Shown: piece by piece, positions 1-64,000 of the stretch
Layout of the letters: every line of letters starts with the position of its first letter
Position numbering within the stretch: position 1 is the stretch's first letter
Source of the DNA: Malacoraja senta
Taxonomy: Eukaryota
Length of the DNA: 64,000 nt
NCBI GenBank assembly: GCA_038087875.1
Contig: CM075983.1
Location: 22,816,001 to 22,880,000, forward strand
Reading direction: 5' to 3'
The notes under the pieces: model-generated
The model's input: only the letters and a program-made list of their open reading frames with translations
The model's database searches: none
What the model was told of the DNA's origin: nothing
Position numbers and translations under genes: made by a program

Positions 1-189
1 ATATAATCACAATAAGGTAATATTTGCTATACTGGGTAACTGCCAGAGATGGTGTCTACTGATGAAATGTTACATACACAGAGACTGGGGATTCATTGTT
101 GAATTAACAGAAGAGGTGAGTGTTTTTATGTAAAATAATGTTATTAATTAGTCTCTCTAACTGAGCATGTTGTTCCTGTTCTCAATCAG

Positions 190-844
190 GAGGCTTCCTG
201 TGGATTTGAACAGTGGCAAATAACAGTAATCGAATTGATTGGAAATCCACCAAAACTAGTAGGACGCATAAAGGAGCAGCAGCTTTCTACAGAAATGGCT
301 GATGAACTCAGGTATGACAGACACTGCCATTACTTGGACTATGAATGATGGCCAGCTTAGATCTTGTCCACAGACTGAAGATTCCAAGTTTCAATCACCA
401 CTTCTAAACAAATGAGGATGTCTGGGCTTAATATGCAGGTGTACCTACCTTTACCATAGCAACTGTTAAATGTAAGGAATTTCCCTAATTTTGTAAAGTA
501 TAATACATACAAATGAGGAAAATCTACTCTCTATTAGAAATGTGTTAATTTTCAAATTATCTGCTATCTTTTTGCAAGAAGCACCATAAGTAAATTCTGC
601 ATTAATAAATTCTGAAAGATGTTTTCAGCCTATTAACATGCTTCTTTTCTGTTCCTTTTGCAGACAAGTCTATTATTTATCCGATAGGCATTTTGATGTT
701 GTCCTGATTGACAAATATGGCACTGACAGGGAACGTTATATTCAACCTGTTACACCCAGTGAGCTGTTTTCATTCATTGATGAAAACATACTGCGGGCAG
801 ATGAGAGGGCTGCCCGACGGCAAAAGGAAGATTTCTGTAGCTAA
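190..844 (+). CDS. SRPX2: SRPX2 (sushi repeat protein X-linked 2), last two coding exons, copy A: 190..311 and 664..844 (stop TAA); upstream exons lie before the window
   Basis: AG/GT-bounded exons join in frame (phase 2) to give [100 protein letters not shown]. This matches the SRPX2 C-terminal thioredoxin-like (DUF4174) region as I recall it ([27 protein letters not shown]). AATAAA at 1844-1849. Confidence 0.9.
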
Positions 845-3144
845 AGCTCAAACGTGTCAATTTTTTTTCCAGTAGACACAACAAATGCAGATGCTGGAAT
901 CTTGATCTATTGACAAGTGTATTCCAGAGGTGATGTTGCTCAGCTCCCAACTGGTATGACCAAAGCTTTTCTCACAGTTTTTGCAGTCTTTACCCACAGC
1001 AATCCTTGGAACTTGAACCATGCTTTTTACATTACTATATAGTCAATGTTAAGATTAGTTTCCTAATACCTCGGCAATCTTGGATCTTATTCCTGAGATT
1101 TTGGTGAAGGAATTGATGGAATTTCTCACAACACAAATACATTATATATAACAAGAACAGATTGAGAAAGCTTACAAGCTTATCTCTATTGATAGATTTT
1201 AATTCTGTGAAGATATTATATGCTATGTATGTTCAATTAAAATTTATGCTATATATGTTCAATTAAAGTTGACCTGGTTTAAATGAAAATGTACTCTATT
1301 AAGTACAAGAATATATATTACAAGCTGGAAGTCTACAGGCATTAATGCGCACTTAAACATGATTCTGGGTGTACAAAAGAAAATAGTTATAAAACAGAAT
1401 GGAATAATGGTTATTAAACTGTTAGACAGTGTTTTGAAGATTGACTACACAAGGGTGTTTTCACCTGAACCATTAATATATAATCTCAAGTCAGAATATC
1501 CTAGATTATTGAAGTGCAGTGAATTATGATTTTGAATTTACAGTTGTCATGCTTGGAGATGTGGATCCTTTGACAAGGGGATGACTCACTGACTCATTGC
1601 AAGTTTTTGATGGACAGCTCTTTAGCTGGAATGTATTCATGGGACTTTATCATGGCCTGTCAGAATTTGACTTTTTCAATCTGTCAGGCCAGCAAATGAT
1701 AAAATAAGTGCAAAACAGCTTTGACTTTTAATTTGCAAGGTAAAGTAAGTCAATTTTATGATACATTGATAAGGGTAGCAGGTTTGTAAATTACTGTATA
1801 GGCGTTATTTGTACTGAATATTGTTCATTTAACTTCTATGTTAAATAAATTGCCTTCTAGTTTTTAGTCCAAATGTCAGTCTGGTTGAGTGTCACTACAT
1901 TCTGCATACAAAGATGTGATGAATCCCATAGAGAGTGGTACATTGAAGTAAACCCTGTGCAATGGAAATGATTCTGGATTTTGGACTTTAAGACCAATTG
2001 ACAGGGCAGCTATTAACTTGTCATCTTGGATAACTTCAGGAAATATGAAATGCCTAGTAAAACCACATAGGTTCTCAACAATTTGTCTGAAGAAGGGTTC
2101 TGACCCGAAATGACACCTATCCATGTTCTCCAGATATGCTGCTTACTCCAGTGACTAGAGTTGACTAGATGACTAGAGTTACTCCAGCATTTTGTGCCTT
2201 TCTTTGATTCTCACTACACTGTGATCAGTTTTACTAACTATAATAACCAAAATGCTCCTTGTGATGCTTCTCATCAATAAATTACATGTATTTCTTGACT
2301 CGACTTATCGATATCTCTTTCCAGTTTGTATTAGCCTTTTATGGCATCATCCTAATCTCTATTAACTTGCTAATTTTGGTACCATTTTTCTGGAGTTTCT
2401 GTTCAATTCATTGATACGAACAGCAAACAGGTATCCCCAGTATTGAATCACGGTAGATAGCACTTACAGTGTATTTGAGAAACATAATTGGCTACTACGT
2501 TCAAATTGAAAATTACATCCTCTTTATAGCCCTTATATTTGTATATCCCTCCCATGTGGCAGCTTGTCGAAACCTTTTCTAATGCTGTATTCCATTTTCA
2601 TCATCTAAAGTCTTACATTTCCCTCCTGAAAATGTTTCTCCAGATTCATTAACCCTTCCTTATCAGAAATTATAACTATAGAATGGTCATTCCTGAATTA
2701 ACCACTTTGATCCTTAAATGTAATTTACAGTATGTAGCCTAAATCTAGGCATTTATATCTAAATGCTTGTTTGTTTTATAATTTAAATATAGGACAGAGA
2801 AAATTTCTATAATAGGGCCTATACAGGGGGAATTCTTGGTTCAGCCATGTTCTGTGCCTCTTCCTGAGGTGCTCCAATACCGCACATTCCAAAACTGCAG
2901 GTATCTCCCACTCCTAGAAGTTATTGCGTGACCCTTCTTGAAAAGAAAATGACTAGATACAGGGCAAAACTGAGTGCAGCTATAATTTCCTTTCTTTCCC
3001 ACCAGTTTACTGCATGAATTACCACTTATTAATGCTACTCCCATTATTACAGTCATCTCTCAATATGTTCTCTCTTAGCAGATAAATAAAACCAGCGGAA
3101 GCAGTTGCATGTCTTGATTACTAGTTGGTGAAAAAAATAATTAA

Positions 3145-3410
3145 CTCTGGGTTCTGGGTTTGATCCTGACCTCAAATGCTATCTGTGTGTCGTTTGTACT
3201 TTCTCCCTGTGACTGCATTTGTTTCTCCCAGGTCCTCCAGCTTCCTCCCACATCCCAAAGACACATGGGTTCGTAGATTAATTGGCCTCTATACAGTATG
3301 TAGATGAATAAAAAATGGGTTTACTGTAGGATTAGTGTAAAAGGGAGGTCAATGGATGGCACGGACTTGGTGGGCTGAATGGCCTGTTTCCGTGTTGTAT
3401 ATATCTAAAT
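3145..3410 (+). mobile_element. tRNA-derived SINE (chondrichthyan HE1-like family); duplicated at about 13564-13829
   Basis: Degenerate B-box gggtttgatcc and body ttcctcccacatcccaaagac...taattggcc...ggtgggctgaatggcctgtttcc, shared with other copies in the window. Confidence 0.7.
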
Positions 3411-3479
3411 CTCTTCTGCACACATTTATCAAAATTATGTACCATTTGGCATTTAATTGTCCACAAATTCATCCTCCAT

Positions 3480-4250
3480 TATTTTACTGCTAATTTAATT
3501 TGCTAATTCTATATGTAGCTTATAGCCTGCAATAATTGTTATCCTTATTACATACATCTCCAATTTTCTGATTAATACAATATCCAAGATTACTTCTAAT
3601 GCTTTGGGATCTATATAAACTCCATCCAATGTCTTCTGCTTTGCTTAAATACCCTGGAATATTTAATTCCCCACCTTGGCCACTAGAATAATTCTAGAAT
3701 GGCTCTTAGAGGGTGCACATTTGTTTCTATGTGTGGCATTTATTTACATAGCTGGTTGCAATTGGAATGCGTGATCAGATAAAGTGCCTTTTGACGTTCA
3801 TGCTATCTTTCTGATTGGAGGAATACCTTTAGGCTTAAAAATCCAGAGAGATCTTGATTTACATGGTCTGTTTTGTAATTTTACACCATCGCATTGTTCA
3901 TTGTCTATTCTGTCTCCCCCCCCCCCCCCCCCAAAAAGACACCCACTCCTCTCCACTATTTCATTTTAGCTTTTATCTGTAGCCTGATTTTTTTCATTCC
4001 ATTGGGACACTGGTCCCTGCTCTATTCAGGTGAAGCCTGTTTCAACAGAACAGCTCCCTTCTTCCCCAGTATGGATGCAACTGCTCCATGAATTACAACC
4101 CATTTGTCTGACACAATTTTTGATCCCCACTTTTAACTCTCTGGTCTTAATGATCCAGTGCCAGAGCTTTTGTGGCTCTGCTTCTCTGCATTGGCCTTTT
4201 TTTCCTTCCACTAATTTTGTCAGAACAAATGCTGTCAGCATCCTCACATC
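3480..4250 (-). mobile_element. Highly decayed CR1 LINE 5' region (ORF1 esterase and start of endonuclease); duplicated at about 13900-14670
   Basis: The minus strand reads as broken FMEQLHPYWGRRELF..RLHLNRAGTSV (CR1 ORF1 SGNH-like motif) and GELNIPG (endonuclease). Boundaries are approximate. Confidence 0.55.
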
Positions 4251-6064
4251 CACTGCTTGAAAATACCAACAGGATTGGGACCTCCTTGTAGATTTCTCCC
4301 CTGGCCTCTCTTCTTACTGCCACATCGTCACAATACTTTCAATATCTAGCAAAGACCAAGCAAACTTTTTTTTATAACTTACACCAAGCCAAATAGTTTT
4401 GTCATGGTCTCTGCTATTACTTTATATTCCTTCTCTGTATCTTTACCTCATGTTCCCCAGTGACAATTGTGGCAATGGTGAGTAAATTGTAACTATGGTA
4501 CAATTTGACGCTGAACCAAATCTGTGAAATCATTTCCTCATATGCTGATAAAAAGAACAGAATTAATGTTAAGCAGCTAATCCTGATATTTAAAATGTTG
4601 GTACTTCCTTTCACCTCCGAAGCGACATTCCTCCTTGTATATCAACAGAGGTTTAATTTTTTGACGATCAATTGTCCCAGTCAGAACATTGCTGCAGAAT
4701 GCCTCAGGGCAGTTTGTTTTACTCAATGGGTTTCAGCGATCTGATAAAAAATCTGCCCTTCATACAATGACCACAAGTGGGCATGTTTGTTGAAGAATAT
4801 TCACATGATCTTGCAATCGTTCTGATAATGAAGCAGACCCTGTCAGTGTGTGACAAAACCTGGACAAATTCAGAAAAGCTGATAAGTGCCAACCAACATT
4901 TCCACCACACACACAACTACCAGGAAACAATTATTTTCAACAACATTTATGAACTTTCCCAACTAATGTATGATTAAGAGAGGAATACTTTAACCTTCCA
5001 GCCTCCACTTCAAAGTAGCAGCTTATCTCACCCTATCTTCCAAACCGCAATGATGGTTGTACAATAAATGCTGCCCGAGCCCATGATGCTAGTATTCTAT
5101 AACTGATATGTCATCATTGTACTTCAAGGCACTCTCATCCATTATTTTTAATATAATTCTACAGTCCAAGTGAGAATTATCAAATTCAGTTTGGAGGAAG
5201 AGTTACAATGGTGGGAAGAAAGATGGCCTTTCACCTCAGCTGTGGCATCCTGCTTCACTCTGTTGGACTTTATAGCAAAGGCACTATTCTTGGGTGTGTT
5301 AAAGTGCACCCGTTTTACACTCCATGCCTTAGCAAAGAGGCTACCATCAAGGGAGTAACTCATCATTGGGATGGTCTTGCTTTTGTCCTGACAGTTTCCA
5401 TTGCTATGAACATTTTTGTTGTTGTTTGTGGTATTTTCGGTCAGACATCTACACAGAGATGGATGAAGCAGGTTACTGCATCTGCCTTTTTCAGACATAT
5501 TAATCCACCTTCCCCATGGAAGAACAACTCAAGAGGCCCAAACCAACTGTCTCAGTTTATTCAAAGATGGTAGTCACCAAATTGCTACTGTAAAGCTTGG
5601 GAGTTATAAAAACATGAAGATTCATCGTCATCAACAAACATTGTATCTGGGCAGTGAAAACTGTTCATCAGTCATTGTATAATAATCCAGTTACTTCATA
5701 GTGAGAAATATACAATAATTCACATATAGAAACCAAGATATTTTTATTTAAAAATATGCATACAATATAAAGTGCAATTACACCCCTCTGTCAAATTTCA
5801 ATTTCCTTATATACATCTTTCATTGAATTCAGAATAAATATGAATTTTCCATTCAGATTTGGTGCTCCACAGCATCAATGACATGAACATGGACATTTCT
5901 TAAAGCTTTTGGGGATGAATCCACATTCAATGGGACAAATGTGCTCCTTTTCAAAGCTCTGCAATGTTTATGCACATCAAAACCACAGAGGTTCAGAGAA
6001 GAAAACATAGTTATATCCCAACTAGCATTACTGTAGCCAAATTACACTTCATCTGTTTGAGTCT

Positions 6065-6275
6065 GTGTGAATAATCTGTGGAATTCCCTGCCACAGATGG
6101 CAGTGGAGGGCAATTCACTGGATGTTTTCAAGAGATAGTTTAGATTAAGCTCTTAAGGCTAAAGGAATCAAGGTATATGGGGAAAAAGCAGGAATGGGGT
6201 ACTGATTTTGGATGATCAGCCATGATAATATTGATGGTGGTGCTGGCTCGAAGGGCCGATCTTCTATGTTTCTAA
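6065..6275 (+). mobile_element. CR1 LINE 3' end fragment; duplicated at about 16484-16694
   Basis: aatctgtggaattccctgccacag...gatgatcagccatgat...ggctcgaagggccga matches the 3' end of the CR1 copy at 35110-35875. Confidence 0.8.
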
Positions 6276-6799
6276 TTCCTCCTCCAACAAGTGAGTGTGA
6301 CGTGGAAGAGCAAATACTGTATACAGAGAGATTACCAAGGTGGAAAAATAATTTGGTTGTTATATTGGAAAATTTAAATCATCCCAAGGAAAACTGGGAT
6401 AGTGCTAAGAGCAGAAAGGCTGAAAGAATTTCCAATATGTCCAGAACACTACATTTCTAATCCATCAAGAAAAGAAGAATTAGTTATGCTTCTTGAGAAT
6501 GAGGTAGGTCAAGTGTACGTATTGGTGCAGGACATGATCGGTTAAATTACTTCCTTTTTTACTCTTACTCTTCTCTGATTCCATTGGTTTTCTTCTACTC
6601 GTGGCCAATTTTAAAAGTTCACTTACTATTTGACTCATTCATGCTCAGTTATAAGCTTGATCATTTTTGTGTATGTGAAGGGCACAAAACTGCCTTACAT
6701 AGTAGTTGATCCGTAATTGATACCTTTAAGGTCAGTTAATAGTGTTCTTACAGTAATATTAACCACAGTTATTGTACCATGGCTCATGAAATACTACAG

Positions 6800-6995
6800 G
6801 TGGGTTTCCTGCAGATGTTCTGGTTTTCTCCCACATCCCAAAGACGTGCAGGTTTATAGGTTAATTGGCCTCTGTAAGATTAACCCTGGTGTTTAAGGAG
6901 TAAATGAGAAGATGGGATAACATAGAACGGGCTATCGATGGTCAGCATGGACTCGAACAGAATGTTTCCATGTTCTGTCTCTAAATTAAATTAAA
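6800..6995 (+). mobile_element. 5'-truncated SINE starting exactly at the duplication junction
   Basis: Begins mid-body (gtgggtttcc...ctcccacatcccaaagacgtgcaggttt) with no tRNA head. Confidence 0.75.
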
Positions 6996-7988
6996 CTAAA
7001 CCTGAAGAGCAATTCAAAGCCTTCTGAAGGTATCCAGCAGATGGCGCTGCTGAGGACAGGGCCAGATGCTCTCGGCATCATTGAATTTGGCCAGAAGTGC
7101 AAATGACTTGTTTCAAAGCCACCTAGATATTGAACTGTGCGCACATGGGCACCACTGGATTGTTCTCTGTTGATCTTCCATTTTTCTGATGAATGACAGC
7201 TGAAAGTTTCCCACAAAGTGACTTTCTTTCTACTGCAATCCTGCTTCCCGAACAAAACATGTTTTCTGCAATCTCATTTCAAAAGGATTTGTCTCCTGTT
7301 CAACATGCAGTTGAGAAGGAAGCCAGTGAGCAGATTTAAAATGATTGCCAGAGCAAATCTCAGCCTGGTGCTGTAGTGGTAAAAATAACTGTCCAATCAC
7401 AATGTCTCTCTGCTACTGCGGAAGGCTTTGGACTCCTGATGACTCCCCCCTTGCCAATCTTCGACTATGTTCTGCCAGGCTTCCTTGTAATGTAATGTTC
7501 CTGTCGTGCTTTATAGATTCGCTTCACCTTGGTCAAGTTCTCTAAGTCAGTATTTTTCTTGCCATTTTCATGTCAGCTCCTATCTCCCAGGACTTCCCCA
7601 GGAGCACTTGAATTGAGATTTTACTTCTAAATATGGGTATGATTTGGTTTATCTTGCCATTGATCAATTCAGTGAAAGTTTTAACTGGAATAACAAGAGT
7701 GCAGAGGCAGGTTTGTAGTCGTCAAGGGTGGAAAATGTTGTGATTTTTAATGACAAAGGCAGAAATGTGTTTCAATTGTACCAATGCTAAACCTTTCCAG
7801 CTACATAAACCAAGGATATTCAGCACAAATATTACCAGAGCATTGATAATGTGTAACCAACATTAGAAAAAGACAGCCTTGCACACTCTCTCCCCTTACA
7901 GTTTATTTAGCGTGCCTCCTGGAAAACGATGAAACATGCAATGAATGAAGTCTGATGGCAACATATTGCTTCCTTAATATAATTGCAG

Positions 7989-10900
7989 GAATTCAGATTA
8001 ACGTTGATGTGAATTCAGTGGCTGCTCTCTTGGATCAGTTTTATGAAATGCAGCGTCTCCTCATCATTTCCTCCCCAAGCCCATCTGATAGATACTACAG
8101 GATGCAGATGACCTATCTTCAGGTCAGTAAATGGATATCTGAAAGTCAACATTGCCTCTGAGATTTCTGGCTGTTCTTTACATGGAACGAATCCCTAATA
8201 ATAATTGTAAATTGCACTTACACAAATGTGTGTCTATTTGGAATTCAAAATGGGTTATCTGTGAGTGATATGCTTTGTTGTGTCTTCTCAAGCCACCCAT
8301 TTGCCAAATAATTTTTCAGGATTACGAAATGCATTTTGAAAAACTTGTGATTGTAAGGAAGTCAGTGGTTCTGGTCAAATATTTGCTCTGCCCTGTTCCT
8401 TTCTTCCATACTTTGTGAAATTGGAGAAAAGTATCAAATAAATGAAAGGTCTAATCTGAGGCTTTCAAACAAACATGCAGCAAAATATTGTTTGTAAAGT
8501 TAAACATTACTGACTTGAAATTCTGTAGCACTGTGCTGTTTGTTTCCCACTGGGTTTTCTGTCTAAATTGAACAACTCAATTTGCTAGGTTGGGTACTTC
8601 CTATTAAGTTTTATGCTTGTGTAAATGACTTGCAAGGGGTGCATAAATGATATTATAATTCCTTGTACATTTTGAGTCTTACTGGGAGTAATTAAGTCAT
8701 AATGATCCACTTCAGATCAATTGTTATATCAGTCACAACAGAGACCAGATTGTCATTGTTTTGATTTCTATGCACTCGTAGATTTTGCTCAACTTTCTGC
8801 CATCTGTTGCAGATCATGCTATGATGACCACAGTTCTAAAACCAGCTTACATTGACCACATAGAGTCATAGACTTTAGATAAGATCAACTGAAATTTCTG
8901 CACTCAAACCTGCTTACCTCATTCATATGTAGTATATTGGGTGTGATGTGTAAGTTGGAGCTCCAGACCAGGGCTCAGAAGCAGCTTGGACAGAACTGGA
9001 GACTCCATGGAAAAAGGCTAGAAGACGCTATTTTCATAGGGACCTGTGTGTCATTTATGACCATCTTAGGATCTTACCAGGTATCCTTTAGTCTTGCCAT
9101 TATTTCCCCACTCTTACTGTAAATTATAATTGAGTTTTGTGCCCAGTTCTGACAAAATATCTCAGAACTGAAATGTTATCTCAGTTCCTCTTTCTCCAGA
9201 AACCACCAGACCTGCTGAGTGTTTCCAGCATTTTTTTTAATATTTCAGATTTCCAGTAAAGGTCTTTGTACTTATGGTGTGAGAAAATGTTGTGTAATGA
9301 GAGGGTAGATGGAAGGCAGTAATATGTTAGAAAGATTAAACATGAGAGGTATGGTAAAGGTCTGGTGGAACCAATTATCAGCGTCTCCTTGGAGTTCCAC
9401 ATGGTTCTATACTGCCTGGAACCTCAGAAAAATTGTTTCAAGAACAGGATTTAGCAAACTTCCCAAATTTACAGCAAGTAGATGATTTTTAGCTGGTAAA
9501 ATAGGAGCAACAGTGGCACATGGCTATTGAGCAATGGAGTCACAAGAGACTGCAGATGTGGCAATCTTGAACAAAAAACAAAGTGCTGAAGGCAGGTCTC
9601 AGTGGGTTAGGCAACAACTGTGGAGGAAATGGACATACAGTGTTTCCAGTGAGTTTTTGTGCCAGACCAGAGATTTTGATTTTCAAACACTCACTCTGCT
9701 TAAATGCTGTGCTGCCACGTTGAAAGTGATGGCCAATTTCATCATTAATACTTGTCTTTACCAAAAAGTGGTTCCTTAAACTGCTTAGAGCAAGCACCTA
9801 AAAGCCCCAGAGAAACTTGTAGTTTCTGCAAAATTCTCCAAATACATTCACAGGATAAGCAAAACATACATCCTCACCGCTACGTTCCTGTGAACAATCA
9901 GTTGGCCTCAATGTGCCGATTCACTCCAATACTGGACTTGTGAACAGACATTCTATTCCCTGTTCCATCATTTCAAGGGAAAAGAATCAAGGATGTTCTC
10001 AAAACTCCCTTGAAAAAAGTGTATCATTACCACCAACCCATGGGGAACCCCTCATTTACGACTCCTCAAAATAAAGGCGATGTATGTGGGATTTCATTGA
10101 GAACCTCCAGTCCATTTATTGGAGGCACGCAGGAGCCCGGCAGAAACAGCAGGACAGCATCACCTCATTAACTATCCATCAACCAACTGCATCAATCAAC
10201 CTGCCCTGTCAAGCACCTCCTGCCTCACCTGTGATAATGTATGTGAGTCAAATATTTCCCTCAACAGTCACCTCAGAACTCAGAAATGGAATGAATGCAA
10301 CTCATCCTCAATCTCAAGTGATTGCTTATGGAGAATATACAGGTATAATTTTACAGACTGTCATGCCTTGCATTTATAAATACAACAGACATCTCAAAGC
10401 AGTTTAAAGCTTATATTTATATAATCACAATAAGGTAATATTTGCTATACTGGGTAACTGCCAGAGATGGTGTCTACTGATGAAATGTTACATACACAGA
10501 GACTGGGGATTCATTGTTGAATTAACAGAAGAGGTGAGTGTTTTTATGTAAAATAATGTTATTAATTAGTCTCTCTAACTGAGCATGTTGTTCCTGTTCT
10601 CAATCAGGAGGCTTCCTGTGGATTTGAACAGTGGCAAATAACAGTAATCGAATTGATTGGAAATCCACCAAAACTAGTAGGACGCATAAAGGAGCAGCAG
10701 CTTTCTACAGAAATGGCTGATGAACTCAGGTATGACAGACACTGCCATTACTTGGACTATGAATGATGGCCAGCTTAGATCTTGTCCACAGACTGAAGAT
10801 TCCAAGTTTCAATCACCACTTCTAAACAAATGAGGATGTCTGGGCTTAATATGCAGGTGTACCTACCTTTACCATAGCAACTGTTAAATGTAAGGAATTT

Positions 10901-11263
10901 CCCTAATTTTGTAAAGTATAATACATACAAATGAGGAAAATCTACTCTCTATTAGAAATGTGTTTAATTTTCAAATTATCTGCTATCTTTTTGCAAGAAG
11001 CACCATAAGTAAATTCTGCATTAATAAATTCTGAAAGATGTTTTCAGCCTATTAACATGCTTCTTTTCTGTTCCTTTTGCAGACAAGTCTATTATTTATC
11101 CGATAGGCATTTTGATGTTGTCCTGATTGACAAATATGGCACTGACAGGGAACGTTATATTCAACCTGTTACACCCAGTGAGCTGTTTTCATTCATTGAT
11201 GAAAACATACTGCGGGCAGATGAGAGGGCTGCCCGACGGCAAAAGGAAGATTTCTGTAGCTAA
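7989..11263 (+). CDS. SRPX2: SRPX2 last three coding exons, copy B (orphan duplicate lacking 5' exons): 7989..8122, 10608..10729, 11083..11263
   Basis: Exon 7989-8122 encodes [44 protein letters not shown] (SRPX2-like), bounded by ttgcag/GTCAGT. The next two exons are identical to copy A. Phases 1-0-2 are consistent. Confidence 0.85.
9650..10320 (+). mobile_element. Decayed RTE-clade LINE 3' fragment in an SRPX2 intron
   Basis: Broken peptides [12 protein letters not shown] and terminal zinc finger [20 protein letters not shown] resemble the RTE ORF C-terminus. Boundaries are approximate. Confidence 0.6.
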
Positions 11264-14200
11264 AGCTCAAACGTGTCAATTTTTTTTCCAGTAGACACAA
11301 CAAATGCAGATGCTGGAATCTTGATCTATTGACAAGTGTATTCCAGAGGTGATGTTGCTCAGCTCCCAACTGGTATGACCAAAGCTTTTCTCACAGTTTT
11401 TGCAGTCTTTACCCACAGCAATCCTTGGAACTTGAACCATGCTTTTTACATTACTATATAGTCAATGTTAAGATTAGTTTCCTAATACCTCGGCAATCTT
11501 GGATCTTATTCCTGAGATTTTGGTGAAGGAATTGATGGAATTTCTCACAACACAAATACATTATATATAACAAGAACAGATTGAGAAAGCTTACAAGCTT
11601 ATCTCTATTGATAGATTTTAATTCTGTGAAGATATTATATGCTATGTATGTTCAATTAAAATTTATGCTATATATGTTCAATTAAAGTTGACCTGGTTTA
11701 AATGAAAATGTACTCTATTAAGTACAAGAATATATATTACAAGCTGGAAGTCTACAGGCATTAATGCGCACTTAAACATGATTCTGGGTGTACAAAAGAA
11801 AATAGTTATAAAACAGAATGGAATAATGGTTATTAAACTGTTAGACAGTGTTTTGAAGATTGACTACACAAGGGTGTTTTCACCTGAACCATTAATATAT
11901 AATCTCAAGTCAGAATATCCTAGATTATTGAAGTGCAGTGAATTATGATTTTGAATTTACAGTTGTCATGCTTGGAGATGTGGATCCTTTGACAAGGGGA
12001 TGACTCACTGACTCATTGCAAGTTTTTGATGGACAGCTCTTTAGCTGGAATGTATTCATGGGACTTTATCATGGCCTGTCAGAATTTGACTTTTTCAATC
12101 TGTCAGGCCAGCAAATGATAAAATAAGTGCAAAACAGCTTTGACTTTTAATTTGCAAGGTAAAGTAAGTCAATTTTATGATACATTGATAAGGGTAGCAG
12201 GTTTGTAAATTACTGTATAGGCGTTATTTGTACTGAATATTGTTCATTTAACTTCTATGTTAAATAAATTGCCTTCTAGTTTTTAGTCCAAATGTCAGTC
12301 TGGTTGAGTGTCACTACATTCTGCATACAAAGATGTGATGAATCCCATAGAGAGTGGTACATTGAAGTAAACCCTGTGCAATGGAAATGATTCTGGATTT
12401 TGGACTTTAAGACCAATTGACAGGGCAGCTATTAACTTGTCATCTTGGATAACTTCAGGAAATATGAAATGCCTAGTAAAACCACATAGGTTCTCAACAA
12501 TTTGTCTGAAGAAGGGTTCTGACCCGAAATGACACCTATCCATGTTCTCCAGATATGCTGCTTACTCCAGTGACTAGAGTTGACTAGATGACTAGAGTTA
12601 CTCCAGCATTTTGTGCCTTTCTTTGATTCTCACTACACTGTGATCAGTTTTACTAACTATAATAACCAAAATGCTCCTTGTGATGCTTCTCATCAATAAA
12701 TTACATGTATTTCTTGACTCGACTTATCGATATCTCTTTCCAGTTTGTATTAGCCTTTTATGGCATCATCCTAATCTCTATTAACTTGCTAATTTTGGTA
12801 CCATTTTTCTGGAGTTTCTGTTCAATTCATTGATACGAACAGCAAACAGGTATCCCCAGTATTGAATCACGGTAGATAGCACTTACAGTGTATTTGAGAA
12901 ACATAATTGGCTACTACGTTCAAATTGAAAATTACATCCTCTTTATAGCCCTTATATTTGTATATCCCTCCCATGTGGCAGCTTGTCGAAACCTTTTCTA
13001 ATGCTGTATTCCATTTTCATCATCTAAAGTCTTACATTTCCCTCCTGAAAATGTTTCTCCAGATTCATTAACCCTTCCTTATCAGAAATTATAACTATAG
13101 AATGGTCATTCCTGAATTAACCACTTTGATCCTTAAATGTAATTTACAGTATGTAGCCTAAATCTAGGCATTTATATCTAAATGCTTGTTTGTTTTATAA
13201 TTTAAATATAGGACAGAGAAAATTTCTATAATAGGGCCTATACAGGGGGAATTCTTGGTTCAGCCATGTTCTGTGCCTCTTCCTGAGGTGCTCCAATACC
13301 GCACATTCCAAAACTGCAGGTATCTCCCACTCCTAGAAGTTATTGCGTGACCCTTCTTGAAAAGAAAATGACTAGATACAGGGCAAAACTGAGTGCAGCT
13401 ATAATTTCCTTTCTTTCCCACCAGTTTACTGCATGAATTACCACTTATTAATGCTACTCCCATTATTACAGTCATCTCTCAATATGTTCTCTCTTAGCAG
13501 ATAAATAAAACCAGCGGAAGCAGTTGCATGTCTTGATTACTAGTTGGTGAAAAAAATAATTAACTCTGGGTTCTGGGTTTGATCCTGACCTCAAATGCTA
13601 TCTGTGTGTCGTTTGTACTTTCTCCCTGTGACTGCATTTGTTTCTCCCAGGTCCTCCAGCTTCCTCCCACATCCCAAAGACACATGGGTTCGTAGATTAA
13701 TTGGCCTCTATACAGTATGTAGATGAATAAAAAATGGGTTTACTGTAGGATTAGTGTAAAAGGGAGGTCAATGGATGGCACGGACTTGGTGGGCTGAATG
13801 GCCTGTTTCCGTGTTGTATATATCTAAATCTCTTCTGCACACATTTATCAAAATTATGTACCATTTGGCATTTAATTGTCCACAAATTCATCCTCCATTA
13901 TTTTACTGCTAATTTAATTTGCTAATTCTATATGTAGCTTATAGCCTGCAATAATTGTTATCCTTATTACATACATCTCCAATTTTCTGATTAATACAAT
14001 ATCCAAGATTACTTCTAATGCTTTGGGATCTATATAAACTCCATCCAATGTCTTCTGCTTTGCTTAAATACCCTGGAATATTTAATTCCCCACCTTGGCC
14101 ACTAGAATAATTCTAGAATGGCTCTTAGAGGGTGCACATTTGTTTCTATGTGTGGCATTTATTTACATAGCTGGTTGCAATTGGAATGCGTGATCAGATA

Positions 14201-17200
14201 AAGTGCCTTTTGACGTTCATGCTATCTTTCTGATTGGAGGAATACCTTTAGGCTTAAAAATCCAGAGAGATCTTGATTTACATGGTCTGTTTTGTAATTT
14301 TACACCATCGCATTGTTCATTGTCTATTCTGTCTCCCCCCCCCCCCCCCCCAAAAAGACACCCACTCCTCTCCACTATTTCATTTTAGCTTTTATCTGTA
14401 GCCTGATTTTTTTCATTCCATTGGGACACTGGTCCCTGCTCTATTCAGGTGAAGCCTGTTTCAACAGAACAGCTCCCTTCTTCCCCAGTATGGATGCAAC
14501 TGCTCCATGAATTACAACCCATTTGTCTGACACAATTTTTGATCCCCACTTTTAACTCTCTGGTCTTAATGATCCAGTGCCAGAGCTTTTGTGGCTCTGC
14601 TTCTCTGCATTGGCCTTTTTTTCCTTCCACTAATTTTGTCAGAACAAATGCTGTCAGCATCCTCACATCCACTGCTTGAAAATACCAACAGGATTGGGAC
14701 CTCCTTGTAGATTTCTCCCCTGGCCTCTCTTCTTACTGCCACATCGTCACAATACTTTCAATATCTAGCAAAGACCAAGCAAACTTTTTTTTATAACTTA
14801 CACCAAGCCAAATAGTTTTGTCATGGTCTCTGCTATTACTTTATATTCCTTCTCTGTATCTTTACCTCATGTTCCCCAGTGACAATTGTGGCAATGGTGA
14901 GTAAATTGTAACTATGGTACAATTTGACGCTGAACCAAATCTGTGAAATCATTTCCTCATATGCTGATAAAAAGAACAGAATTAATGTTAAGCAGCTAAT
15001 CCTGATATTTAAAATGTTGGTACTTCCTTTCACCTCCGAAGCGACATTCCTCCTTGTATATCAACAGAGGTTTAATTTTTTGACGATCAATTGTCCCAGT
15101 CAGAACATTGCTGCAGAATGCCTCAGGGCAGTTTGTTTTACTCAATGGGTTTCAGCGATCTGATAAAAAATCTGCCCTTCATACAATGACCACAAGTGGG
15201 CATGTTTGTTGAAGAATATTCACATGATCTTGCAATCGTTCTGATAATGAAGCAGACCCTGTCAGTGTGTGACAAAACCTGGACAAATTCAGAAAAGCTG
15301 ATAAGTGCCAACCAACATTTCCACCACACACACAACTACCAGGAAACAATTATTTTCAACAACATTTATGAACTTTCCCAACTAATGTATGATTAAGAGA
15401 GGAATACTTTAACCTTCCAGCCTCCACTTCAAAGTAGCAGCTTATCTCACCCTATCTTCCAAACCGCAATGATGGTTGTACAATAAATGCTGCCCGAGCC
15501 CATGATGCTAGTATTCTATAACTGATATGTCATCATTGTACTTCAAGGCACTCTCATCCATTATTTTTAATATAATTCTACAGTCCAAGTGAGAATTATC
15601 AAATTCAGTTTGGAGGAAGAGTTACAATGGTGGGAAGAAAGATGGCCTTTCACCTCAGCTGTGGCATCCTGCTTCACTCTGTTGGACTTTATAGCAAAGG
15701 CACTATTCTTGGGTGTGTTAAAGTGCACCCGTTTTACACTCCATGCCTTAGCAAAGAGGCTACCATCAAGGGAGTAACTCATCATTGGGATGGTCTTGCT
15801 TTTGTCCTGACAGTTTCCATTGCTATGAACATTTTTGTTGTTGTTTGTGGTATTTTCGGTCAGACATCTACACAGAGATGGATGAAGCAGGTTACTGCAT
15901 CTGCCTTTTTCAGACATATTAATCCACCTTCCCCATGGAAGAACAACTCAAGAGGCCCAAACCAACTGTCTCAGTTTATTCAAAGATGGTAGTCACCAAA
16001 TTGCTACTGTAAAGCTTGGGAGTTATAAAAACATGAAGATTCATCGTCATCAACAAACATTGTATCTGGGCAGTGAAAACTGTTCATCAGTCATTGTATA
16101 ATAATCCAGTTACTTCATAGTGAGAAATATACAATAATTCACATATAGAAACCAAGATATTTTTATTTAAAAATATGCATACAATATAAAGTGCAATTAC
16201 ACCCCTCTGTCAAATTTCAATTTCCTTATATACATCTTTCATTGAATTCAGAATAAATATGAATTTTCCATTCAGATTTGGTGCTCCACAGCATCAATGA
16301 CATGAACATGGACATTTCTTAAAGCTTTTGGGGATGAATCCACATTCAATGGGACAAATGTGCTCCTTTTCAAAGCTCTGCAATGTTTATGCACATCAAA
16401 ACCACAGAGGTTCAGAGAAGAAAACATAGTTATATCCCAACTAGCATTACTGTAGCCAAATTACACTTCATCTGTTTGAGTCTGTGTGAATAATCTGTGG
16501 AATTCCCTGCCACAGATGGCAGTGGAGGGCAATTCACTGGATGTTTTCAAGAGATAGTTTAGATTAAGCTCTTAAGGCTAAAGGAATCAAGGTATATGGG
16601 GAAAAAGCAGGAATGGGGTACTGATTTTGGATGATCAGCCATGATAATATTGATGGTGGTGCTGGCTCGAAGGGCCGATCTTCTATGTTTCTAATTCCTC
16701 CTCCAACAAGTGAGTGTGACGTGGAAGAGCAAATACTGTATACAGAGAGATTACCAAGGTGGAAAAATAATTTGGTTGTTATATTGGAAAATTTAAATCA
16801 TCCCAAGGAAAACTGGGATAGTGCTAAGAGCAGAAAGGCTGAAAGAATTTCCAATATGTCCAGAACACTACATTTCTAATCCATCAAGAAAAGAAGAATT
16901 AGTTATGCTTCTTGAGAATGAGGTAGGTCAAGTGTACGTATTGGTGCAGGACATGATCGGTTAAATTACTTCCTTTTTTACTCTTACTCTTCTCTGATTC
17001 CATTGGTTTTCTTCTACTCGTGGCCAATTTTAAAAGTTCACTTACTATTTGACTCATTCATGCTCAGTTATAAGCTTGATCATTTTTGTGTATGTGAAGG
17101 GCACAAAACTGCCTTACATAGTAGTTGATCCGTAATTGATACCTTTAAGGTCAGTTAATAGTGTTCTTACAGTAATATTAACCACAGTTATTGTACCATG

Positions 17201-17388
17201 GCTCATGAAATACTACAGCAAATCATCGCAAAATCATGCAGATCATGGAAATTTGTCATAAACTCAGAAGGTGCAGGAACCAATCATCAGGCTCGTCAAC
17301 ATCCTTTATGATGTCATTTTTGTGTTTATAGTTTTGTTTGCAAAAGGATGCTCAAATGTTTACATATTTCTTCAGTAATACATTTATA

Positions 17389-20300
17389 CTACAACTTATC
17401 ATCTTCCTTCTCATTTACAAAGCCCATGTTGTCAAAGGAATATGGAGTCTGTGGCTGCTGAACTGTGTTAGGTTCTGAATGACCATCAATGAATCCATCA
17501 TTGGAATGACCTTTCAGAGATTTCTTCTGCACTTCTTCGAATATCTGCAGAATCTTCAATCAAAATATAAATAGTTCATTAGCAAAAGAAAACAATTTTA
17601 GAATTGTTCCATTAGAATTCATCCATTAGAATAAATACTTCAAATATTATTCCATTGATGATTTATAATGTAAATATGAAACAATACACAGCAGGTGCTT
17701 GTGGGTTTGATTCACAAATTTCATTCAGTTGCTGGCACTGAATGCGGATATATGATTGTGCTCCACTTCCAAAATAGTCTCAAAGGAGGCAAAGTTCAGT
17801 TTCAGAGTACTGCACACAACCACAATGGTGTTAACCATGCATTTATTGCAAGCAACTGAGGATAGCCTTCTACTCTATAACGGGGAGCTATGTGCATTTG
17901 AGGCTCCCAGCATCCTTAATTCAATGGTGAGAAATGAAAAATAACATAACCAAGTTTTTCTTGTCCTTTGTTATTCAGTGTGGACATTGATAGGATTGGC
18001 TTTGATTGTGATGCCTTCTTTAGTAATGAGCTTTACTTTAGACTTTAGAGGTACAATGCAGAAACAGCTATCAGCCCGTGTTGTAGTTCTATCCTGTAAA
18101 CTGGAGACTATTTACATGGTTACAGAAGCCAATTACCTACAAACCTGCACATCTTTGGAGTGTGGGAGGAAACTGGAAACCTTCGCAGTCACAGGGAGAT
18201 TGTACAAACTCTGTACAGAGAGCACCCATAGTCAAGATTGAATTCGGGTCTCTGGTGCTGTAAGGCAGCTTCTGTGCCACCATGCTGCCAGTGCCAGTCC
18301 AGAATTGGCTGGACTCTCAGCAGCTATTGGAATGTTTCCCAACCACTGAGATTAGTTTCAGAAGAAGGTGAACAATGAAATTATTGAAACTTTCAAGAAC
18401 ATCGAAGCTGTGATAGTAAAGCCATTACTATTTAGTTGTGTTGTGGGAATAAGTGACTGCTGAGTTTATGTCACTCTTTAATGGAGGTATCTCTATATTT
18501 GGATAAAGATCTTCCATTAAAAAAGTTGTTTTTCAATCAAAGAAATAATGAGAGCCATTAAGTTGCACAATGAGTTGGACAAAGTGGACAGAATGAGCCA
18601 TTATTCCTATATTTTTATTCATTCACAGGATGGAGATACACTGACTAAGTCTGGATTTACTAACCATCCCCAATTGCTCCTCAAGTTAATTGGTCCTCAA
18701 GGAGTCAACCAGATTGGTGGGACTGAAGTATCATTTAAGCTATACCCAGTAAGGATGAGAAATTTCCTTTCCTGAAGTATACTCAGGAAACGAGTTTTTT
18801 TCAGTAACAATCCAATAGGTTGGGTAAAGTGACATGGTGTGTACGAGATTATACTGCCAGGATTAAAGTTTTTTAAAAAACACTTGGGCATCACAAATAC
18901 TTATGAATGGTATTGAAGTCAGTAAGGATGAAAATTAAGGAGATTATTATCAGACTCATTGTTAAATTATGGCTAACTAAAGGAAAGTGACGAATAAAAT
19001 ATTAAGATCTTAAACAGGATGAAACTCAGAGGAGGTTCAGATTCTACCGAGACTTTATGGTAAAACCATATTTTATCAACCCTGTCTTGCTTCAGCACAC
19101 AGAAGCAAAAGATAGGCAGGTTTAGAACACAAAAGTAAACGGAGGCTGTTCTAACAATTGCCAAAATAGAAAGAAGGACAAAACTGATCCTAATGTCACT
19201 GGATTTGGAACCGCTGGAGAAAATCTACCCTCTTCAACCGCAAATGGAGACATCTGGAAAGTGACCTTTGTGAAACACAGGGCAGTAACCCGAATAAAAC
19301 AAGTAAATCTGAAAAGTTACTTCAAAGTATGATATTCCGTCAGGTAGAGTAGAATAAAGTAGAATATATATTTCAGCTTGCTTCTCATAATGAGCTGTGG
19401 ATACTTGTCTGGTGAGAATCATTCAAGAATGAAATGGATGATAGGATTGGAGTCTTTTGAAGTCTTTCTGAGAACCATTAATTTAAATACATTTCTTCAT
19501 CTTTATTTTTTCTCCCAAATCTCCAGATTTTCATTTTTAAATCTGCCCTCGTGCAAGGTCAAACTATAAAACTGATTTCAGGACAGATATGTTACATCAA
19601 TGCATCAATATGATGTTACTCTTACCTCTGATTTGGGCACAATGCCAACTCTAAAGAAACCAAGTGTACCCGTCTCTATCTTGGTACAGTCTACAACAGT
19701 AGAGGCAATATTCTCAGGTGACGGCCCATCACACAATACTCCATTAACCTGTACCGGGAACAAAATTTCCATGTGTAATTAACTATGACGATACATGTCA
19801 GAACTTACGTTTGAAACTTAAAGAGTTAACTTTACCTTTTCTCCAAGTTTGGCATAGACTTGATTGTGGTGTGTGGTGTCTGCTTCTCCTGTTGGATTTG
19901 CTGATGTCACCGCTATAGGGCCTACCTGCACATGCAGAGAAAGATTAGCTACCATGTAGACAGAAGTGGATCTACACTCATTCCCTGTTCTGATTGAGTT
20001 TCTGCTGAAGAGGAAGTAAGCTCCATAATGAACCCTAGCAATCTGGCTAGCAAAGGGAATTTTGCAATGGTTTTTGCTCATAATCATTATCCAGTGACTA
20101 GACCTGTAAGGCCTTGAAGTTGGGAAGAACCGTGTCAGGCCATGATAAAATTAAAGCTCTTCCAGGCACCACAGTAAAAACAAAATGAAACTTTTTTCAA
20201 AACCACCTTTAGTGAAATTTTTAGTACTGACAGTTTCCACACTTAATATAATTTCTACAAAAATAAGACTTAACCAAACCTGCATTCTGCTTAAAAACGC

Positions 20301-23300
20301 AAATCTTCCACAAGAATTGTGAGAGCTGCTTTTGCTTTCTCTCTTGCACCAAACACACACGAATGAATGCCCTCATGCATACACATACAAATGCACTCAT
20401 ACACACTCATGAATGCACACACGCACATGCACACACACTCATGGACGCATGCATGCACACTCACACATGCATGCACGCACACACATGAATGCACTCATGC
20501 ACGCACTCATACACGCATGAATACACTCGCGCACACACACTCATGCACACATGCATGCACAAACTCACACACGCACACACACTGTTCTCTTTCCTACAAT
20601 CTAATAATCACATGCTGATTTGTTTCATTTGTTTTGTATTCCATCGAACAATGTATTTCCTTTTATGCATGCTGCAGACTTTAGAATAAGACATATTATG
20701 GTGATAGGTTCATTAGCAAAATATAGCTGAACAGTATTTCTTTGGTAATTCTGAAATACTTACAACTGACCCCATGAAATAAAGCAATCACACACCTGGA
20801 ATTAACTACTGGTTCATAGTTACAAGTATTTCCCAGTGAAACAAGTGGATATTCTATGTGAAAATCAAAAGAACTGCAGATGTTGGAAAACCAAAATAAA
20901 AACTGAAAATGCTGGAAATTCTCAGTAGATTAGAAGGCATTCTGTGGAGCAGTTCTGATGAAACCATTTCTCTCTCTACCGATGCTATTTCTAAACATAG
21001 ATTTTATTTCAGATATTCTGTCAAAACCCACTGAATCGGGAAAGTAAATAAAGGCAATGAAAAGTGTCAAGGAAATTCAGCAATATATGCAAAATATATA
21101 AAAAAGCTCCTTCGGAATATCTCACCTGATCAATGAGATGTGTTGTAACAGCACAGTCTGGAATCCTAATGGCGATGCTTTGAGGTGTCCCGATGTACTT
21201 ATCTGCATGTTTCAGTCCAAATGGTTCCAGCCATTCACCTTCCAATGAAAACAACATTTGTTAATAATCATTCTCCCACATTGATTTAAATCAGATTGAC
21301 ACATGAATTGTGTGCTAGTGGAACAGATAGTTAATTTTAATTATGCAATTTGAGATTGGCAAATATGCATGGAATGTCCATGGTTATACTTTGATAAACT
21401 GATAGTGTTCTAAATTGATGAAATACTTCACAAGATACTTCACGACAGAATGAAAGTGGATTTTTCCAACTGCATTTTGATACAGCAAAGAATAGAGACA
21501 CCCAATAAAAGATTTCCAATCTGTCGTTTGAGCTGGAAAATGAAACACTGCATGAATGAGAAAAACATATTTGCTTGGTGGGTGGTTTAGAGGAAGAATA
21601 TGGAGATGAACAAAGGCGTATTACCCCTGGGGATGACAAGGCTGATAGACGATGGCCAAACTGCCTGCATAAAGTCCCACAATAGAGGGTTTAACAGATG
21701 TTTAACTGGTTCCAGTTGTGCTAAGCTGGAGATCCACAGAGACATGGGCCTGTCCTTGGCCTGCTTCTTTGTGCTGTTCAAACAAAAAATATACATTTCT
21801 TAGTTATATTTTTCATCTATTCTTAGCTTACAAATTATAAAGCATCAAAATACTGCTGCTTGGTATTGGCATTACTTGACATGCAAGAAATTAAGGAACT
21901 GAATCAGTCATCTTTAGCTCATCCTTTGTATTAGGATAGTTCTTCAAGAAAGTAGTTAAATAAATGGAACATTGTACTTCCAAGGATGTTTGTACATTAT
22001 CTTTACATACAAGGGATGTTATCACTTTACACATTTATCCCACAACAAATGTTCAGTGTTAAATATGATCCATACATTTTTTGATATTTAATATTTATGT
22101 CTTGAGATATGTTGAAATAACAACCTAACAAGCAATGAAATATATTCATTGCAATGGCTTCATAATAGGTTTAGTTTCGTTTATCATCGTCATGTGTACC
22201 GAAGTACAGTGAAAAGCTTTTGTTTTACTATTCAGTCAAAGAAGAGCGAATACAATCAAGTCATCCACAGTGCACAGATTGATAACCAATAATGATACAT
22301 TAAAATAAAAAAAAGGGGGCTGGAATTGTGAGGAAAAAAATGCTGCAAACACTTGGCAGATCAGGCAACATCTATGGCAAGAGAATCAAAGTTAACATTT
22401 CAGATTGAAGATCCTTCTTTAGTCTGACTGACTTGTTGAGTGTTTCAGGTTTTCTTGAAGTGGATACATTTTTTTGCACCAGTTCTGCTCTTATGCTTGC
22501 AAATTTCAAGATTCAAAAGATTCAAAAGATTCAAGAGATTCAAGAGAGTTTATTGTCATGTGTCCCAGATAGGACAATGAAATTCTTGCTTTGCTTCAGC
22601 ACAACAGAATATAGTAGGCATAAATAAATACATTTCAGGATCTAGTAAATACAATAAGAAATAATTCCAAATATACAGCTATTATTTTCTATGTTCAGAT
22701 ATAAGCGTGAATAGATAGGTGCATTAGTGATGTTCTCCACTCCAAATGCACTAAAGGTCTTTGGTACAGGCCCAAGTGAATAACACTCAATGTAAAACAG
22801 TTCCTACTTGTAAGCCTTCTCAACAGCATCAGGACAATTGCAGGCTGCCACCAACACATACACAGTGTCTGTTGGAATACCACAGATTCCTCCATTTTTC
22901 ATAATTTCTGCAGAAAAGAAATAACATTTTAATAAACAGGAAAATCCCAAAGAACATATTGTTTTTCTTCCTAAATGTGTTCAGTGTCATGATAAAAAAA
23001 ATGATTTAAAAGCAACAATAGACATTGAGGACTATTGACCACAGGCTCTGACGGAACTGACAAAGTTAAGCCTGGTAACCATTTTTTTACTCTGCTAGGT
23101 GGCACAAATGGAACATTGAGAAGCTAGAAAAAAAGTCATTAACTAAATTCTGACAAACTATTAGCCATCACCCAGAATATTGATGGGAAGAATCAGGAAT
23201 CACAATATGGGAGGAACTATGAATGACTGTGCCAAATTTAATTACTCCAAATCTATCTACTCATCATCGTTTTTCACAGGCTTTCTTTGAAAGTAAATAG

Positions 23301-26300
23301 ATGATTGCCTTTGTCACAATATAAAACAAAAATTTACAATAGCCATAATATGGAATAAAAATGTACTTTGAACCTATGTGGAAAAGAAAATTCCAATTTC
23401 CCTGTGTAAATTCAAATCCCAAATTTCTACTGACAATCTGAAATTTAATAAGCTCTGATTGTGAATTTGCCCACAATCCTTCACACTGTTCTGCCTCAAA
23501 ACCAGATATAACTTCAAATATCTTGATTGCCTTCATAATGCTTTTTCATCTATTTGTTTTTCAGTGGAAAAATTACTAAGTTTCAAGCTTGTTTTTGCAT
23601 CTGTGACATACTATAATCAGACTTAAACTTCTCAGTAGGTTTTCATTTGCATTTAATACCCTTTTGGTAATAATTTGTATAGAACAACATAAATTACTTC
23701 ACTGATGGTTTAACTGTTGCCTTCCAAATGCAACATCATCCTGGATGTCTGATATTTTAAATTTAAATTTTTTCAGTTTCCATTTTATAACTATTCTACC
23801 CTTTCCTGTACAATTACAAATATGTGCATGATTACATCTCTTTTATCCCTTCATTTTGATCAGTCTACATTTTAGGACATTTTACTGTTACTTTTCTTTT
23901 CCAAAATTTACCATTCTCAGCCACTGCACATTCTAACATACCTTCTCACCTTGCTCGCAGTCTCTGCTTCTTGCTAATTTATTTTATAGTTTACCAAGGT
24001 CCTGGTTTTGGATCTTTGGAAAACACAAATTTCATGCCCCAAGACTGCAGCCAAGTTATTACACAAATGTCTTTTAGACTTGTGGGATAAAGTTTCCAAG
24101 AAACATTGGTGAAATTGACACTAAATATATTGAATCTCTTTGGTCTCTCCAATGATTTTAATGCTGTCTTATCATTTCATGACCATCACAAACATAATAG
24201 GATATAAGTATATAGAAGAGAAGTTATAAAAAGAACAGCCAAGTAATTACATTTCATAATTATGATTTGCATGATACACTATCTTAGAGGTTACATATGA
24301 AGATACAAATTAGAAGCATTAGATCATTCAGCCCTTCAAGTCAATAAGAGGCTGGGTAAACTAAATGTAACATGTTACTTATTAATTTTGCTATTTCGCT
24401 TAAAGAAATGAAAACAGCTCTGAAATAACAATGTGGAATCCAACAATCTTTGCAGAGCCTTACCTGCAATCTTTCTGACTGAGGTGGTTTTTCTTGAAGG
24501 CAGATGAGGGCACACAGATTTGTTCTGCCCAAAGCCACACAGGCTTGCCCAGGCCCGTCCCAGAGGTAACTGGGGTTTCTCAAAGCTTTGGTTAAAGAGG
24601 GTGGCCAGAAAGCAGTAAAAACTAATCAAACCAAAAATGATGGTGACTCCAATATCATATCCATAAGGAATTGCATTAATGGCATCCAAAAGGAAGCTTA
24701 TTAAGATCAACTGAAAGCTGAGTGATAAGGCAAACCATGCCGTGTTCAGAAAGCAAGTGCCAATCACCACAAAACTGTTAAAGAGAAGGAAGCAAATAAT
24801 TCCCACAGCAATACCAAACCCCCTAGTCGAACCATAGAGACCACCATATCTGGTCAAACCCCAGATTATCCATATTAAACCATACAGAATGAAAGCACAG
24901 CTTTCAAGGGTTTTACCCCGGGAAAAAGAGATTGAGCCACACAGGATCTGAAGGACACCCCCAGGAATAACAATCCAAGGCAAAACTACAGTGGCTAAAG
25001 GTGCCAAAGGATTGATTGATACAGTGATGGCAAAACAAGCCACAACATTGCAGGCATGGGCTAGAATCTCAGCGTCTGAGTATCTGGAGTATCCTAAATA
25101 TGGGTTATGGAAGTCTTTACCTGACTTTAGAGATAAGGCATTCATCCTACTGAATAAAGTTTTAACAACCCCTTCTCCAGTGGGATATGTCAGGGGCCCT
25201 TTGCTATTGAAAAGAGAAATTAAAGTAACGCAAGCAGATGCTATAAATATAGCCACACTCACGCCTTGTGCTCCACCATGGAAAAAGCCTGTGGAGCGAG
25301 CTGATACTGCTATACAATAGGCAACAAAAAACAATGGATACAATCCATCAATAAGGCTTTTACTGGTCATGAACAGAGCCAGCGTGAAAAATAGGACAGC
25401 AAGAACAATCGGGACTGGAACTGGGAAGAAGGGTTGGCTGCTTTGCCATATGCTGTACAGCAATGCATATCCCTCTGCAAATTTTAATATGGAGGTCAAA
25501 CCAAAGAATGTAGCATTCAGCGTGTCAAAAGCCCTGTAAGACAAAATACAAACTATAATTTGGTAGACGCCTGCTGTCCACAGCCAGGGAATCTGACCAA
25601 CAGACAGTTTGGAAGTTACACCCAATAGGTGACATCCGAACACACTGGCAGATAGCATATTAGTGATGTATCCCAGAACTATTGTGTCATTGTTAAAGAA
25701 GCTTATCGATTTCAATGTCACATGGGACTTATTCTTGGACAGACTAGTCCCTGGGAAAGTGATTTGTCCTTTGCTTATGAAGACAGAAGCACGGCCCAAT
25801 CCAAAGTAAATGCCGATAAAGGACACGATCAAATAATTTGAAGCCACTGCAGAATGACCAAAAGATTTATTATATAATGCAGCAATCTCATGAGCAGTAG
25901 CAAGAGAAATAGCAAAGGCAATCACACCAGGGATTACATCCTTTTGGATGAACCCCACAACCCCAATGATGAAGAGTACCAAGACTAAAGCTACAAAACC
26001 AGGGACCAGAGCATTTCTGACTGAATTACTCTGAACTACATTTGCTCCCATTAAGATGTGGATCAGGCCAGATCCACACCACAGGACAGACACTGTCAGG
26101 CATAGATTCACAAAAGGGATAGCTCGATTTGAACTCTTCCGTATACCTGAAAAAAAAAACAAGCAGAAAATAAATAGTAAAGGAGATGACATAGGTTTTA
26201 CACACATTCACCAATTACACTGAGTGTGAACTACACCATTAGCCATTCTTCCTCCATAGTCTATACATTCTTCAGCTTCAAATGACAATCTACCCGCTTA

Positions 26301-29300
26301 AAGATTCCAAGCGGCATTGGTGGGTGAGGAAAATAAAATTCACATTTCATGTTGATCTTCCAACAGAACATTAAGACTAATTTTGGATTTTTGGAATCTG
26401 CAGTATTTTGCTTTTTCCCCCATCTTATTTTATTGCACTGCTTCAGATTGTTGTATAATCTTTGCACCATCTGTTTTGCATTTGTCATTGTATTTATTGT
26501 TGTATCTGTCATCACCATGCGTACTGTTTCCTCTAGTAGCTTCATATGATCAAGAAATCTCATTGCCCCCTATGACAATAAGCTAATCTGAATCTATTTC
26601 ATAAGTATACAACTGATAATGTTTCATTGGTTATCCAGTGAAAGCACTTTGTTTCCTCAATGTAAGAATATGAGACTCACTACAACATGGATGAGTCCTA
26701 CATGGAGATAAATTTACCTCCACTCATCCATGTTGTAGTGAGTCTCATATTCTTAACATTGGGAAACAAAGTGTTTCCTGGATAACCAATGAAACTTATC
26801 AGTTGTATACTTATGAACTCTGGTTTTAAACTCAACTTAAGCAAAGATATTTTCTCCATATCAACACTGTCATCTTGTTGTAAAAGCCCTTTAGCAGGCT
26901 TCTAGTCAAATGGGGTAAAGCTCCCACAAGTTTTGCTTAGCTCTAAAAACAAAATTACTCGTAATTTTTACATCAATAGCTGAAATAAAAATAGAAAATA
27001 TTAGAAATTCACAGCCAACTGAAGCAGCATTGATGGAAAGAGCAACAGAATTAACATTTCAAGTTAATGAATTGACATTATCGAAAATGTTAAATCTATT
27101 TCTTTATCCGCAGATGCTCCCTGACCATACTGAATCTTCCTTGCATTTTCTGTTTTTATTTGACGTTTCAGGCAGTTGCCATTTATTGATTATCCAATGC
27201 ATGCATCTCTTTTTTAGAAACATAGAAACATAGAAAATAGGTGCAGGAGGAGGCCATTCGGCCCTTCGAGCCAGCACCGCCATTCATTGTGATCATGGCT
27301 GATCGTCCCCTATCAATAACCCGTGCCTGCCTTCTCCCCATATCCCTTGACTCCACTAGCCCCTATTTTACAATATGAAAGGCAGAAGAGCGAATAATTA
27401 TTAAAGTCTGGATCAAACAAAGTTCAGTGCAAGTTTAACAACATATTTACATTCCAAATAAACTCCAGTCCTTAGTTTACATTTTTTTTATAACGGCCTC
27501 ATTCACCAGTGTTGCTGTTATCTTGCCATCCATCAAAATTTTGTGATCCGAGATATATTGATTCCTTAATTCTACTAATCAAAATGCACTACATACATTA
27601 CATACTCAGCTACACTGAACTTAATTTGCCAATTACACATGCATTCTGAAATGTTATTAATATCCTTCTGACACATTTGCCCTTTAGATCTCCCAATTTG
27701 GGATCTTTGGCAACATTTGAAATTGCACTTACAATTTCTCCCCCTCCCCCCAGCCGCATCATCTTTAAGTCTAAAACAATTGTGTGAATTATTCCAAGCA
27801 TTAATCACACTTCCTTTGTTTCATCAGTCTGACTAATGATCCTCAGTCACTATTCCCTATTTCCTGTTTTACACTTTGCATGCAGATACACATATATACG
27901 GCTTTTAATCAATTTATATTCTCCTTTATTCTATTCCTTCACTTTTTATCTTATCCCTTTGAAGTTTGTCACGCGAACCCAAAATATATAAAACTAATTC
28001 AATCATAGTATGATAACAACGTGTATGGTTCCCCGTCTGTCTGTGAACTCATTCGAGTTCAATCCTCATCACCAAATATGGTTTTATTCCTTCTGAACTT
28101 CCTCCACAGACATGATACTTGTGACCTTTTATGGGTTTTTTGGAGTCTTGTATCCATCCATTGATTGACACTGTATTCCATTTAAGATTGCATAAATAAT
28201 GCTGAACTGAAATGTCCAAGGAGATAACTTCCAAACAAGGCAAACTTCATAAATAATTTGAAATTACCACAATAAATAATATGCTTAATCTATGCCTTAC
28301 AGTGGAAATTTATACAGATGGCAAACCAGTTCATTTCCTTAAATATATCCTCTATGTGACATTTATTCGTGAAATGTGAGCTTTATTATCACGGTACCCT
28401 TCTGAAAGTGGTCAGATGCCTCATCCTAAACCTGCAGATAAATATGTATCTTCACAGGGTATATTGTTTTAGGTACAACTAGGTGACTTCATTGGCAACT
28501 TCAGATAGCTGTTAAGGCTCTGAACCTGTAGGTCAAAACTTGACCAGGAATGTAGACCTCTTCCTCTTGGAGTTTCCTTGAGGCAGTCCATAATCAGAAT
28601 TGACAAAAAATGTTTTGGATGTTGACAATGTAATCAGTGAGCAGGAGTTAAATTCTCCAGCTTTTGGATAGGATTTGAACGTGCTTTAAGATAATTATTC
28701 AAAGCTCTATATTATTGGCCAAGTAACATAACTATGATGTTACCAATGCCCCCCAAATGTCTAGTTGTAGTGATGAAGAGAGTGTTAGATCTCCAGGTTT
28801 GAGTCCCATCTTCCAAAAAAATAATTGCTTTTAATATTATGTATTTTAAATGTAGGGGTGTTAGATAAATATTGATATGTACATTAGATGGTTTAAGGAG
28901 TGAACTAAATCTTCTTCCAATTTAAAAAAAACTTACGTTTTTCGGGCGCTTTGTGCAGTTTCTGGTTTATATAAATGACCAAGAATTGTAAACTGGTTTT
29001 AGAAAAATTTCACCCAGTCGGGTGTAGATATTCCTGAGGGGGGCTCTAATCCTGATCTTGAATAAATCAAGCCACCACACACGGGTAGACGAAAACCCAG
29101 AGGTCTAGGATGAAAACACGATCCCCGATTAATAATCAGTTCCACTGATTAAAAGTGCCACGTAAGTTTTCAGTGAGAAGTCCGGAGAAGAATCCGGACC
29201 CGAAACGTCACCTTGCTATGTTCTCTAAGGATGTTGCCTCATGAGTTACTCCAGCACTTTGTATCTTTTGGTGCCTTCCCCGAGTACTCACTTAATTGAA

Positions 29301-29852
29301 TATCCTTTCAATGGCAATGAAGTGGATAGATGGCAAAGCAACTACAACCCGCCACAAGGTGGCGTTTCAGGTGCAAAACGCAAGCGTGTGTGAGACCGGG
29401 TGGATGTTGGCGATAATTACTACGTTTGCATCAAGGAAAATATCTCAAATATTATCATAGCGCTCTCATCTCTATTCACACAGGCTAACCAGATAATAAC
29501 GAGTGTTAATAGCAAGAGTTTGCATTGTAATTCAGCACACTGGAACGCCCGCCAACAGCAACGATGTCTTATTCTCCTCAGTGTTTGTAACTCACCTGTA
29601 TAGCATAGGAGAGCCGCCACGATAAGCAGTAAAATACCGAGAGCCGTGCTGGGGATCAGCGGAACAGTGGAATAGTAATTCACAGCCAGCAACAGAGCAC
29701 CTAACACACAATAAACAAGGGGTTATCCTTTATAACCAATGAAACAAATTTAGGAGGAAATGCTTGAAGGCTCGGCGATTACCTGCGCTTATACTGAGAA
29801 TCCCCACGGAATAGTGCAGCGTCTCGACGCCGTCGTATTCTTGCTCCATCAT
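17389..29852 (-). CDS. Uncharacterised 865-aa polytopic membrane protein: 3 tandem AceTr (SatP/Gpr1/Fun34/YaaH)-like repeats plus a C-terminal YrdC/Sua5-like domain. Exons: 29852-29783, 29700-29596, 26146-24464, 22907-22808, 21773-21625, 21238-21126, 19925-19836, 19748-19626, 17553-17389
   Basis: All 8 introns are GT-AG and phase-compatible. The summed CDS is 2598 nt with no internal stop. It starts MMEQEYDGVETLHYSVGILSISAG downstream of a TATA box and ends ...YSFDNMGFVNEKEDDKL*. The last acceptor could alternatively be 17544 (in frame, 3 aa shorter). Confidence 0.88.
18035..18289 (-). mobile_element. tRNA-derived SINE in the last intron of the fusion gene
   Basis: Reverse complement of the same SINE family (aaacctgcacatctttggagtgtgggaggaaactgga...cgggtctctggtgctgtaaggcagc). 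Confidence 0.75.
19626..22907 (-). CDS. Exons 4-8 of the fusion gene: YrdC/Sua5/TsaC-like (threonylcarbamoyl-AMP synthase fold) domain
   Basis: The spliced peptide carries family motifs in the expected order: GGICGIPTDTVY, KKQAKDRPMSL, WPSSISLV, SIAIRIP, GPIAVTSANPTG, ASTVVD, FRVG. Confidence 0.9.
20352..20582. repeat. Imperfect (CA)/(CATG)-rich microsatellite
   Basis: About 230 bp of acacac/gcatgcac units. Confidence 0.9.
24464..26146 (-). CDS. Exon 3 (1683 nt) of the fusion gene: most of the multi-pass AceTr/SatP-like membrane region
   Basis: Core of the 610-aa ORF with many hydrophobic segments. GGVLQILCGSISFSRGKTLESCAFILYGLIW and SFYCFLATLFNQSFEKPQLPLG resemble E. coli SatP [31 protein letters not shown] and AIYLAMGEVLNEQFGRTVLPIG (recalled from memory). 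Confidence 0.85.
26598..26817. repeat. Inverted repeat with ~97-bp arms (26598-26696 and 26722-26817) and a 25-bp spacer, in intron 2 of the fusion gene
   Basis: ttcataagtatacaactgata...tacaacatggatgagt is mirrored by actcatccatgttgta...tatcagttgtatacttatgaa. Confidence 0.92.
27215..27365 (-). mobile_element. CR1 LINE extreme 3' end
   Basis: (agaaacat)n tail followed by aggccattcggcccttcgagcc..., as at 48999. Confidence 0.8.
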
Positions 29853-29994
29853 GTCGAGCTCTGAGTTGAGAAGAATGTGTTGTAAATATTGAGCTGAACT
29901 CTATGACATGAATTTTCCCTTGAATATTTCGTAAGACTCGACGATGTGCGCCGACTTCTCGGTCCACAGATGAATCAGCAGCTCCTTGCTGCTC

Positions 29995-30001
29995 TTTTAT
30001 A
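29995..30001 (-). promoter_or_regulatory. TATA box (TATAAAA) of the AceTr-YrdC fusion gene
   Basis: Consensus TATAAAAG on the - strand about 143 nt upstream of the ATG, within a CpG-rich region. Confidence 0.6.
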
Positions 30002-30387
30002 TCAACCTCCCTCCTCCTACTGCCAGACACGCAGAATATGCAAATCCCACGGAAGACTCTCGGTTGGGTGCTGGAGGCGCGTTGTCATTCCACCTGCCAC
30101 CGTTATATCGCAGCTCGCAAAGTGGCTCCAGAATCAAATGCAACAAAGGCAAAGAAAGGTGTTTGACCTCTAGGGATAATGCACAATTTCACGTACGAGA
30201 GAGAAGCTAGTAATACAAGAAAATGCAATAGAAAATGTTAGGACGAAGTGTGCGGGTCCGCAAAACTCTAGCCCGTTTCTTCCTTTAGATTTTGACCCAA
30301 AGCAGACGTTGAACATGTCCTCACCAACCTTTAAGGTAACTGAAAATCTGAAATAACCTGCAGTTTCGTCTGCAGAAATACAGTTTG

Positions 30388-30679
30388 CACTTTAAACTCT
30401 CTTTGAATAAAAGATCTCTGTAAAATTTTCCCCAGTGTAGGGTTTAGTGATACAGCGTGGCAACAGGCCATTCGACCCACCGTCCGCGCCGATCGTTGGT
30501 CGACCAACGATCACCCTTACACTAGTTCTATCCGACACACTATGGGCAATTTGCAGGTCATATAACCCACAAACCTGCACGTCTTTGTGGGTACTTTTGT
30601 GCAGATATCACCCGTAGTCAGGTCGAACTTGGGTTCCTGACGCTGTGAGCCAGGAACTATACCGCTGCGCCACTGTGCC
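30388..30679 (-). mobile_element. tRNA-derived SINE between the divergent genes
   Basis: aacaggccattcgacccacc...aaacctgcacgtctttg...gtagtcaggtcgaac...taccgctgcgccactgtgcc. Confidence 0.65.
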
Positions 30680-33600
30680 GAGTGGAGGTGAGCGTGGGAT
30701 AATAGTATGGACGTGGTGGTCCTCAGGGCTTGTTTCCATGCTCTATCTCTAAACTAAGTGTAGACGGCAACTACTAAGAAGACCGAGCCTGGGCGGGTTG
30801 AAAGACACAGTTGGGTGTGTGGCTGGAGAGAAGGGACATACTGTCTAGAGGCATAAGCACATTGTGCAGAATCCTCGTTGTATATTGAGATTGGTTAAAA
30901 TACCAGATTCATACAAGTGACCGGCTCTCCGATGGGAAACCAATCCCATCTCCACGCTCCTCGCCTGTAGCCAACTCATCAATAAATTAACCAGACGGTG
31001 AAATTAAATCGCCGCAGAGTGCTTTGACAGGGTCTGTAAAACGTCAACGCCCAACAACGCGGAAGAAGCCAGCACGGAAATACAATTTACCTGTTTTTTT
31101 CTTACACTGGGTGTGAGCGAGAACCAGTACGTAGCCTCGAGTTATAAAAATGTGACTGTCGATTGTTGAAATAAAATACTTGGACAAATAGCTACACGAC
31201 TGAAACGATATAATTCCAAATGTGGATGTTTAATATGTGTTCAAATATACTTAAAATTTAGATGAGTTTAGGAGAGACATAAATTCACTATTTCCGTCTG
31301 AGACTATTAATTATGAAGACAAACTGGGACCCTGCTTGCGAGATGCTGACTACCAGCACCTTCCCCGTCTCACTTCCAAGAGAGAGGCAGTGTATGATTC
31401 TACGTGCTTACCACGAGTTTGATTTTTTTTTAAACTCGGGAGAGCTCTTGAATGAACTCGTACAGTGGGACAGGGCTGACTTTTTTACTTACCGTACGAA
31501 CACCACCCATCAATTTGATCCAGTTGAAACACACCTCTCAGCCGTTGATTTTCACTCGCGTCGTATCATTTGATTACTATTTTTTTTAATGCCTGGCAAT
31601 TGACCAGACCGATTCGTTTCAATTATTGATAGTTCCCTTCTTACAGGTTAACAGTTATAAAGAACTCTCCGTGGGTGGAGACACTTAATTAATGGACGGG
31701 TAGGATCTATGCTTTGGCGACGTATTTAAGAACAAACACTCTGAAGCCTCGCAATTTACACCACGCGTGTTGTCCGCACCCCCCCCCCCCCCCCACACAC
31801 ACACAAACTCTTCCCTTCAAGGGTGGGGGTGGAGAGGACAGCTTGGGTTTACATAGCACCTGCCCTTTTTAGAACACCATGATGGCTTAAACGAAGTGTA
31901 ATTATCAAATGTGTTTAGGAAAGTTTTCTCAGCAATATGTATCGGACTCTACAAGGGAAAGGGCAAAGATTGGCCTGCTCTTATATAATTGGACAGGGCA
32001 AGTGACTGAAGTTTCAGTGGGTGAACCTTTCGGGGTCGGCGAGCACAGTTTTATTAGCTTTAAAATAGTTACGGATAAAGACAGGTCTGGTCCACAAGTT
32101 AAGTTCTAAATTAGGGAGACAGACCACAAGCAGCGCCAAACGTTAGAAAGGCAACAACGAAAATTACCAGCAATTGTAGCGACAATTACCAAGGGGATTC
32201 TCATGGTGAAAGATCCAAATATGATGTATTCAAAAGAGTTAATATCGCACTTAGGGCTAACGGAATCAAGGGATATGGGGGGGGGGGGGGGAGCAGTAAC
32301 GGGGTACTGATTTTGGATGATCGGCCATGATCAAATTGGACTCGAAAGGCCGAATGGCCTGCTCCTTCACTTATGTTCTATGTTTCTATATCGATGAACC
32401 TAAGTGAAGCTTATATTCTCTTTTATTAGCTCTCATTCAATTAATTTCTCTGCCTTATTATAGCACTATGACGGGGAAATCCCATGTGAAGAAATCATCA
32501 CATGAAGCAATCCCACTCGATCACGAGAACTGAATTCCGCTGTGCGGTGATTTAAAGTCATATGGTTCATGCACTGAATGGGGAAACGGGTAAGAATGCC
32601 CAGCAACTGTAGATCCCCAAGGAGGCAAGTGGGCAAGCAAGTACGCACATCTAATCCCAGTCCTCGGATTACCTTTCGAGTTAGTACATGCAGGACACAC
32701 AGGTCCACAAACACGCCTCTTGGAAATGGGGAAAGGGTCTGCAGGCATTTTAGTTTTGTCACGTCAGCTTGGAAAATGGTGACATATATCTTGGCTCTAC
32801 TTTTCCCAGAATCACCTCTCTTTTGCTGTCTTTGTTAAGTACTGGATGCTTTGCAATGATGGGACTTGCTTAATAAATTTGTTCTGCTCATTACCCTATA
32901 CTCACATATGTATCGTTGCAAGTTACAATCAAGTCACTTGATTCATGTTAATTTAAGACAATCTTATAATCATGATCAATTTAGGAACCCGTGGTTTAAG
33001 CTTCATGTTTAGAATCATGTTTAGCATTCTGTAATCGTGTAAATTATTGTAGCTATAAAATGTACCGAAAATTATATATTTTCAAGTTTTTAATCGGGCG
33101 TAAAAGACATCCTGGGTCATTTAGAATCCGCCCAGTATGCTATGTGAACACATCTCCTCTTTAGAAACAGTTTCTTAGCTTTCCAGGAAATCTGGAACAT
33201 ATGATATGGGTGCGACGTCCTTAGTAATTATTGCTACAGCTCACAAATTTGGCATTTGATGATGCGGTGTGGATGTTAAACACCAAACCGACTTTCTGCA
33301 CAACCTGAATTACTTAATCTTAATTTGAATGCCACCGTGGGTAATAGATCTGCTCTTGTTTCTCTTAAATTGTACGGGCTCGTTCCCTCCCGAAACGCCA
33401 CCTGTCCATGATCTCCAGAGGTGCCACCTGACCCGCTGGGTTACTCCAGCACCTTTTGTTCCAACGATCAAGACCTTGCTCATCTTGGTCGCCTCCCCCC
33501 GAATGTGGATTTGGATTGGGCAAGGGCGTGGTGAACTGGCTGGTGGCGTTTTGTGCATTCACAGAAGAATGGCTATTTGGGCGAGAACCAGATAATTAGA

Positions 33601-34222
33601 AAAATCAAATTTAAAGTGATTATCCTCAGAAGCAATAGATAACGGAACGGGTGTCAAATAAAAATCGACACGAAGTGCTGGAGTAACTCAGCGGGCCATT
33701 CAGCGGAGATGGACACCTATTCGTATTCCTTTTCTCCAGAGATGCTGCCTGACGAGATGAGATGAGTTTCTCCATCACTTTGTGTCTATCTTTGGTATAA
33801 ACCAGCATCTGCCGTTCCTTCCTATTTCACTGAAATTTTCAGGTGTCAATTTAATGCCGTTAGCATTTTAATGGTACCGATTGTTATTTGAAACGACTTT
33901 TGGTTGACAGGTACCAACAAACGTGCTAGATTGCACGGACATTATCTGAGGAGGTAAATACAGAAGCTGCCCCGGGCTTCCGTCTATTTCCTGGTGTCGG
34001 TGGGTGGGGGGTGGGTGGGGGAATGAGGGTGTTACCAAACACAATGCGTGTTTTTTTCCAAATCAGCATGACAAGGCAATTTTCTTTAAAAGTGACGCCA
34101 GGACAATAGAAATTATGCGATAAACTTGTGAATGTGCTTCGATTAATTAGAAAATATAATATAAATGTTTGAAGGTGACCGGGAGTATTTGTCTTCCTTA
34201 GAATTACCTGGTCAGGACTAAT

Positions 34223-34303
34223 CAGGAAGTTGAGAGAGAGCCAAGTAAATAATTTACATAGTCAAGTCCCCGCCGCTGGGCGGTACCATTCCACACTATA
34301 AAA
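34223..34303 (+). promoter_or_regulatory. Core promoter of the GATD3/ES1-like gene: ETS-like CAGGAAGT (34223), GC boxes (34268-34283), TATAAAA (34297-34303)
   Basis: Motifs are seen directly 80-160 nt upstream of the ATG at 34384, in CpG-rich sequence. Confidence 0.6.
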
Positions 34304-34383
34304 CCCGGCGACAAAGAGCGGAGAGACAACTGTGTCAGGATCCACTGAAACCTCACGCTGTTACTGCACCGCCTGGGTCGAAC

Positions 34384-37300
34384 ATGGCAAAGAAACGAGT
34401 GGCTGTCATCCTGTCCGGTTGTGGTGTCTACGACGGCTCCGAGGTGCACGAATCCTCGGCGGTGATGGTTCAGCTAAGCCGGGCCGGGGCTGAGGTACGT
34501 CCGCTTTCCCCCAGCTCATCGCCAGAAACGCTTCTTCATTTTCACTTTCCATCCGACCTCGCGTTGAAACTGACATCGCTTGCACACAGTCACATTAGGC
34601 TCAGATCCAATCCTTTCATTTTTGCGTCTCGTGCTAAATATTTCACTCTCCCTGTTTAATTTCCTTTTGCTTTCGGCAATTACTGTCACCGGTTTCACCG
34701 TCCATCCGACCGCACCCATTCTGTTTCCAGCTGCCTCTTTAGCTCGTTGCTTCCAAAAGTTTGTTTCGTTTTGTTCCAGGTGCAACTCTATGCCCCCAAC
34801 GTGAACCAGATGCACGTCGTGGATCATAAGACTGGACAACCCACTAAAGAAGTGCGCAACGTGCTGGTGGAGAGCAGCCGGATCGCCAGGGGCAACATCA
34901 AAGACCTCACTGAACTCATCATCAATGACACCGATGCCCTGATCATCCCAGGTAAATATCCCGGTCTTTTTCTAGCGATCCATTATATATTTTTTAGACA
35001 ATCTGAACTTTATTGACGATTCCAGCTACTTCTCGGAAATTGGTCCAGAATATTGTTAAACAAAATATTGTTATGACAATCAATAAATAACAGATGGGCT
35101 TGTAAACTAGTGTATTATCTAAATGGTGGCCGATTAGGAAATGGGGAGATGCAGCGAGACCTGGGTGTCATGGTACACCAGTCATTGAAAGTAGGCATGC
35201 AGGTGCAGCAGGCAGTGAAGAAAGCGAATGGTATGTTAGCTTTCATAGCAAAAGGATTTGACTATAGGAGCAGGGAGGTTCTACTGCAGTTGTACAGGGT
35301 CTTGGTGAGACCACACCTGGAGTATTGCGCACAGTTTTGGTCTCCAAATCTGAGGAAGGACATTATAGCCATAGAGGGAGTGCAGAGAAGGTTCACCAGA
35401 CTGATTCCTGGGATGTCAGGACTTTCATATGAAGAAAGACTGGATAGACTTGGCTTATACTCGCTAGAATTTAGGAGATTGAGAGGGGATCTTATAGAAA
35501 CGTACAAAATTCTTATGGGGTTGGACAGGCTAGATGCAGGAAGATTGTTCCCGATGTTGGGGAAGTCCAGGACAAGGGGTCACAGCTTAAGGATAAGAGG
35601 GAAATCCTTTAAGACCGAGATAAGGAAAAACTTTTTCACACAGAGAGTGGTGAATCTCTGGAACTCTCTGCCACAGAGGGTAGTTGAGGCCAGTTCATTG
35701 GCTATATTTAAGAGGGAGTTAGATGTGGCCCTTGTGGCTAAGGGGATCAGGGGGTATGGAGAGAAGGCAGGTACGGGATACTGAGTTGGATGATCAGCCA
35801 TGATCATATTGAATGGCGGTGCAGGCTCGAAGGGCCGAATGGCCTACTCCTGCACCTATTTTCTATGTATCTATGTGACAAATTTATTGAAACGGAGCAC
35901 CCGGGGAAAACCCACGCGGCCACAGAGATAACATGTAAACTCAGTACAGACAACACCCGCGGTCAGGATCGAACCCGGGTCTCTGGCCACGTGAGGTAGC
36001 AGCTCTGCCATTGTCACCACCCTTCTCGTGCCCCCTGAACCCGGGTCTATGGCCATGTGAGGCAGCAGCTCTACCATTGTGCCACTCCCCTCCCCCCAAC
36101 ACCCCCCCCCCCCACACACACAAACTGACATTCTGTTAATCTTAAGTCATAGATGGTGACTGGCGGTGGTTGACACTTTCTCTGTAGCTTGAGCATTTCA
36201 ACAGTGGGTGAAATAGAAAAGGTTAATTGCTGAGAAACGTTTTGGATGGCACGGTACAGGTTGCTGGTGTGAGGCGGAACAGCCTCTTGCTCTTGGTGGC
36301 ACCAGCAACGATTCATTGATGTAGTCATCAAAGGTTCACATGTGTGAATCACGAACAGGAGTCAACCACTCGACCCTCACGCCTGCTCCGCAAATTAATA
36401 GTCATTAAAAAATTTGGCTCTAACCTCCACTCCGCATTCCTATCTTCACAGGGTATTCTTTCATGCTTTGCCTATTAAGGATCTATTTAACTCTGCCTAG
36501 AAAATATCCCGATATACCCCCCCGTTGCTTTGAGGAAGATAGTTTCAAACACTCATGACCCTCTCAGAGAAACAGGTTTGCCCTAGTTCTGCCCGAAGTG
36601 AGCAACCCCTTATTTTTAAAAGCTGTAACGTGCAGTTCTAGATTCTCCCACAAGAGGAAACATCCTCTTCACCCCCATCTTGTGTTAGATTTAATTCTTG
36701 TTACTGAGGTTAGTACCAAGTGCAGATGATTTGTCTTTGATGAGAAAGTTTGTTGTAATGAATAAATAGTAATAACTAATAAAGTTTAAATCACTCTGCT
36801 TTAATTGCAACACAGTTTTCCAAATGACTAGGTTTTGCTTAATAGCTAGATATCAGAGAATGTCCAAAATGTTCTTAGAATGTGAAAGTTAATTATTCAT
36901 TTTCAATATATCACTGTTTCCCTGTCCCAAAGTGATATTTGCATTAGAGTACACGATTACATAATAAGTAGGTTGTTTTAAATTTGGGCATTTCTGCTTT
37001 ACTTTGAGTTCCTTGGCTTCACTTGAGGGAGCCTTCAACATGATGTTATTCAACCAAAAACAAGATGTTGTAAATGCTAGAAATAAGAACATAAAATGTC
37101 AAATGTTTAGCAGATTAAACTAATTTTGAGGAGAGAGTAGAGTTAACAGTTCAAGCTGATGTGTTTCTTCAAAAGGGACTACTGATTAAGGAGGTTGGGG
37201 TTAATTCTTGAGCCCCATTCTTCATCTGCCATGGCATGGATGACCAATTGGAACTTTTGAAGAGAGGTGTTTACTTTGGGCAATTAGTTGAAATCACTTT

Positions 37301-40300
37301 CCTCATGGCTTCTTTTCAGCAAAGTTGGAGTAAAGAAGGGCAGGTTGGAGGGACCAAAGTTCATTGGCAGAAAATAATTTAATCCCTCTTAAAGGCATAT
37401 AGGGACCAACGAACAAGCAAAGAAATCAGTTTTGTCATTTAACCAGACAGGCACAGGCCAAATGCTGTTATGTTATATTTTAGTTAGTATGTCAAAAATA
37501 TAGCTATTTGCTTCCGGTAGTTCAAGAAGTCATGATAAGATATATTTTTGATATTCAAGCATTTGAGGTTGCATGATTTTCTTGTAGGCTTCCCAAGACT
37601 ATAAAACAGGTTTAGGTTTATTGTCACGTGTACCAAGGTATGTGAAAAGCTTTGTTTTGCATGCTATCGAATCAGATACATACATAAATATAATCACGCT
37701 AAACTTGAATGCAATAGGTAGAACAAAGGGGAAGATATAGAGTGCAGAATATAGTTCTCAGAAGGCAGAGCAGATAAGTTCACCAACACCAATTTATCAG
37801 TCAAGTGTCCGATGGTTCTATTCAATCATTGCATTAGAAACAACACTACAGTCAAATCTCTTTATGTTTTCTCTTTGCAGGTGGATTTGGGGTTGCAAAA
37901 AATCTCAGCAGCTGGGCAGTTGAAGGGAAGGACTGCACTGTGGAGGCATCAGTGGAATCAGCAATTAAAAAATGTCATGCTACAAAGAAACCCATTGGTC
38001 TCTGCTGTATTTCTCCTGTGTTGGCAGCTAAACTCATTCCAGGATGTGAACTAACTGTGGGTTATGACACAGAATGTGAGAAGTAAGTGCAGCACCTTTA
38101 ATTAAATCTGCCAATAATCCATGCCCACAGCTATTTGACAAACAATGTAAAGTGTTAAAGTCTATTACATTAAGATTTGTAATGAAACGTTGAATATTAG
38201 ACCAATAACAAACGGCTGAATCATTGATGGCATCCATTGTCATTCAACATAAGCATTAAGAGATTAATTACAAATGATCTTTGGATATATTAGATGTCAA
38301 AATATTTATCAGTTAAAGTAGGCAGTGGCTTTGGAAATGGATCTTTCTTTGCCTAATGTAAATCCAGTCTTATTTAACTTTAGTCCAATCCACACATAGA
38401 TCTAACCTGTTCAAAAATGATTTATTAAGTGACAATCCTCGATGATTGTTGGCGTTGCTCCCAAGCCTCAGGCTGGAAGCTTGCTTGCTCAACCAGTTTT
38501 TCCATCTCAAACAAATTCACAACTGTTCAGCACCGATATTCCTTGAGGCTCCTTATTAAACTGTTGATTCTCATTGTTTCTTCTGGCATGCTTAACCACA
38601 TACATAAATTTAGTGTTCCTCATCAGAGGCGTGGAATCTAACAGTCCGAGAAAGAGGCTTTTTTATGCTTCTGGCTTGTGTTGACTCTTTGAAAGAATAT
38701 TTCTGGTTAGTTCCTGTTTTTTTGCTTTTTGTGCATTTCTTTAAAATCCCCAGGCACATATCCATTTTAAAAGTTACTTGTGGAACAGGCCTTTCACAGA
38801 GAGCTAGGGAGATGCTGACAATCAAGTGGAGAAACTGGAAACCAGGATTTTGGATCTTTGAATTAGCATGTTAATTTCTGCTTTTCAATTAATCTCAAAA
38901 CATGCAAATTTATATTAATCAATATAGCCTAGGTTAATTGAGTCTGTCCTATCTATTTGTATTTGATATGTTCATCTGATGGGTACTGGTAGATGGGGAA
39001 AGCACATAATTTGAGTATCATTTTGGATGCGAAAATATTGATTCTGTTCATCTGCGTACTAGGTATGGAAGATTGCCTCCATTTTGCTGTACTTTACCTT
39101 CACTATGATAAGCCGTGGAGAAGGTGGGTAGGAAGGTGATAATAGGGGAGTTCAATGAGGCCCAGTTTGAAGCTGGCTATGAAGGAATTAATTATGTACT
39201 ATTTGGAGAAGGGAATAATACATTTAAAGAGTTCTGATGAAAAGATAATTGACCAAAAACTTTGACTCGATTATTATATTCAAAGATGCTGCCAGACCTA
39301 TCATTGTTGTACTTTGTGCAGTTTGAAACATATTTCTGAAAGAAATAGTGAGACACTTGATTTATTTGGGCTGTGCTTGCAGAACAAATCACAGATATAA
39401 TATTGATATGACCATTTATAAGAATTGACCAAGTGAAGTTTGTTAACTTTTGAAAGTTTGTACGCTTACTTGATCATACTTTGTAAGTTGGGAGCCGACC
39501 AATGTTTTACCTTATGAAGTTGACTGATAATTGATTGTCTTTCTTTGGTATCTGAGAAACTGGGACCCAATTTGTGAAGGGACATGATTATATATGGATT
39601 ATAGTTAGAATGGATTCCATGGTACAAGTAGATTTTATTTAAAGAGAAATATACACATGTCTTGCATGAGAATGTAGGAAACATGATCAGTAAGCATGCA
39701 GATGACACAAAGATGGATGGAGCTGTTGATAATGTAAAAGAAGTCTTGGGCTGCATAGAGATATTGATGCATTATAGAATGGCAGACTGAGTTTAATCCA
39801 GACAAATGTGAGGTGATGCATTTTGGGAGTACTAATGAGGTAATATTTATACTCTGAATGGTAGGGTCTTGGGGAGGATTGAGAATGAAGTGGATTACAA
39901 AACCACAGATCTTTGAAGGTAGCACTACAGGTAGATAATGGAAGGCATATGTAAATACTGGCTTTCATTAATCAGGGCATCGGAAACAAGTCTCAACATC
40001 ATGCTTTAATAGGGTAGACTGGGGGAAACTATTAATCGTATCATAGGGAGATAATACTAGAGGACAGATTTTGTGTAAGGAGAAAGATTTAAAAGGGATA
40101 TGAGATGGACCTTCTTCACTTAGAAAGTGGTAAGTGTCTTGAATGCTCTGACTGAGATTGGTTGAAGCTGGGGCATTGACAGCATTTTAAGAAGTATTGA
40201 AGAAGAGCACTTAAATTGCATGGATGGATATAGAAGGAAGGGAAATGGGGTTAATACCAAAGGGTGTTCACAGGGCAGTGTGGATAAGTTGGGCTGAATG

Positions 40301-41250
40301 GCCTGTTTCTATGTTGTTTGATTCTATGGCTCTATGATTTTTTGCCTTTAAATTGGATGTTCCCATAAACCGTGACACCTTGGTGATACATCACAAAGCC
40401 AATTTCCTTAAATTGTATGTACATTTAAACACATTGATGCTCCTATCTTTCCAAGATTATGTTGTTACTGCATTCCTTAGATACTTTTGATTAATGCCTT
40501 GTGGAAATGTTCTCCTTTTCGATTTTATTGAATCCTTGCAATCTGAATTATATTCTATTTAGCTCCCTCTAAAAGAAAATTATTATGGACATGTATTATT
40601 TGCTGTTAGCAAATCAGGTGTAATGAAGTGTATTAAAGTTAACATCTGTAATTTGCTTACCATCAGAATACGGATATAAAGCACAACGCAGCATCCAATA
40701 TCCACAATAATATGCTTACTTCAAATATTTATCAATATCTTTGAATATTTACTTTATTGACAGTGAAAAAGTAAAATATGGTAACTTATTTTAGAATTGA
40801 AAATGCAATGAACAATACAATTCCAACTCAAGAAAGTAAATGCACTAATTATACACCTAGAAAGGGTGTTAAGTGACATGGAATATCATTCAGAAAATTG
40901 TTGCCTCAATAGTATATTCAAATTCTTGATGTAGGTTTGCTTTACATGTGGCTTCACACTCTGAATGTGTCATGCTGTACATTTAATCATTTTTTTCTGA
41001 CATTATTAGGTAATTGTTTCCCTCTTTCTCAATTGATGGTTTACATTTTCTTTCCAGGTGGCCCTATGCAAAAACAGCCCAGGCATTGAAAGAGTTAGGC
41101 TGTGAGCACGTCAATAAGCATGTCAATGAAGTACACATCGACAAGAGAAATAAATTGGTGACGACCAGTGCCTTCATGTGCAATGCCCCCATCCATGAGA
41201 TTTTTGATGGAATTGGGGAAATGGTGAAAGAAGTCTTGAAACTTGCATAA
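34384..41250 (+). CDS. ES1/ElbB/GATD3-like protein (class I glutamine amidotransferase-like, DJ-1/PfpI superfamily), 225 aa, paralogue without transit peptide. Exons: 34384-34494, 34780-34951, 37881-38082, 41058-41250
   Basis: GT-AG introns with phases 0, 1, 2; CDS 678 nt. Motifs [72 protein letters not shown] are typical of ElbB/GATD3. AATAAA at 41558-41563. Confidence 0.93.
35110..35875 (+). mobile_element. Young 5'-truncated CR1 LINE (ORF2 C-terminus and 3' UTR) in intron 2 of the GATD3-like gene
   Basis: Uninterrupted 224-aa ORF with CR1 motifs [50 protein letters not shown], followed by a tctatgta tail. Confidence 0.95.
39600..40340 (+). mobile_element. Old decayed CR1 LINE fragment in intron 3 of the GATD3-like gene
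   Basis: Remnants gcagatgacacaaaga (ADDTK), tttaatccagacaaatgtgaggtgatgcattttggg ([12 protein letters not shown]) and a CR1-type 3' tail. Confidence 0.7.
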
Positions 41251-43329
41251 GCCCATGATGTAAATTACTATAATTAAATGCAGTCCTTATGGAATTCTGA
41301 AAGCTTAAAATTATTAAATTTGTTAGAATGTGTATTTATTGGCAATATTGATTAACCCAATTTGTTTTGAGGGAATTCTTGAAGATGTTTGCCACTAATG
41401 TGAAAGAAAACTCAAACCAAATTGTAAAAAGTATTCCATAATATGAAGTATTATTACTGTATTTCATTTTCCACAAAGTACAAAATATATGTTTTTACAA
41501 AGCAAATGATTAAAGTATTCAATACATGGAAACGTTTGTAGTATTTATCACACTGGGAATAAAATCTCATGTTGGCCTGTAATCTGTTAATCAACCTCCG
41601 AATGTTGAGAGATTATCTAACAGAATGGCTAGTCAAAGTAACCACATGCAGCAGAGGGATGTGGAAATAAGAAACTACAGATGCTGGAGTAGCTCTGGAG
41701 GTCAGACAGCATCTCAGGAGACTGAGGGGCGATGCTTCAAACTGAAGAAGGGTCCCAACACGAAACATCGCCTATCCATGTTCTCTTGAGACCAGCCTGA
41801 CCTGCTGAGCTACACCAGCAGAGTCTTCCTATGTAGCAGAGAGGTTGTCCATGTGCCTAGGATTTAAAGTAGATGTAAGTATTCCTCAGCTCTTGTTCAT
41901 AGAATACTCAAATGAATTCAGTCATATAGTGTCACATACCATGTCATTTTAAGATTAGCCAGACAGAGTCAGAATGTGGAAACAGTCACCCCTCAAGTTC
42001 CTATTAAATCTTTCCCCTCTCAACTTAAACCTATGTCCTCTGTTTCTTGATTCCCCTACTCTGGGTAAAAGACCTTGGGTAAAAGATTCTGACACCCTAT
42101 ACATTCACCTCATGATATTATACAGCTCTATAAGATCACCTGTCAGCCTCCTGCGTTCCAAGGGATAAAGTCTTAGCCTGTCCAACCTTGCCTTCCAGAT
42201 ATTCCCACTGTCTTAAAGTATATCTAATTAGGCCCAGTAGATTTATATATCATCATATGGCTTAGGACGTCCAGCACCTCCTCAGCCGTAATATGGACTA
42301 TCCTCAAGACATCTCCATTGAGGTGGGGGAGGGGAAGACAATGGGGACCCGGCGTGGGGGGACTGCGTTAAGAACAATGGAGGACCTGGCTTGGGGGGGG
42401 GCCGCCGTGAGGGACAGTTGGAGAACAAAGGGGGACCTGGTGTGGGGAAGAGGGGGGGGGGGCACTCTAGTTTTTGAATCCTCTGCCCAGGGGATAAGAC
42501 TGCATTTGTTCTTTCGTTCCGGTTAAGGCGCTGTGCACATGGCAGCCAGCCAACAGTTGCTTGTCTTTTTTTTATCTCCCTTTTATTTTATTTTTAATTT
42601 CAAGTTCTCGTGTACCTTGTGTGTTATAACTGCTAGCAGAACAATTTCCCTCCGAGGAGGAATAATGTTCTATCGTATCGTATCGTATTAGCTGTCCCAA
42701 GTATCCCAGTCTTTCTTTCCCCAGAGAGATGACCACTTTGGTTCTGAGGGACCTTATTCTCTCACTAGTTGCCCTCTTTCCCTTATAATATCTCTGGATT
42801 TTCCTTAATATTATCTGCCAAAGCTCTTTCCTGCCCCCTTTGTGCCCTCATTATTTCCTTCATAAGTGTGTTCCTCAGTTCTCTTCCAGCTGTCTATGCC
42901 TGTCCCATGCCTTTTTCATGACCAGACATTCAATTTCTCGTCATCCAAGCTTTCTTACTCCCACCTGTCTTGTCCTTTACCAGGAACATGTTTGCCCTGA
43001 ACTCGTGTCATCACTCTTACCATGATTAGTTTCTTTGTCCCACTGTATTAAGATATTGGAAGTAACAATACCTTGTGGCAATTAGATCATCCTGATTTTT
43101 CTCTTGATGTGAAGAGTACCAGATTACAGACACAAAAAGCTGGAGTAACTCAGTAGGACAGGCAACATCTCTGGGGAGAAGGAATAGGTGATGTTTTGGG
43201 TCAAGACTCTTCTTCTGACTGAAAGTTACGAGAAAAGGAAATGAGAGATATAGATGATGATGTAGATAGATATAGAACAATGAATGAAAGATGTCCAAAA
43301 ATGTAACAATGACAAAGGAAACATGCCAT

Positions 43330-44673
43330 TGTTCAGCAAGATCATGAAGGACCCCTACCACCCCAGCAATGGACTGTTCCAGCTGCTGCAGTCAGGCAAG
43401 TGCCTCTGCTGTCACGCTGCGAAAACAGAGGATGACGGAGTTTCTTCCCACAGGCCATCAGGTAGCAATGTTACAAAATGTTGAGATTTTAAAAATCAAG
43501 TCTGTAATTTATCCCATCAGATAAAGCATAAAAAGACATTTAATTTGACACCTAATTCACTTTCATATCTTCAGTATTAAAAAAGTTATGGTCATTTTCA
43601 TACTCGGAAATTAGCATCTTGTTCCCTGTTGCTTTTCCATTGACTTAACACAAAAGCTGTGATCGAGGACAGTCAAAAGCCCATAAATTTCTTAAAAATT
43701 AAAAGAACTGAATGAAATTTTAAGTTATTATAGATTGAAACATTCTGAAACAAATATGAAACAATCTTACTTGGATGACCTGAAATTAAAGCATATAATT
43801 AGTTAGTTACCTAATTGTAGCTAATTACAAAATTCAATTACTAGATCTAAACATCTATCAATTTCATAAGAATAGATTAACATTTTTAAATAGCCTGTGT
43901 CCAAATAACATTCACACAAGAATTCACAATATAACATAATTTTTAAATCTCATTGTCATGGATTTATAGGCCAAATGGAAGAAATTTAATGTTTAACACC
44001 TGTAAATTAATGGCCATTTAAATCATCTTGTGAGTGGGATTTTCTGGAACGCGATCATTTGGAACGTTGATTTGTGGTGAATTTAAACCCGTATCGGCAT
44101 GAAAAATACTGCCGGATCGTTCGGGGGAAAAAATCACCGTTTCGCAACTTAAAATGTGAATTAAAGGTCTCTTAAGGAGCACTTTTATACATAAAATAAA
44201 CTGCTTTCGTTTACCTGTCCCGTGCATGAAATCCATCCCCATTGTCGGCGTTGACGGCTTTAGAAGCTGATTTTTAAAAACTCCAGCGCTGAACTTGTCG
44301 GGCGAATTAAAAAAAATAAATACACAAAACGCCTGTCGGAACGATTCTTCAGCAAAAGCTTGCACTCCAACGAAATATAACCCAGGACAAGGTAGGAGAA
44401 ACCCGCGTTTTAACCCCGCCCCCCTTCAAAGGCGCCAAAATCGCGCACACGGCCAGTGGCAGAATTGCAGCGCCGCTGAAGGTAAGTATTGTAACATACC
44501 TACATCAGGACTGTAAACTCTGATCTCACCAGGGTGTAACTACTCTTGTGTCTTCTTTATTTTACTGTAAATACTTGTTCTGTTCTGTTGTTTTGCACAA
44601 TCCTGCAAGCATTGCCACTTTCATTTCACTGCACATCTTGTATGTGACAAATAAAGTTGACTTGACTTGACTT
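43330..44673 (+). mobile_element. Rex1/Babar-like LINE 3' end, interrupted by a DNA transposon
   Basis: KIMKDPYHPSNGLFQLLQSGK then SFFPQAI|RTVN reads across the insertion; ends with aataaa and a (gactt)n tail. Confidence 0.7.
43463..44502. mobile_element. Non-autonomous TIR DNA transposon, 1040 bp
   Basis: Imperfect 14-bp TIRs tagcaatgttacaa and ttgtaacataccta, flanked by the direct repeat catcagg (43456-43462, 44503-44509). No transposase ORF. Confidence 0.8.
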
Positions 44674-47051
44674 GTCAACAGTGTTAATACATTTTATTAT
44701 AATTCTGAGCATCTTACAACTTCGATACGTTCTTGCACTGTCAATAAATAAAAGCTTCAGGATTATAATAAAAGGATGATGTACAATTTGAAATGGTTAC
44801 GCGCATGGTCCTACATCTATACCAGGCCAATCTGTCAGTGGATGCACCAAGCAACACAAATGAAGCCTGATTTTAATTTATATTGATTAGTATCACACAT
44901 TCTATTACAGAGTAATAGGTCAGGGAAATCCTAGTCTCTCCATTGTTAATCTCCTTGTAAAAAACTATGAACAAAAAATGAAACAAGCTCTCTGTTTTTG
45001 TGGGGTGACTTGATTCTGGAAATACCCTCCAGGCAATTTTCTTGTTTTACGAAATTGGTCATCTGTGTTTGGACATCCAGCTCCTGTCATGGACTTACAA
45101 CCAGTCTTCTGTTTAAAACCGTGATGTCTGATAAATTTCCTCTTTTTTTTCCAGTATTTTGCAATTCACAGGAAATGGATGGAGTCAGTGGGTCTGACCA
45201 CTTCCCCTTTACAGCAAAGTCCACTTTGCATGATGTTCTTGGTTCAGAGCAACAGGCATGTGATCTGGTTTTAATATTTAAACAGCAGTAGGTGGTTGTC
45301 TCCACTCAGTGCTAGTGAATGGTCACAAATTGAAGACATTGACCCTCTTCTGCTTCTTCAACTCTCCTTGTATTCAAAACTCCCCTTCCTTAAATTTTAT
45401 TCCCATTTTCTCTGACTGAAACTCCCTGATAAATCCAATTATATCACAACATTTCCTATTATCAATACAATCCATCTTGTGGGCAAGTGAATAAATACAT
45501 GGATAATACATTTGTTTCCATGCTAGAAGAGGTAGTAAAACGGAAGCAGCAAAAGGGAGAGAAAGCTCCAATAATTTACACTATCTGCCTGCATTAGTTC
45601 ACTAGATTTCTTGCAGTATTTCTCTCCAGAACTTGAATTTCACAGAGATGATCCTTTATGTGTATCTTTGAACGATCTTGAATTTGTCAATAGCTCTCTG
45701 GGTCAGTCTGGGTCTCAACAACCCTGTCATGATATGTTGGTTGTTCAGTGGTATGTACAGCTAAATCCTGAACTTCAGAATATAGACAACAAGCAACTGC
45801 AGATGCTGGTTTACACAAAAGGACACGGTGCTGGAGTAACTCAGTAGGTCAGGTAGCATCTCTGGAGAACAGGGATAGGTGATGTTTCCGATCAGGACTT
45901 TTCTTCAGACTGATTGTAAGGTGGGGGAGTGGAGATGAACGCTGGGAGAGAGGAGTTCATCTCTCAGAGATGGAGATGCTGCCTCACTCATTGAGTTACT
46001 CCAGCACTTTGTGTCCTTCCCTGAACTTCAGCGTTGGGTTTTAGAATTGGGACCATTGGCTTAAATCAATGGAGAATTTAAAAAAGTATTCCTTTGTGAT
46101 GAGAATAATCAACTGATTGATTCATGTGATTAATATCAAGTTAAGGTTACAATTTTATCAGTCATGTTCTTGTAAAATAGCACGCTCTTGATCCTAATCT
46201 GAATCTTAACATTCCCAAGTTACTGCTATTTATTCATCATCAAATTCTGGCTCAATATTGAAAATGTGTCATTTTTGCACTTAAGACTAAGTTTTTCTCT
46301 ATGTAGGGAGTGGATGAGAAGGTGCGATAATGTAGAACTAGAGTGAACGAGTGATCAATTGTCAGCATGAACACAGTGGGCTGAAGGACCTGTTGTTCAT
46401 GCTGCATCTCTAAAGTAAACTACACTGAACTTAACTAAACTAAACTAAACTAATTCATACATCAGTTTCCCATTCTGACAACATCAAATTAGGCAATGGT
46501 GTTAAAATGTTGATGCTACATAAGGAATGCCAGAACCAGCTGCCAACTTTGCGTCTAGCAGGTTGGAGATTTTTTTGCCACCTGGTATTAACAATAGAAA
46601 CATCCCCGCACAATTCGTGATTGGATTAGAACGAAAATCACCACCTATTAAAAAGATAGCCCCATACACTGGCATACAGCTGCGCTGATGTCAGTAACAT
46701 CTTATTCATCTTTTGCTTTTATTTCTCCAACGCATTATACAAGAAATCATGAGGATGTTGGATGATTGGCCATGATCACATTGAATGGCAGTGTTGGCTC
46801 GAAGGGCCGAATGGCCTACTCCCGCACCTATTGTCAATTGTCTATTGTCTATTGTACTGTTGCAATCACCATACCACTTATTTTACCTACAGTAAATTTC
46901 TGCTGTTTAAGTTGATGTTGATTTTGGTGATGAAGTTTTTCTGTGTGACATCAGAATATTATCAGGATATGGTTAGGATATGTTTCAATGCAGCCTGTGA
47001 ATCTTCTTCACACAGTGTCACACCCAGTATCAGGCTCCTCTTGATATGATA

Positions 47052-48819
47052 CTAGACTAAGTGAGACCCGTTAGGTCCCAGCATCACACGGGAGGGCTGG
47101 TCCCCCATTGCAATATTCCACCTCTCCACCAATTCCAATATTGGTGGCCAGTGGGGGGGCGGGCTTTCTGGAGCACTAGTGTGGGTGTTGTGCGCTGAAC
47201 GGACTGGTATCCAGAGGGCTAGTATGGACATTGTGGACCGAATGGATTCTAGGGCGGCTCAATCACTCAAGCCTGTTGTGCTGGCAGCTCACTCACGGCT
47301 GGTCGGCTCGCAGTTGACTCACGGCTATTCCTTGAATTTCCATTTCAAGTAGGGTGCAAGCGCACCAAATTTAAGTGCAGTTTCATACCATTTCAAGCAG
47401 GGTTCAAGGCCACTAAAGACAGCGAATCATGACCACTCCCTCCCCCATCTTGCAGAGACTGAGCCACGCCCACACTTCCAGGTTTTATAGTCCCTCCCCC
47501 TCCAACCAGAAGGGGCGTGGCCTTCATGGCATGATTGACAGGAGGGAGAATCTCAGCATTTTTAAAACACTAATAACTCTTTTATTTTTCATCGATGGGA
47601 AAAATCCTCAGCACCCGATGAGCAGAGCGTACGTGGTAGCGCTTTTTCTAAAATCAATATAAAGCGCAAACAGGAAGTGGTCAAGATTAGACTTTTAATT
47701 ATATAGAAGGCAAGGCAGCTCTAATTAGGCAAGGCAGCTCTAATTAGGCAAGGTAGCTCTTATTAGGCAAGGCAGCTCGCATGAGCACATTCAAAGCCAA
47801 AGGCAAGGCAGCTCGCTTTAGCACTTTCAAAACCAAAGGCAAAGCAGCTTGCTTTAGCACTTTCAAAACCAAAGGCAAGGCAGCTTGCTTTATCACTTTC
47901 AAAACCAAAGGCAAGGCAGCTTGCTTTAGCACTTTCAAAACCAAAGGCAAGGCAGCTCGCTTTAGCACTTTCAAAACCAAAGGCAAGGCAGCTCGCTTTA
48001 GCACTTTCAAAACCAAAGGCAAAGCAGCTTGCTTTCGCACTTTCAAAACCAAATGCAAGGCAGCTTGCTTTAGCACTTTCAAAACCAAAGGCAAGGCAGC
48101 TTGCTTTAGCACTTTCAAAACCAAAGGCAACGCAGCTTGCTTTAGCACTTTCAAAACCAAAGGCAACGCAGCTTGCTTTAGCACTTTCAAAACCTAAGGC
48201 AACACAGCTTGCTTTATCACTTTCAAAACCAAAAGCAACACAGCTTGCTTTAGCACTTTCAAAAGCAATGGCAACACAGCTTGCTTTAGTACTTTCAAAA
48301 CCAAAGGCAACACAGCTTGCCTTAGCACTTTCAAAACCAAAGGCAACACAGCTTGCCTTAGCACTTTCAAAACCAAAGGCAACACAGCTTTAGCACTTTC
48401 AAACCAAAACACACTTTTGCATTTTTAAACTACATTTTCAAACCACATTAAGGGCACTGACAGGTCAGTAAAACCACTCACAGTTTAGTAGACATGTGTT
48501 CAGTGTTATTCACAGCTCAGACTGAGATTTGCGACCTCTCGCTCCCCCATCTTGCAGAGAACTGAGGCACCTCCACACATCCGGGTTTTATAGTCCCTCC
48601 GGAAGGGGCGTGGCCTTCAGGAGAGAGAATCTCAACATTTTTTAAACACTAATAACTCCTTTATTTTTCATCGATGGGAAAAATCCTCTTGTCCTGCGCA
48701 GTGGAGGGGGACTCTGAATAAGATGGCCAAAAATCACAGCCATAACTGGCAGCGTTTTTTCTAAAATCAATATACAGAACAACAGGAAGTGGTCAAGATC
48801 AGACTTTTAGTAATATAGA
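47052..48819 (-). mobile_element. Non-autonomous composite Helitron, 1768 bp
   Basis: On the - strand: 5' TCTATATTACTAAAA at 48819, 3' CTAG at 47055-47052 preceded by a hairpin (47063-47079), inserted between A and T with no TSD. A second internal 5' end TCTATATAATTAAAA lies at 47707. Confidence 0.85.
47709..48410. repeat. Minisatellite inside the Helitron: about 3 x 19-bp units then about 17 x 36-bp units (aaaaccaaaggcaaggcagcttgctttagcactttc)
   Basis: Head-to-tail units with no unique spacers; they produce the 12-aa periodic ORFs on both strands. Confidence 0.95.
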
Positions 48820-48998
48820 TGTACTGAAATGTGGGAAATATTGAGCTGCAGAGTATTTCTGATGATTTAAGGCAAGGCACTTAAAGGTTCTATTAATATC
48901 ATCCTGTCAAACAATACTTACACTAATCTGCTATGTAAATGTACACTGAAGCAATTTGTAGTTTTGCAAGGAAGATGTGTGACAGATTCATCTGTCTT

Positions 48999-49917
48999 CA
49001 TAGAAACATAGAAACATAGAAAATAGGTGCAGGAGTAGGCCATTCGGCCCTTCGAGCCTGCACCGCCATTCAATATGATCATTGCTGATCATCCAACTCA
49101 GTATCCTGTACCTGCCTTCTCGCCATACCCCCTGAACCCTTTAGCCACTAGGGCCACATCTAACTCCCTCTTAAATATAGCCAATGAACTGGCCTAAACT
49201 ACCTTCTGTGGCAGAGAATTCCAGAGATTCACCACTCTCTGTGTGAAAAATGTTTTTATCATCTCGGTCCTAAAAGATTTCCCCCTTATCCTTAAACTGT
49301 GACCCCTTGTTCTGGACTTCCCCAACATCGGGAACAATCTTCCTGCATCTAGCCTGTCCAACCCATTAAGAATTTTGTAAGTTTCTATAAGAGCCCCCCT
49401 CAATCTTCTAAATTCTAGCGAGTACAAGCCGAGTCTATCCAGTCTTTCTTCATATGAAAGTCCTGACATCCCAGGAATCAGTCTGGTGAACCTTCTCTGT
49501 ACTCCCTCTATGGCAAGAATGTCTTTCCTCAGATTTGGAGACCAAAACTGTACGCAATACTCCAGGTGTGGTCTCACCAGGACCCTGTACAACTGCAGTA
49601 GAACCTCCCTGCTCCTATACTCAAATCCTTTTGCTATGAATGCTAACATACCATTCGCTTTCTTCACTGCCTGCTGCACCTGCATGCCTGCTTTCAATGA
49701 CTGGTGTATCATGACACCCAGGTCTCATTGCATCTCCCCTTTTCCTAATCGGCCACCATTCAGATAATAGTCTACTTTCCTGTTTTGCCACCAAAGTGGA
49801 TAACCTCACATTTATTCATATTATACTGCATCTGCCATGCATTTGCCCACTCACCCAGCCTATCCAAGTCACCTTGCAGCCTCCTAGCATCCTCCTCACA
49901 GCTAACATTGCCCCCCA
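48999..49917 (-). mobile_element. Young 5'-truncated CR1 LINE
   Basis: 172-aa ORF nearly identical to the 35110 copy; (catagaaa)n tail at 48999. Confidence 0.95.
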
Positions 49918-50414
49918 TAGATTACGTTTTCTCCCAATTACTACATCTTTGTTCATGGAAAATTCGTTGGACTGCATTACTCAGCCGAGTACTATGAATT
50001 TCTAGATACTGTATTTATCTTCATTAGCAGAAATAAGCCAGATAAGCCAAAATCTGAGAAGCATGGGTACCTTTACCACTTCAGATATTACTGTGTAGGA
50101 AAGAACTGCAGATGCTGGTTTAAATCAAAGATAGACCCAAAATGCTGGAGTAACTCAGCGGGACAGGCAGCATCTCTGTAGAGAAGGAATGTGTGACATT
50201 TAGGGTTGAGACCCTTCTTCGGTCTGAAGATATTACTGTCCTTGCCCAGCTTTGTAGATGTGTCTGCAGCAGCGTGTGGATTTCTCTTATGACCTCTTTA
50301 CTGAAGTGAAGAGAACCTGAGCATTGATCCTTGCTGAAGTTGAACTTACTCTAGAAATACCCTTTCTTGTTCTTTTGTCTAGGAACCTGCCATTCTCCTT
50401 GTGAACTATATTAA

Positions 50415-51010
50415 TTGCCGGATATGCGATTGTTTTCCGGATCGTATCACCGGTTGCTCTGCGGCCTTACATCATGGAGCTGGAGGCCTTGCTCGGGACT
50501 GACTTTGCGCCCCACCACTGGGGGCGTGGACCTACCATCGGAGCTGATCCCTTGCCTGGGATCGACGCTCCAACTGCAGCCTGTGGATTTGGCATCGCAG
50601 AGCTCGCAGTCTCGGGTAGCGACTGAGTCGGGAGCTCCAACGACGCAGAAGGTTCGACTAGCCCCGACCTGGGGTCTGATCGCCTGGCGCGGGGAGCTGA
50701 TATCCCCCCGATGCAGGTGCTTTGTCGCCCCGACGTGGAGGGCCCGCCGCTGGCTACTTGAGCCAAGATCGTCCCGTCAACTGAAGGCTCGAGGTCCCTG
50801 ACCGTGGGAGAACAAAAGGAAGAGATTGAACTTTTTTTCACCTTCCATCACAGTGAGGGATGTGGAGGAATCACTGTGGTGGATGTTCATGTTAAAATAT
50901 ATTTTGTGTGTTCTGTTGCTTTTTAATGGTATGACTGTGTGGCAAATCAAATTCCTCGTATGTTGCAAAACACACTTGGCTAATAAAGTATGATTATGAT
51001 TATTATGATT
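50415..51010 (+). mobile_element. GC-rich non-autonomous retroelement with an aataaa-(tgatta)n tail
   Basis: Its 3' ~190 bp is shared, in reverse complement, with the insertion at 52270-52930. The 5' boundary is approximate. Confidence 0.6.
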
Positions 51011-51994
51011 TCTGTGACCAGGAGAAAAGTTTGCCAAGTCAACCATGGGGAATCAACCTCATTCAACACATGATTTAAACAATAAACTATATCAGGACCC
51101 ACCAAATCACTCATTGTAGATCAAATGTATGTGGGTGATTCCAGAAATGCAAGCAGTTTGAAACAATCCTGCAATCAACCCAAAGATTGTGAATGATTCC
51201 TTTAATTTGTGTTTATTGGGAGTGGTCTATCAGTTCTTCTTAACATAAGACAACCATAGGCTGCAGTGTAGTTTCAAGAATAACAATTCCATTTACACTG
51301 ACTTCATTATTGCCTACTCTGCATAGGACTGGCAGTCATTAGGTAATTCCAGTAATTGTTTCCGTGTGTTTTGGATATCAATTCAATCATTCTGACGTTG
51401 TTTCATATCTCAGAAATTGATGCTACACAATCAAAGTGGTAATTGCTCTTGATACCAGGTTGTGATCTGGTCCTTGTTTGGCATGGATTATGTTTTCTCC
51501 CAATGACTACATCTTTGTTCCAGAAAAAAATATTTTTTCTTGATGCTGTATTTCTCTTCATTAGCAGATGTAATTAGATTTGAGTTGACTGCTCCTGTCG
51601 AAAGGCATTGAATGGTACATGAAGACTAATTTGCAACACTGCTTCAAGGATATCCTTTCAGTAGGAAATAAAGCTGCAAGGTTTTAATGCTAAAGAACAC
51701 ATTTGGGATTTATTTTAGTAAAGCTTACTTCGGAATGAGGGTAAAATCACAAAGACATTCAGTATAACAAACAATTACAAAATAAAGACATTCTTGATAA
51801 GAAACGTATCAATGGTGCTAAACTATCCATATAATAATTTCAGTGTTTTGTATTGACCCTCTGAAATTGCAGAGACCAATGTACTGCTGTGTCTATATTA
51901 GTAGACATTGTGTAATGGCTGGGGTGGATTTCTGGGAACAGGAGTTTTCTAGATTGATGAATGAAAGATCTTCCTTATATTTTAAGTCAAGGTA

Positions 51995-54358
51995 TCAGAA
52001 CAGTTTGAGAAGATGAAGAGAACTAATAGAGCATGAAAGAAAGCTTGCTGAGAATATAAAATCTGACTGTAAATGTTTATTTAGATATGTGAAGAGGAAA
52101 AGATTAGTGAAGCCAAATGTAGATCCCTTACAGTCAGAAACAGGTGGAATTATAATGGGAAAGAAGGAAATGGCAGACCTTCACTAAGGAAGACACAAAC
52201 AATCTCCCAGAAATACAAGGGGACCGTGGATCTAGCATGAGAGAGGAACTGAAGGAAATTCACGTTAGTCATCATAATCATCATAATCGTAATTTATTAG
52301 CCAAGTATGTTTTGCAACATATGAGGAATTTGGTTTGCCATACAGTCATACCAAAAAAGCAACAAGCCCCAAACCTACATAAAAATTGACGTAAACATCC
52401 ACCACAGCGGCTCCTCTACATTCCCCACTGTGATGGAAGGCAATAAAGTCTTATCTTCTTCCCTCCTTTCCTCTCGCGGTTGGGGGAGTCAAACCATCCG
52501 CAGCCGGTGATCGAGCTCCCACGTCGGGGTGGTCTAAACTCCTGCATTGGGGCGGTCAAACTCCTGTGGCTTGGAGTTCCTGAAATCTGTCCTAACCAGG
52601 GACCGCGAGCTTCACTATGTTTAAGTCCGCAGCACCCGCAGTTTGGAGCACCAAAGACCGGCCCTTGGCAAAGGGATCGCCTGCTCCGAGATGTTAAAGT
52701 CCACAGGCTCTGCGGTTTTGGAGCTCTAGAAGTCCCAAGCTCCACGATGTTAGGCTCCAGTGCAGACGGAGATACGACACGAAAACCATAGAAGAAAGAG
52801 ACAAGGAAAATATCCCCCACACAATACAAAACTAAAGATAAACTAAAACATACATTTTACAACAAACTAAAAATACAAATGAAGGAAAAGACGAAGACAG
52901 ACCGTTGGCAGCCATCCTGTGGAGCCCTCAAAGGAAATGGTGTTCGGTAAATTCTTGGGACTAAAGGCAGATATATCCCCAGGGCCTGATGGTTTGCATC
53001 CCAGAGTACTCAAGGAGGTGGCCCTAGAAATCGTGGATGCATTGGTGATCATTTTCCAATGTTCTCTCGATTCTGGATCAGTTCCTGTGGACTGGAGGGT
53101 AGCTAATGTAACCCCATTTTTTAAGAAAGGAGGGAGAGAGAAAACAGGGAATTATAGACCAGTTAGCCTGACATTGGTAGTGGGGAAGATGCTTGAGTCA
53201 ATTATTAAAGATGTAATAGCAATGCATTTGGAAGGCAGTGACAGGATCAGTCAAAGACAGCATGGATTTATGATGGGGAAATCATGCTTGACTAATCTTC
53301 TGGAATTGTTTGAGGATGTAACAAGTAGAATGGATAAGGGAGAGCCAGTGGATGTGGTATATCTGGACTTTCAAAAAGTCTTTGACAAGGTCCCACACAA
53401 GAGATGCAAAATTAGGGCACATGGTATTGGGGGTAGGGTATTAACATGGTTGGCAGACAGGAAGCAAAGAGTAGGAATTAACGGGTCCTTTTCAGAATGG
53501 CAGGCAGTGACTAGTGAGGTGCCGCAAGGCTCAGTGCTGCGACCCCAGTTATTTACAATATATATTAACGATTTAGATGAAAGAATTAAATGTAACATCT
53601 CCAAGTTTGCTGATGACACAAAGCTGAGTGGCAGGGTGAGCTGAGAGGAGGATGCTATGAGGCTGCAGGGTGACTTGGATAGGTTGGGTGAGTGGACAGA
53701 TGTTTGGCAGATGCAGTATAATATGGTTAGATGTGAGGTTATCCACTTTGGTGGCAAGAACAAGAAGGCAAATTATTATCTGAATGGTGTCAGATGAGGA
53801 TAGGGGTAGGTGCAATGAGACCTGGGTGTCCCTGTAAGTAAGCATGCAGGTGCCTCAGGCAGTGAAGAAAGCAAATGGTATGTTGGCCTTCATAGCAAGA
53901 GGATTTGAGTATAGGAGCAAGGAGGTCCTACTGCAGTTGTACAGGGCCCTGGTGAGACCGCACCTGGAGTATTGTGTGCAGTTTTGGTGTCCTAGTTTGA
54001 GGAAGGACTTTCTTGCTCTGGAGGGAGTGGAGCGTAGGTTCACCAGGTTAATTGCCAGGATGGTGGGACTGATATATGATGGATTGACTGGGCTTATATT
54101 CACCAGAATTTAGAAGGATGAGACGGGATCTTATAGAAACATATAAAATTCTTAAGGGATTAGACAGGCTAGATGCAGGAGGCAGTGGAGGCTAATTCAC
54201 TGGATGTATTCAATAAGGTTGAATATAGCTCTTAGGGCTAATGAATCAAGGGATATGGGGAGAAAGCAGGGATACTGATTCTGGATGATCAGCCATGATC
54301 ATATTGAATGGCTCGAAGGGCTGCATGGCCTACTCTTGCACCTAGTTTCTATGTTTCT
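51995..54358 (+). mobile_element. CR1 LINE fragment with a reverse transcriptase domain (degenerate, with internal deletions), interrupted at about 52270-52930
   Basis: ORF 52919-53644 contains SPGPDGLHPRVLKE, NYRPVSLT, QHGF, YLDFQKVFDKV, VPQGSVL and FADDTKL; stops and frameshifts follow, then a CR1 3' tail. Confidence 0.93.
52270..52930 (-). mobile_element. Non-autonomous retroelement nested in the CR1 (tail family shared with 50415-51010)
   Basis: (atcata)n tail and tttattagccaagtatgttttgcaac...; the CR1 sequence resumes at aaggaaatggtg. Confidence 0.65.
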
Positions 54359-57300
54359 AAGTCTTGAACTGCTTAGATCTTTATTTCAAAGATCAATTCC
54401 AAAGGAAGGTTGATCAGATTACGTGTGGGTAAAAACCCTTTTATAATTCAGAAAACGTCTTCCACCTAGCACGACAACTCACAGTACACATCTGAAACTT
54501 GAAGGAAGTACGGAAATACTCCAAAAACCTCATGGAATTGCACCAATATCAATGAAATATTTATTTGTCTGTTTGATTTTTTAAAATATATATACTGAAC
54601 TTTTTGTTTCTGTTTATTTTGGGATTTACAGTACTACGTTTACATATCTGTTGTTCTGCTGCAAATAAGAATTTCATTGTTCCATTTTGGGACATATAAC
54701 AATAAACACTTTCGACTCAACTCTCTTGAACATTCAACTTGTCGGTAGTTCACGATTTCACTAACTATTACAAATGGAAACTTGCTTATTATGCTGATAA
54801 CTTTTGCATGAGATTAAGTCAAGCCCAAGCGAAGCACTGCTCCAAATGGCAAAGTTTAAATTGAATCAAACATTGTGCTCAAAGTTGTAGTTCACATTAA
54901 AGCAACATTTTATTTAAACTGACAAAAGTTTACATAAAATCAACATTATTCGTCGATTTATATCATCCTCCACTTCTGACTAAATATGGTTGTAAATTGT
55001 ATCACCCACCTGCTAGGTCTACCATAACCGAATGAATGGGATGAGGTCATTATAATGGATAAATAGTTTCCTTATAGATTCAGGATTTACTATGCCCAAT
55101 TAAAATGCATACGGGAATTAGGTAGCAATTTCCTGAATGATTAAGCTACTAATTATTAATAGCTGGCTAGGTACATTTTTCAATGTTATCAAAGGTTATG
55201 AAGGTTCTTAATCAAAGCAACTTGATTAAGCAATTTCCTGAACTATTAAATGGTTCTGCGCATATATTTAAGATGTTGCTGTTAATTACTCCTTACTTAC
55301 ACAATGCTGTGACACTTTTAGTTACATCATTCTATTGTTGGAAAGAACTTTGCACAGAAGCCTTTCGAATTGCATGGATACATAAATAAATAACATGTTG
55401 CATTAGTAACTATCTTTTTCCCATAAACACATCTTATTTTCAGGAAGATACCAAAGAGAATGGTACTTGATTCCAGTAAATGGAAGTAGCTTTATTATAT
55501 GGGTTTAGACCAAAAGAGAACATGTGAAGGGAAATGTGTAGGTATGAACAGCAGAGTTCCTGGTTTATATCGAAGATAGACACAAAATGCTGGAGTAACA
55601 GGCAGCATCTCTGGAGAAAAAGAAGAGATGATGTTTCGGGTCAGAACCCTTCTTCAGGCTGAAAGTGGAGGTGTGGGGTATAAACTGGAGGTGACAAAAA
55701 GGCCGCAACAAATCAGGGCCAGCAACCGATGGCCCCAGGAAGAGTGGAGCCCTAAATGGCCCATTGTTGTTTAGGGAAGGTGTGATAACAAGAGGGATAC
55801 AAGGTTACGATTAGTGGAACTAGTAGGACAACTAGGGCAGCACCCCCCACTGATGGCTGTCCAGGTATTTTACACTGATGGCTGTCCAGATATTTTAAGA
55901 TGGATGATGTAGAATCGTCCACATGTGTGCTGGCCGATTGGAGAATTGAGGTGTAACTATTTAATATATTGGAATTAACAGTCAAGGGTGCTTGTAGCAT
56001 AGCCACAGGCATGGAAATGGTACTTAAAATGTGAAATCGTTTTGCTCGGGATGAATCTGAGATGGAAGCAGGAACAAGCCCACTGAAAACTTGCCCAATT
56101 ATGTCTAGACATCAAATGGGTTCAGCGGGAACCTATTGTACCATGATAGGTATATCACTGGGACGCACAAGTTCCACCAATAGCAGCTGCTGGTAATCAC
56201 TGTAGTTCCTTTCTGCCTTAACTGCAAGGGGTCAAGAATAAAGAACCATGCTGCAGGAAAGACATACAGTGGAATTGGAAGAAGTGTTAATGAGAATGCT
56301 GAACCATTGCTTATTCAAGGAGACTGATAGGGATGTTTAAGGTCATCTTGATGATTCAGGAAGCATCTAGAAGTATACAGAATGAAAATGTGGCTATGCA
56401 TCTTAAAATGCTCGTACTTTCTGCTGAGGTGGAGCAAAATGTTGTTGTGCATGTTTGCAAGGGGATCCTTCAGGTTATGAGAGTGATGGGTCACTTGATG
56501 GTGCTTTGAGCTGAAAGGAGAGTGAGGCAGTTAAATGTCAAACTTAAATACAACCTTTGACTGAAGCATGTTGAGTCCTATGGAAATGAGAAAAGTTAAC
56601 GCAATACTGAAGTGGGGCAAAGCTGCATGATAATAAACAAAAATGTGATAACTTGATAAATGGGTTTCCAATGGATAATCTTAGAAGGGGCATTAAGCGG
56701 ATATTCTTCCAGGGTCCTGGAACAACCATTTCTTGTTCAGGTGTAGCACCTAAAATCTGGCTGATACTTGATCTGATTTCCAGGCTAATGTGCCAAAAGG
56801 AAATGTTTTTATCTTTTCCAGTAAAGCAAAGCGAAACAGCATTTTCTTACACTCTAATTGTTAAACTTGGTAAAATTTGGAATTTTGTGAAAGCTGTAGA
56901 AACTTCCCTCTCTCCGAGCCCAAAAATTACGTGTTTACTTGTTCACTTGTTTTACGATACGATACGATAGAACTTTATTTACCCAAGGAGGGAAATTGAT
57001 CTGCCAACAGTCATAAAAACATAAAATATATGAAACATGAAATTAAAGTGACGAGTGGAAAGGATTGGGGGATGTGCAAAGATTGGGGAGAGGGGAGGGG
57101 TGTCTACCCCACGACAGAAGGGGGAGGAGTTGTCGAGTTTGATAGCCACTGCTCTTTTACTTCTGTTTGCATGCTTGAGAGTTTTGAAAATACACCCAGT
57201 TATGTTGATGGTTAGTTGATAGAGATCAATATTATCTATGATTTGTGGATTTTGTCAAGAAATGTGGAAAACACAGATCTTTCCATCTGAATTTCAAAAT

Positions 57301-57740
57301 GACACCTGGACTGGTGGAATGTTGTCAGCTGTGTATTTCAAGTTTTAAAGCAAGTACAGATTGTTCATGCAATGTAAGCCGTGGAACAGTACTGAGCAAT
57401 ACAAGCTGCATGATAATAAAAGAGCAAAACATGAAGTGCTGAAGGAACTCCGTGGATCAGGCAGTGCAGAATTTGGAATAAAGACACGCAGTTGTAAAAA
57501 TTTTGGTTGTGAAATTGAGATTCATGAGATTGCTAAAATCTGTGACCATCTGCTTAAACAATAATATCTTTAACATGAACAACAAGGAAACTTCAAACTT
57601 AACTTCGTACTGATACCTCTAGTAATGCTGCAGGGTCAAATTTTATGTGAAGCCTAGTGACTATTTTTCATGAATCAGCCAAGAACAACAGATCTTTTCT
57701 CTGCACACTCTCACTCACACACGTAGACAATAACGAACAC

Positions 57741-57796
57741 ACCCACACCCACACCCACACCCACACCCACACCCACACCCACACCCACACCCACAC
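57741..57796. repeat. (ACCCAC)n hexamer microsatellite
   Basis: About 9 perfect units. Confidence 0.9.
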
Positions 57797-58252
57797 AAAC
57801 ACATGCTTTTAAAAACGTACGCATACACATCTCATCGAAATAGACTGCTTGGTACCAGGTGATCTCATGGGTATTGGGAGGTCAGGTTTGCAGGTTTACA
57901 AAATTAGCTGTGAAAAATAGTGACTTATTCAATGTTTTGTGACCCCCTTGATCAGTGAACGAATGTATGAGCCTAGATGGGAGTGTAATGAATAAAGGCA
58001 ATTCACCCCATAAAGACAAGTTTGCCGGTCAAGATAAGGGTAATGATAGACTGGTTGTAGTGCAGGTGGAATTTGTTGAAATGATTACATAATGCAGAAA
58101 TTGTAGTTAGAGTTGAAAGGCGAGCCAGGTTTGTGTGACCTATCTGAGAGGAAATAAGACAACAATAAGTGAGAATGAAATGATTTGAGAAATAGACTTC
58201 CAATGAGATTTGGTAATATTAGCAGACATAAATAAAATACTGAGTGCCTTCT

Positions 58253-58535
58253 GGGAGCAGCACAGTGGCACAGCAGTAGAGTTGTTGCTGTACAGCATCA
58301 GAGACCCAGGCTCGATCCTGACTACAGGTGCTGTTTGTACGCAGTTTGTACGTTCTTATTGTGATGGGTTTTCTCCAGGTGCTCCGATTTCCTCCTGCAC
58401 TCCAAAGATATACAGGTTTGTAGGTTAATTGGCTTCGGTAAAATGGTAAATTGTAACTAGTGTGCAGGATAGTGCTAGTGTATGATCATTGGTTGGCACG
58501 GACTTGATGGGCCGAAGAGCATGTTTCCGTGTTCA
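58253..58535 (+). mobile_element. tRNA-derived SINE, near full length
   Basis: A-box-like agtggcacagcagtaga, B-box-like ggctcgatcc, and the family body and tail. Confidence 0.75.
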
Positions 58536-59082
58536 CTTGTCAAAAATTCTCCGAGATTGTTGGATTTGCAGTGCTTCATGTTTGGGTGTTTTCTGCACAA
58601 TTGTCTATTTTGGTCAAGAATCAAGAGAGTCAAGTCAAGAGTATGTAATTGTCATATGTGCTGAGAATGGAACAATGAATTACTGACTGTAGGAGAAACA
58701 GGGATTGCATACTATTGCAAAATGATGGGAACAGAGATCGAGAGCAGGAATACAGGTAGGAAAGCACCTTCTTGAGTAGTTTGTGCCAAACAGCTGGCAA
58801 TTCATAAATCTAAAAAAAACTGCTTGGAAGAGTCTGTAATCTGAATTAAACAAGCAAGTCACCGCACAGGACAATGTTAGAAGGAAGTAACTGCAAATGC
58901 TAGTTTACAACAAAAGATACAAAGTGCTGGAGTAACTCAGTGGGCCAGGTGACAATTGTTGGGCCACTGCAAGAGTTCACAAGTTGGTGAGAAATGAACT
59001 TAGTGTGAGGTGCTCCAGCATGGTAATATTGATTGTGTCTGGCACAGAAACTGTAATACTGAATCTTCAAAAGTATCATTTA

Positions 59083-60699
59083 CAGTGGCTTGCAAAAGTA
59101 TTCATACCCCTTGAACTTTTCCACATTTTGTCACGTTACAACCACAAACGTAAATGTATTTTATTGGGATTTTATGTGATAGACCAACACAAAGTGGCGC
59201 ATAATTGTGAAGTAGAAGGAAAATGATACATGGTTTTCAAATTTTTTTACAAATAAAACACTGAAAAGTGTGGCGTGCAAAAGTATTCAGCCCCCTTTAC
59301 TCTGATACCCCTAAATAAAATCCAGTGCAACCAATTGCCTTCAGAAGTCACCTGATTAGTAAATAGAGTCCACTTGTGTGTAATCTAATCTCAGTATAAA
59401 TACAGCTGTTCTGTGAAGGCCTCAGAGGTTTGTTAGAGAACATTAGTGAACAAACAGCATCATGAAGCCCAAGGAACGCACCAGACAGGTCATGGATAAA
59501 GTTGTGGAGACGTTTAAAGCAGGGTTAGGTTATAAACAAATATCCCAAGCTTTGAACATCTCACGGAGCACTGTTCAATCCATCATCCGAAAATGGAAAG
59601 AGTATGGCACAACTGCAAACCTACCAAGACATGGCCATCCACCTAAACTGACAGGCCGGGCAAGGAGAGCATTGATCAGAGAAGCAGCCAAGAGACCCAT
59701 GGTAACTCTGGAGGAGCTGCAGAGATCCACAGCTCAGGTGGGAGAATCTGTCCACAGGACAACTATTAGTCGTGCACTCCACAAATCGGGCCTTTATGGA
59801 AGAGTGGCAAGAAGAAAGCCATTGTTGAAAAAAAGCCATAAGAAGTCCCGTTTGCAGTTTGCCACAAGCCATGTGGGGGACACAGCAAACATGTGGAGGA
59901 AGGTGCTCTGGTCAGATGAGACCAAAATTGAAGTTTTTGGCCTAAATGCAAAACGCTATGTGTGGCGGAAAACTAACACTGCACATCACCCTGAACACAC
60001 CATCCCCACTGTGAAACATGGTGGTGGCAGCATCATGCTGTGGGGATGCTTTTCTTCAGCAGGGACAGGGAAGCTGGTCAGAGTTGATGGGAAGATGGAT
60101 GGAGCCAAATAGAGGGCAATCTTGGAAGAAAACCTGTTAGAGTCTGCAAAAGACTTGAGACTGGGGCGGAGGTTCACCTTCCAACAGGACAACGACCCTA
60201 AACATACAGCCAGAGCTACAATGGAATGGTTTCGATCAAAGCATATTAATGTGTTAGAATGGCCCAGTCAAAGTCCAGACCTAAATCCAATTGAGAATCT
60301 CTGGCAAGACTTGAAAATTGCTGTTCACAGACGCTCTCCATCCAATCTGACTGAGCTTGAGCTATTTTGCAAAGAAGAATGGGCAAACATTTCAGTCTCT
60401 AGATGTGCAAAGCTGGTAGAGACATACCCCAAAAGACTTGCAGCTGTAATTGCAGCGAAAGGTGGTTCTACAAAGTATTGACTCAGGGGGGCTGAATACT
60501 TTTGCACGCGACACTTTTCAGTTTTTTATTTGTAAAAAAATTTGAAAACCATGTATCATTTTCCTTCCACTTCACAATTATGCACCACTTTGTGTTGGTC
60601 TACCACATAAAATCCCAATAAAATACATTTACGTTTGTGGTTGTAACGTGACAAAATGTGGAAAAGTTCAAGGGGTATGGAAACTTTTGCAAGCCACTG
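59083..60699 (+). mobile_element. Full-length Tc1-family DNA transposon (IR/DR type), 1617 bp
   Basis: TA|CAGTGGCTTGCAAAAGT...ACTTTTGCAAGCCACTG|TA: TA target duplication and ~213-bp TIRs, each with gcaaaagtattca-like repeats at both ends. Confidence 0.97.
59462..60481 (+). pseudogene. Tc1 DD34E transposase (339 codons) with one in-frame TAG at 60110-60112
   Basis: Paired-like [30 protein letters not shown]-(34 aa spacing)-SPDLNPIE. The two ORF-track pieces lie in the same frame. Confidence 0.95.
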
Positions 60700-60701
60700 T
60701 A

Positions 60702-61060
60702 CCTCTGTTATTTGCTTTTGGAAGTATCATCTCTGAAGAGCCTAAAGACAATACGGGTTTCTATTCAGCATTAGCAGAATGAAACATGTCACGGATGCAT
60801 AGTTCTCCAGACCCTCTTCACAAATTGGCACTCTGCGAAGAGGTGGGCAATCATCTCTTCTCCATAGCTGACTTCCTGGGGGCAGCATGCATGGGGTGGA
60901 AGAATACGACGTAACGGGAAGGATCTGACTGGGAGAACCCCCGTTCAAGATCTCTCCGATGCCACACATAGCTGTTCTCCATGGCTAAACATCATAGACC
61001 GCTCTTCAATTGGCCCTGGGTAGCAGTCTGAGACCATCTAGAGTAAGGCCGACTTCTGTA
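60702..61060 (-). mobile_element. Decayed Tx1/L1-clade LINE C-terminal zinc-finger fragment, probably the host of the Tc1 insertion
   Basis: The minus strand reads GVLPVRSFPLRRILPPHACCPQEVSYGEEMIAHLFAECQFVKRVWRT (zf-RVT-like). Confidence 0.65.
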
Positions 61061-62299
61061 TGTACTCAAAATCCACCTTTATTGGAAGCCCACAAGATGC
61101 AGAGCAATATGACGGGGATCACATTCCACTTAGGGGAGAGTCTAGGACCAGAGGCCGTTGCATCAGAATAAAAGGACATACCTTTAGAAAGGAGATGAGG
61201 AAGAATTTCTTTAGTCAGAGGGTGGGAAGAGATAAATTTATTTCTGCCCCATGCAAAAATCCTCAGGCCATCCTGAATCAAACAAGGGAAGACAGATTAG
61301 TTGATGGGCTGCTTGATAAACATAATTGGAGATGCACTTTAAGTCTTAGTTTACAGTTCATACTAACAAAGCTGATATTCATAAGTTTAGTCCAAGCTTG
61401 GCACAGACTTATAATGAGTTTGTTTAAAAGAACATCAGTGCACCGAGATTTCAATTGGGTAACTGTGGCCACAATATGTCTTCAATAGTCGTTGATTTAA
61501 GGTACACAAAGTTGATTTAGTTTAGTTTAGTTTATTGTGCCGAGGTACAGTGACAGGTTTTTGTTGCGTGCTAACTAGTCAATGGAAAGCAAAACATGAT
61601 TAGAATTGTGCCATCCACAGTGTACATGATAAAGGGAATAACGTCCAGTGCAATATAAAGTCCAGTAAAGTACGATTACAAATAGTCAGAGCATCTCCAG
61701 TGAGATCGATAGTCGTTCAGGACTGCTCTTTAGTTGTGGTAGGCTGACAGTTGCCTGACAACAGCTGAGAAGAAACTATCCCTGAATCTGGAGGTGTGCA
61801 TTATAAGTACAGGCTCCAATTGCAAGATTACTTCAGAGTTATTCAACACAGAAACAGATCCTTTCCCATCACAGATAGACACAAAATGCTGGAGTAACTC
61901 AGTGGGTCAGGCAGCATTCAGCCTGAAGAAGGGTTCCGACCCAAAACGTCACCTAGTCTTTTTCTCCAGAAGTGCTGCCTGACCTGCTGAGATACAGCAG
62001 CTTTTTGTGTCCCTCAAGAATTCCAGACTCCAACCACCTGGATGATAAAAATCTTTGCTCCTTCTGGAAAAAACACTCACTGGTTGTTGAAGCACAATCT
62101 GTGAATTTTTGAAGATATCTTGACACAAACTGGCAAACTGGGAAGTCCAGTTCTGCAGGGTGTGCAGTTCACCCATAAACCATTGCTGGCATGGTATAGC
62201 CTGAGTAAACTCAGTTTTGAATGATTGCAACGAAAACTTCATTCTAATGCCACGCAAATATGAATAAAGGAAATCTCTTTCTATTAATGGGTGGCTTGA

Positions 62300-62610
62300 T
62301 AGCACAGTGGTAGATTTGCTGCCTTACAATGCCAGAGACCCGGGTGCGATCCTGACTATGGGTACTGTCTGTATAGAGTTTGTGCATTCTCTCTGTGAGC
62401 GCGTGGGTTTTCTCTGGGTGCTCTGGTTCCCTCCCACACTCCAAAGACCTGCAGGTTTGTAGGTTAATTGGCTTTGGTAAAAAAAATGATAAAATTGTCC
62501 CTAGTGTGTAGGATAATGTTACTGTATGGGGTGATTGCTGGTCGGTGCAAACTTGGTGGGCCAAAGGGCCTGTTTCTACTCTGCATCTTTAAAATCTAAA
62601 GTCTAAAATG
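62300..62610 (+). mobile_element. tRNA-derived SINE, near full length
   Basis: gcacagtggtaga...gccagagacccgggtgcgatcctgacta...ccctcccacactccaaagac...gggccaaagggcctgtttc. Confidence 0.78.
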
Positions 62611-63190
62611 CATACTGAAGCAACAGTGCATAATGTTAATCATGTACAATTCTGTGGAATCTTTTTTATTTATTCCCGGAAATAAAAATTGATTTAGTCA
62701 CTTGCATGAAAACTTAGACAATACTCCCAGTTATATTCATAATTCGTTAATACATTTTAATCACATTCTATGTACTTTAGATCAATATCACCCCATACAT
62801 GTCAAAGGTGTATTATGACAAAGTTACAGGGAAAGCGCAGAGCCTTAAATTTTCATTTCAAAAGTATACATCTGTCAATGGAATGTTGTAAGGGCATGTT
62901 TCAGGTTTAACAGTGTTACCTGGAAATTGGTTCCATGGATGAAGAAAAAAGCAGATAACTTGATGATCAAGTATCTCATTGTTGACTCACCCTGGAATTT
63001 CCCAACCACACACACACTTGTATACCTCATCCATCAGACTGCTGGGACTCATGGAGCCAAGGGGCATTGACAGGTCAGGTTTATTGGTTTACATGTTATT
63101 GTAGAAAAATAGTGGTTTGATGGTTACTTTATAATTGTCTGAGGGAGTGAATTAATTTGCAAGCCAGAATGGGAGTACTTTGAGGAAAGG

Positions 63191-63356
63191 TAGACACAAA
63201 ATGCTGTAGTAACTCAGTGGGACAGACAGCATCTCAGGAGAGAAGGAATGGGTGACGTTTCAGGTCGAGACCCTTCTTCAGACTGTCCCGCTGAGTTACT
63301 CCAGCATTTTGTGACTACCTTTGATTTAAACCAGCATCTGCAGTTCTTTCCAACAC
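63191..63356. mobile_element. Penelope-type pLTR-derived repeat with inverted halves and a 16-bp flanking direct repeat; related copies at about 2085-2205, 29170-29270, 33660-33820, 41665-41825, 43120-43220, 45785-46020, 50095-50228, 55550-55660 and 61875-62010
   Basis: Direct repeat gtactttgaggaaagg at 63175-63190 and 63357-63372. Contains ctgaagaagggtctcgacctgaaacgtc on the - strand and gctgagttactccagca blocks in both orientations. Confidence 0.65.
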
Positions 63357-64000
63357 GTACTTTGAGGAAAGGCAGTTCTCCCAAGAAGGGCAGTTCTAGT
63401 GTTCAACATGAAGGTAACAATGCACAGGCATTAGTGCGGATGGAAATTGATGCCATGTCACTTGATGAAGAAATTGTAACTGGAAATGGAAGAGAGGTAG
63501 ACGAGAGAATGTGACAACTCCCTGAGTGGAGGTGAGAAAACACATGATCAATTGTGCAATTGGTTCCTTGGACACTGAGAGATGGCTGTGTGTTAAAGAA
63601 CCCAGGGCTGTGGTGATACTGTGGTGACAATAAACGAGAAGTGATAACTCCATAAATTAGATTGGGTAATAAGAGACGGAAAGAGAACACCTTCTTTGAT
63701 GGGATTGGATTTGGAGTGCATCCTTTTGAGGTATCTGCTGGTAAGAGCTGTGCACATGTCCATTTTGCTGGAGAAGCAGGAATTGCAAAATATTGCACTG
63801 TGAAGGCAACAAAGAACAAGAGAAGAAGGAATCCATTACAGGTCTATCAACGGTGGACGCCATAATGTTGAGAAACAAATAAACAAATCAAAGCATCAGA
63901 GTGTAGACACAAGGAACGTAGTTAAGTTTAGTTTAGAGGGACAGCATGGAAACAGGCCCTTTGGTCCAACATGTGCACGCCGACCATTGATCACTTAGTC

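Follow-up and report, generated by a model that had tools for sequence, protein, structure and literature searches.

The window analysed here, a 64-kb stretch of skate DNA without any N, carries on its minus strand a nine-exon gene whose coding sequence extends from 29852 to 17389. The gene was modelled by tblastn with its orthologue from the sister skate Leucoraja erinacea (P0001, 864 aa) and a splice-site search, which placed the coding exons at 29852-29783, 29700-29596, 26146-24464, 22907-22808, 21773-21625, 21238-21126, 19925-19836, 19748-19626 and 17553-17389. Every intron shows GT-AG boundaries, the phases are compatible, and translation ends at a single terminal stop, giving a product of 865 aa that is identical to P0001 at 825 positions. 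The earlier note had described nine phase-compatible exons and an intact protein of this length, both of which are reproduced exactly. It had also claimed three AceTr/SatP-like repeats followed by one YrdC/Sua5 domain, an architecture that is correct and encoded by a single mRNA.

Exon 1 (29783-29971, minus strand, as are all others) comprises a 5' untranslated region reaching to at least 29971, the start codon (29852-29850) and the beginning of repeat 1, as defined by the splice model and a sister-skate transcript contig (L003) that aligns at 29971-29781. Exon 2 (29596-29700; splice model and L003) encodes TM1-TM2 of repeat 1, and the 1683-nt exon 3 (24464-26146) contains the rest of this repeat, which ends near 25776, followed by repeat 2 at about 25685-25200, repeat 3 at about 25073-24585 and a linker leading into the YrdC domain. 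The latter starts in exon 4 (22808-22907; GGICGIPTDTVYVLVAAC), which is supported by a match to PF01300 (E 4.3e-6), spliced contigs and L003. Exon 5 (21625-21773; PF01300, splice model and spliced contigs) encodes the WPSSIS motif and an altered tetrad site, in which K655-K656-Q657 (21761-21769; translation TKKQAKDRP) places a Gln at the position of the Arg in the canonical KxR motif. The domain continues through exon 6 (21126-21238; IAIRIPDC; splice model, spliced contigs and L003), exon 7 (19836-19925; PF01300 and splice model), which contains the SxN motif (TSANPT, 19890-19907), and exon 8 (19626-19748; VLCDGPSPENIASTVVDCTKI, FFRVG; splice model and L003). Finally, exon 9 (16675-17553; splice model) encodes the C-terminal tail and the stop codon (17389-17391), followed by a 3' untranslated region that extends to about 16675, with L003 aligning at 17555-16675.

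The skate gene is expressed, and its intact coding sequence is spliced into a single mRNA. Contig L003 (3,459 nt, SRR13269342) encodes the whole protein, its translation being exactly P0001, and maps onto the same nine blocks of the window. In addition, spliced contigs from two RNA runs (X1 and X15) join 22907 to 24464, 21773 to 22808 and 21236 to 21623, thereby crossing from exon 3 to 4, 4 to 5 and 5 to 6. None of these three joints occurs in a DNA run (X10), in which one contig continues unbroken through the intron. The junction between 24464 and 22907, for which the earlier note had asked for RNA reads, is thus exact and covered by both types of contig. Two separate genes, or an artefact of gene prediction, were considered as an alternative and rejected on this RNA evidence; the list of open reading frames, taken alone, contains only disconnected pieces of the protein, but no other support for this reading was found, and the same architecture recurs in more than 200 orthologues among the matches listed, leaving it with virtually no probability.

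Fold or profile comparison identifies each of the three hydrophobic repeats as SatP/AceTr-like. The AlphaFold model of P0001, which is 95% identical to the window protein, shows 18 transmembrane helices arranged as three sets of six (residues 11-578). In the whole model, Foldseek/VIA placed SatP on repeat 3 only, which superimposes on SatP (5ys3) with a Z score of 20.0 and an rmsd of 2.3 Å over 170 residues; repeat 1, once folded alone (pLDDT 85.5), had SatP as its top match among 48,161 PDB representatives (Z 19.1). Profile-profile comparison with PF01184-positive single-domain proteins gave probabilities of 91.6%, 97.5% and 99.8% for repeats 1, 2 and 3, respectively; against the AceTr profile, repeats 2 and 3 reached 97.5% and 97.7%, and the single sequence of repeat 3 matched 5ZUG in a phmmer search (E 5.5e-4). 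Between the three repeats, hhalign was not significant with vertebrate-only profiles (E 0.09-0.22) and became significant once mollusc, amphioxus and lineage-B sequences (see below) were added. The exon-3 open reading frame of the window remained below the gathering threshold of PF01184 (15.8 bits versus a cut-off of 25); homology to this family is nevertheless supported by profile-profile and fold comparison. PF01184 had no match in P0001 and was detected at E<=1 in 22 of 30 orthologues (best E 1.2e-7).

Compared with SatP/YaaH (5ZUG, 5YS3; PF01184, TCDB 2.A.96), whose six-helix fold is shared by repeats 1 and 3, the skate protein differs in several respects. While SatP is a homohexamer of single domains, the skate protein carries three copies in one chain and has an enzyme-like domain attached. 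The NPAPLGL signature of TM1 is degenerate in all repeats, with LHYSVGIL, NDT(I/V)VLGY and SDAEILAH at the aligned positions of repeats 1, 2 and 3, respectively. According to a low-identity alignment, the constriction Tyr (SatP Y72) is retained in repeat 3 only and replaced by Val in repeat 1 and Thr in repeat 2. Repeat 3 also preserves the GG..Q..G...RG.T...F..YG..W core and the C-terminal hPxG motif, with SYG(x)FW appearing as LYGLIW, in which the Tyr and Trp are invariant.

No other part of the protein is as conserved as the C-terminal domain, whose mean column identity is 87% compared to 69% overall. PF01300 matches residues 619-792 of P0001 with an E value of 4e-33 and also detects the YrdC exons of the window, and the motifs listed in the earlier note (PTDTVY, IRIP, TSAN, STVVD and FFRVG) are all present in the spliced product. 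The best PDB matches are TsaC2/Sua5 proteins (E 7e-21 to 3e-15; 24-29% identity in structural alignments), whereas YciO scores far more weakly against the domain profile (E 5e-5). In the whole-protein AlphaFold model, this region has a low-confidence pLDDT of 25-65. As in TsaC/Sua5/YRDC, the domain combines the YrdC fold with the PTDT and SxN motifs, the tetrad Lys and the equivalents of Arg121, Ser181 and Arg195; it differs from them in being membrane-anchored without a SUA5 domain, and the window protein has no Kae1/TsaD-type acceptor domain either.

The description of this domain in the earlier note as adenylating overlooked two of its changes, at the KxR Arg and at the threonine-binding His. 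Within the KxR/SxN tetrad, the Lys, Ser and Asn are each conserved in 30 of 30 orthologues, while the Arg is found in none (Gln in 20, His in 8 and Lys in 2; KKQ in the window). Four of the five threonine-binding residues of Pa-Sua5 (T35, H67, R121, S181 and R195) are retained, but H67 is replaced by Trp in all 30. Moreover, the position of Pa-Sua5 Asn62 is occupied by Arg in 28 of 30 orthologues (Arg660), the WPGPLT motif is replaced by WPS[SPQ]IS (WPSSIS in the window), and four invariant Cys residues lie near the pocket. Contacts to the nucleotide and carboxylate are retained (the Lys, SxN, R727, S786/T787 and R803). The complete tetrad is regarded as a criterion for threonylcarbamoyl-AMP (TC-AMP) synthases and reported as indispensable for the binding of ATP; in E. 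coli YrdC, both K50 and R52 are essential, and the paralogue YciO, which lacks them, fails to complement a t6A defect and has been described as inactive (PMC2685093, PMC6004061, PMC10321239). YciO is thus another YrdC-fold protein that departs from the tetrad and gives no t6A synthesis, although it lacks both residues and the skate family retains the Lys. Judged from sequence, the loss of the KxR Arg and the threonine-binding His means that the domain probably does not serve as a TC-AMP synthase for t6A formation. Many orthologues bear the UniRef label 'Threonylcarbamoyl-AMP synthase', which, given the altered tetrad, is another automatic annotation that is probably wrong.

The window gene belongs to lineage A of a metazoan family with three AceTr/SatP domains and a C-terminal YrdC domain. 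The earlier note knew of no functional description of this architecture, which has already been reported in silico (Ghasemi et al., bioRxiv 10.1101/2025.05.26.656167; iScience 2026, PMC13316224). The authors describe an identical arrangement of three six-helix domains (Gpr1/Fun34/YaaH) and a C-terminal Sua5/YciO/YrdC domain in proteins of about 870 aa, state that the family is absent from mammals and that the YrdC domain is absent from protostome clades, read a few protostome sequences as possible horizontal transfers and propose that dimers of the fusion proteins form a hexamer ring. Synteny, neighbours and DJ-1 did not turn up in a text search of the preprint, and the searched text and vertebrate section do not refer to the tetrad change. 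In line with the earlier note, we found no functional characterisation of any family member in the literature, and orthologues are indeed present among anonymous gene models; the orthology group of the window gene at NCBI is named after zebrafish si:ch211-153b23.4.

The window gene falls into one of the two vertebrate clades of Ghasemi et al. The family has two old lineages, A and B, each of which is present in molluscs and in chordates and both of which occur in platypus. The complete fusion exists in molluscs and amphioxus; on either side of the A/B split, their sequences lie outside those of the vertebrates. These findings depart from the published distribution, with no difference in architecture, and also from the earlier note, which had suggested that orthologues may exist in non-mammalian vertebrates. 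Overall, family members occur in molluscs, amphioxus, lamprey and gnathostomes, platypus being one of the latter; the matches listed contain no therian. Lineage B (the zebrafish si:ch211-153b23.3 group) shares the architecture of lineage A, but its transmembrane part is only 22-28% identical, and it retains K-x-R-P, and with it the full KxR/SxN tetrad, as well as a YPGG motif. The window contains no second family copy, since tblastn with lineage-B proteins matched the gene described here only.

Upstream of the fusion gene, a head-to-head neighbour lies about 4.4 kb away, across a divergent intergenic region (29972-34383) that is richer in G+C than its surroundings; the G+C content is 0.43-0.47 at 30-36 kb, as opposed to 0.33-0.40 inside the fusion gene. 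The neighbour (34384-41250, plus strand) is an ElbB/ES1/GATD3-like gene of the DJ-1 superfamily, whose four frame-checked exons (about 34384-34497, 34780-34953, 37880-38083 and 41059-41250) tile positions 2-36, 37-93, 93-160 and 159-217 of NCBIfam NF008747 (ElbB). It gives tblastx matches to DJ-1/PfpI genes located beside the mackerel and goose orthologues, and in the sister-skate genome a candidate 225-aa gene, recognised by length and position only, occupies the same divergent site. The neighbour represents an MTS-less ES1 paralogue, and we suspect that it corresponds to zebrafish si:ch211-153b23.5. In the window, goose, mackerel (twice) and gar, lineage A and an ElbB/ES1-like gene stand head-to-head, whereas lineage B is paired in the same manner with an MmgE/PrpD (IRG1L/pIRG1) gene in amphioxus, catfish and gar. 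The two lineages are adjacent or on one chromosome, being tandem or near neighbours in mackerel, gar and amphioxus. Adjacency to IRG1L is thus direct for lineage B, while for lineage A it exists via the A-B linkage only; tblastx with the amphioxus MmgE/PrpD gene detected no such exon in the 64-kb window. The lineage-B locus of Xenopus has no called neighbour within 10 kb, and the nearest prokaryotic single-domain AceTr gene (P0163) is flanked by HpaB, ABM and short-chain dehydrogenase genes, with neither PrpD nor YrdC.

Neighbours, distribution and co-expression all tie the family, in a correlative manner, to the itaconate-making IRG1L. The neighbourhood of pIRG1/IRG1L has been reported to include VOC, YrdC, 2OG-Fe(II) oxygenase and GAT genes, with 'YrdC' and 'GAT' genes being syntenic with IRG1L, and zebrafish IRG1L was reported to act in the mitochondrial matrix and make itaconate; the authors saw no functional clustering (bioRxiv 10.1101/2022.06.17.496652). 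The 'GAT' (ElbB/ES1-like) member of this neighbourhood is the type of gene that adjoins the window gene, and the distribution of the family matches that reported for pIRG1/IRG1L. In zebrafish infected with Shigella sonnei, si:ch211-153b23.4 is among the top 50 induced genes and appears beside irg1l in the heat map, and a WGCNA analysis identified irg1l, si:ch211-153b23.3 and si:ch211-153b23.5 as hubs of one module.

On balance, we regard it as somewhat probable that the lineage-A protein is an organic-anion channel of the IRG1L/itaconate module whose YrdC domain is not a t6A enzyme. As modelled, its 18 helices may be organised as three SatP-like six-helix pores in a pseudo-trimer, and a pair of protomers would recreate the hexamer ring of SatP. 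Among the repeats, repeat 3 would be the best candidate for conducting a small organic anion because both the constriction Tyr and the core motifs of AceTr proteins are preserved in it, with repeats 1 and 2 being degenerate. The YrdC domain is predicted to face the cytoplasm, since the number of helices is even and the linkers are rich in Lys and Arg, and may bind or adenylate a different ligand or sense ATP to control the channel. The gene would be part of a conserved, infection-induced neighbourhood containing the ElbB/ES1-like enzyme and, via the tandem paralogue, the cis-aconitate decarboxylase IRG1L/pIRG1, which makes itaconate or a related product of the module the most likely transported or sensed anion.

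Several other readings share parts of this evidence. A carboxylate channel opened or closed by a non-catalytic YrdC sensor of ATP/AMP, bicarbonate or an amino acid, an option also offered in the earlier note and here with no link to itaconate, would fit the loss of the catalytic Arg and threonine-binding His alongside retained AMP-side residues, the behaviour of YciO and the extreme conservation of the domain, as expected of a specific ligand site. However, Arg660 lies at the site where Asn62 of Pa-Sua5 contacts the same pyrophosphate phosphate as Arg58, and may thus restore phosphate binding and, hence, catalysis; the conserved pairing with metabolic enzymes is also left unexplained, and we consider this reading rather unlikely. 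The head-to-head arrangement with the ElbB/ES1-like gene, conserved in skate, gar, mackerel and goose, could instead point to a partner of a glyoxalase III/deglycase that moves glycolate or lactate, derived from glyoxal or methylglyoxal, rather than itaconate, given that such activities are reported for ES1 and GATD3A and that AceTr proteins carry acetate and lactate. Yet, the pairing is seen in jawed vertebrates only, the upstream divergent gene in scallop is another family member, and that of the A-like copy in amphioxus belongs to lineage B, making this proposal unlikely.

It appears still less probable that the protein is a true channel-enzyme which produces TC-AMP or another carbamoyl/ureido adenylate from threonine, bicarbonate and ATP and couples this synthesis to transport, the first option of the earlier note. 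Its fold and most of its motifs are YrdC/Sua5-like, its best PDB relatives are TC-AMP synthases, lineage B keeps the full tetrad, and there is a structural similarity between the SatP fold and UreI, a urea channel (Z 14.9). Nevertheless, threonylcarbamoyl-type coupled synthesis is unlikely for lineage A because the KxR Arg, essential together with the Lys in E. coli YrdC and part of a tetrad reportedly needed for ATP binding, is missing in all 30 orthologues and the threonine-binding His is a Trp; the change from WPGPLT to WPSSIS and the lack of an acceptor domain also argue against it.

Extending the itaconate reading, it is tempting to speculate, if only tentatively, that an ancient itaconate gene cluster of animals has its missing membrane component in the triple-AceTr/YrdC proteins. 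This cluster would be conserved between molluscs and monotremes, its genes being induced together upon infection and lost along with IRG1L in therians. It would comprise pIRG1/IRG1L, lineages B and A, and the ElbB/ES1-like 'GAT', VOC and 2OG-oxygenase genes. The channel would carry itaconate, or else its precursor or one of its derivatives, through a membrane, and the YrdC domain would use ATP to activate or sense the acid. Since AceTr proteins are otherwise microbial and a horizontal origin has been proposed for metazoan IRG1, animals may have acquired the module as a single unit.

For a long time, animals were believed to lack AceTr channels, but this family places them in most non-therian vertebrates, fused to a domain whose normal use is in a tRNA modification that is essential. 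Should the connection with IRG1L hold true, fish, amphibians, reptiles, birds and monotremes would possess a dedicated organic-acid channel in the itaconate arm of innate immunity. The locus would then also provide a rare case of a conserved animal metabolic gene cluster and help to explain the changes that came with the retention of only the non-matrix IRG1 in therian mammals.

The gene for the channel-YrdC fusion (29852-17389, minus strand) is an intact, expressed member of a published protein family. One minus-strand reading frame (24375-26207) encodes a hydrophobic product of 610 residues, and the rest of the gene appears in the ORF list only as scattered small frames. Used as a database query, the large ORF retrieved full-length proteins of ~860-930 aa representing all vertebrate classes, with the best match (95% identity) being the 864-aa orthologue of the sister skate Leucoraja erinacea (P0001), annotated as 'uncharacterized protein si:ch211-153b23.4'. 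A tblastn search with P0001, combined with an explicit splice-site search, yielded nine exons, all introns being GT-AG and the phases fitting together, in a sequence containing 0 N bases, giving a spliced product of 865 aa with 825 positions identical to P0001. The exons and the 24464->22907 junction exactly match those proposed from the sequence alone in the earlier note. A Logan transcript contig of 3,459 nt (L003, SRR13269342) translates precisely into P0001, aligns with the window in nine blocks that coincide with these exons, and lengthens the gene by ~120 nt of 5'UTR (as far as 29971) as well as by a 3'UTR that ends at ~16675.

Four public sequencing runs were compared over positions 21100-26200. 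Contigs from two of them (X1 and X15), whose source differs from the window by a few per cent and is a close relative, skip 22907->24464, 21773->22808 and 21236->21623, with CT..AC ends that correspond to GT..AG on the minus strand. A single 1,002-nt contig from X1, a run whose type is flagged as 'RNA? (probably DNA)', joins 100 nt from exon 4 to 901 nt from exon 3, and the depth in X15 is 150-220 on exons vs ~32 on the intron. None of the three joints was seen in X10 over this region, and one of its contigs spans 22604-26200 unbroken and with zero differences, as expected of genomic DNA from the same species. The fusion is therefore one gene, and the two-gene reading, which the earlier note had tied to a lack of reads joining exons 3 and 4, fails. 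Within intron 4 (22126-22640), the summed contig depth is extreme in all four runs, with a maximum of ~1.8 million in X10, which together with the many loose contig ends indicates a high-copy interspersed repeat.

The architecture, three AceTr-type channel domains followed by a C-terminal YrdC domain, is already in print, first in a preprint (bioRxiv 10.1101/2025.05.26.656167) and then in iScience 2026 (PMC13316224). Its authors superpose an AlphaFold model on SatP, propose a hexameric ring rebuilt from two protomers, and treat the animal proteins without experiment. As the earlier note had supposed, our literature search found no functional characterisation of the family. The feature is thus known at the family level, with a function that is predicted only.

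All three repeats (R1-R3) proved to be SatP/AceTr-like, but to unequal degrees. Modelled with AlphaFold2 on the basis of 30 orthologues, P0001 contains 18 long helices in three sets of six (residues 11-181, 213-373 and 417-578), with a pLDDT of mostly 80-94 in the membrane part, and Foldseek matched the model to SatP (5YS8, 5ZUG, 5YS3; target-normalised TM 0.75). R3 (412-588) superposes on SatP with a Z of 20.0 and an rmsd of 2.3 A over 170/182 residues (VIA-align), matches E. coli SatP on its own in phmmer (E 5.5e-4), and shares with it the GG..Q..G...(R/K)G.T...F..YG..W core and a terminal LP(I/L)G motif. When R1 was folded alone (pLDDT 85.5), its top six PDB matches in Foldseek were six SatP chains, and an independent search of 48,161 representatives again placed SatP first (Z 19.1, 175/188 residues aligned), followed by the related urea channel UreI (Z 14.9). 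Profiles made from vertebrate sequences alone failed to link the repeats to each other. After the addition of mollusc, amphioxus and lineage-B sequences (lineage B being the paralogue group), a profile of PF01184-positive proteins of ~200 aa matched R1 (91.6% probability), R2 (97.5%) and R3 (99.8%) in register over ~150-180 columns, and R2 matched R3 with 97.7% probability. These fold and profile matches identify all three as AceTr-like. The NPAPLGL motif is degenerate in each of them, and the SatP constriction Tyr is retained in R3 only, with Val (R1) and Thr (R2) at the aligned position in a low-identity alignment. The similarity to AceTr foreseen in the earlier note is thus borne out, as is its expected YrdC hit (Sua5_yciO_yrdC, PF01300, matched by three small ORFs in the Pfam scan of the window), and in that scan the Gpr1_Fun34_YaaH (PF01184) hit of the large ORF fell below threshold (E 0.011, 15.8 bits; cut-off 25).

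The YrdC domain is the most conserved region of the protein (mean column identity 87% vs 69% overall). Its profile hits TsaC2 from T. maritima (E 7e-21) and Sua5 from archaea (4e-17 and 3e-15), and, more weakly, YciO (E 5e-5). We projected the functional residues of Pa-Sua5 and E. coli YrdC (PMC6004061, PMC2685093) onto 30 orthologues of lineage A, the group of the fusion gene. The Lys of the KxR/SxN tetrad is kept in 30/30, as are its Ser and Asn, and its Arg occurs in none of the 30, being replaced by Gln (20), His (8) or Lys (2); the corresponding sites in the window product read TKKQAKDRP and TSANPT. Trp invariably takes the place of the Thr-binding His67, 28/30 have Arg for Asn62, the residue that touches the PPi phosphate also contacted by Arg58, and WPGPLT has become WPS[SPQ]IS, with the equivalents of Arg121, Ser181 and Arg195 invariant. 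Given that E. coli YrdC cannot do without K50 and R52, residues that also serve to tell TsaC from YciO (PMC2685093), this highly constrained domain, which lacks the complete tetrad that defines TsaC, is probably not a TC-AMP synthase as judged from its residues. The Gln/Arg pair may represent a relocated phosphate contact, a reading kept tentative because the domain is poorly modelled (pLDDT 25-65).

When 1.84 billion representative proteins were searched exhaustively, with exon 3 as the query, only 55 matched at E<=0.001. The named ones come exclusively from vertebrates, amphioxus and molluscs (scallops, oyster, clam, snail, chiton, argonaut), and the single-domain ones are of metagenomic or unnamed origin; PF01300 is C-terminal in the named mollusc and amphioxus proteins scanned at full length. 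Lineage A (K-x-(Q/L)...R and WPS) comprises the window gene, the vertebrate si:ch211-153b23.4 group and four molluscs, and lineage B (canonical K-x-R-P and YPGG) the vertebrate si:ch211-153b23.3 group, lamprey, amphioxus and Argopecten. In an unrooted maximum-likelihood tree built from 29 full-length proteins, some of whose branches are long, the longest internal branch (1.92) separates vertebrate A and the four molluscs from vertebrate B, amphioxus and Argopecten, and the molluscs branch outside the vertebrate groups. On the simplest reading, the A/B duplication, like the fusion itself, would be older than the divergence of protostomes and deuterostomes. Both lineages occur in platypus (P0062, P0258), and no therian protein is among the 240 matches listed. 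Orthologues thus exist as anonymous models, as the earlier note had suspected, and they extend beyond the non-mammalian vertebrates in which it expected them.

Lineage A has a conserved head-to-head partner. In the window, this gene (34384-41250, plus strand) has four exons that tile the NCBIfam ElbB model end to end and therefore belongs to the DJ-1 superfamily as an ElbB/ES1/GATD3-like gene; it retains the GLCCISPVL Cys motif, has no N-terminal extension ahead of the conserved core, and is separated from the fusion gene by a G+C-richer gap of ~4.4 kb. The divergent pairing recurs in goose, gar and mackerel (there at two recent copies of A), and the sister-skate genome has a 225-aa gene with no Pfam hit on record in the same position. 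Lineage B lies head-to-head with an MmgE/PrpD gene of the IRG1L/pIRG1 type in amphioxus (L004, 4473-21826), catfish (L007, 5441-13853) and gar (L008, 1-15053). The A-B distance is 5 kb in mackerel and ~70 kb, on one chromosome, in gar; in amphioxus, lineage B is followed by a tandem second copy closer to A than to B. In the scallop Ylistrum balloti (L006, 1-9499), a divergent 855-aa family member lies upstream of a lineage-A gene, and past it a Glyoxalase/VOC-domain gene echoes the 'VOC' listed as syntenic with pIRG1 (bioRxiv 10.1101/2022.06.17.496652).

The same preprint reports pIRG1 only from molluscs, amphioxus and lamprey, and IRG1L from gnathostomes including platypus, with loss in therians, the distribution also found here for the fusion family. 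Zebrafish IRG1L is shown there to be a matrix enzyme that decarboxylates cis-aconitate to itaconate. The pIRG1/IRG1L neighbourhood that the preprint describes contains VOC, YrdC, 2OG-Fe(II) oxygenase and GAT genes; functional clustering was not apparent to its authors, who did not identify 'YrdC' as a fusion with a channel (bioRxiv 10.1101/2022.06.17.496652). In zebrafish infected with Shigella sonnei, the 50 host genes at the top of the differential-expression list include si:ch211-153b23.4, the heat map running irg1l, si:ch211-153b23.4, si:ch211-153b23.5, and also the co-induced zgc:174917, a phytanoyl-CoA dioxygenase-like 2OG-Fe(II) oxygenase (PMC6980646). A separate zebrafish data set has irg1l,.3 and.5 among the hubs of one co-expression module (PMC11140123). 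The family is thus linked to, co-distributed with and co-expressed with IRG1L. The oxygenase zgc:174917 might correspond to the '2Fe(II) oxy' gene near IRG1L.

Among other elements of the window, a near-perfect direct duplication (1-6799 and 10419-17218; 6,800 aligned positions, 99.985% identity, period 10,418-10,419 bp) reflects a tandem duplication of very recent origin or else an artefact of the assembly; its right-hand copy stops within the 3'UTR of the fusion gene, 171 bp below the stop codon. Retroelement fragments lie at 52919-53644 (plus strand; Pfam RVT_1, E 2.9e-20) and, as mutual near-copies with no Pfam match, at 35110-35784 (plus) and 49194-49712 (minus), one fragment sitting inside intron 2 of the ElbB/ES1-like gene. 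Two plus-strand ORFs at 59462-60481 encode a Tc1/mariner (Sleeping Beauty-like) transposase (HTH_Tnp_Tc3_2 and HTH_SB, then DDE_3). The tandem repeat at 47744-48197, which encodes a reiterated 11-residue peptide (LKVLKQAALPLV...) in ORFs of both strands, is probably a minisatellite.

We infer that the fusion protein is a putative pseudo-trimeric organic-anion channel, with R3 as its most canonical pore, whose cytoplasmic YrdC domain would bind a nucleotide or an acid and have no role in t6A synthesis; the protein would serve in an infection-induced IRG1L/itaconate module. The earlier note had pictured either a channel-enzyme coupling carbamoyl or ureido synthesis to transport or a channel gated by a YrdC sensor; its observation is confirmed in full, and its interpretation is supported in part. 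A true carbamoyl-adenylate enzyme, for which the invariant Lys, Ser and Asn speak and against which the missing Arg does, appears improbable. That the domain is purely a regulatory sensor, a role to be judged by its strong constraint and its incomplete yet largely retained tetrad, is conceivable if unlikely. A partner handling the products of the ElbB/ES1-like enzyme would suit the conserved divergent pairing of lineage A and leave aside the association with IRG1L, and we consider it rather doubtful. For the preferred reading, a predicted organic-anion channel with a non-t6A YrdC domain, the assembled evidence yields a specific, testable hypothesis that ties the fusion family to itaconate.

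What the first reader, a model, noticed from the sequence alone, without database searches (positions are those of the whole stretch)
17389..41250. Head-to-head pair (AceTr-YrdC fusion and ElbB/GATD3-like enzyme): candidate two-gene metabolic system
Seen: the two genes diverge from a CpG-rich interval (TATA boxes at about 30000 on - and 34300 on +, 4.3 kb apart), and both are atypical paralogues of housekeeping enzymes. Established: DJ-1/PfpI-family members including ElbB and GATD3 have reported glyoxalase/deglycase-type activity yielding small carboxylates (glycolate, lactate), which is the substrate class of AceTr channels. The fold also includes Cys-nucleophile amidotransferases and hydrolases. 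Inference: an operon-like module. Model A: dicarbonyl detoxification with export of the acid product. Model B: the YrdC domain forms an aminoacyl-carbamoyl-AMP, the Cys enzyme transfers or hydrolyses it, and the channel secretes the product. Adjacency in one genome does not prove functional coupling.
Basis: partly seen in the sequence, partly recalled or inferred. Interest (0 to 1): 0.82.

Follow-up and report, generated by a model that had tools for sequence, protein, structure and literature searches.

The report
Conserved channel–enzyme gene pair beside IRG1L
A skate membrane-channel/YrdC fusion gene and a small ElbB-like enzyme gene sit head-to-head as they do in many jawed-vertebrate lineages, are switched on together with the itaconate-synthase-like gene irg1l during infection in zebrafish, and so probably belong to one inducible defence-metabolism module whose chemistry is still unknown.

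Summary
Gene A (minus strand, nine exons, about 865 aa) has three SatP/AceTr-like six-helix units and a C-terminal YrdC domain. Gene B (plus strand, four exons, 225 aa) is a presequence-less ElbB/GATD3-family enzyme. They diverge from a CpG-rich interval, with TATAAAA boxes 4.3 kb apart that fit transcript 5' ends.

The head-to-head pair is directly seen in two skates, gar (twice), sea bass, fugu, goose, gecko and platypus.

In fugu the pair lies within 21 kb of a PhyH-like dioxygenase, IRG1L and a second A paralogue. In zebrafish, A, B and irg1l are co-induced (Shigella, PFOS; r = 0.87 for A versus B over 18 conditions). The chicken Salmonella-induced "ES1" is the B orthologue.

So the pair is a real, conserved, co-regulated unit, most likely part of an IRG1L-linked inducible module. 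Models A and B remain untested. The YrdC domain lacks the canonical KxR arginine, which weighs against ordinary threonylcarbamoyl-AMP synthesis.

Parts are already public: the A architecture (2025 preprint), IRG1L synteny with YrdC/GAT genes (preprint) and chicken ES1 induction. This scan also noted gene A separately. The functional-module reading is new but unproven.

The parts
29783..29971 (-). Gene A exon 1 (5' UTR and ATG at 29849)
   Evidence: Leucoraja mRNA contigs L002/L003 align from 29971. Spliced model gives an intact ORF. Exon 1-2 spliced contigs occur in runs X1 and X2.
29596..29700 (-). Gene A exon 2
24464..26146 (-). Gene A exon 3, the large exon encoding most of the three SatP/AceTr-like six-helix units
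   Evidence: tblastn 95% to P0001 residues 57-618. Models of units 1 and 2 have SatP as their six best PDB matches, TM 0.59-0.79. Unit 3 matches AceTr profiles weakly.
19620..22907 (-). Gene A exons 4-8 (22808-22907, 21625-21773, 21126-21238, 19836-19925, 19620-19748), encoding the YrdC/Sua5-like domain
   Evidence: PF01300 at 114.8 bits on the Leucoraja orthologue. Matches Sua5 structures at E 4.5e-17. Motif states come from the alignment with E. coli TsaC.
16675..17553 (-). Gene A last exon (C-terminal tail, stop at 17389-17391, 3' UTR to about 16675)
29997..30003 (-). TATAAAA box of gene A
   Evidence: Sequence. Lies about 30 nt upstream of the mRNA alignment start at 29971.
28750..34750 (.). 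CpG-rich interval spanning both promoters and the 4.5 kb ATG-to-ATG spacer. Contains high-copy repeats at about 30420-30787, 31340-31523, 32076-32443 and 33364-33915.
   Evidence: CpG o/e 0.6-1.06 against 0.35 window-wide. Repeat depth.
34296..34302 (+). TATAAAA box of gene B
   Evidence: Sequence. Spliced B contigs start at 34335-34345 in runs X1 and X2, and at 34296 in X8.
34384..34494 (+). Gene B exon 1 (ATG at 34384; no presequence before the GCGVYDG motif)
   Evidence: The 34492/34494-to-34778/34780 GT..AG joint is seen in all four runs.
34780..34951 (+). Gene B exon 2
37881..38082 (+). Gene B exon 3, carrying the nucleophile elbow GLCCISP
   Evidence: The elbow is conserved in 75 of 75 B-clade proteins.
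41058..41250 (+). Gene B exon 4 (stop included)

Best explanation
Gene A is the skate orthologue of zebrafish si:ch211-153b23.4. Gene B is the orthologue of zebrafish si:ch211-153b23.5 and of chicken 'ES1-like' LOC422305. They form an ancestral jawed-vertebrate pair of divergently transcribed genes, each with its own TATA promoter in a shared CpG-rich interval, and they are regulated together as an inducible (infection/stress) module. What is shown: A is an 18-helix membrane protein built from three SatP/AceTr-type channel units with a YrdC-type nucleotide-binding domain at the C-terminus. B is an ElbB-type Cys enzyme without an N-terminal presequence. The pair is conserved, and in teleosts it sits in a tight cluster with a PhyH-like dioxygenase, IRG1L (a cis-aconitate decarboxylase paralogue) and a second A paralogue. 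A, B and irg1l are co-induced in zebrafish, and B is massively induced in infected chicken gut. What is inferred: the two products act in one pathway tied to IRG1L-type organic-acid (itaconate) defence metabolism. In that reading, A conducts a small carboxylate (itaconate, a derivative, or another short acid) across a membrane, and its divergent YrdC domain binds ATP to gate the channel or to activate the substrate rather than make threonylcarbamoyl-AMP for tRNA. B, in the cytosol, removes or converts a reactive carbonyl, electrophile or amide intermediate through its conserved cysteine.
For: Direct head-to-head adjacency is seen in the window, in Leucoraja, gar at two loci, sea bass, fugu, goose, gecko and platypus. 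The neighbour was verified as a B orthologue by tblastn for Leucoraja, goose, platypus, sea bass and one gar locus, at about 61-79% per exon. In fugu, gecko and the second gar locus B was itself the protein looked up, and A was called next to it. A and B lie on contigs of equal length in 19 species. The B-paired A genes fall in one orthologous clade that follows the species tree. B forms a clade apart from mitochondrial GATD3/ES1 and from the zgc:162944 type. It has no presequence and an invariant Cys elbow, scores 271 bits on NF008747 ElbB and matches 1OY1 at E 2e-53. Fugu L011 reads A(-), B(+), PhyH(-), IRG1L(-), A'(+) within 21 kb, and the IRG1L identity is confirmed by name. IRG1L lies on the same chromosome as A or B in 14 teleosts, with locus tags two apart in Channa striata and Coregonus. 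A preprint independently reports YrdC, GAT, 2OG-Fe(II) and VOC genes syntenic with IRG1L and pIRG1, and loss of IRG1L in therians. For co-expression, a zebrafish Shigella heat map places irg1l.4 and .5 side by side; they are among the PFOS top five; WGCNA hubs are irg1l.3 and .5; and r(A,B) = 0.87, r(A,irg1l) = 0.90, r(B,irg1l) = 0.86 over 18 conditions. Chicken ES1 is induced more than 100-fold and is non-leukocyte, and its qPCR primers match the goose B gene next to A. Spliced A and B contigs occur in the same runs of related skates. SatP fold of units 1 and 2 is shown.
Against: No experiment links either protein to itaconate or to any substrate. IRG1L and PhyH are not in this 64 kb window, and their position in skates is unknown. 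In the goose and gecko loci the gene beyond B is a centrin-like EF-hand gene, not IRG1L. In the shark Heptranchias, A is not within 10 kb upstream of B. The co-expression evidence comes from whole-larva bulk data and from tables of pre-selected differentially expressed genes in which other genes correlate as well. No data were found on induction of chicken gene A. Divergent neighbours sharing a regulatory interval can be co-expressed without sharing a pathway. Transcription-factor motif counts in the intergenic regions of seven species were inconsistent. Loss of A, B and IRG1L in therians could be one deletion and is not independent evidence.
Confidence: 0.6

Rival explanations
1. Linkage without shared chemistry. 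The pair is kept together only because both promoters depend on the same inducible regulatory interval or enhancers, or simply because this block has never been rearranged. Under this reading the two proteins act in unrelated processes.
For: The promoters are separate TATA promoters 4.3 kb apart. The amniote loci seen keep the order A-B-centrin, a sign of general block conservation. No physical or biochemical link was shown, and the complex prediction was not run.
Against: The orientation and adjacency survive in teleosts, despite extensive rearrangement and compaction to 0.8-1.3 kb. A second A paralogue is likewise head-to-head with IRG1L in fugu. Three or four enzyme or transporter genes cluster together and are co-induced.
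Confidence: 0.2
2. Reader's Model A. B is a glyoxalase III / deglycase that turns glyoxal or methylglyoxal into glycolate or lactate, and the AceTr channel of A exports the acid.
For: B is a full-length ElbB-family member with the catalytic Cys. ElbB is annotated as a glyoxalase, and GATD3A is reported to be a deglycase (PMC8935817). AceTr channels carry small carboxylates by family annotation. Induction alongside noxo1a fits oxidative or carbonyl stress.
Against: E. coli ElbB is annotated 'low activity glyoxalase'. The model gives no role to the conserved YrdC domain. It does not explain clustering and co-induction with IRG1L and a PhyH-like dioxygenase. Cells already export lactate by other carriers.
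Confidence: 0.1
3. Reader's Model B. The YrdC domain makes an aminoacyl-carbamoyl-AMP, B transfers or hydrolyses it through its Cys, and the channel secretes the product.
For: The YrdC fold is clear at PF01300 114.8 bits. Residues matching E. coli K50, T27, R117 and the S-A-N motif are invariant in eight sequences. The domain is strongly conserved from sharks to platypus. The authors of the Ato preprint also suggest a carbamoyl-AMP-like reaction.
Against: The Arg of KxR is Ala in all A proteins aligned, and WPGP is WPSS or WPSP. TIGR00057 scores 105.6, below its cut-off of 123.2. No evidence exists for a secreted product or for a B-YrdC contact (not folded).
Confidence: 0.06

Closest known systems
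SatP / AceTr (GPR1/FUN34/YaaH) acetate-succinate channels (E. coli and Citrobacter SatP, PDB 5ZUG, 5YS3; yeast Ato/Ady2)
   Same: Each third of the membrane part of A has the six-helix SatP fold. Units 1 and 2 have SatP as their six best PDB matches, TM 0.59-0.79. Unit 3 matches the sequence profiles.
   Different: Three units are fused in one chain, whereas SatP protomers form a homohexamer. The sequence match is weak; the thirds are not recognisably alike by profile comparison. There is a C-terminal YrdC domain. The substrate is unknown. The architecture was described in bioRxiv 10.1101/2025.05.26.656167.
TsaC / Sua5 / YRDC threonylcarbamoyl-AMP synthases
   Same: Same domain fold and several active-site residues: K50, T27, R117 and S139-A-N141 in E. 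coli numbering.
   Different: R52 of KxR is Ala. The GxG after PT(D/E)TVY is VLV. WPGP is WPSS. The score is below the equivalog cut-off. The domain is tethered to a membrane channel, and a separate canonical YRDC exists in vertebrates (own knowledge).
ElbB (E. coli, PDB 1OY1/1VHQ) and vertebrate GATD3A/ES1
   Same: End-to-end homology with the same Cys elbow.
   Different: B belongs to a separate vertebrate clade and lacks the mitochondrial presequence of GATD3/ES1. It is strongly infection-inducible in chicken and zebrafish. It is genomically paired with gene A.
IRG1L synteny block reported by Szeligowski et al. (bioRxiv 10.1101/2022.06.17.496652)
   Same: That paper lists YrdC- and GAT-domain genes, with 2OG-Fe(II) oxygenase and VOC genes, next to IRG1L and pIRG1, and reports therian loss of IRG1L. 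My fugu locus reproduces the first three.
   Different: The authors state that they saw no obvious functional clustering. They did not note the head-to-head A-B unit, the AceTr part of the 'YrdC' gene, or the co-induction.
Fungal itaconate gene clusters (Aspergillus terreus cadA-mttA-mfsA; Ustilago maydis cluster), from my own knowledge and not checked here
   Same: A cis-aconitate-decarboxylase-type gene is clustered with membrane transporters and tailoring oxygenases and is co-regulated with them.
   Different: The protein families differ (MFS and mitochondrial carriers there, an AceTr-YrdC fusion and an ElbB-like enzyme here). This is an animal genome. The pathway role here is only inferred.

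Membership tests
AceTr / GPR1-FUN34-YaaH channels (Pfam PF01184; NCBIfam NF038013) | Sequence match to the family profile above the curated cut-off | tested here: inconclusive
   The window exon scores 15.8 bits against a cut-off of 25. Leucoraja P0001 gives no Pfam hit at E<=1, and NF038013 scores 28.9 against 50. Teleost orthologues reach 26.7-27.8 bits, just above 25. Only the third unit matches.
AceTr / GPR1-FUN34-YaaH channels | Six-transmembrane-helix SatP fold | tested here: met
   AlphaFold2 models of unit 1 (pLDDT 84) and unit 2 (pLDDT 76) each have six SatP chains as best PDB matches: probability 1.00, TM 0.59-0.79, Foldseek E 0.017-0.19.
AceTr / GPR1-FUN34-YaaH channels | Carboxylate (acetate, succinate, lactate) conduction | not testable with these tools
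   Needs transport assays.
TsaC/Sua5/YRDC threonylcarbamoyl-AMP synthase | Sua5_yciO_yrdC domain | tested here: met
   PF01300 at 114.8 bits, cut-off 25.1. Sua5 structures at E 4.5e-17.
TsaC/Sua5/YRDC threonylcarbamoyl-AMP synthase | Equivalog-level score and the KxR and SxN motifs | tested here: not met
   TIGR00057 scores 105.6, below 123.2. K50 is kept but R52 aligns to Ala in all seven A proteins aligned. S-A-N is kept. WPGP is WPSS or WPSP.
ElbB / ES1 / GATD3 (DJ-1 superfamily) | Full-length match to the ElbB equivalog model and the Cys nucleophile elbow | tested here: met
   NF008747 at 271 bits, cut-off 180. 1OY1 at E 1.8e-53 over residues 3-225. xCCI[SA]P is present in 75 of 75 B-clade proteins.
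GATD3A/ES1 orthologue (mitochondrial) | Membership of the GATD3/ES1 clade and an N-terminal mitochondrial presequence | tested here: not met
   B falls in a different clade in the quick ML tree; the B clade has 81% SH-aLRT, and the M and Z clades 97-98%. A median of 10 residues precedes the first conserved motif, against 44 in the mitochondrial clade.
Classical bidirectional promoter pair | Divergent transcription start sites less than about 1 kb apart | tested here: not met
   The TATA boxes are 4293 bp apart in the skate. Called gene ends are 0.84 kb apart in fugu, 1.3 kb in sea bass and 2.8-6.9 kb elsewhere.
Eukaryotic metabolic gene cluster | Three or more non-homologous enzyme or transporter genes adjacent and co-regulated | tested here: inconclusive
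   Adjacency is met in fugu: A, B, PhyH-like, IRG1L and A' lie within 21 kb. Co-induction of irg1l, A, B and a PHYHD1-like gene is seen in zebrafish. In the skate window only A and B are present. A shared pathway has not been shown.

The most novel reading that the evidence does not exclude
The A-B pair is the conserved core of an animal metabolic gene cluster made of IRG1L, a PhyH-like dioxygenase, an ElbB-like enzyme and an AceTr-YrdC channel, with a VOC gene in some taxa. On infection, this cluster makes barrier epithelia produce, modify and export itaconate or an itaconate-derived antimicrobial acid. A would be the missing dedicated carboxylate channel. The whole system would have been lost in therian mammals.
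Probability: 0.3. Interest if true: 0.85.

Novelty: new variant of a known kind. Interest (0 to 1): 0.64.

Why it matters
Co-regulated clusters of non-homologous metabolic genes are rare in animals. Here a putative carboxylate channel with an attached nucleotide-binding domain and an uncharacterised Cys enzyme stay head-to-head in lineages from skates to platypus. In teleosts they lie beside IRG1L, and in zebrafish they rise together with irg1l on infection.

The B orthologue is among the most induced and most abundant transcripts in Salmonella-infected chicken caecum, yet its function has been listed as unknown since 2013.

If the module handles itaconate or a derivative, it would give non-mammalian vertebrates a dedicated epithelial transport and tailoring system for this immunometabolite. 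It would explain why the two genes are missing along with IRG1L in therians. It would also assign functions to three orphan gene families.

The hypothesis is directly testable in zebrafish with existing tools.

Tried and rejected
- **Complex prediction.** The job pairing the YrdC domain (P0001 600-830) with B (P0296) was counted but not folded because of a tool rule. It gives no verdict on binding.
- **Internal repeats of the TM region.** Profile-profile comparison of the three membrane thirds, using 84 vertebrate sequences, found no significant similarity (probability below 1%). The triplication therefore rests on structure and on the published model.
- **Transcription-factor motifs.** Counts of NF-kB, C/EBP, AP-1, STAT, ISRE and octamer sites in the A-B intergenic regions of seven loci were inconsistent. 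NF-kB-like sites are enriched in skates and gar but absent in goose, platypus and fugu. This is not used as evidence.
- **IRG1L or PhyH in the window.** A tblastx of the fugu PhyH-IRG1L region against the window found only a transposase match. The scan's earlier notes hold nothing on IRG1.
- **Look-ups that added nothing.** The Xenopus B look-up had no record. In Heptranchias, A is not within 10 kb of B, so adjacency in sharks is unresolved. The last homology search with the fugu IRG1L exon returned only teleosts, so the position of IRG1L in skates stays unknown.
- **RNA genes.** Rfam and tRNA scans of the region were empty.
- **P0271.** It was first taken for a close B orthologue. It is a divergent paralogue on another chromosome with no called neighbours.
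- **Mitochondrial GATD3A.** The idea that B is mitochondrial GATD3A was rejected.
Full report
**What is in the sequence**

The window is from a skate. It is 91-97% identical at DNA level to Leucoraja erinacea chromosome CM054018.1 and contains no N.

Gene A lies on the minus strand. A tblastn with the Leucoraja protein P0001 (864 aa, named "uncharacterized protein si:ch211-153b23.4") recovers nine coding exons. Two Leucoraja mRNA contigs map to the same exons and add a 5' UTR starting at 29971 and a 3' UTR reaching 16675. With GT-AG junctions the frame is open for 864-866 aa and 95% identical to P0001.

Gene B lies on the plus strand. Using E. coli ElbB as a guide I found four exons with canonical splice sites. 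They give a 225-aa protein, the same length as the annotated Leucoraja neighbour.

TATAAAA boxes sit at 30003-29997 (minus) and 34296-34302 (plus), 4293 bp apart.
- The first box is about 30 nt upstream of where the mRNA contigs start to align.
- The second box is 33-43 nt upstream of two of three spliced B contigs from related skates; the third contig starts at the box itself.

CpG observed/expected is 0.6-1.06 over 28750-34750 against 0.35 for the window. About a third of the spacer is high-copy repeat.

**What the two genes are**

B scores 271 bits on the NCBIfam ElbB equivalog model, whose cut-off is 180. It aligns end to end with E. coli ElbB structures at E 2e-53.

A quick maximum-likelihood tree of 129 homologues resolves three vertebrate clades:
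- the mitochondrial GATD3/ES1 type (97% SH-aLRT);
- a zgc:162944 type (98%);
- the si:ch211-153b23.5 type that contains the window protein (81%).

B-clade proteins have a median of 10 residues before the first conserved motif, against 44 in the mitochondrial clade. All 75 keep the Cys elbow. B is thus an ElbB-family Cys enzyme without a mitochondrial presequence, not GATD3A itself.

For A, the YrdC domain is clear: PF01300 at 114.8 bits and Sua5 structures at E 4.5e-17. It scores below the TsaC equivalog cut-off (105.6 against 123.2). Aligned with E. coli TsaC, A proteins from shark to platypus keep T27, K50, R117 and S139-A-N141. They have Ala in place of R52, and WPSS or WPSP in place of WPGP.

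The membrane part matches AceTr profiles only weakly, and only in its last third. The three thirds are not recognisably alike by profile comparison. AlphaFold2 models of the first and second thirds (pLDDT 84 and 76) each have six SatP chains as their best PDB matches, with TM-scores of 0.59-0.79.

This agrees with a 2025 preprint that described "vertebrate Ato" proteins with three six-helix domains and a Sua5/YrdC fusion. It also agrees with two other first-stage notes of this scan.

**Is the pairing conserved?**

Look-ups of orthologues with 10 kb flanks show the same head-to-head arrangement in eight species:

| Species | Gap between called gene ends |
|---|---|
| Leucoraja | 4.8 kb |
| Gar, two separate loci | 6.9 and 5.6 kb |
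| Sea bass | 1.3 kb |
| Fugu | 0.84 kb |
| Goose | 2.8 kb |
| Gecko | 5.2 kb |
| Platypus | 3.2 kb |

For Leucoraja, goose, platypus, sea bass and one gar locus, tblastn with the skate protein confirmed the neighbour as a B orthologue, at about 61-79% identity per exon. In fugu, gecko and the second gar locus, B was the protein looked up, and an A-type gene was called next to it on the opposite strand.

In 19 species the A and B orthologues lie on contigs of identical length. These include lungfish, caecilian, frogs, birds, rays and a shark. This is a proxy for the same chromosome, not for adjacency.

The B-paired A genes belong to one orthologous clade that follows the species tree.

The one exception I could not resolve is the sevengill shark. 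There, no A exon lies within 10 kb upstream of B, although both genes are on one chromosome.

I saw no therian orthologue of A or of the B clade in the truncated hit lists. Platypus has both.

**Wider context**

In fugu the order is A(-), B(+), PhyH-like dioxygenase(-), IRG1L(-), A' paralogue(+), all within 21 kb. IRG1L is itself head-to-head with A'. The MmgE/PrpD gene is named "immunoresponsive gene 1, like" in the source database. Sea bass shows PhyH-B-A-A'.

In 14 teleosts IRG1L lies on a contig of the same length as A or B. Locus tags are two apart in Channa striata and Coregonus.

An independent preprint on IRG1 evolution reports genes with YrdC, GAT, 2OG-Fe(II) oxygenase and VOC domains syntenic with IRG1L in jawed vertebrates and with the ancestral pIRG1 in oyster, amphioxus and lamprey. 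It also reports loss of IRG1L in therian mammals. Its authors say they detected no obvious functional clustering.

In the skate window itself no IRG1L or PhyH exon is present. In the goose and gecko loci the gene beyond B is a centrin-like gene. The tight five-gene cluster is therefore shown here only for teleosts.

**Expression**

- In zebrafish infected with Shigella sonnei, the published heat map lists irg1l, si:ch211-153b23.4 and si:ch211-153b23.5 consecutively among induced host genes, together with a PHYHD1-like gene.
- The same three genes are among the five most up-regulated after one PFOS treatment.
- A WGCNA module has irg1l.3 and .5 as hubs.
- From the log2 fold changes printed for 18 conditions in another study, I computed r = 0.87 for A versus B, 0.90 for A versus irg1l and 0.86 for B versus irg1l. 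Some other genes in that pre-selected table correlate equally well.
- In chicken, "ES1" (GeneID 422305) is induced more than 100-fold in the caecum by Salmonella Enteritidis. It is one of the most abundant transcripts there and is not expressed by leukocytes. Its qPCR primers match exons 1 and 2 of the goose B gene next to A, with 2 and 0 mismatches. LOC422304 is a centrin, as in the goose locus. The long-known chicken ES1 response is therefore the B orthologue.
- In Logan contigs of related skates, spliced A (exons 1-2) and spliced B (exons 1-2) occur in the same two runs, and B occurs in all four runs. Contigs cannot rank expression levels.

**Interpretation**

None of them is met.

What is shown is a conserved, divergently transcribed, co-induced pair. 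That the two proteins share a pathway is inferred.

The most economical reading places the pair in the IRG1L-linked, infection-inducible module. A would be a channel for a small carboxylate; SatP carries succinate and acetate, and itaconate is methylenesuccinate. B would be a cytosolic Cys enzyme acting on a reactive intermediate or by-product.

The YrdC domain keeps a nucleotide-binding constellation but not the canonical KxR arginine. Ordinary threonylcarbamoyl-AMP synthesis is therefore doubtful, and a gating or different adenylating role is more likely.

Model A (glyoxalase plus acid export) and Model B (carbamoyl-AMP hand-off) stay possible but have no specific support. A pure regulatory-linkage explanation cannot be excluded.

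**Novelty**

Three parts are already public:
- the architecture of A;
- the synteny of IRG1L with YrdC and GAT genes;
- the chicken ES1 induction.

Three parts I did not find in the literature searched:
- recognition of A-B as a conserved head-to-head unit;
- the identity of chicken ES1 with its B member;
- the combined synteny-plus-co-induction case for an IRG1L-centred module.

Noticed in passing
window 1-6799 and 10419-17218: A 6.8 kb stretch is present twice in direct orientation, 10,418 bp apart, at 99.985% identity. It includes the last exon of the neighbouring Sushi/HYR/DUF4174 (SRPX-like) gene and part of the gene A 3' UTR. The Leucoraja locus has one copy. This is either a very recent duplication or an assembly artefact.
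   Followed up: partly
window about 10337-11265 (copy at about 1-846), plus strand: This is the 3' end of an SRPX/SRPX2-like gene (Sushi, HYR, DUF4174 domains in the Leucoraja annotation). It is tail-to-tail with gene A.
   Followed up: no
L011 (fugu) 17698-20909: IRG1L is itself head-to-head, about 560 bp apart, with a second AceTr-YrdC paralogue (879 aa). The channel-YrdC family is therefore paired once with the ElbB-like gene and once with IRG1L.
   Followed up: partly
L008 and L012 (spotted gar CM082499.1, about 170 kb apart): Gar carries two A-B head-to-head pairs, plus a further 884-aa A-like gene 7.5 kb beyond B in L012. This is a local expansion of the module.
   Followed up: no
L013 (GCA_035084215.1 CM068642.1): P0271 is a divergent 225-aa ElbB-like paralogue without a presequence. 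It lies on a different chromosome from the B gene of the same assembly, spans 14 kb, has no called neighbours within 10 kb, and sits on a long branch in the tree.
   Followed up: partly
window 35110-35784 (+), 49194-49712 (-), 52919-53644 (+), 53844-54113 (+): These are reverse-transcriptase-like ORF fragments of one repeat family (LINE-type). The first lies in intron 2 of gene B. Copies also align to several places in the Leucoraja locus.
   Followed up: no
window 59462-60481 (+): Two adjacent ORFs (216 and 119 aa) look like a Tc1/mariner-type transposase split by a stop or a frameshift.
   Followed up: no
window 47765-48408: A minisatellite of 18 copies of a 36-bp unit, 93% matching. It is open in both strands as an artefactual repeat ORF.
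   Followed up: no
window 30420-30787, 31340-31523, 32076-32443, 33364-33915: High-copy repeats inside the A-B spacer. They are covered thousands-fold by contigs of all four runs laid and show many rearranged joints.
   Followed up: no
PMC8877790 table and PMC11140123 (zebrafish): si:ch211-153b23.3 is the next gene by BAC clone numbering and its identity is unknown to me. It tracks irg1l (r = 0.88) and is a WGCNA hub together with irg1l and .5. It may be another member of the cluster.
   Followed up: partly
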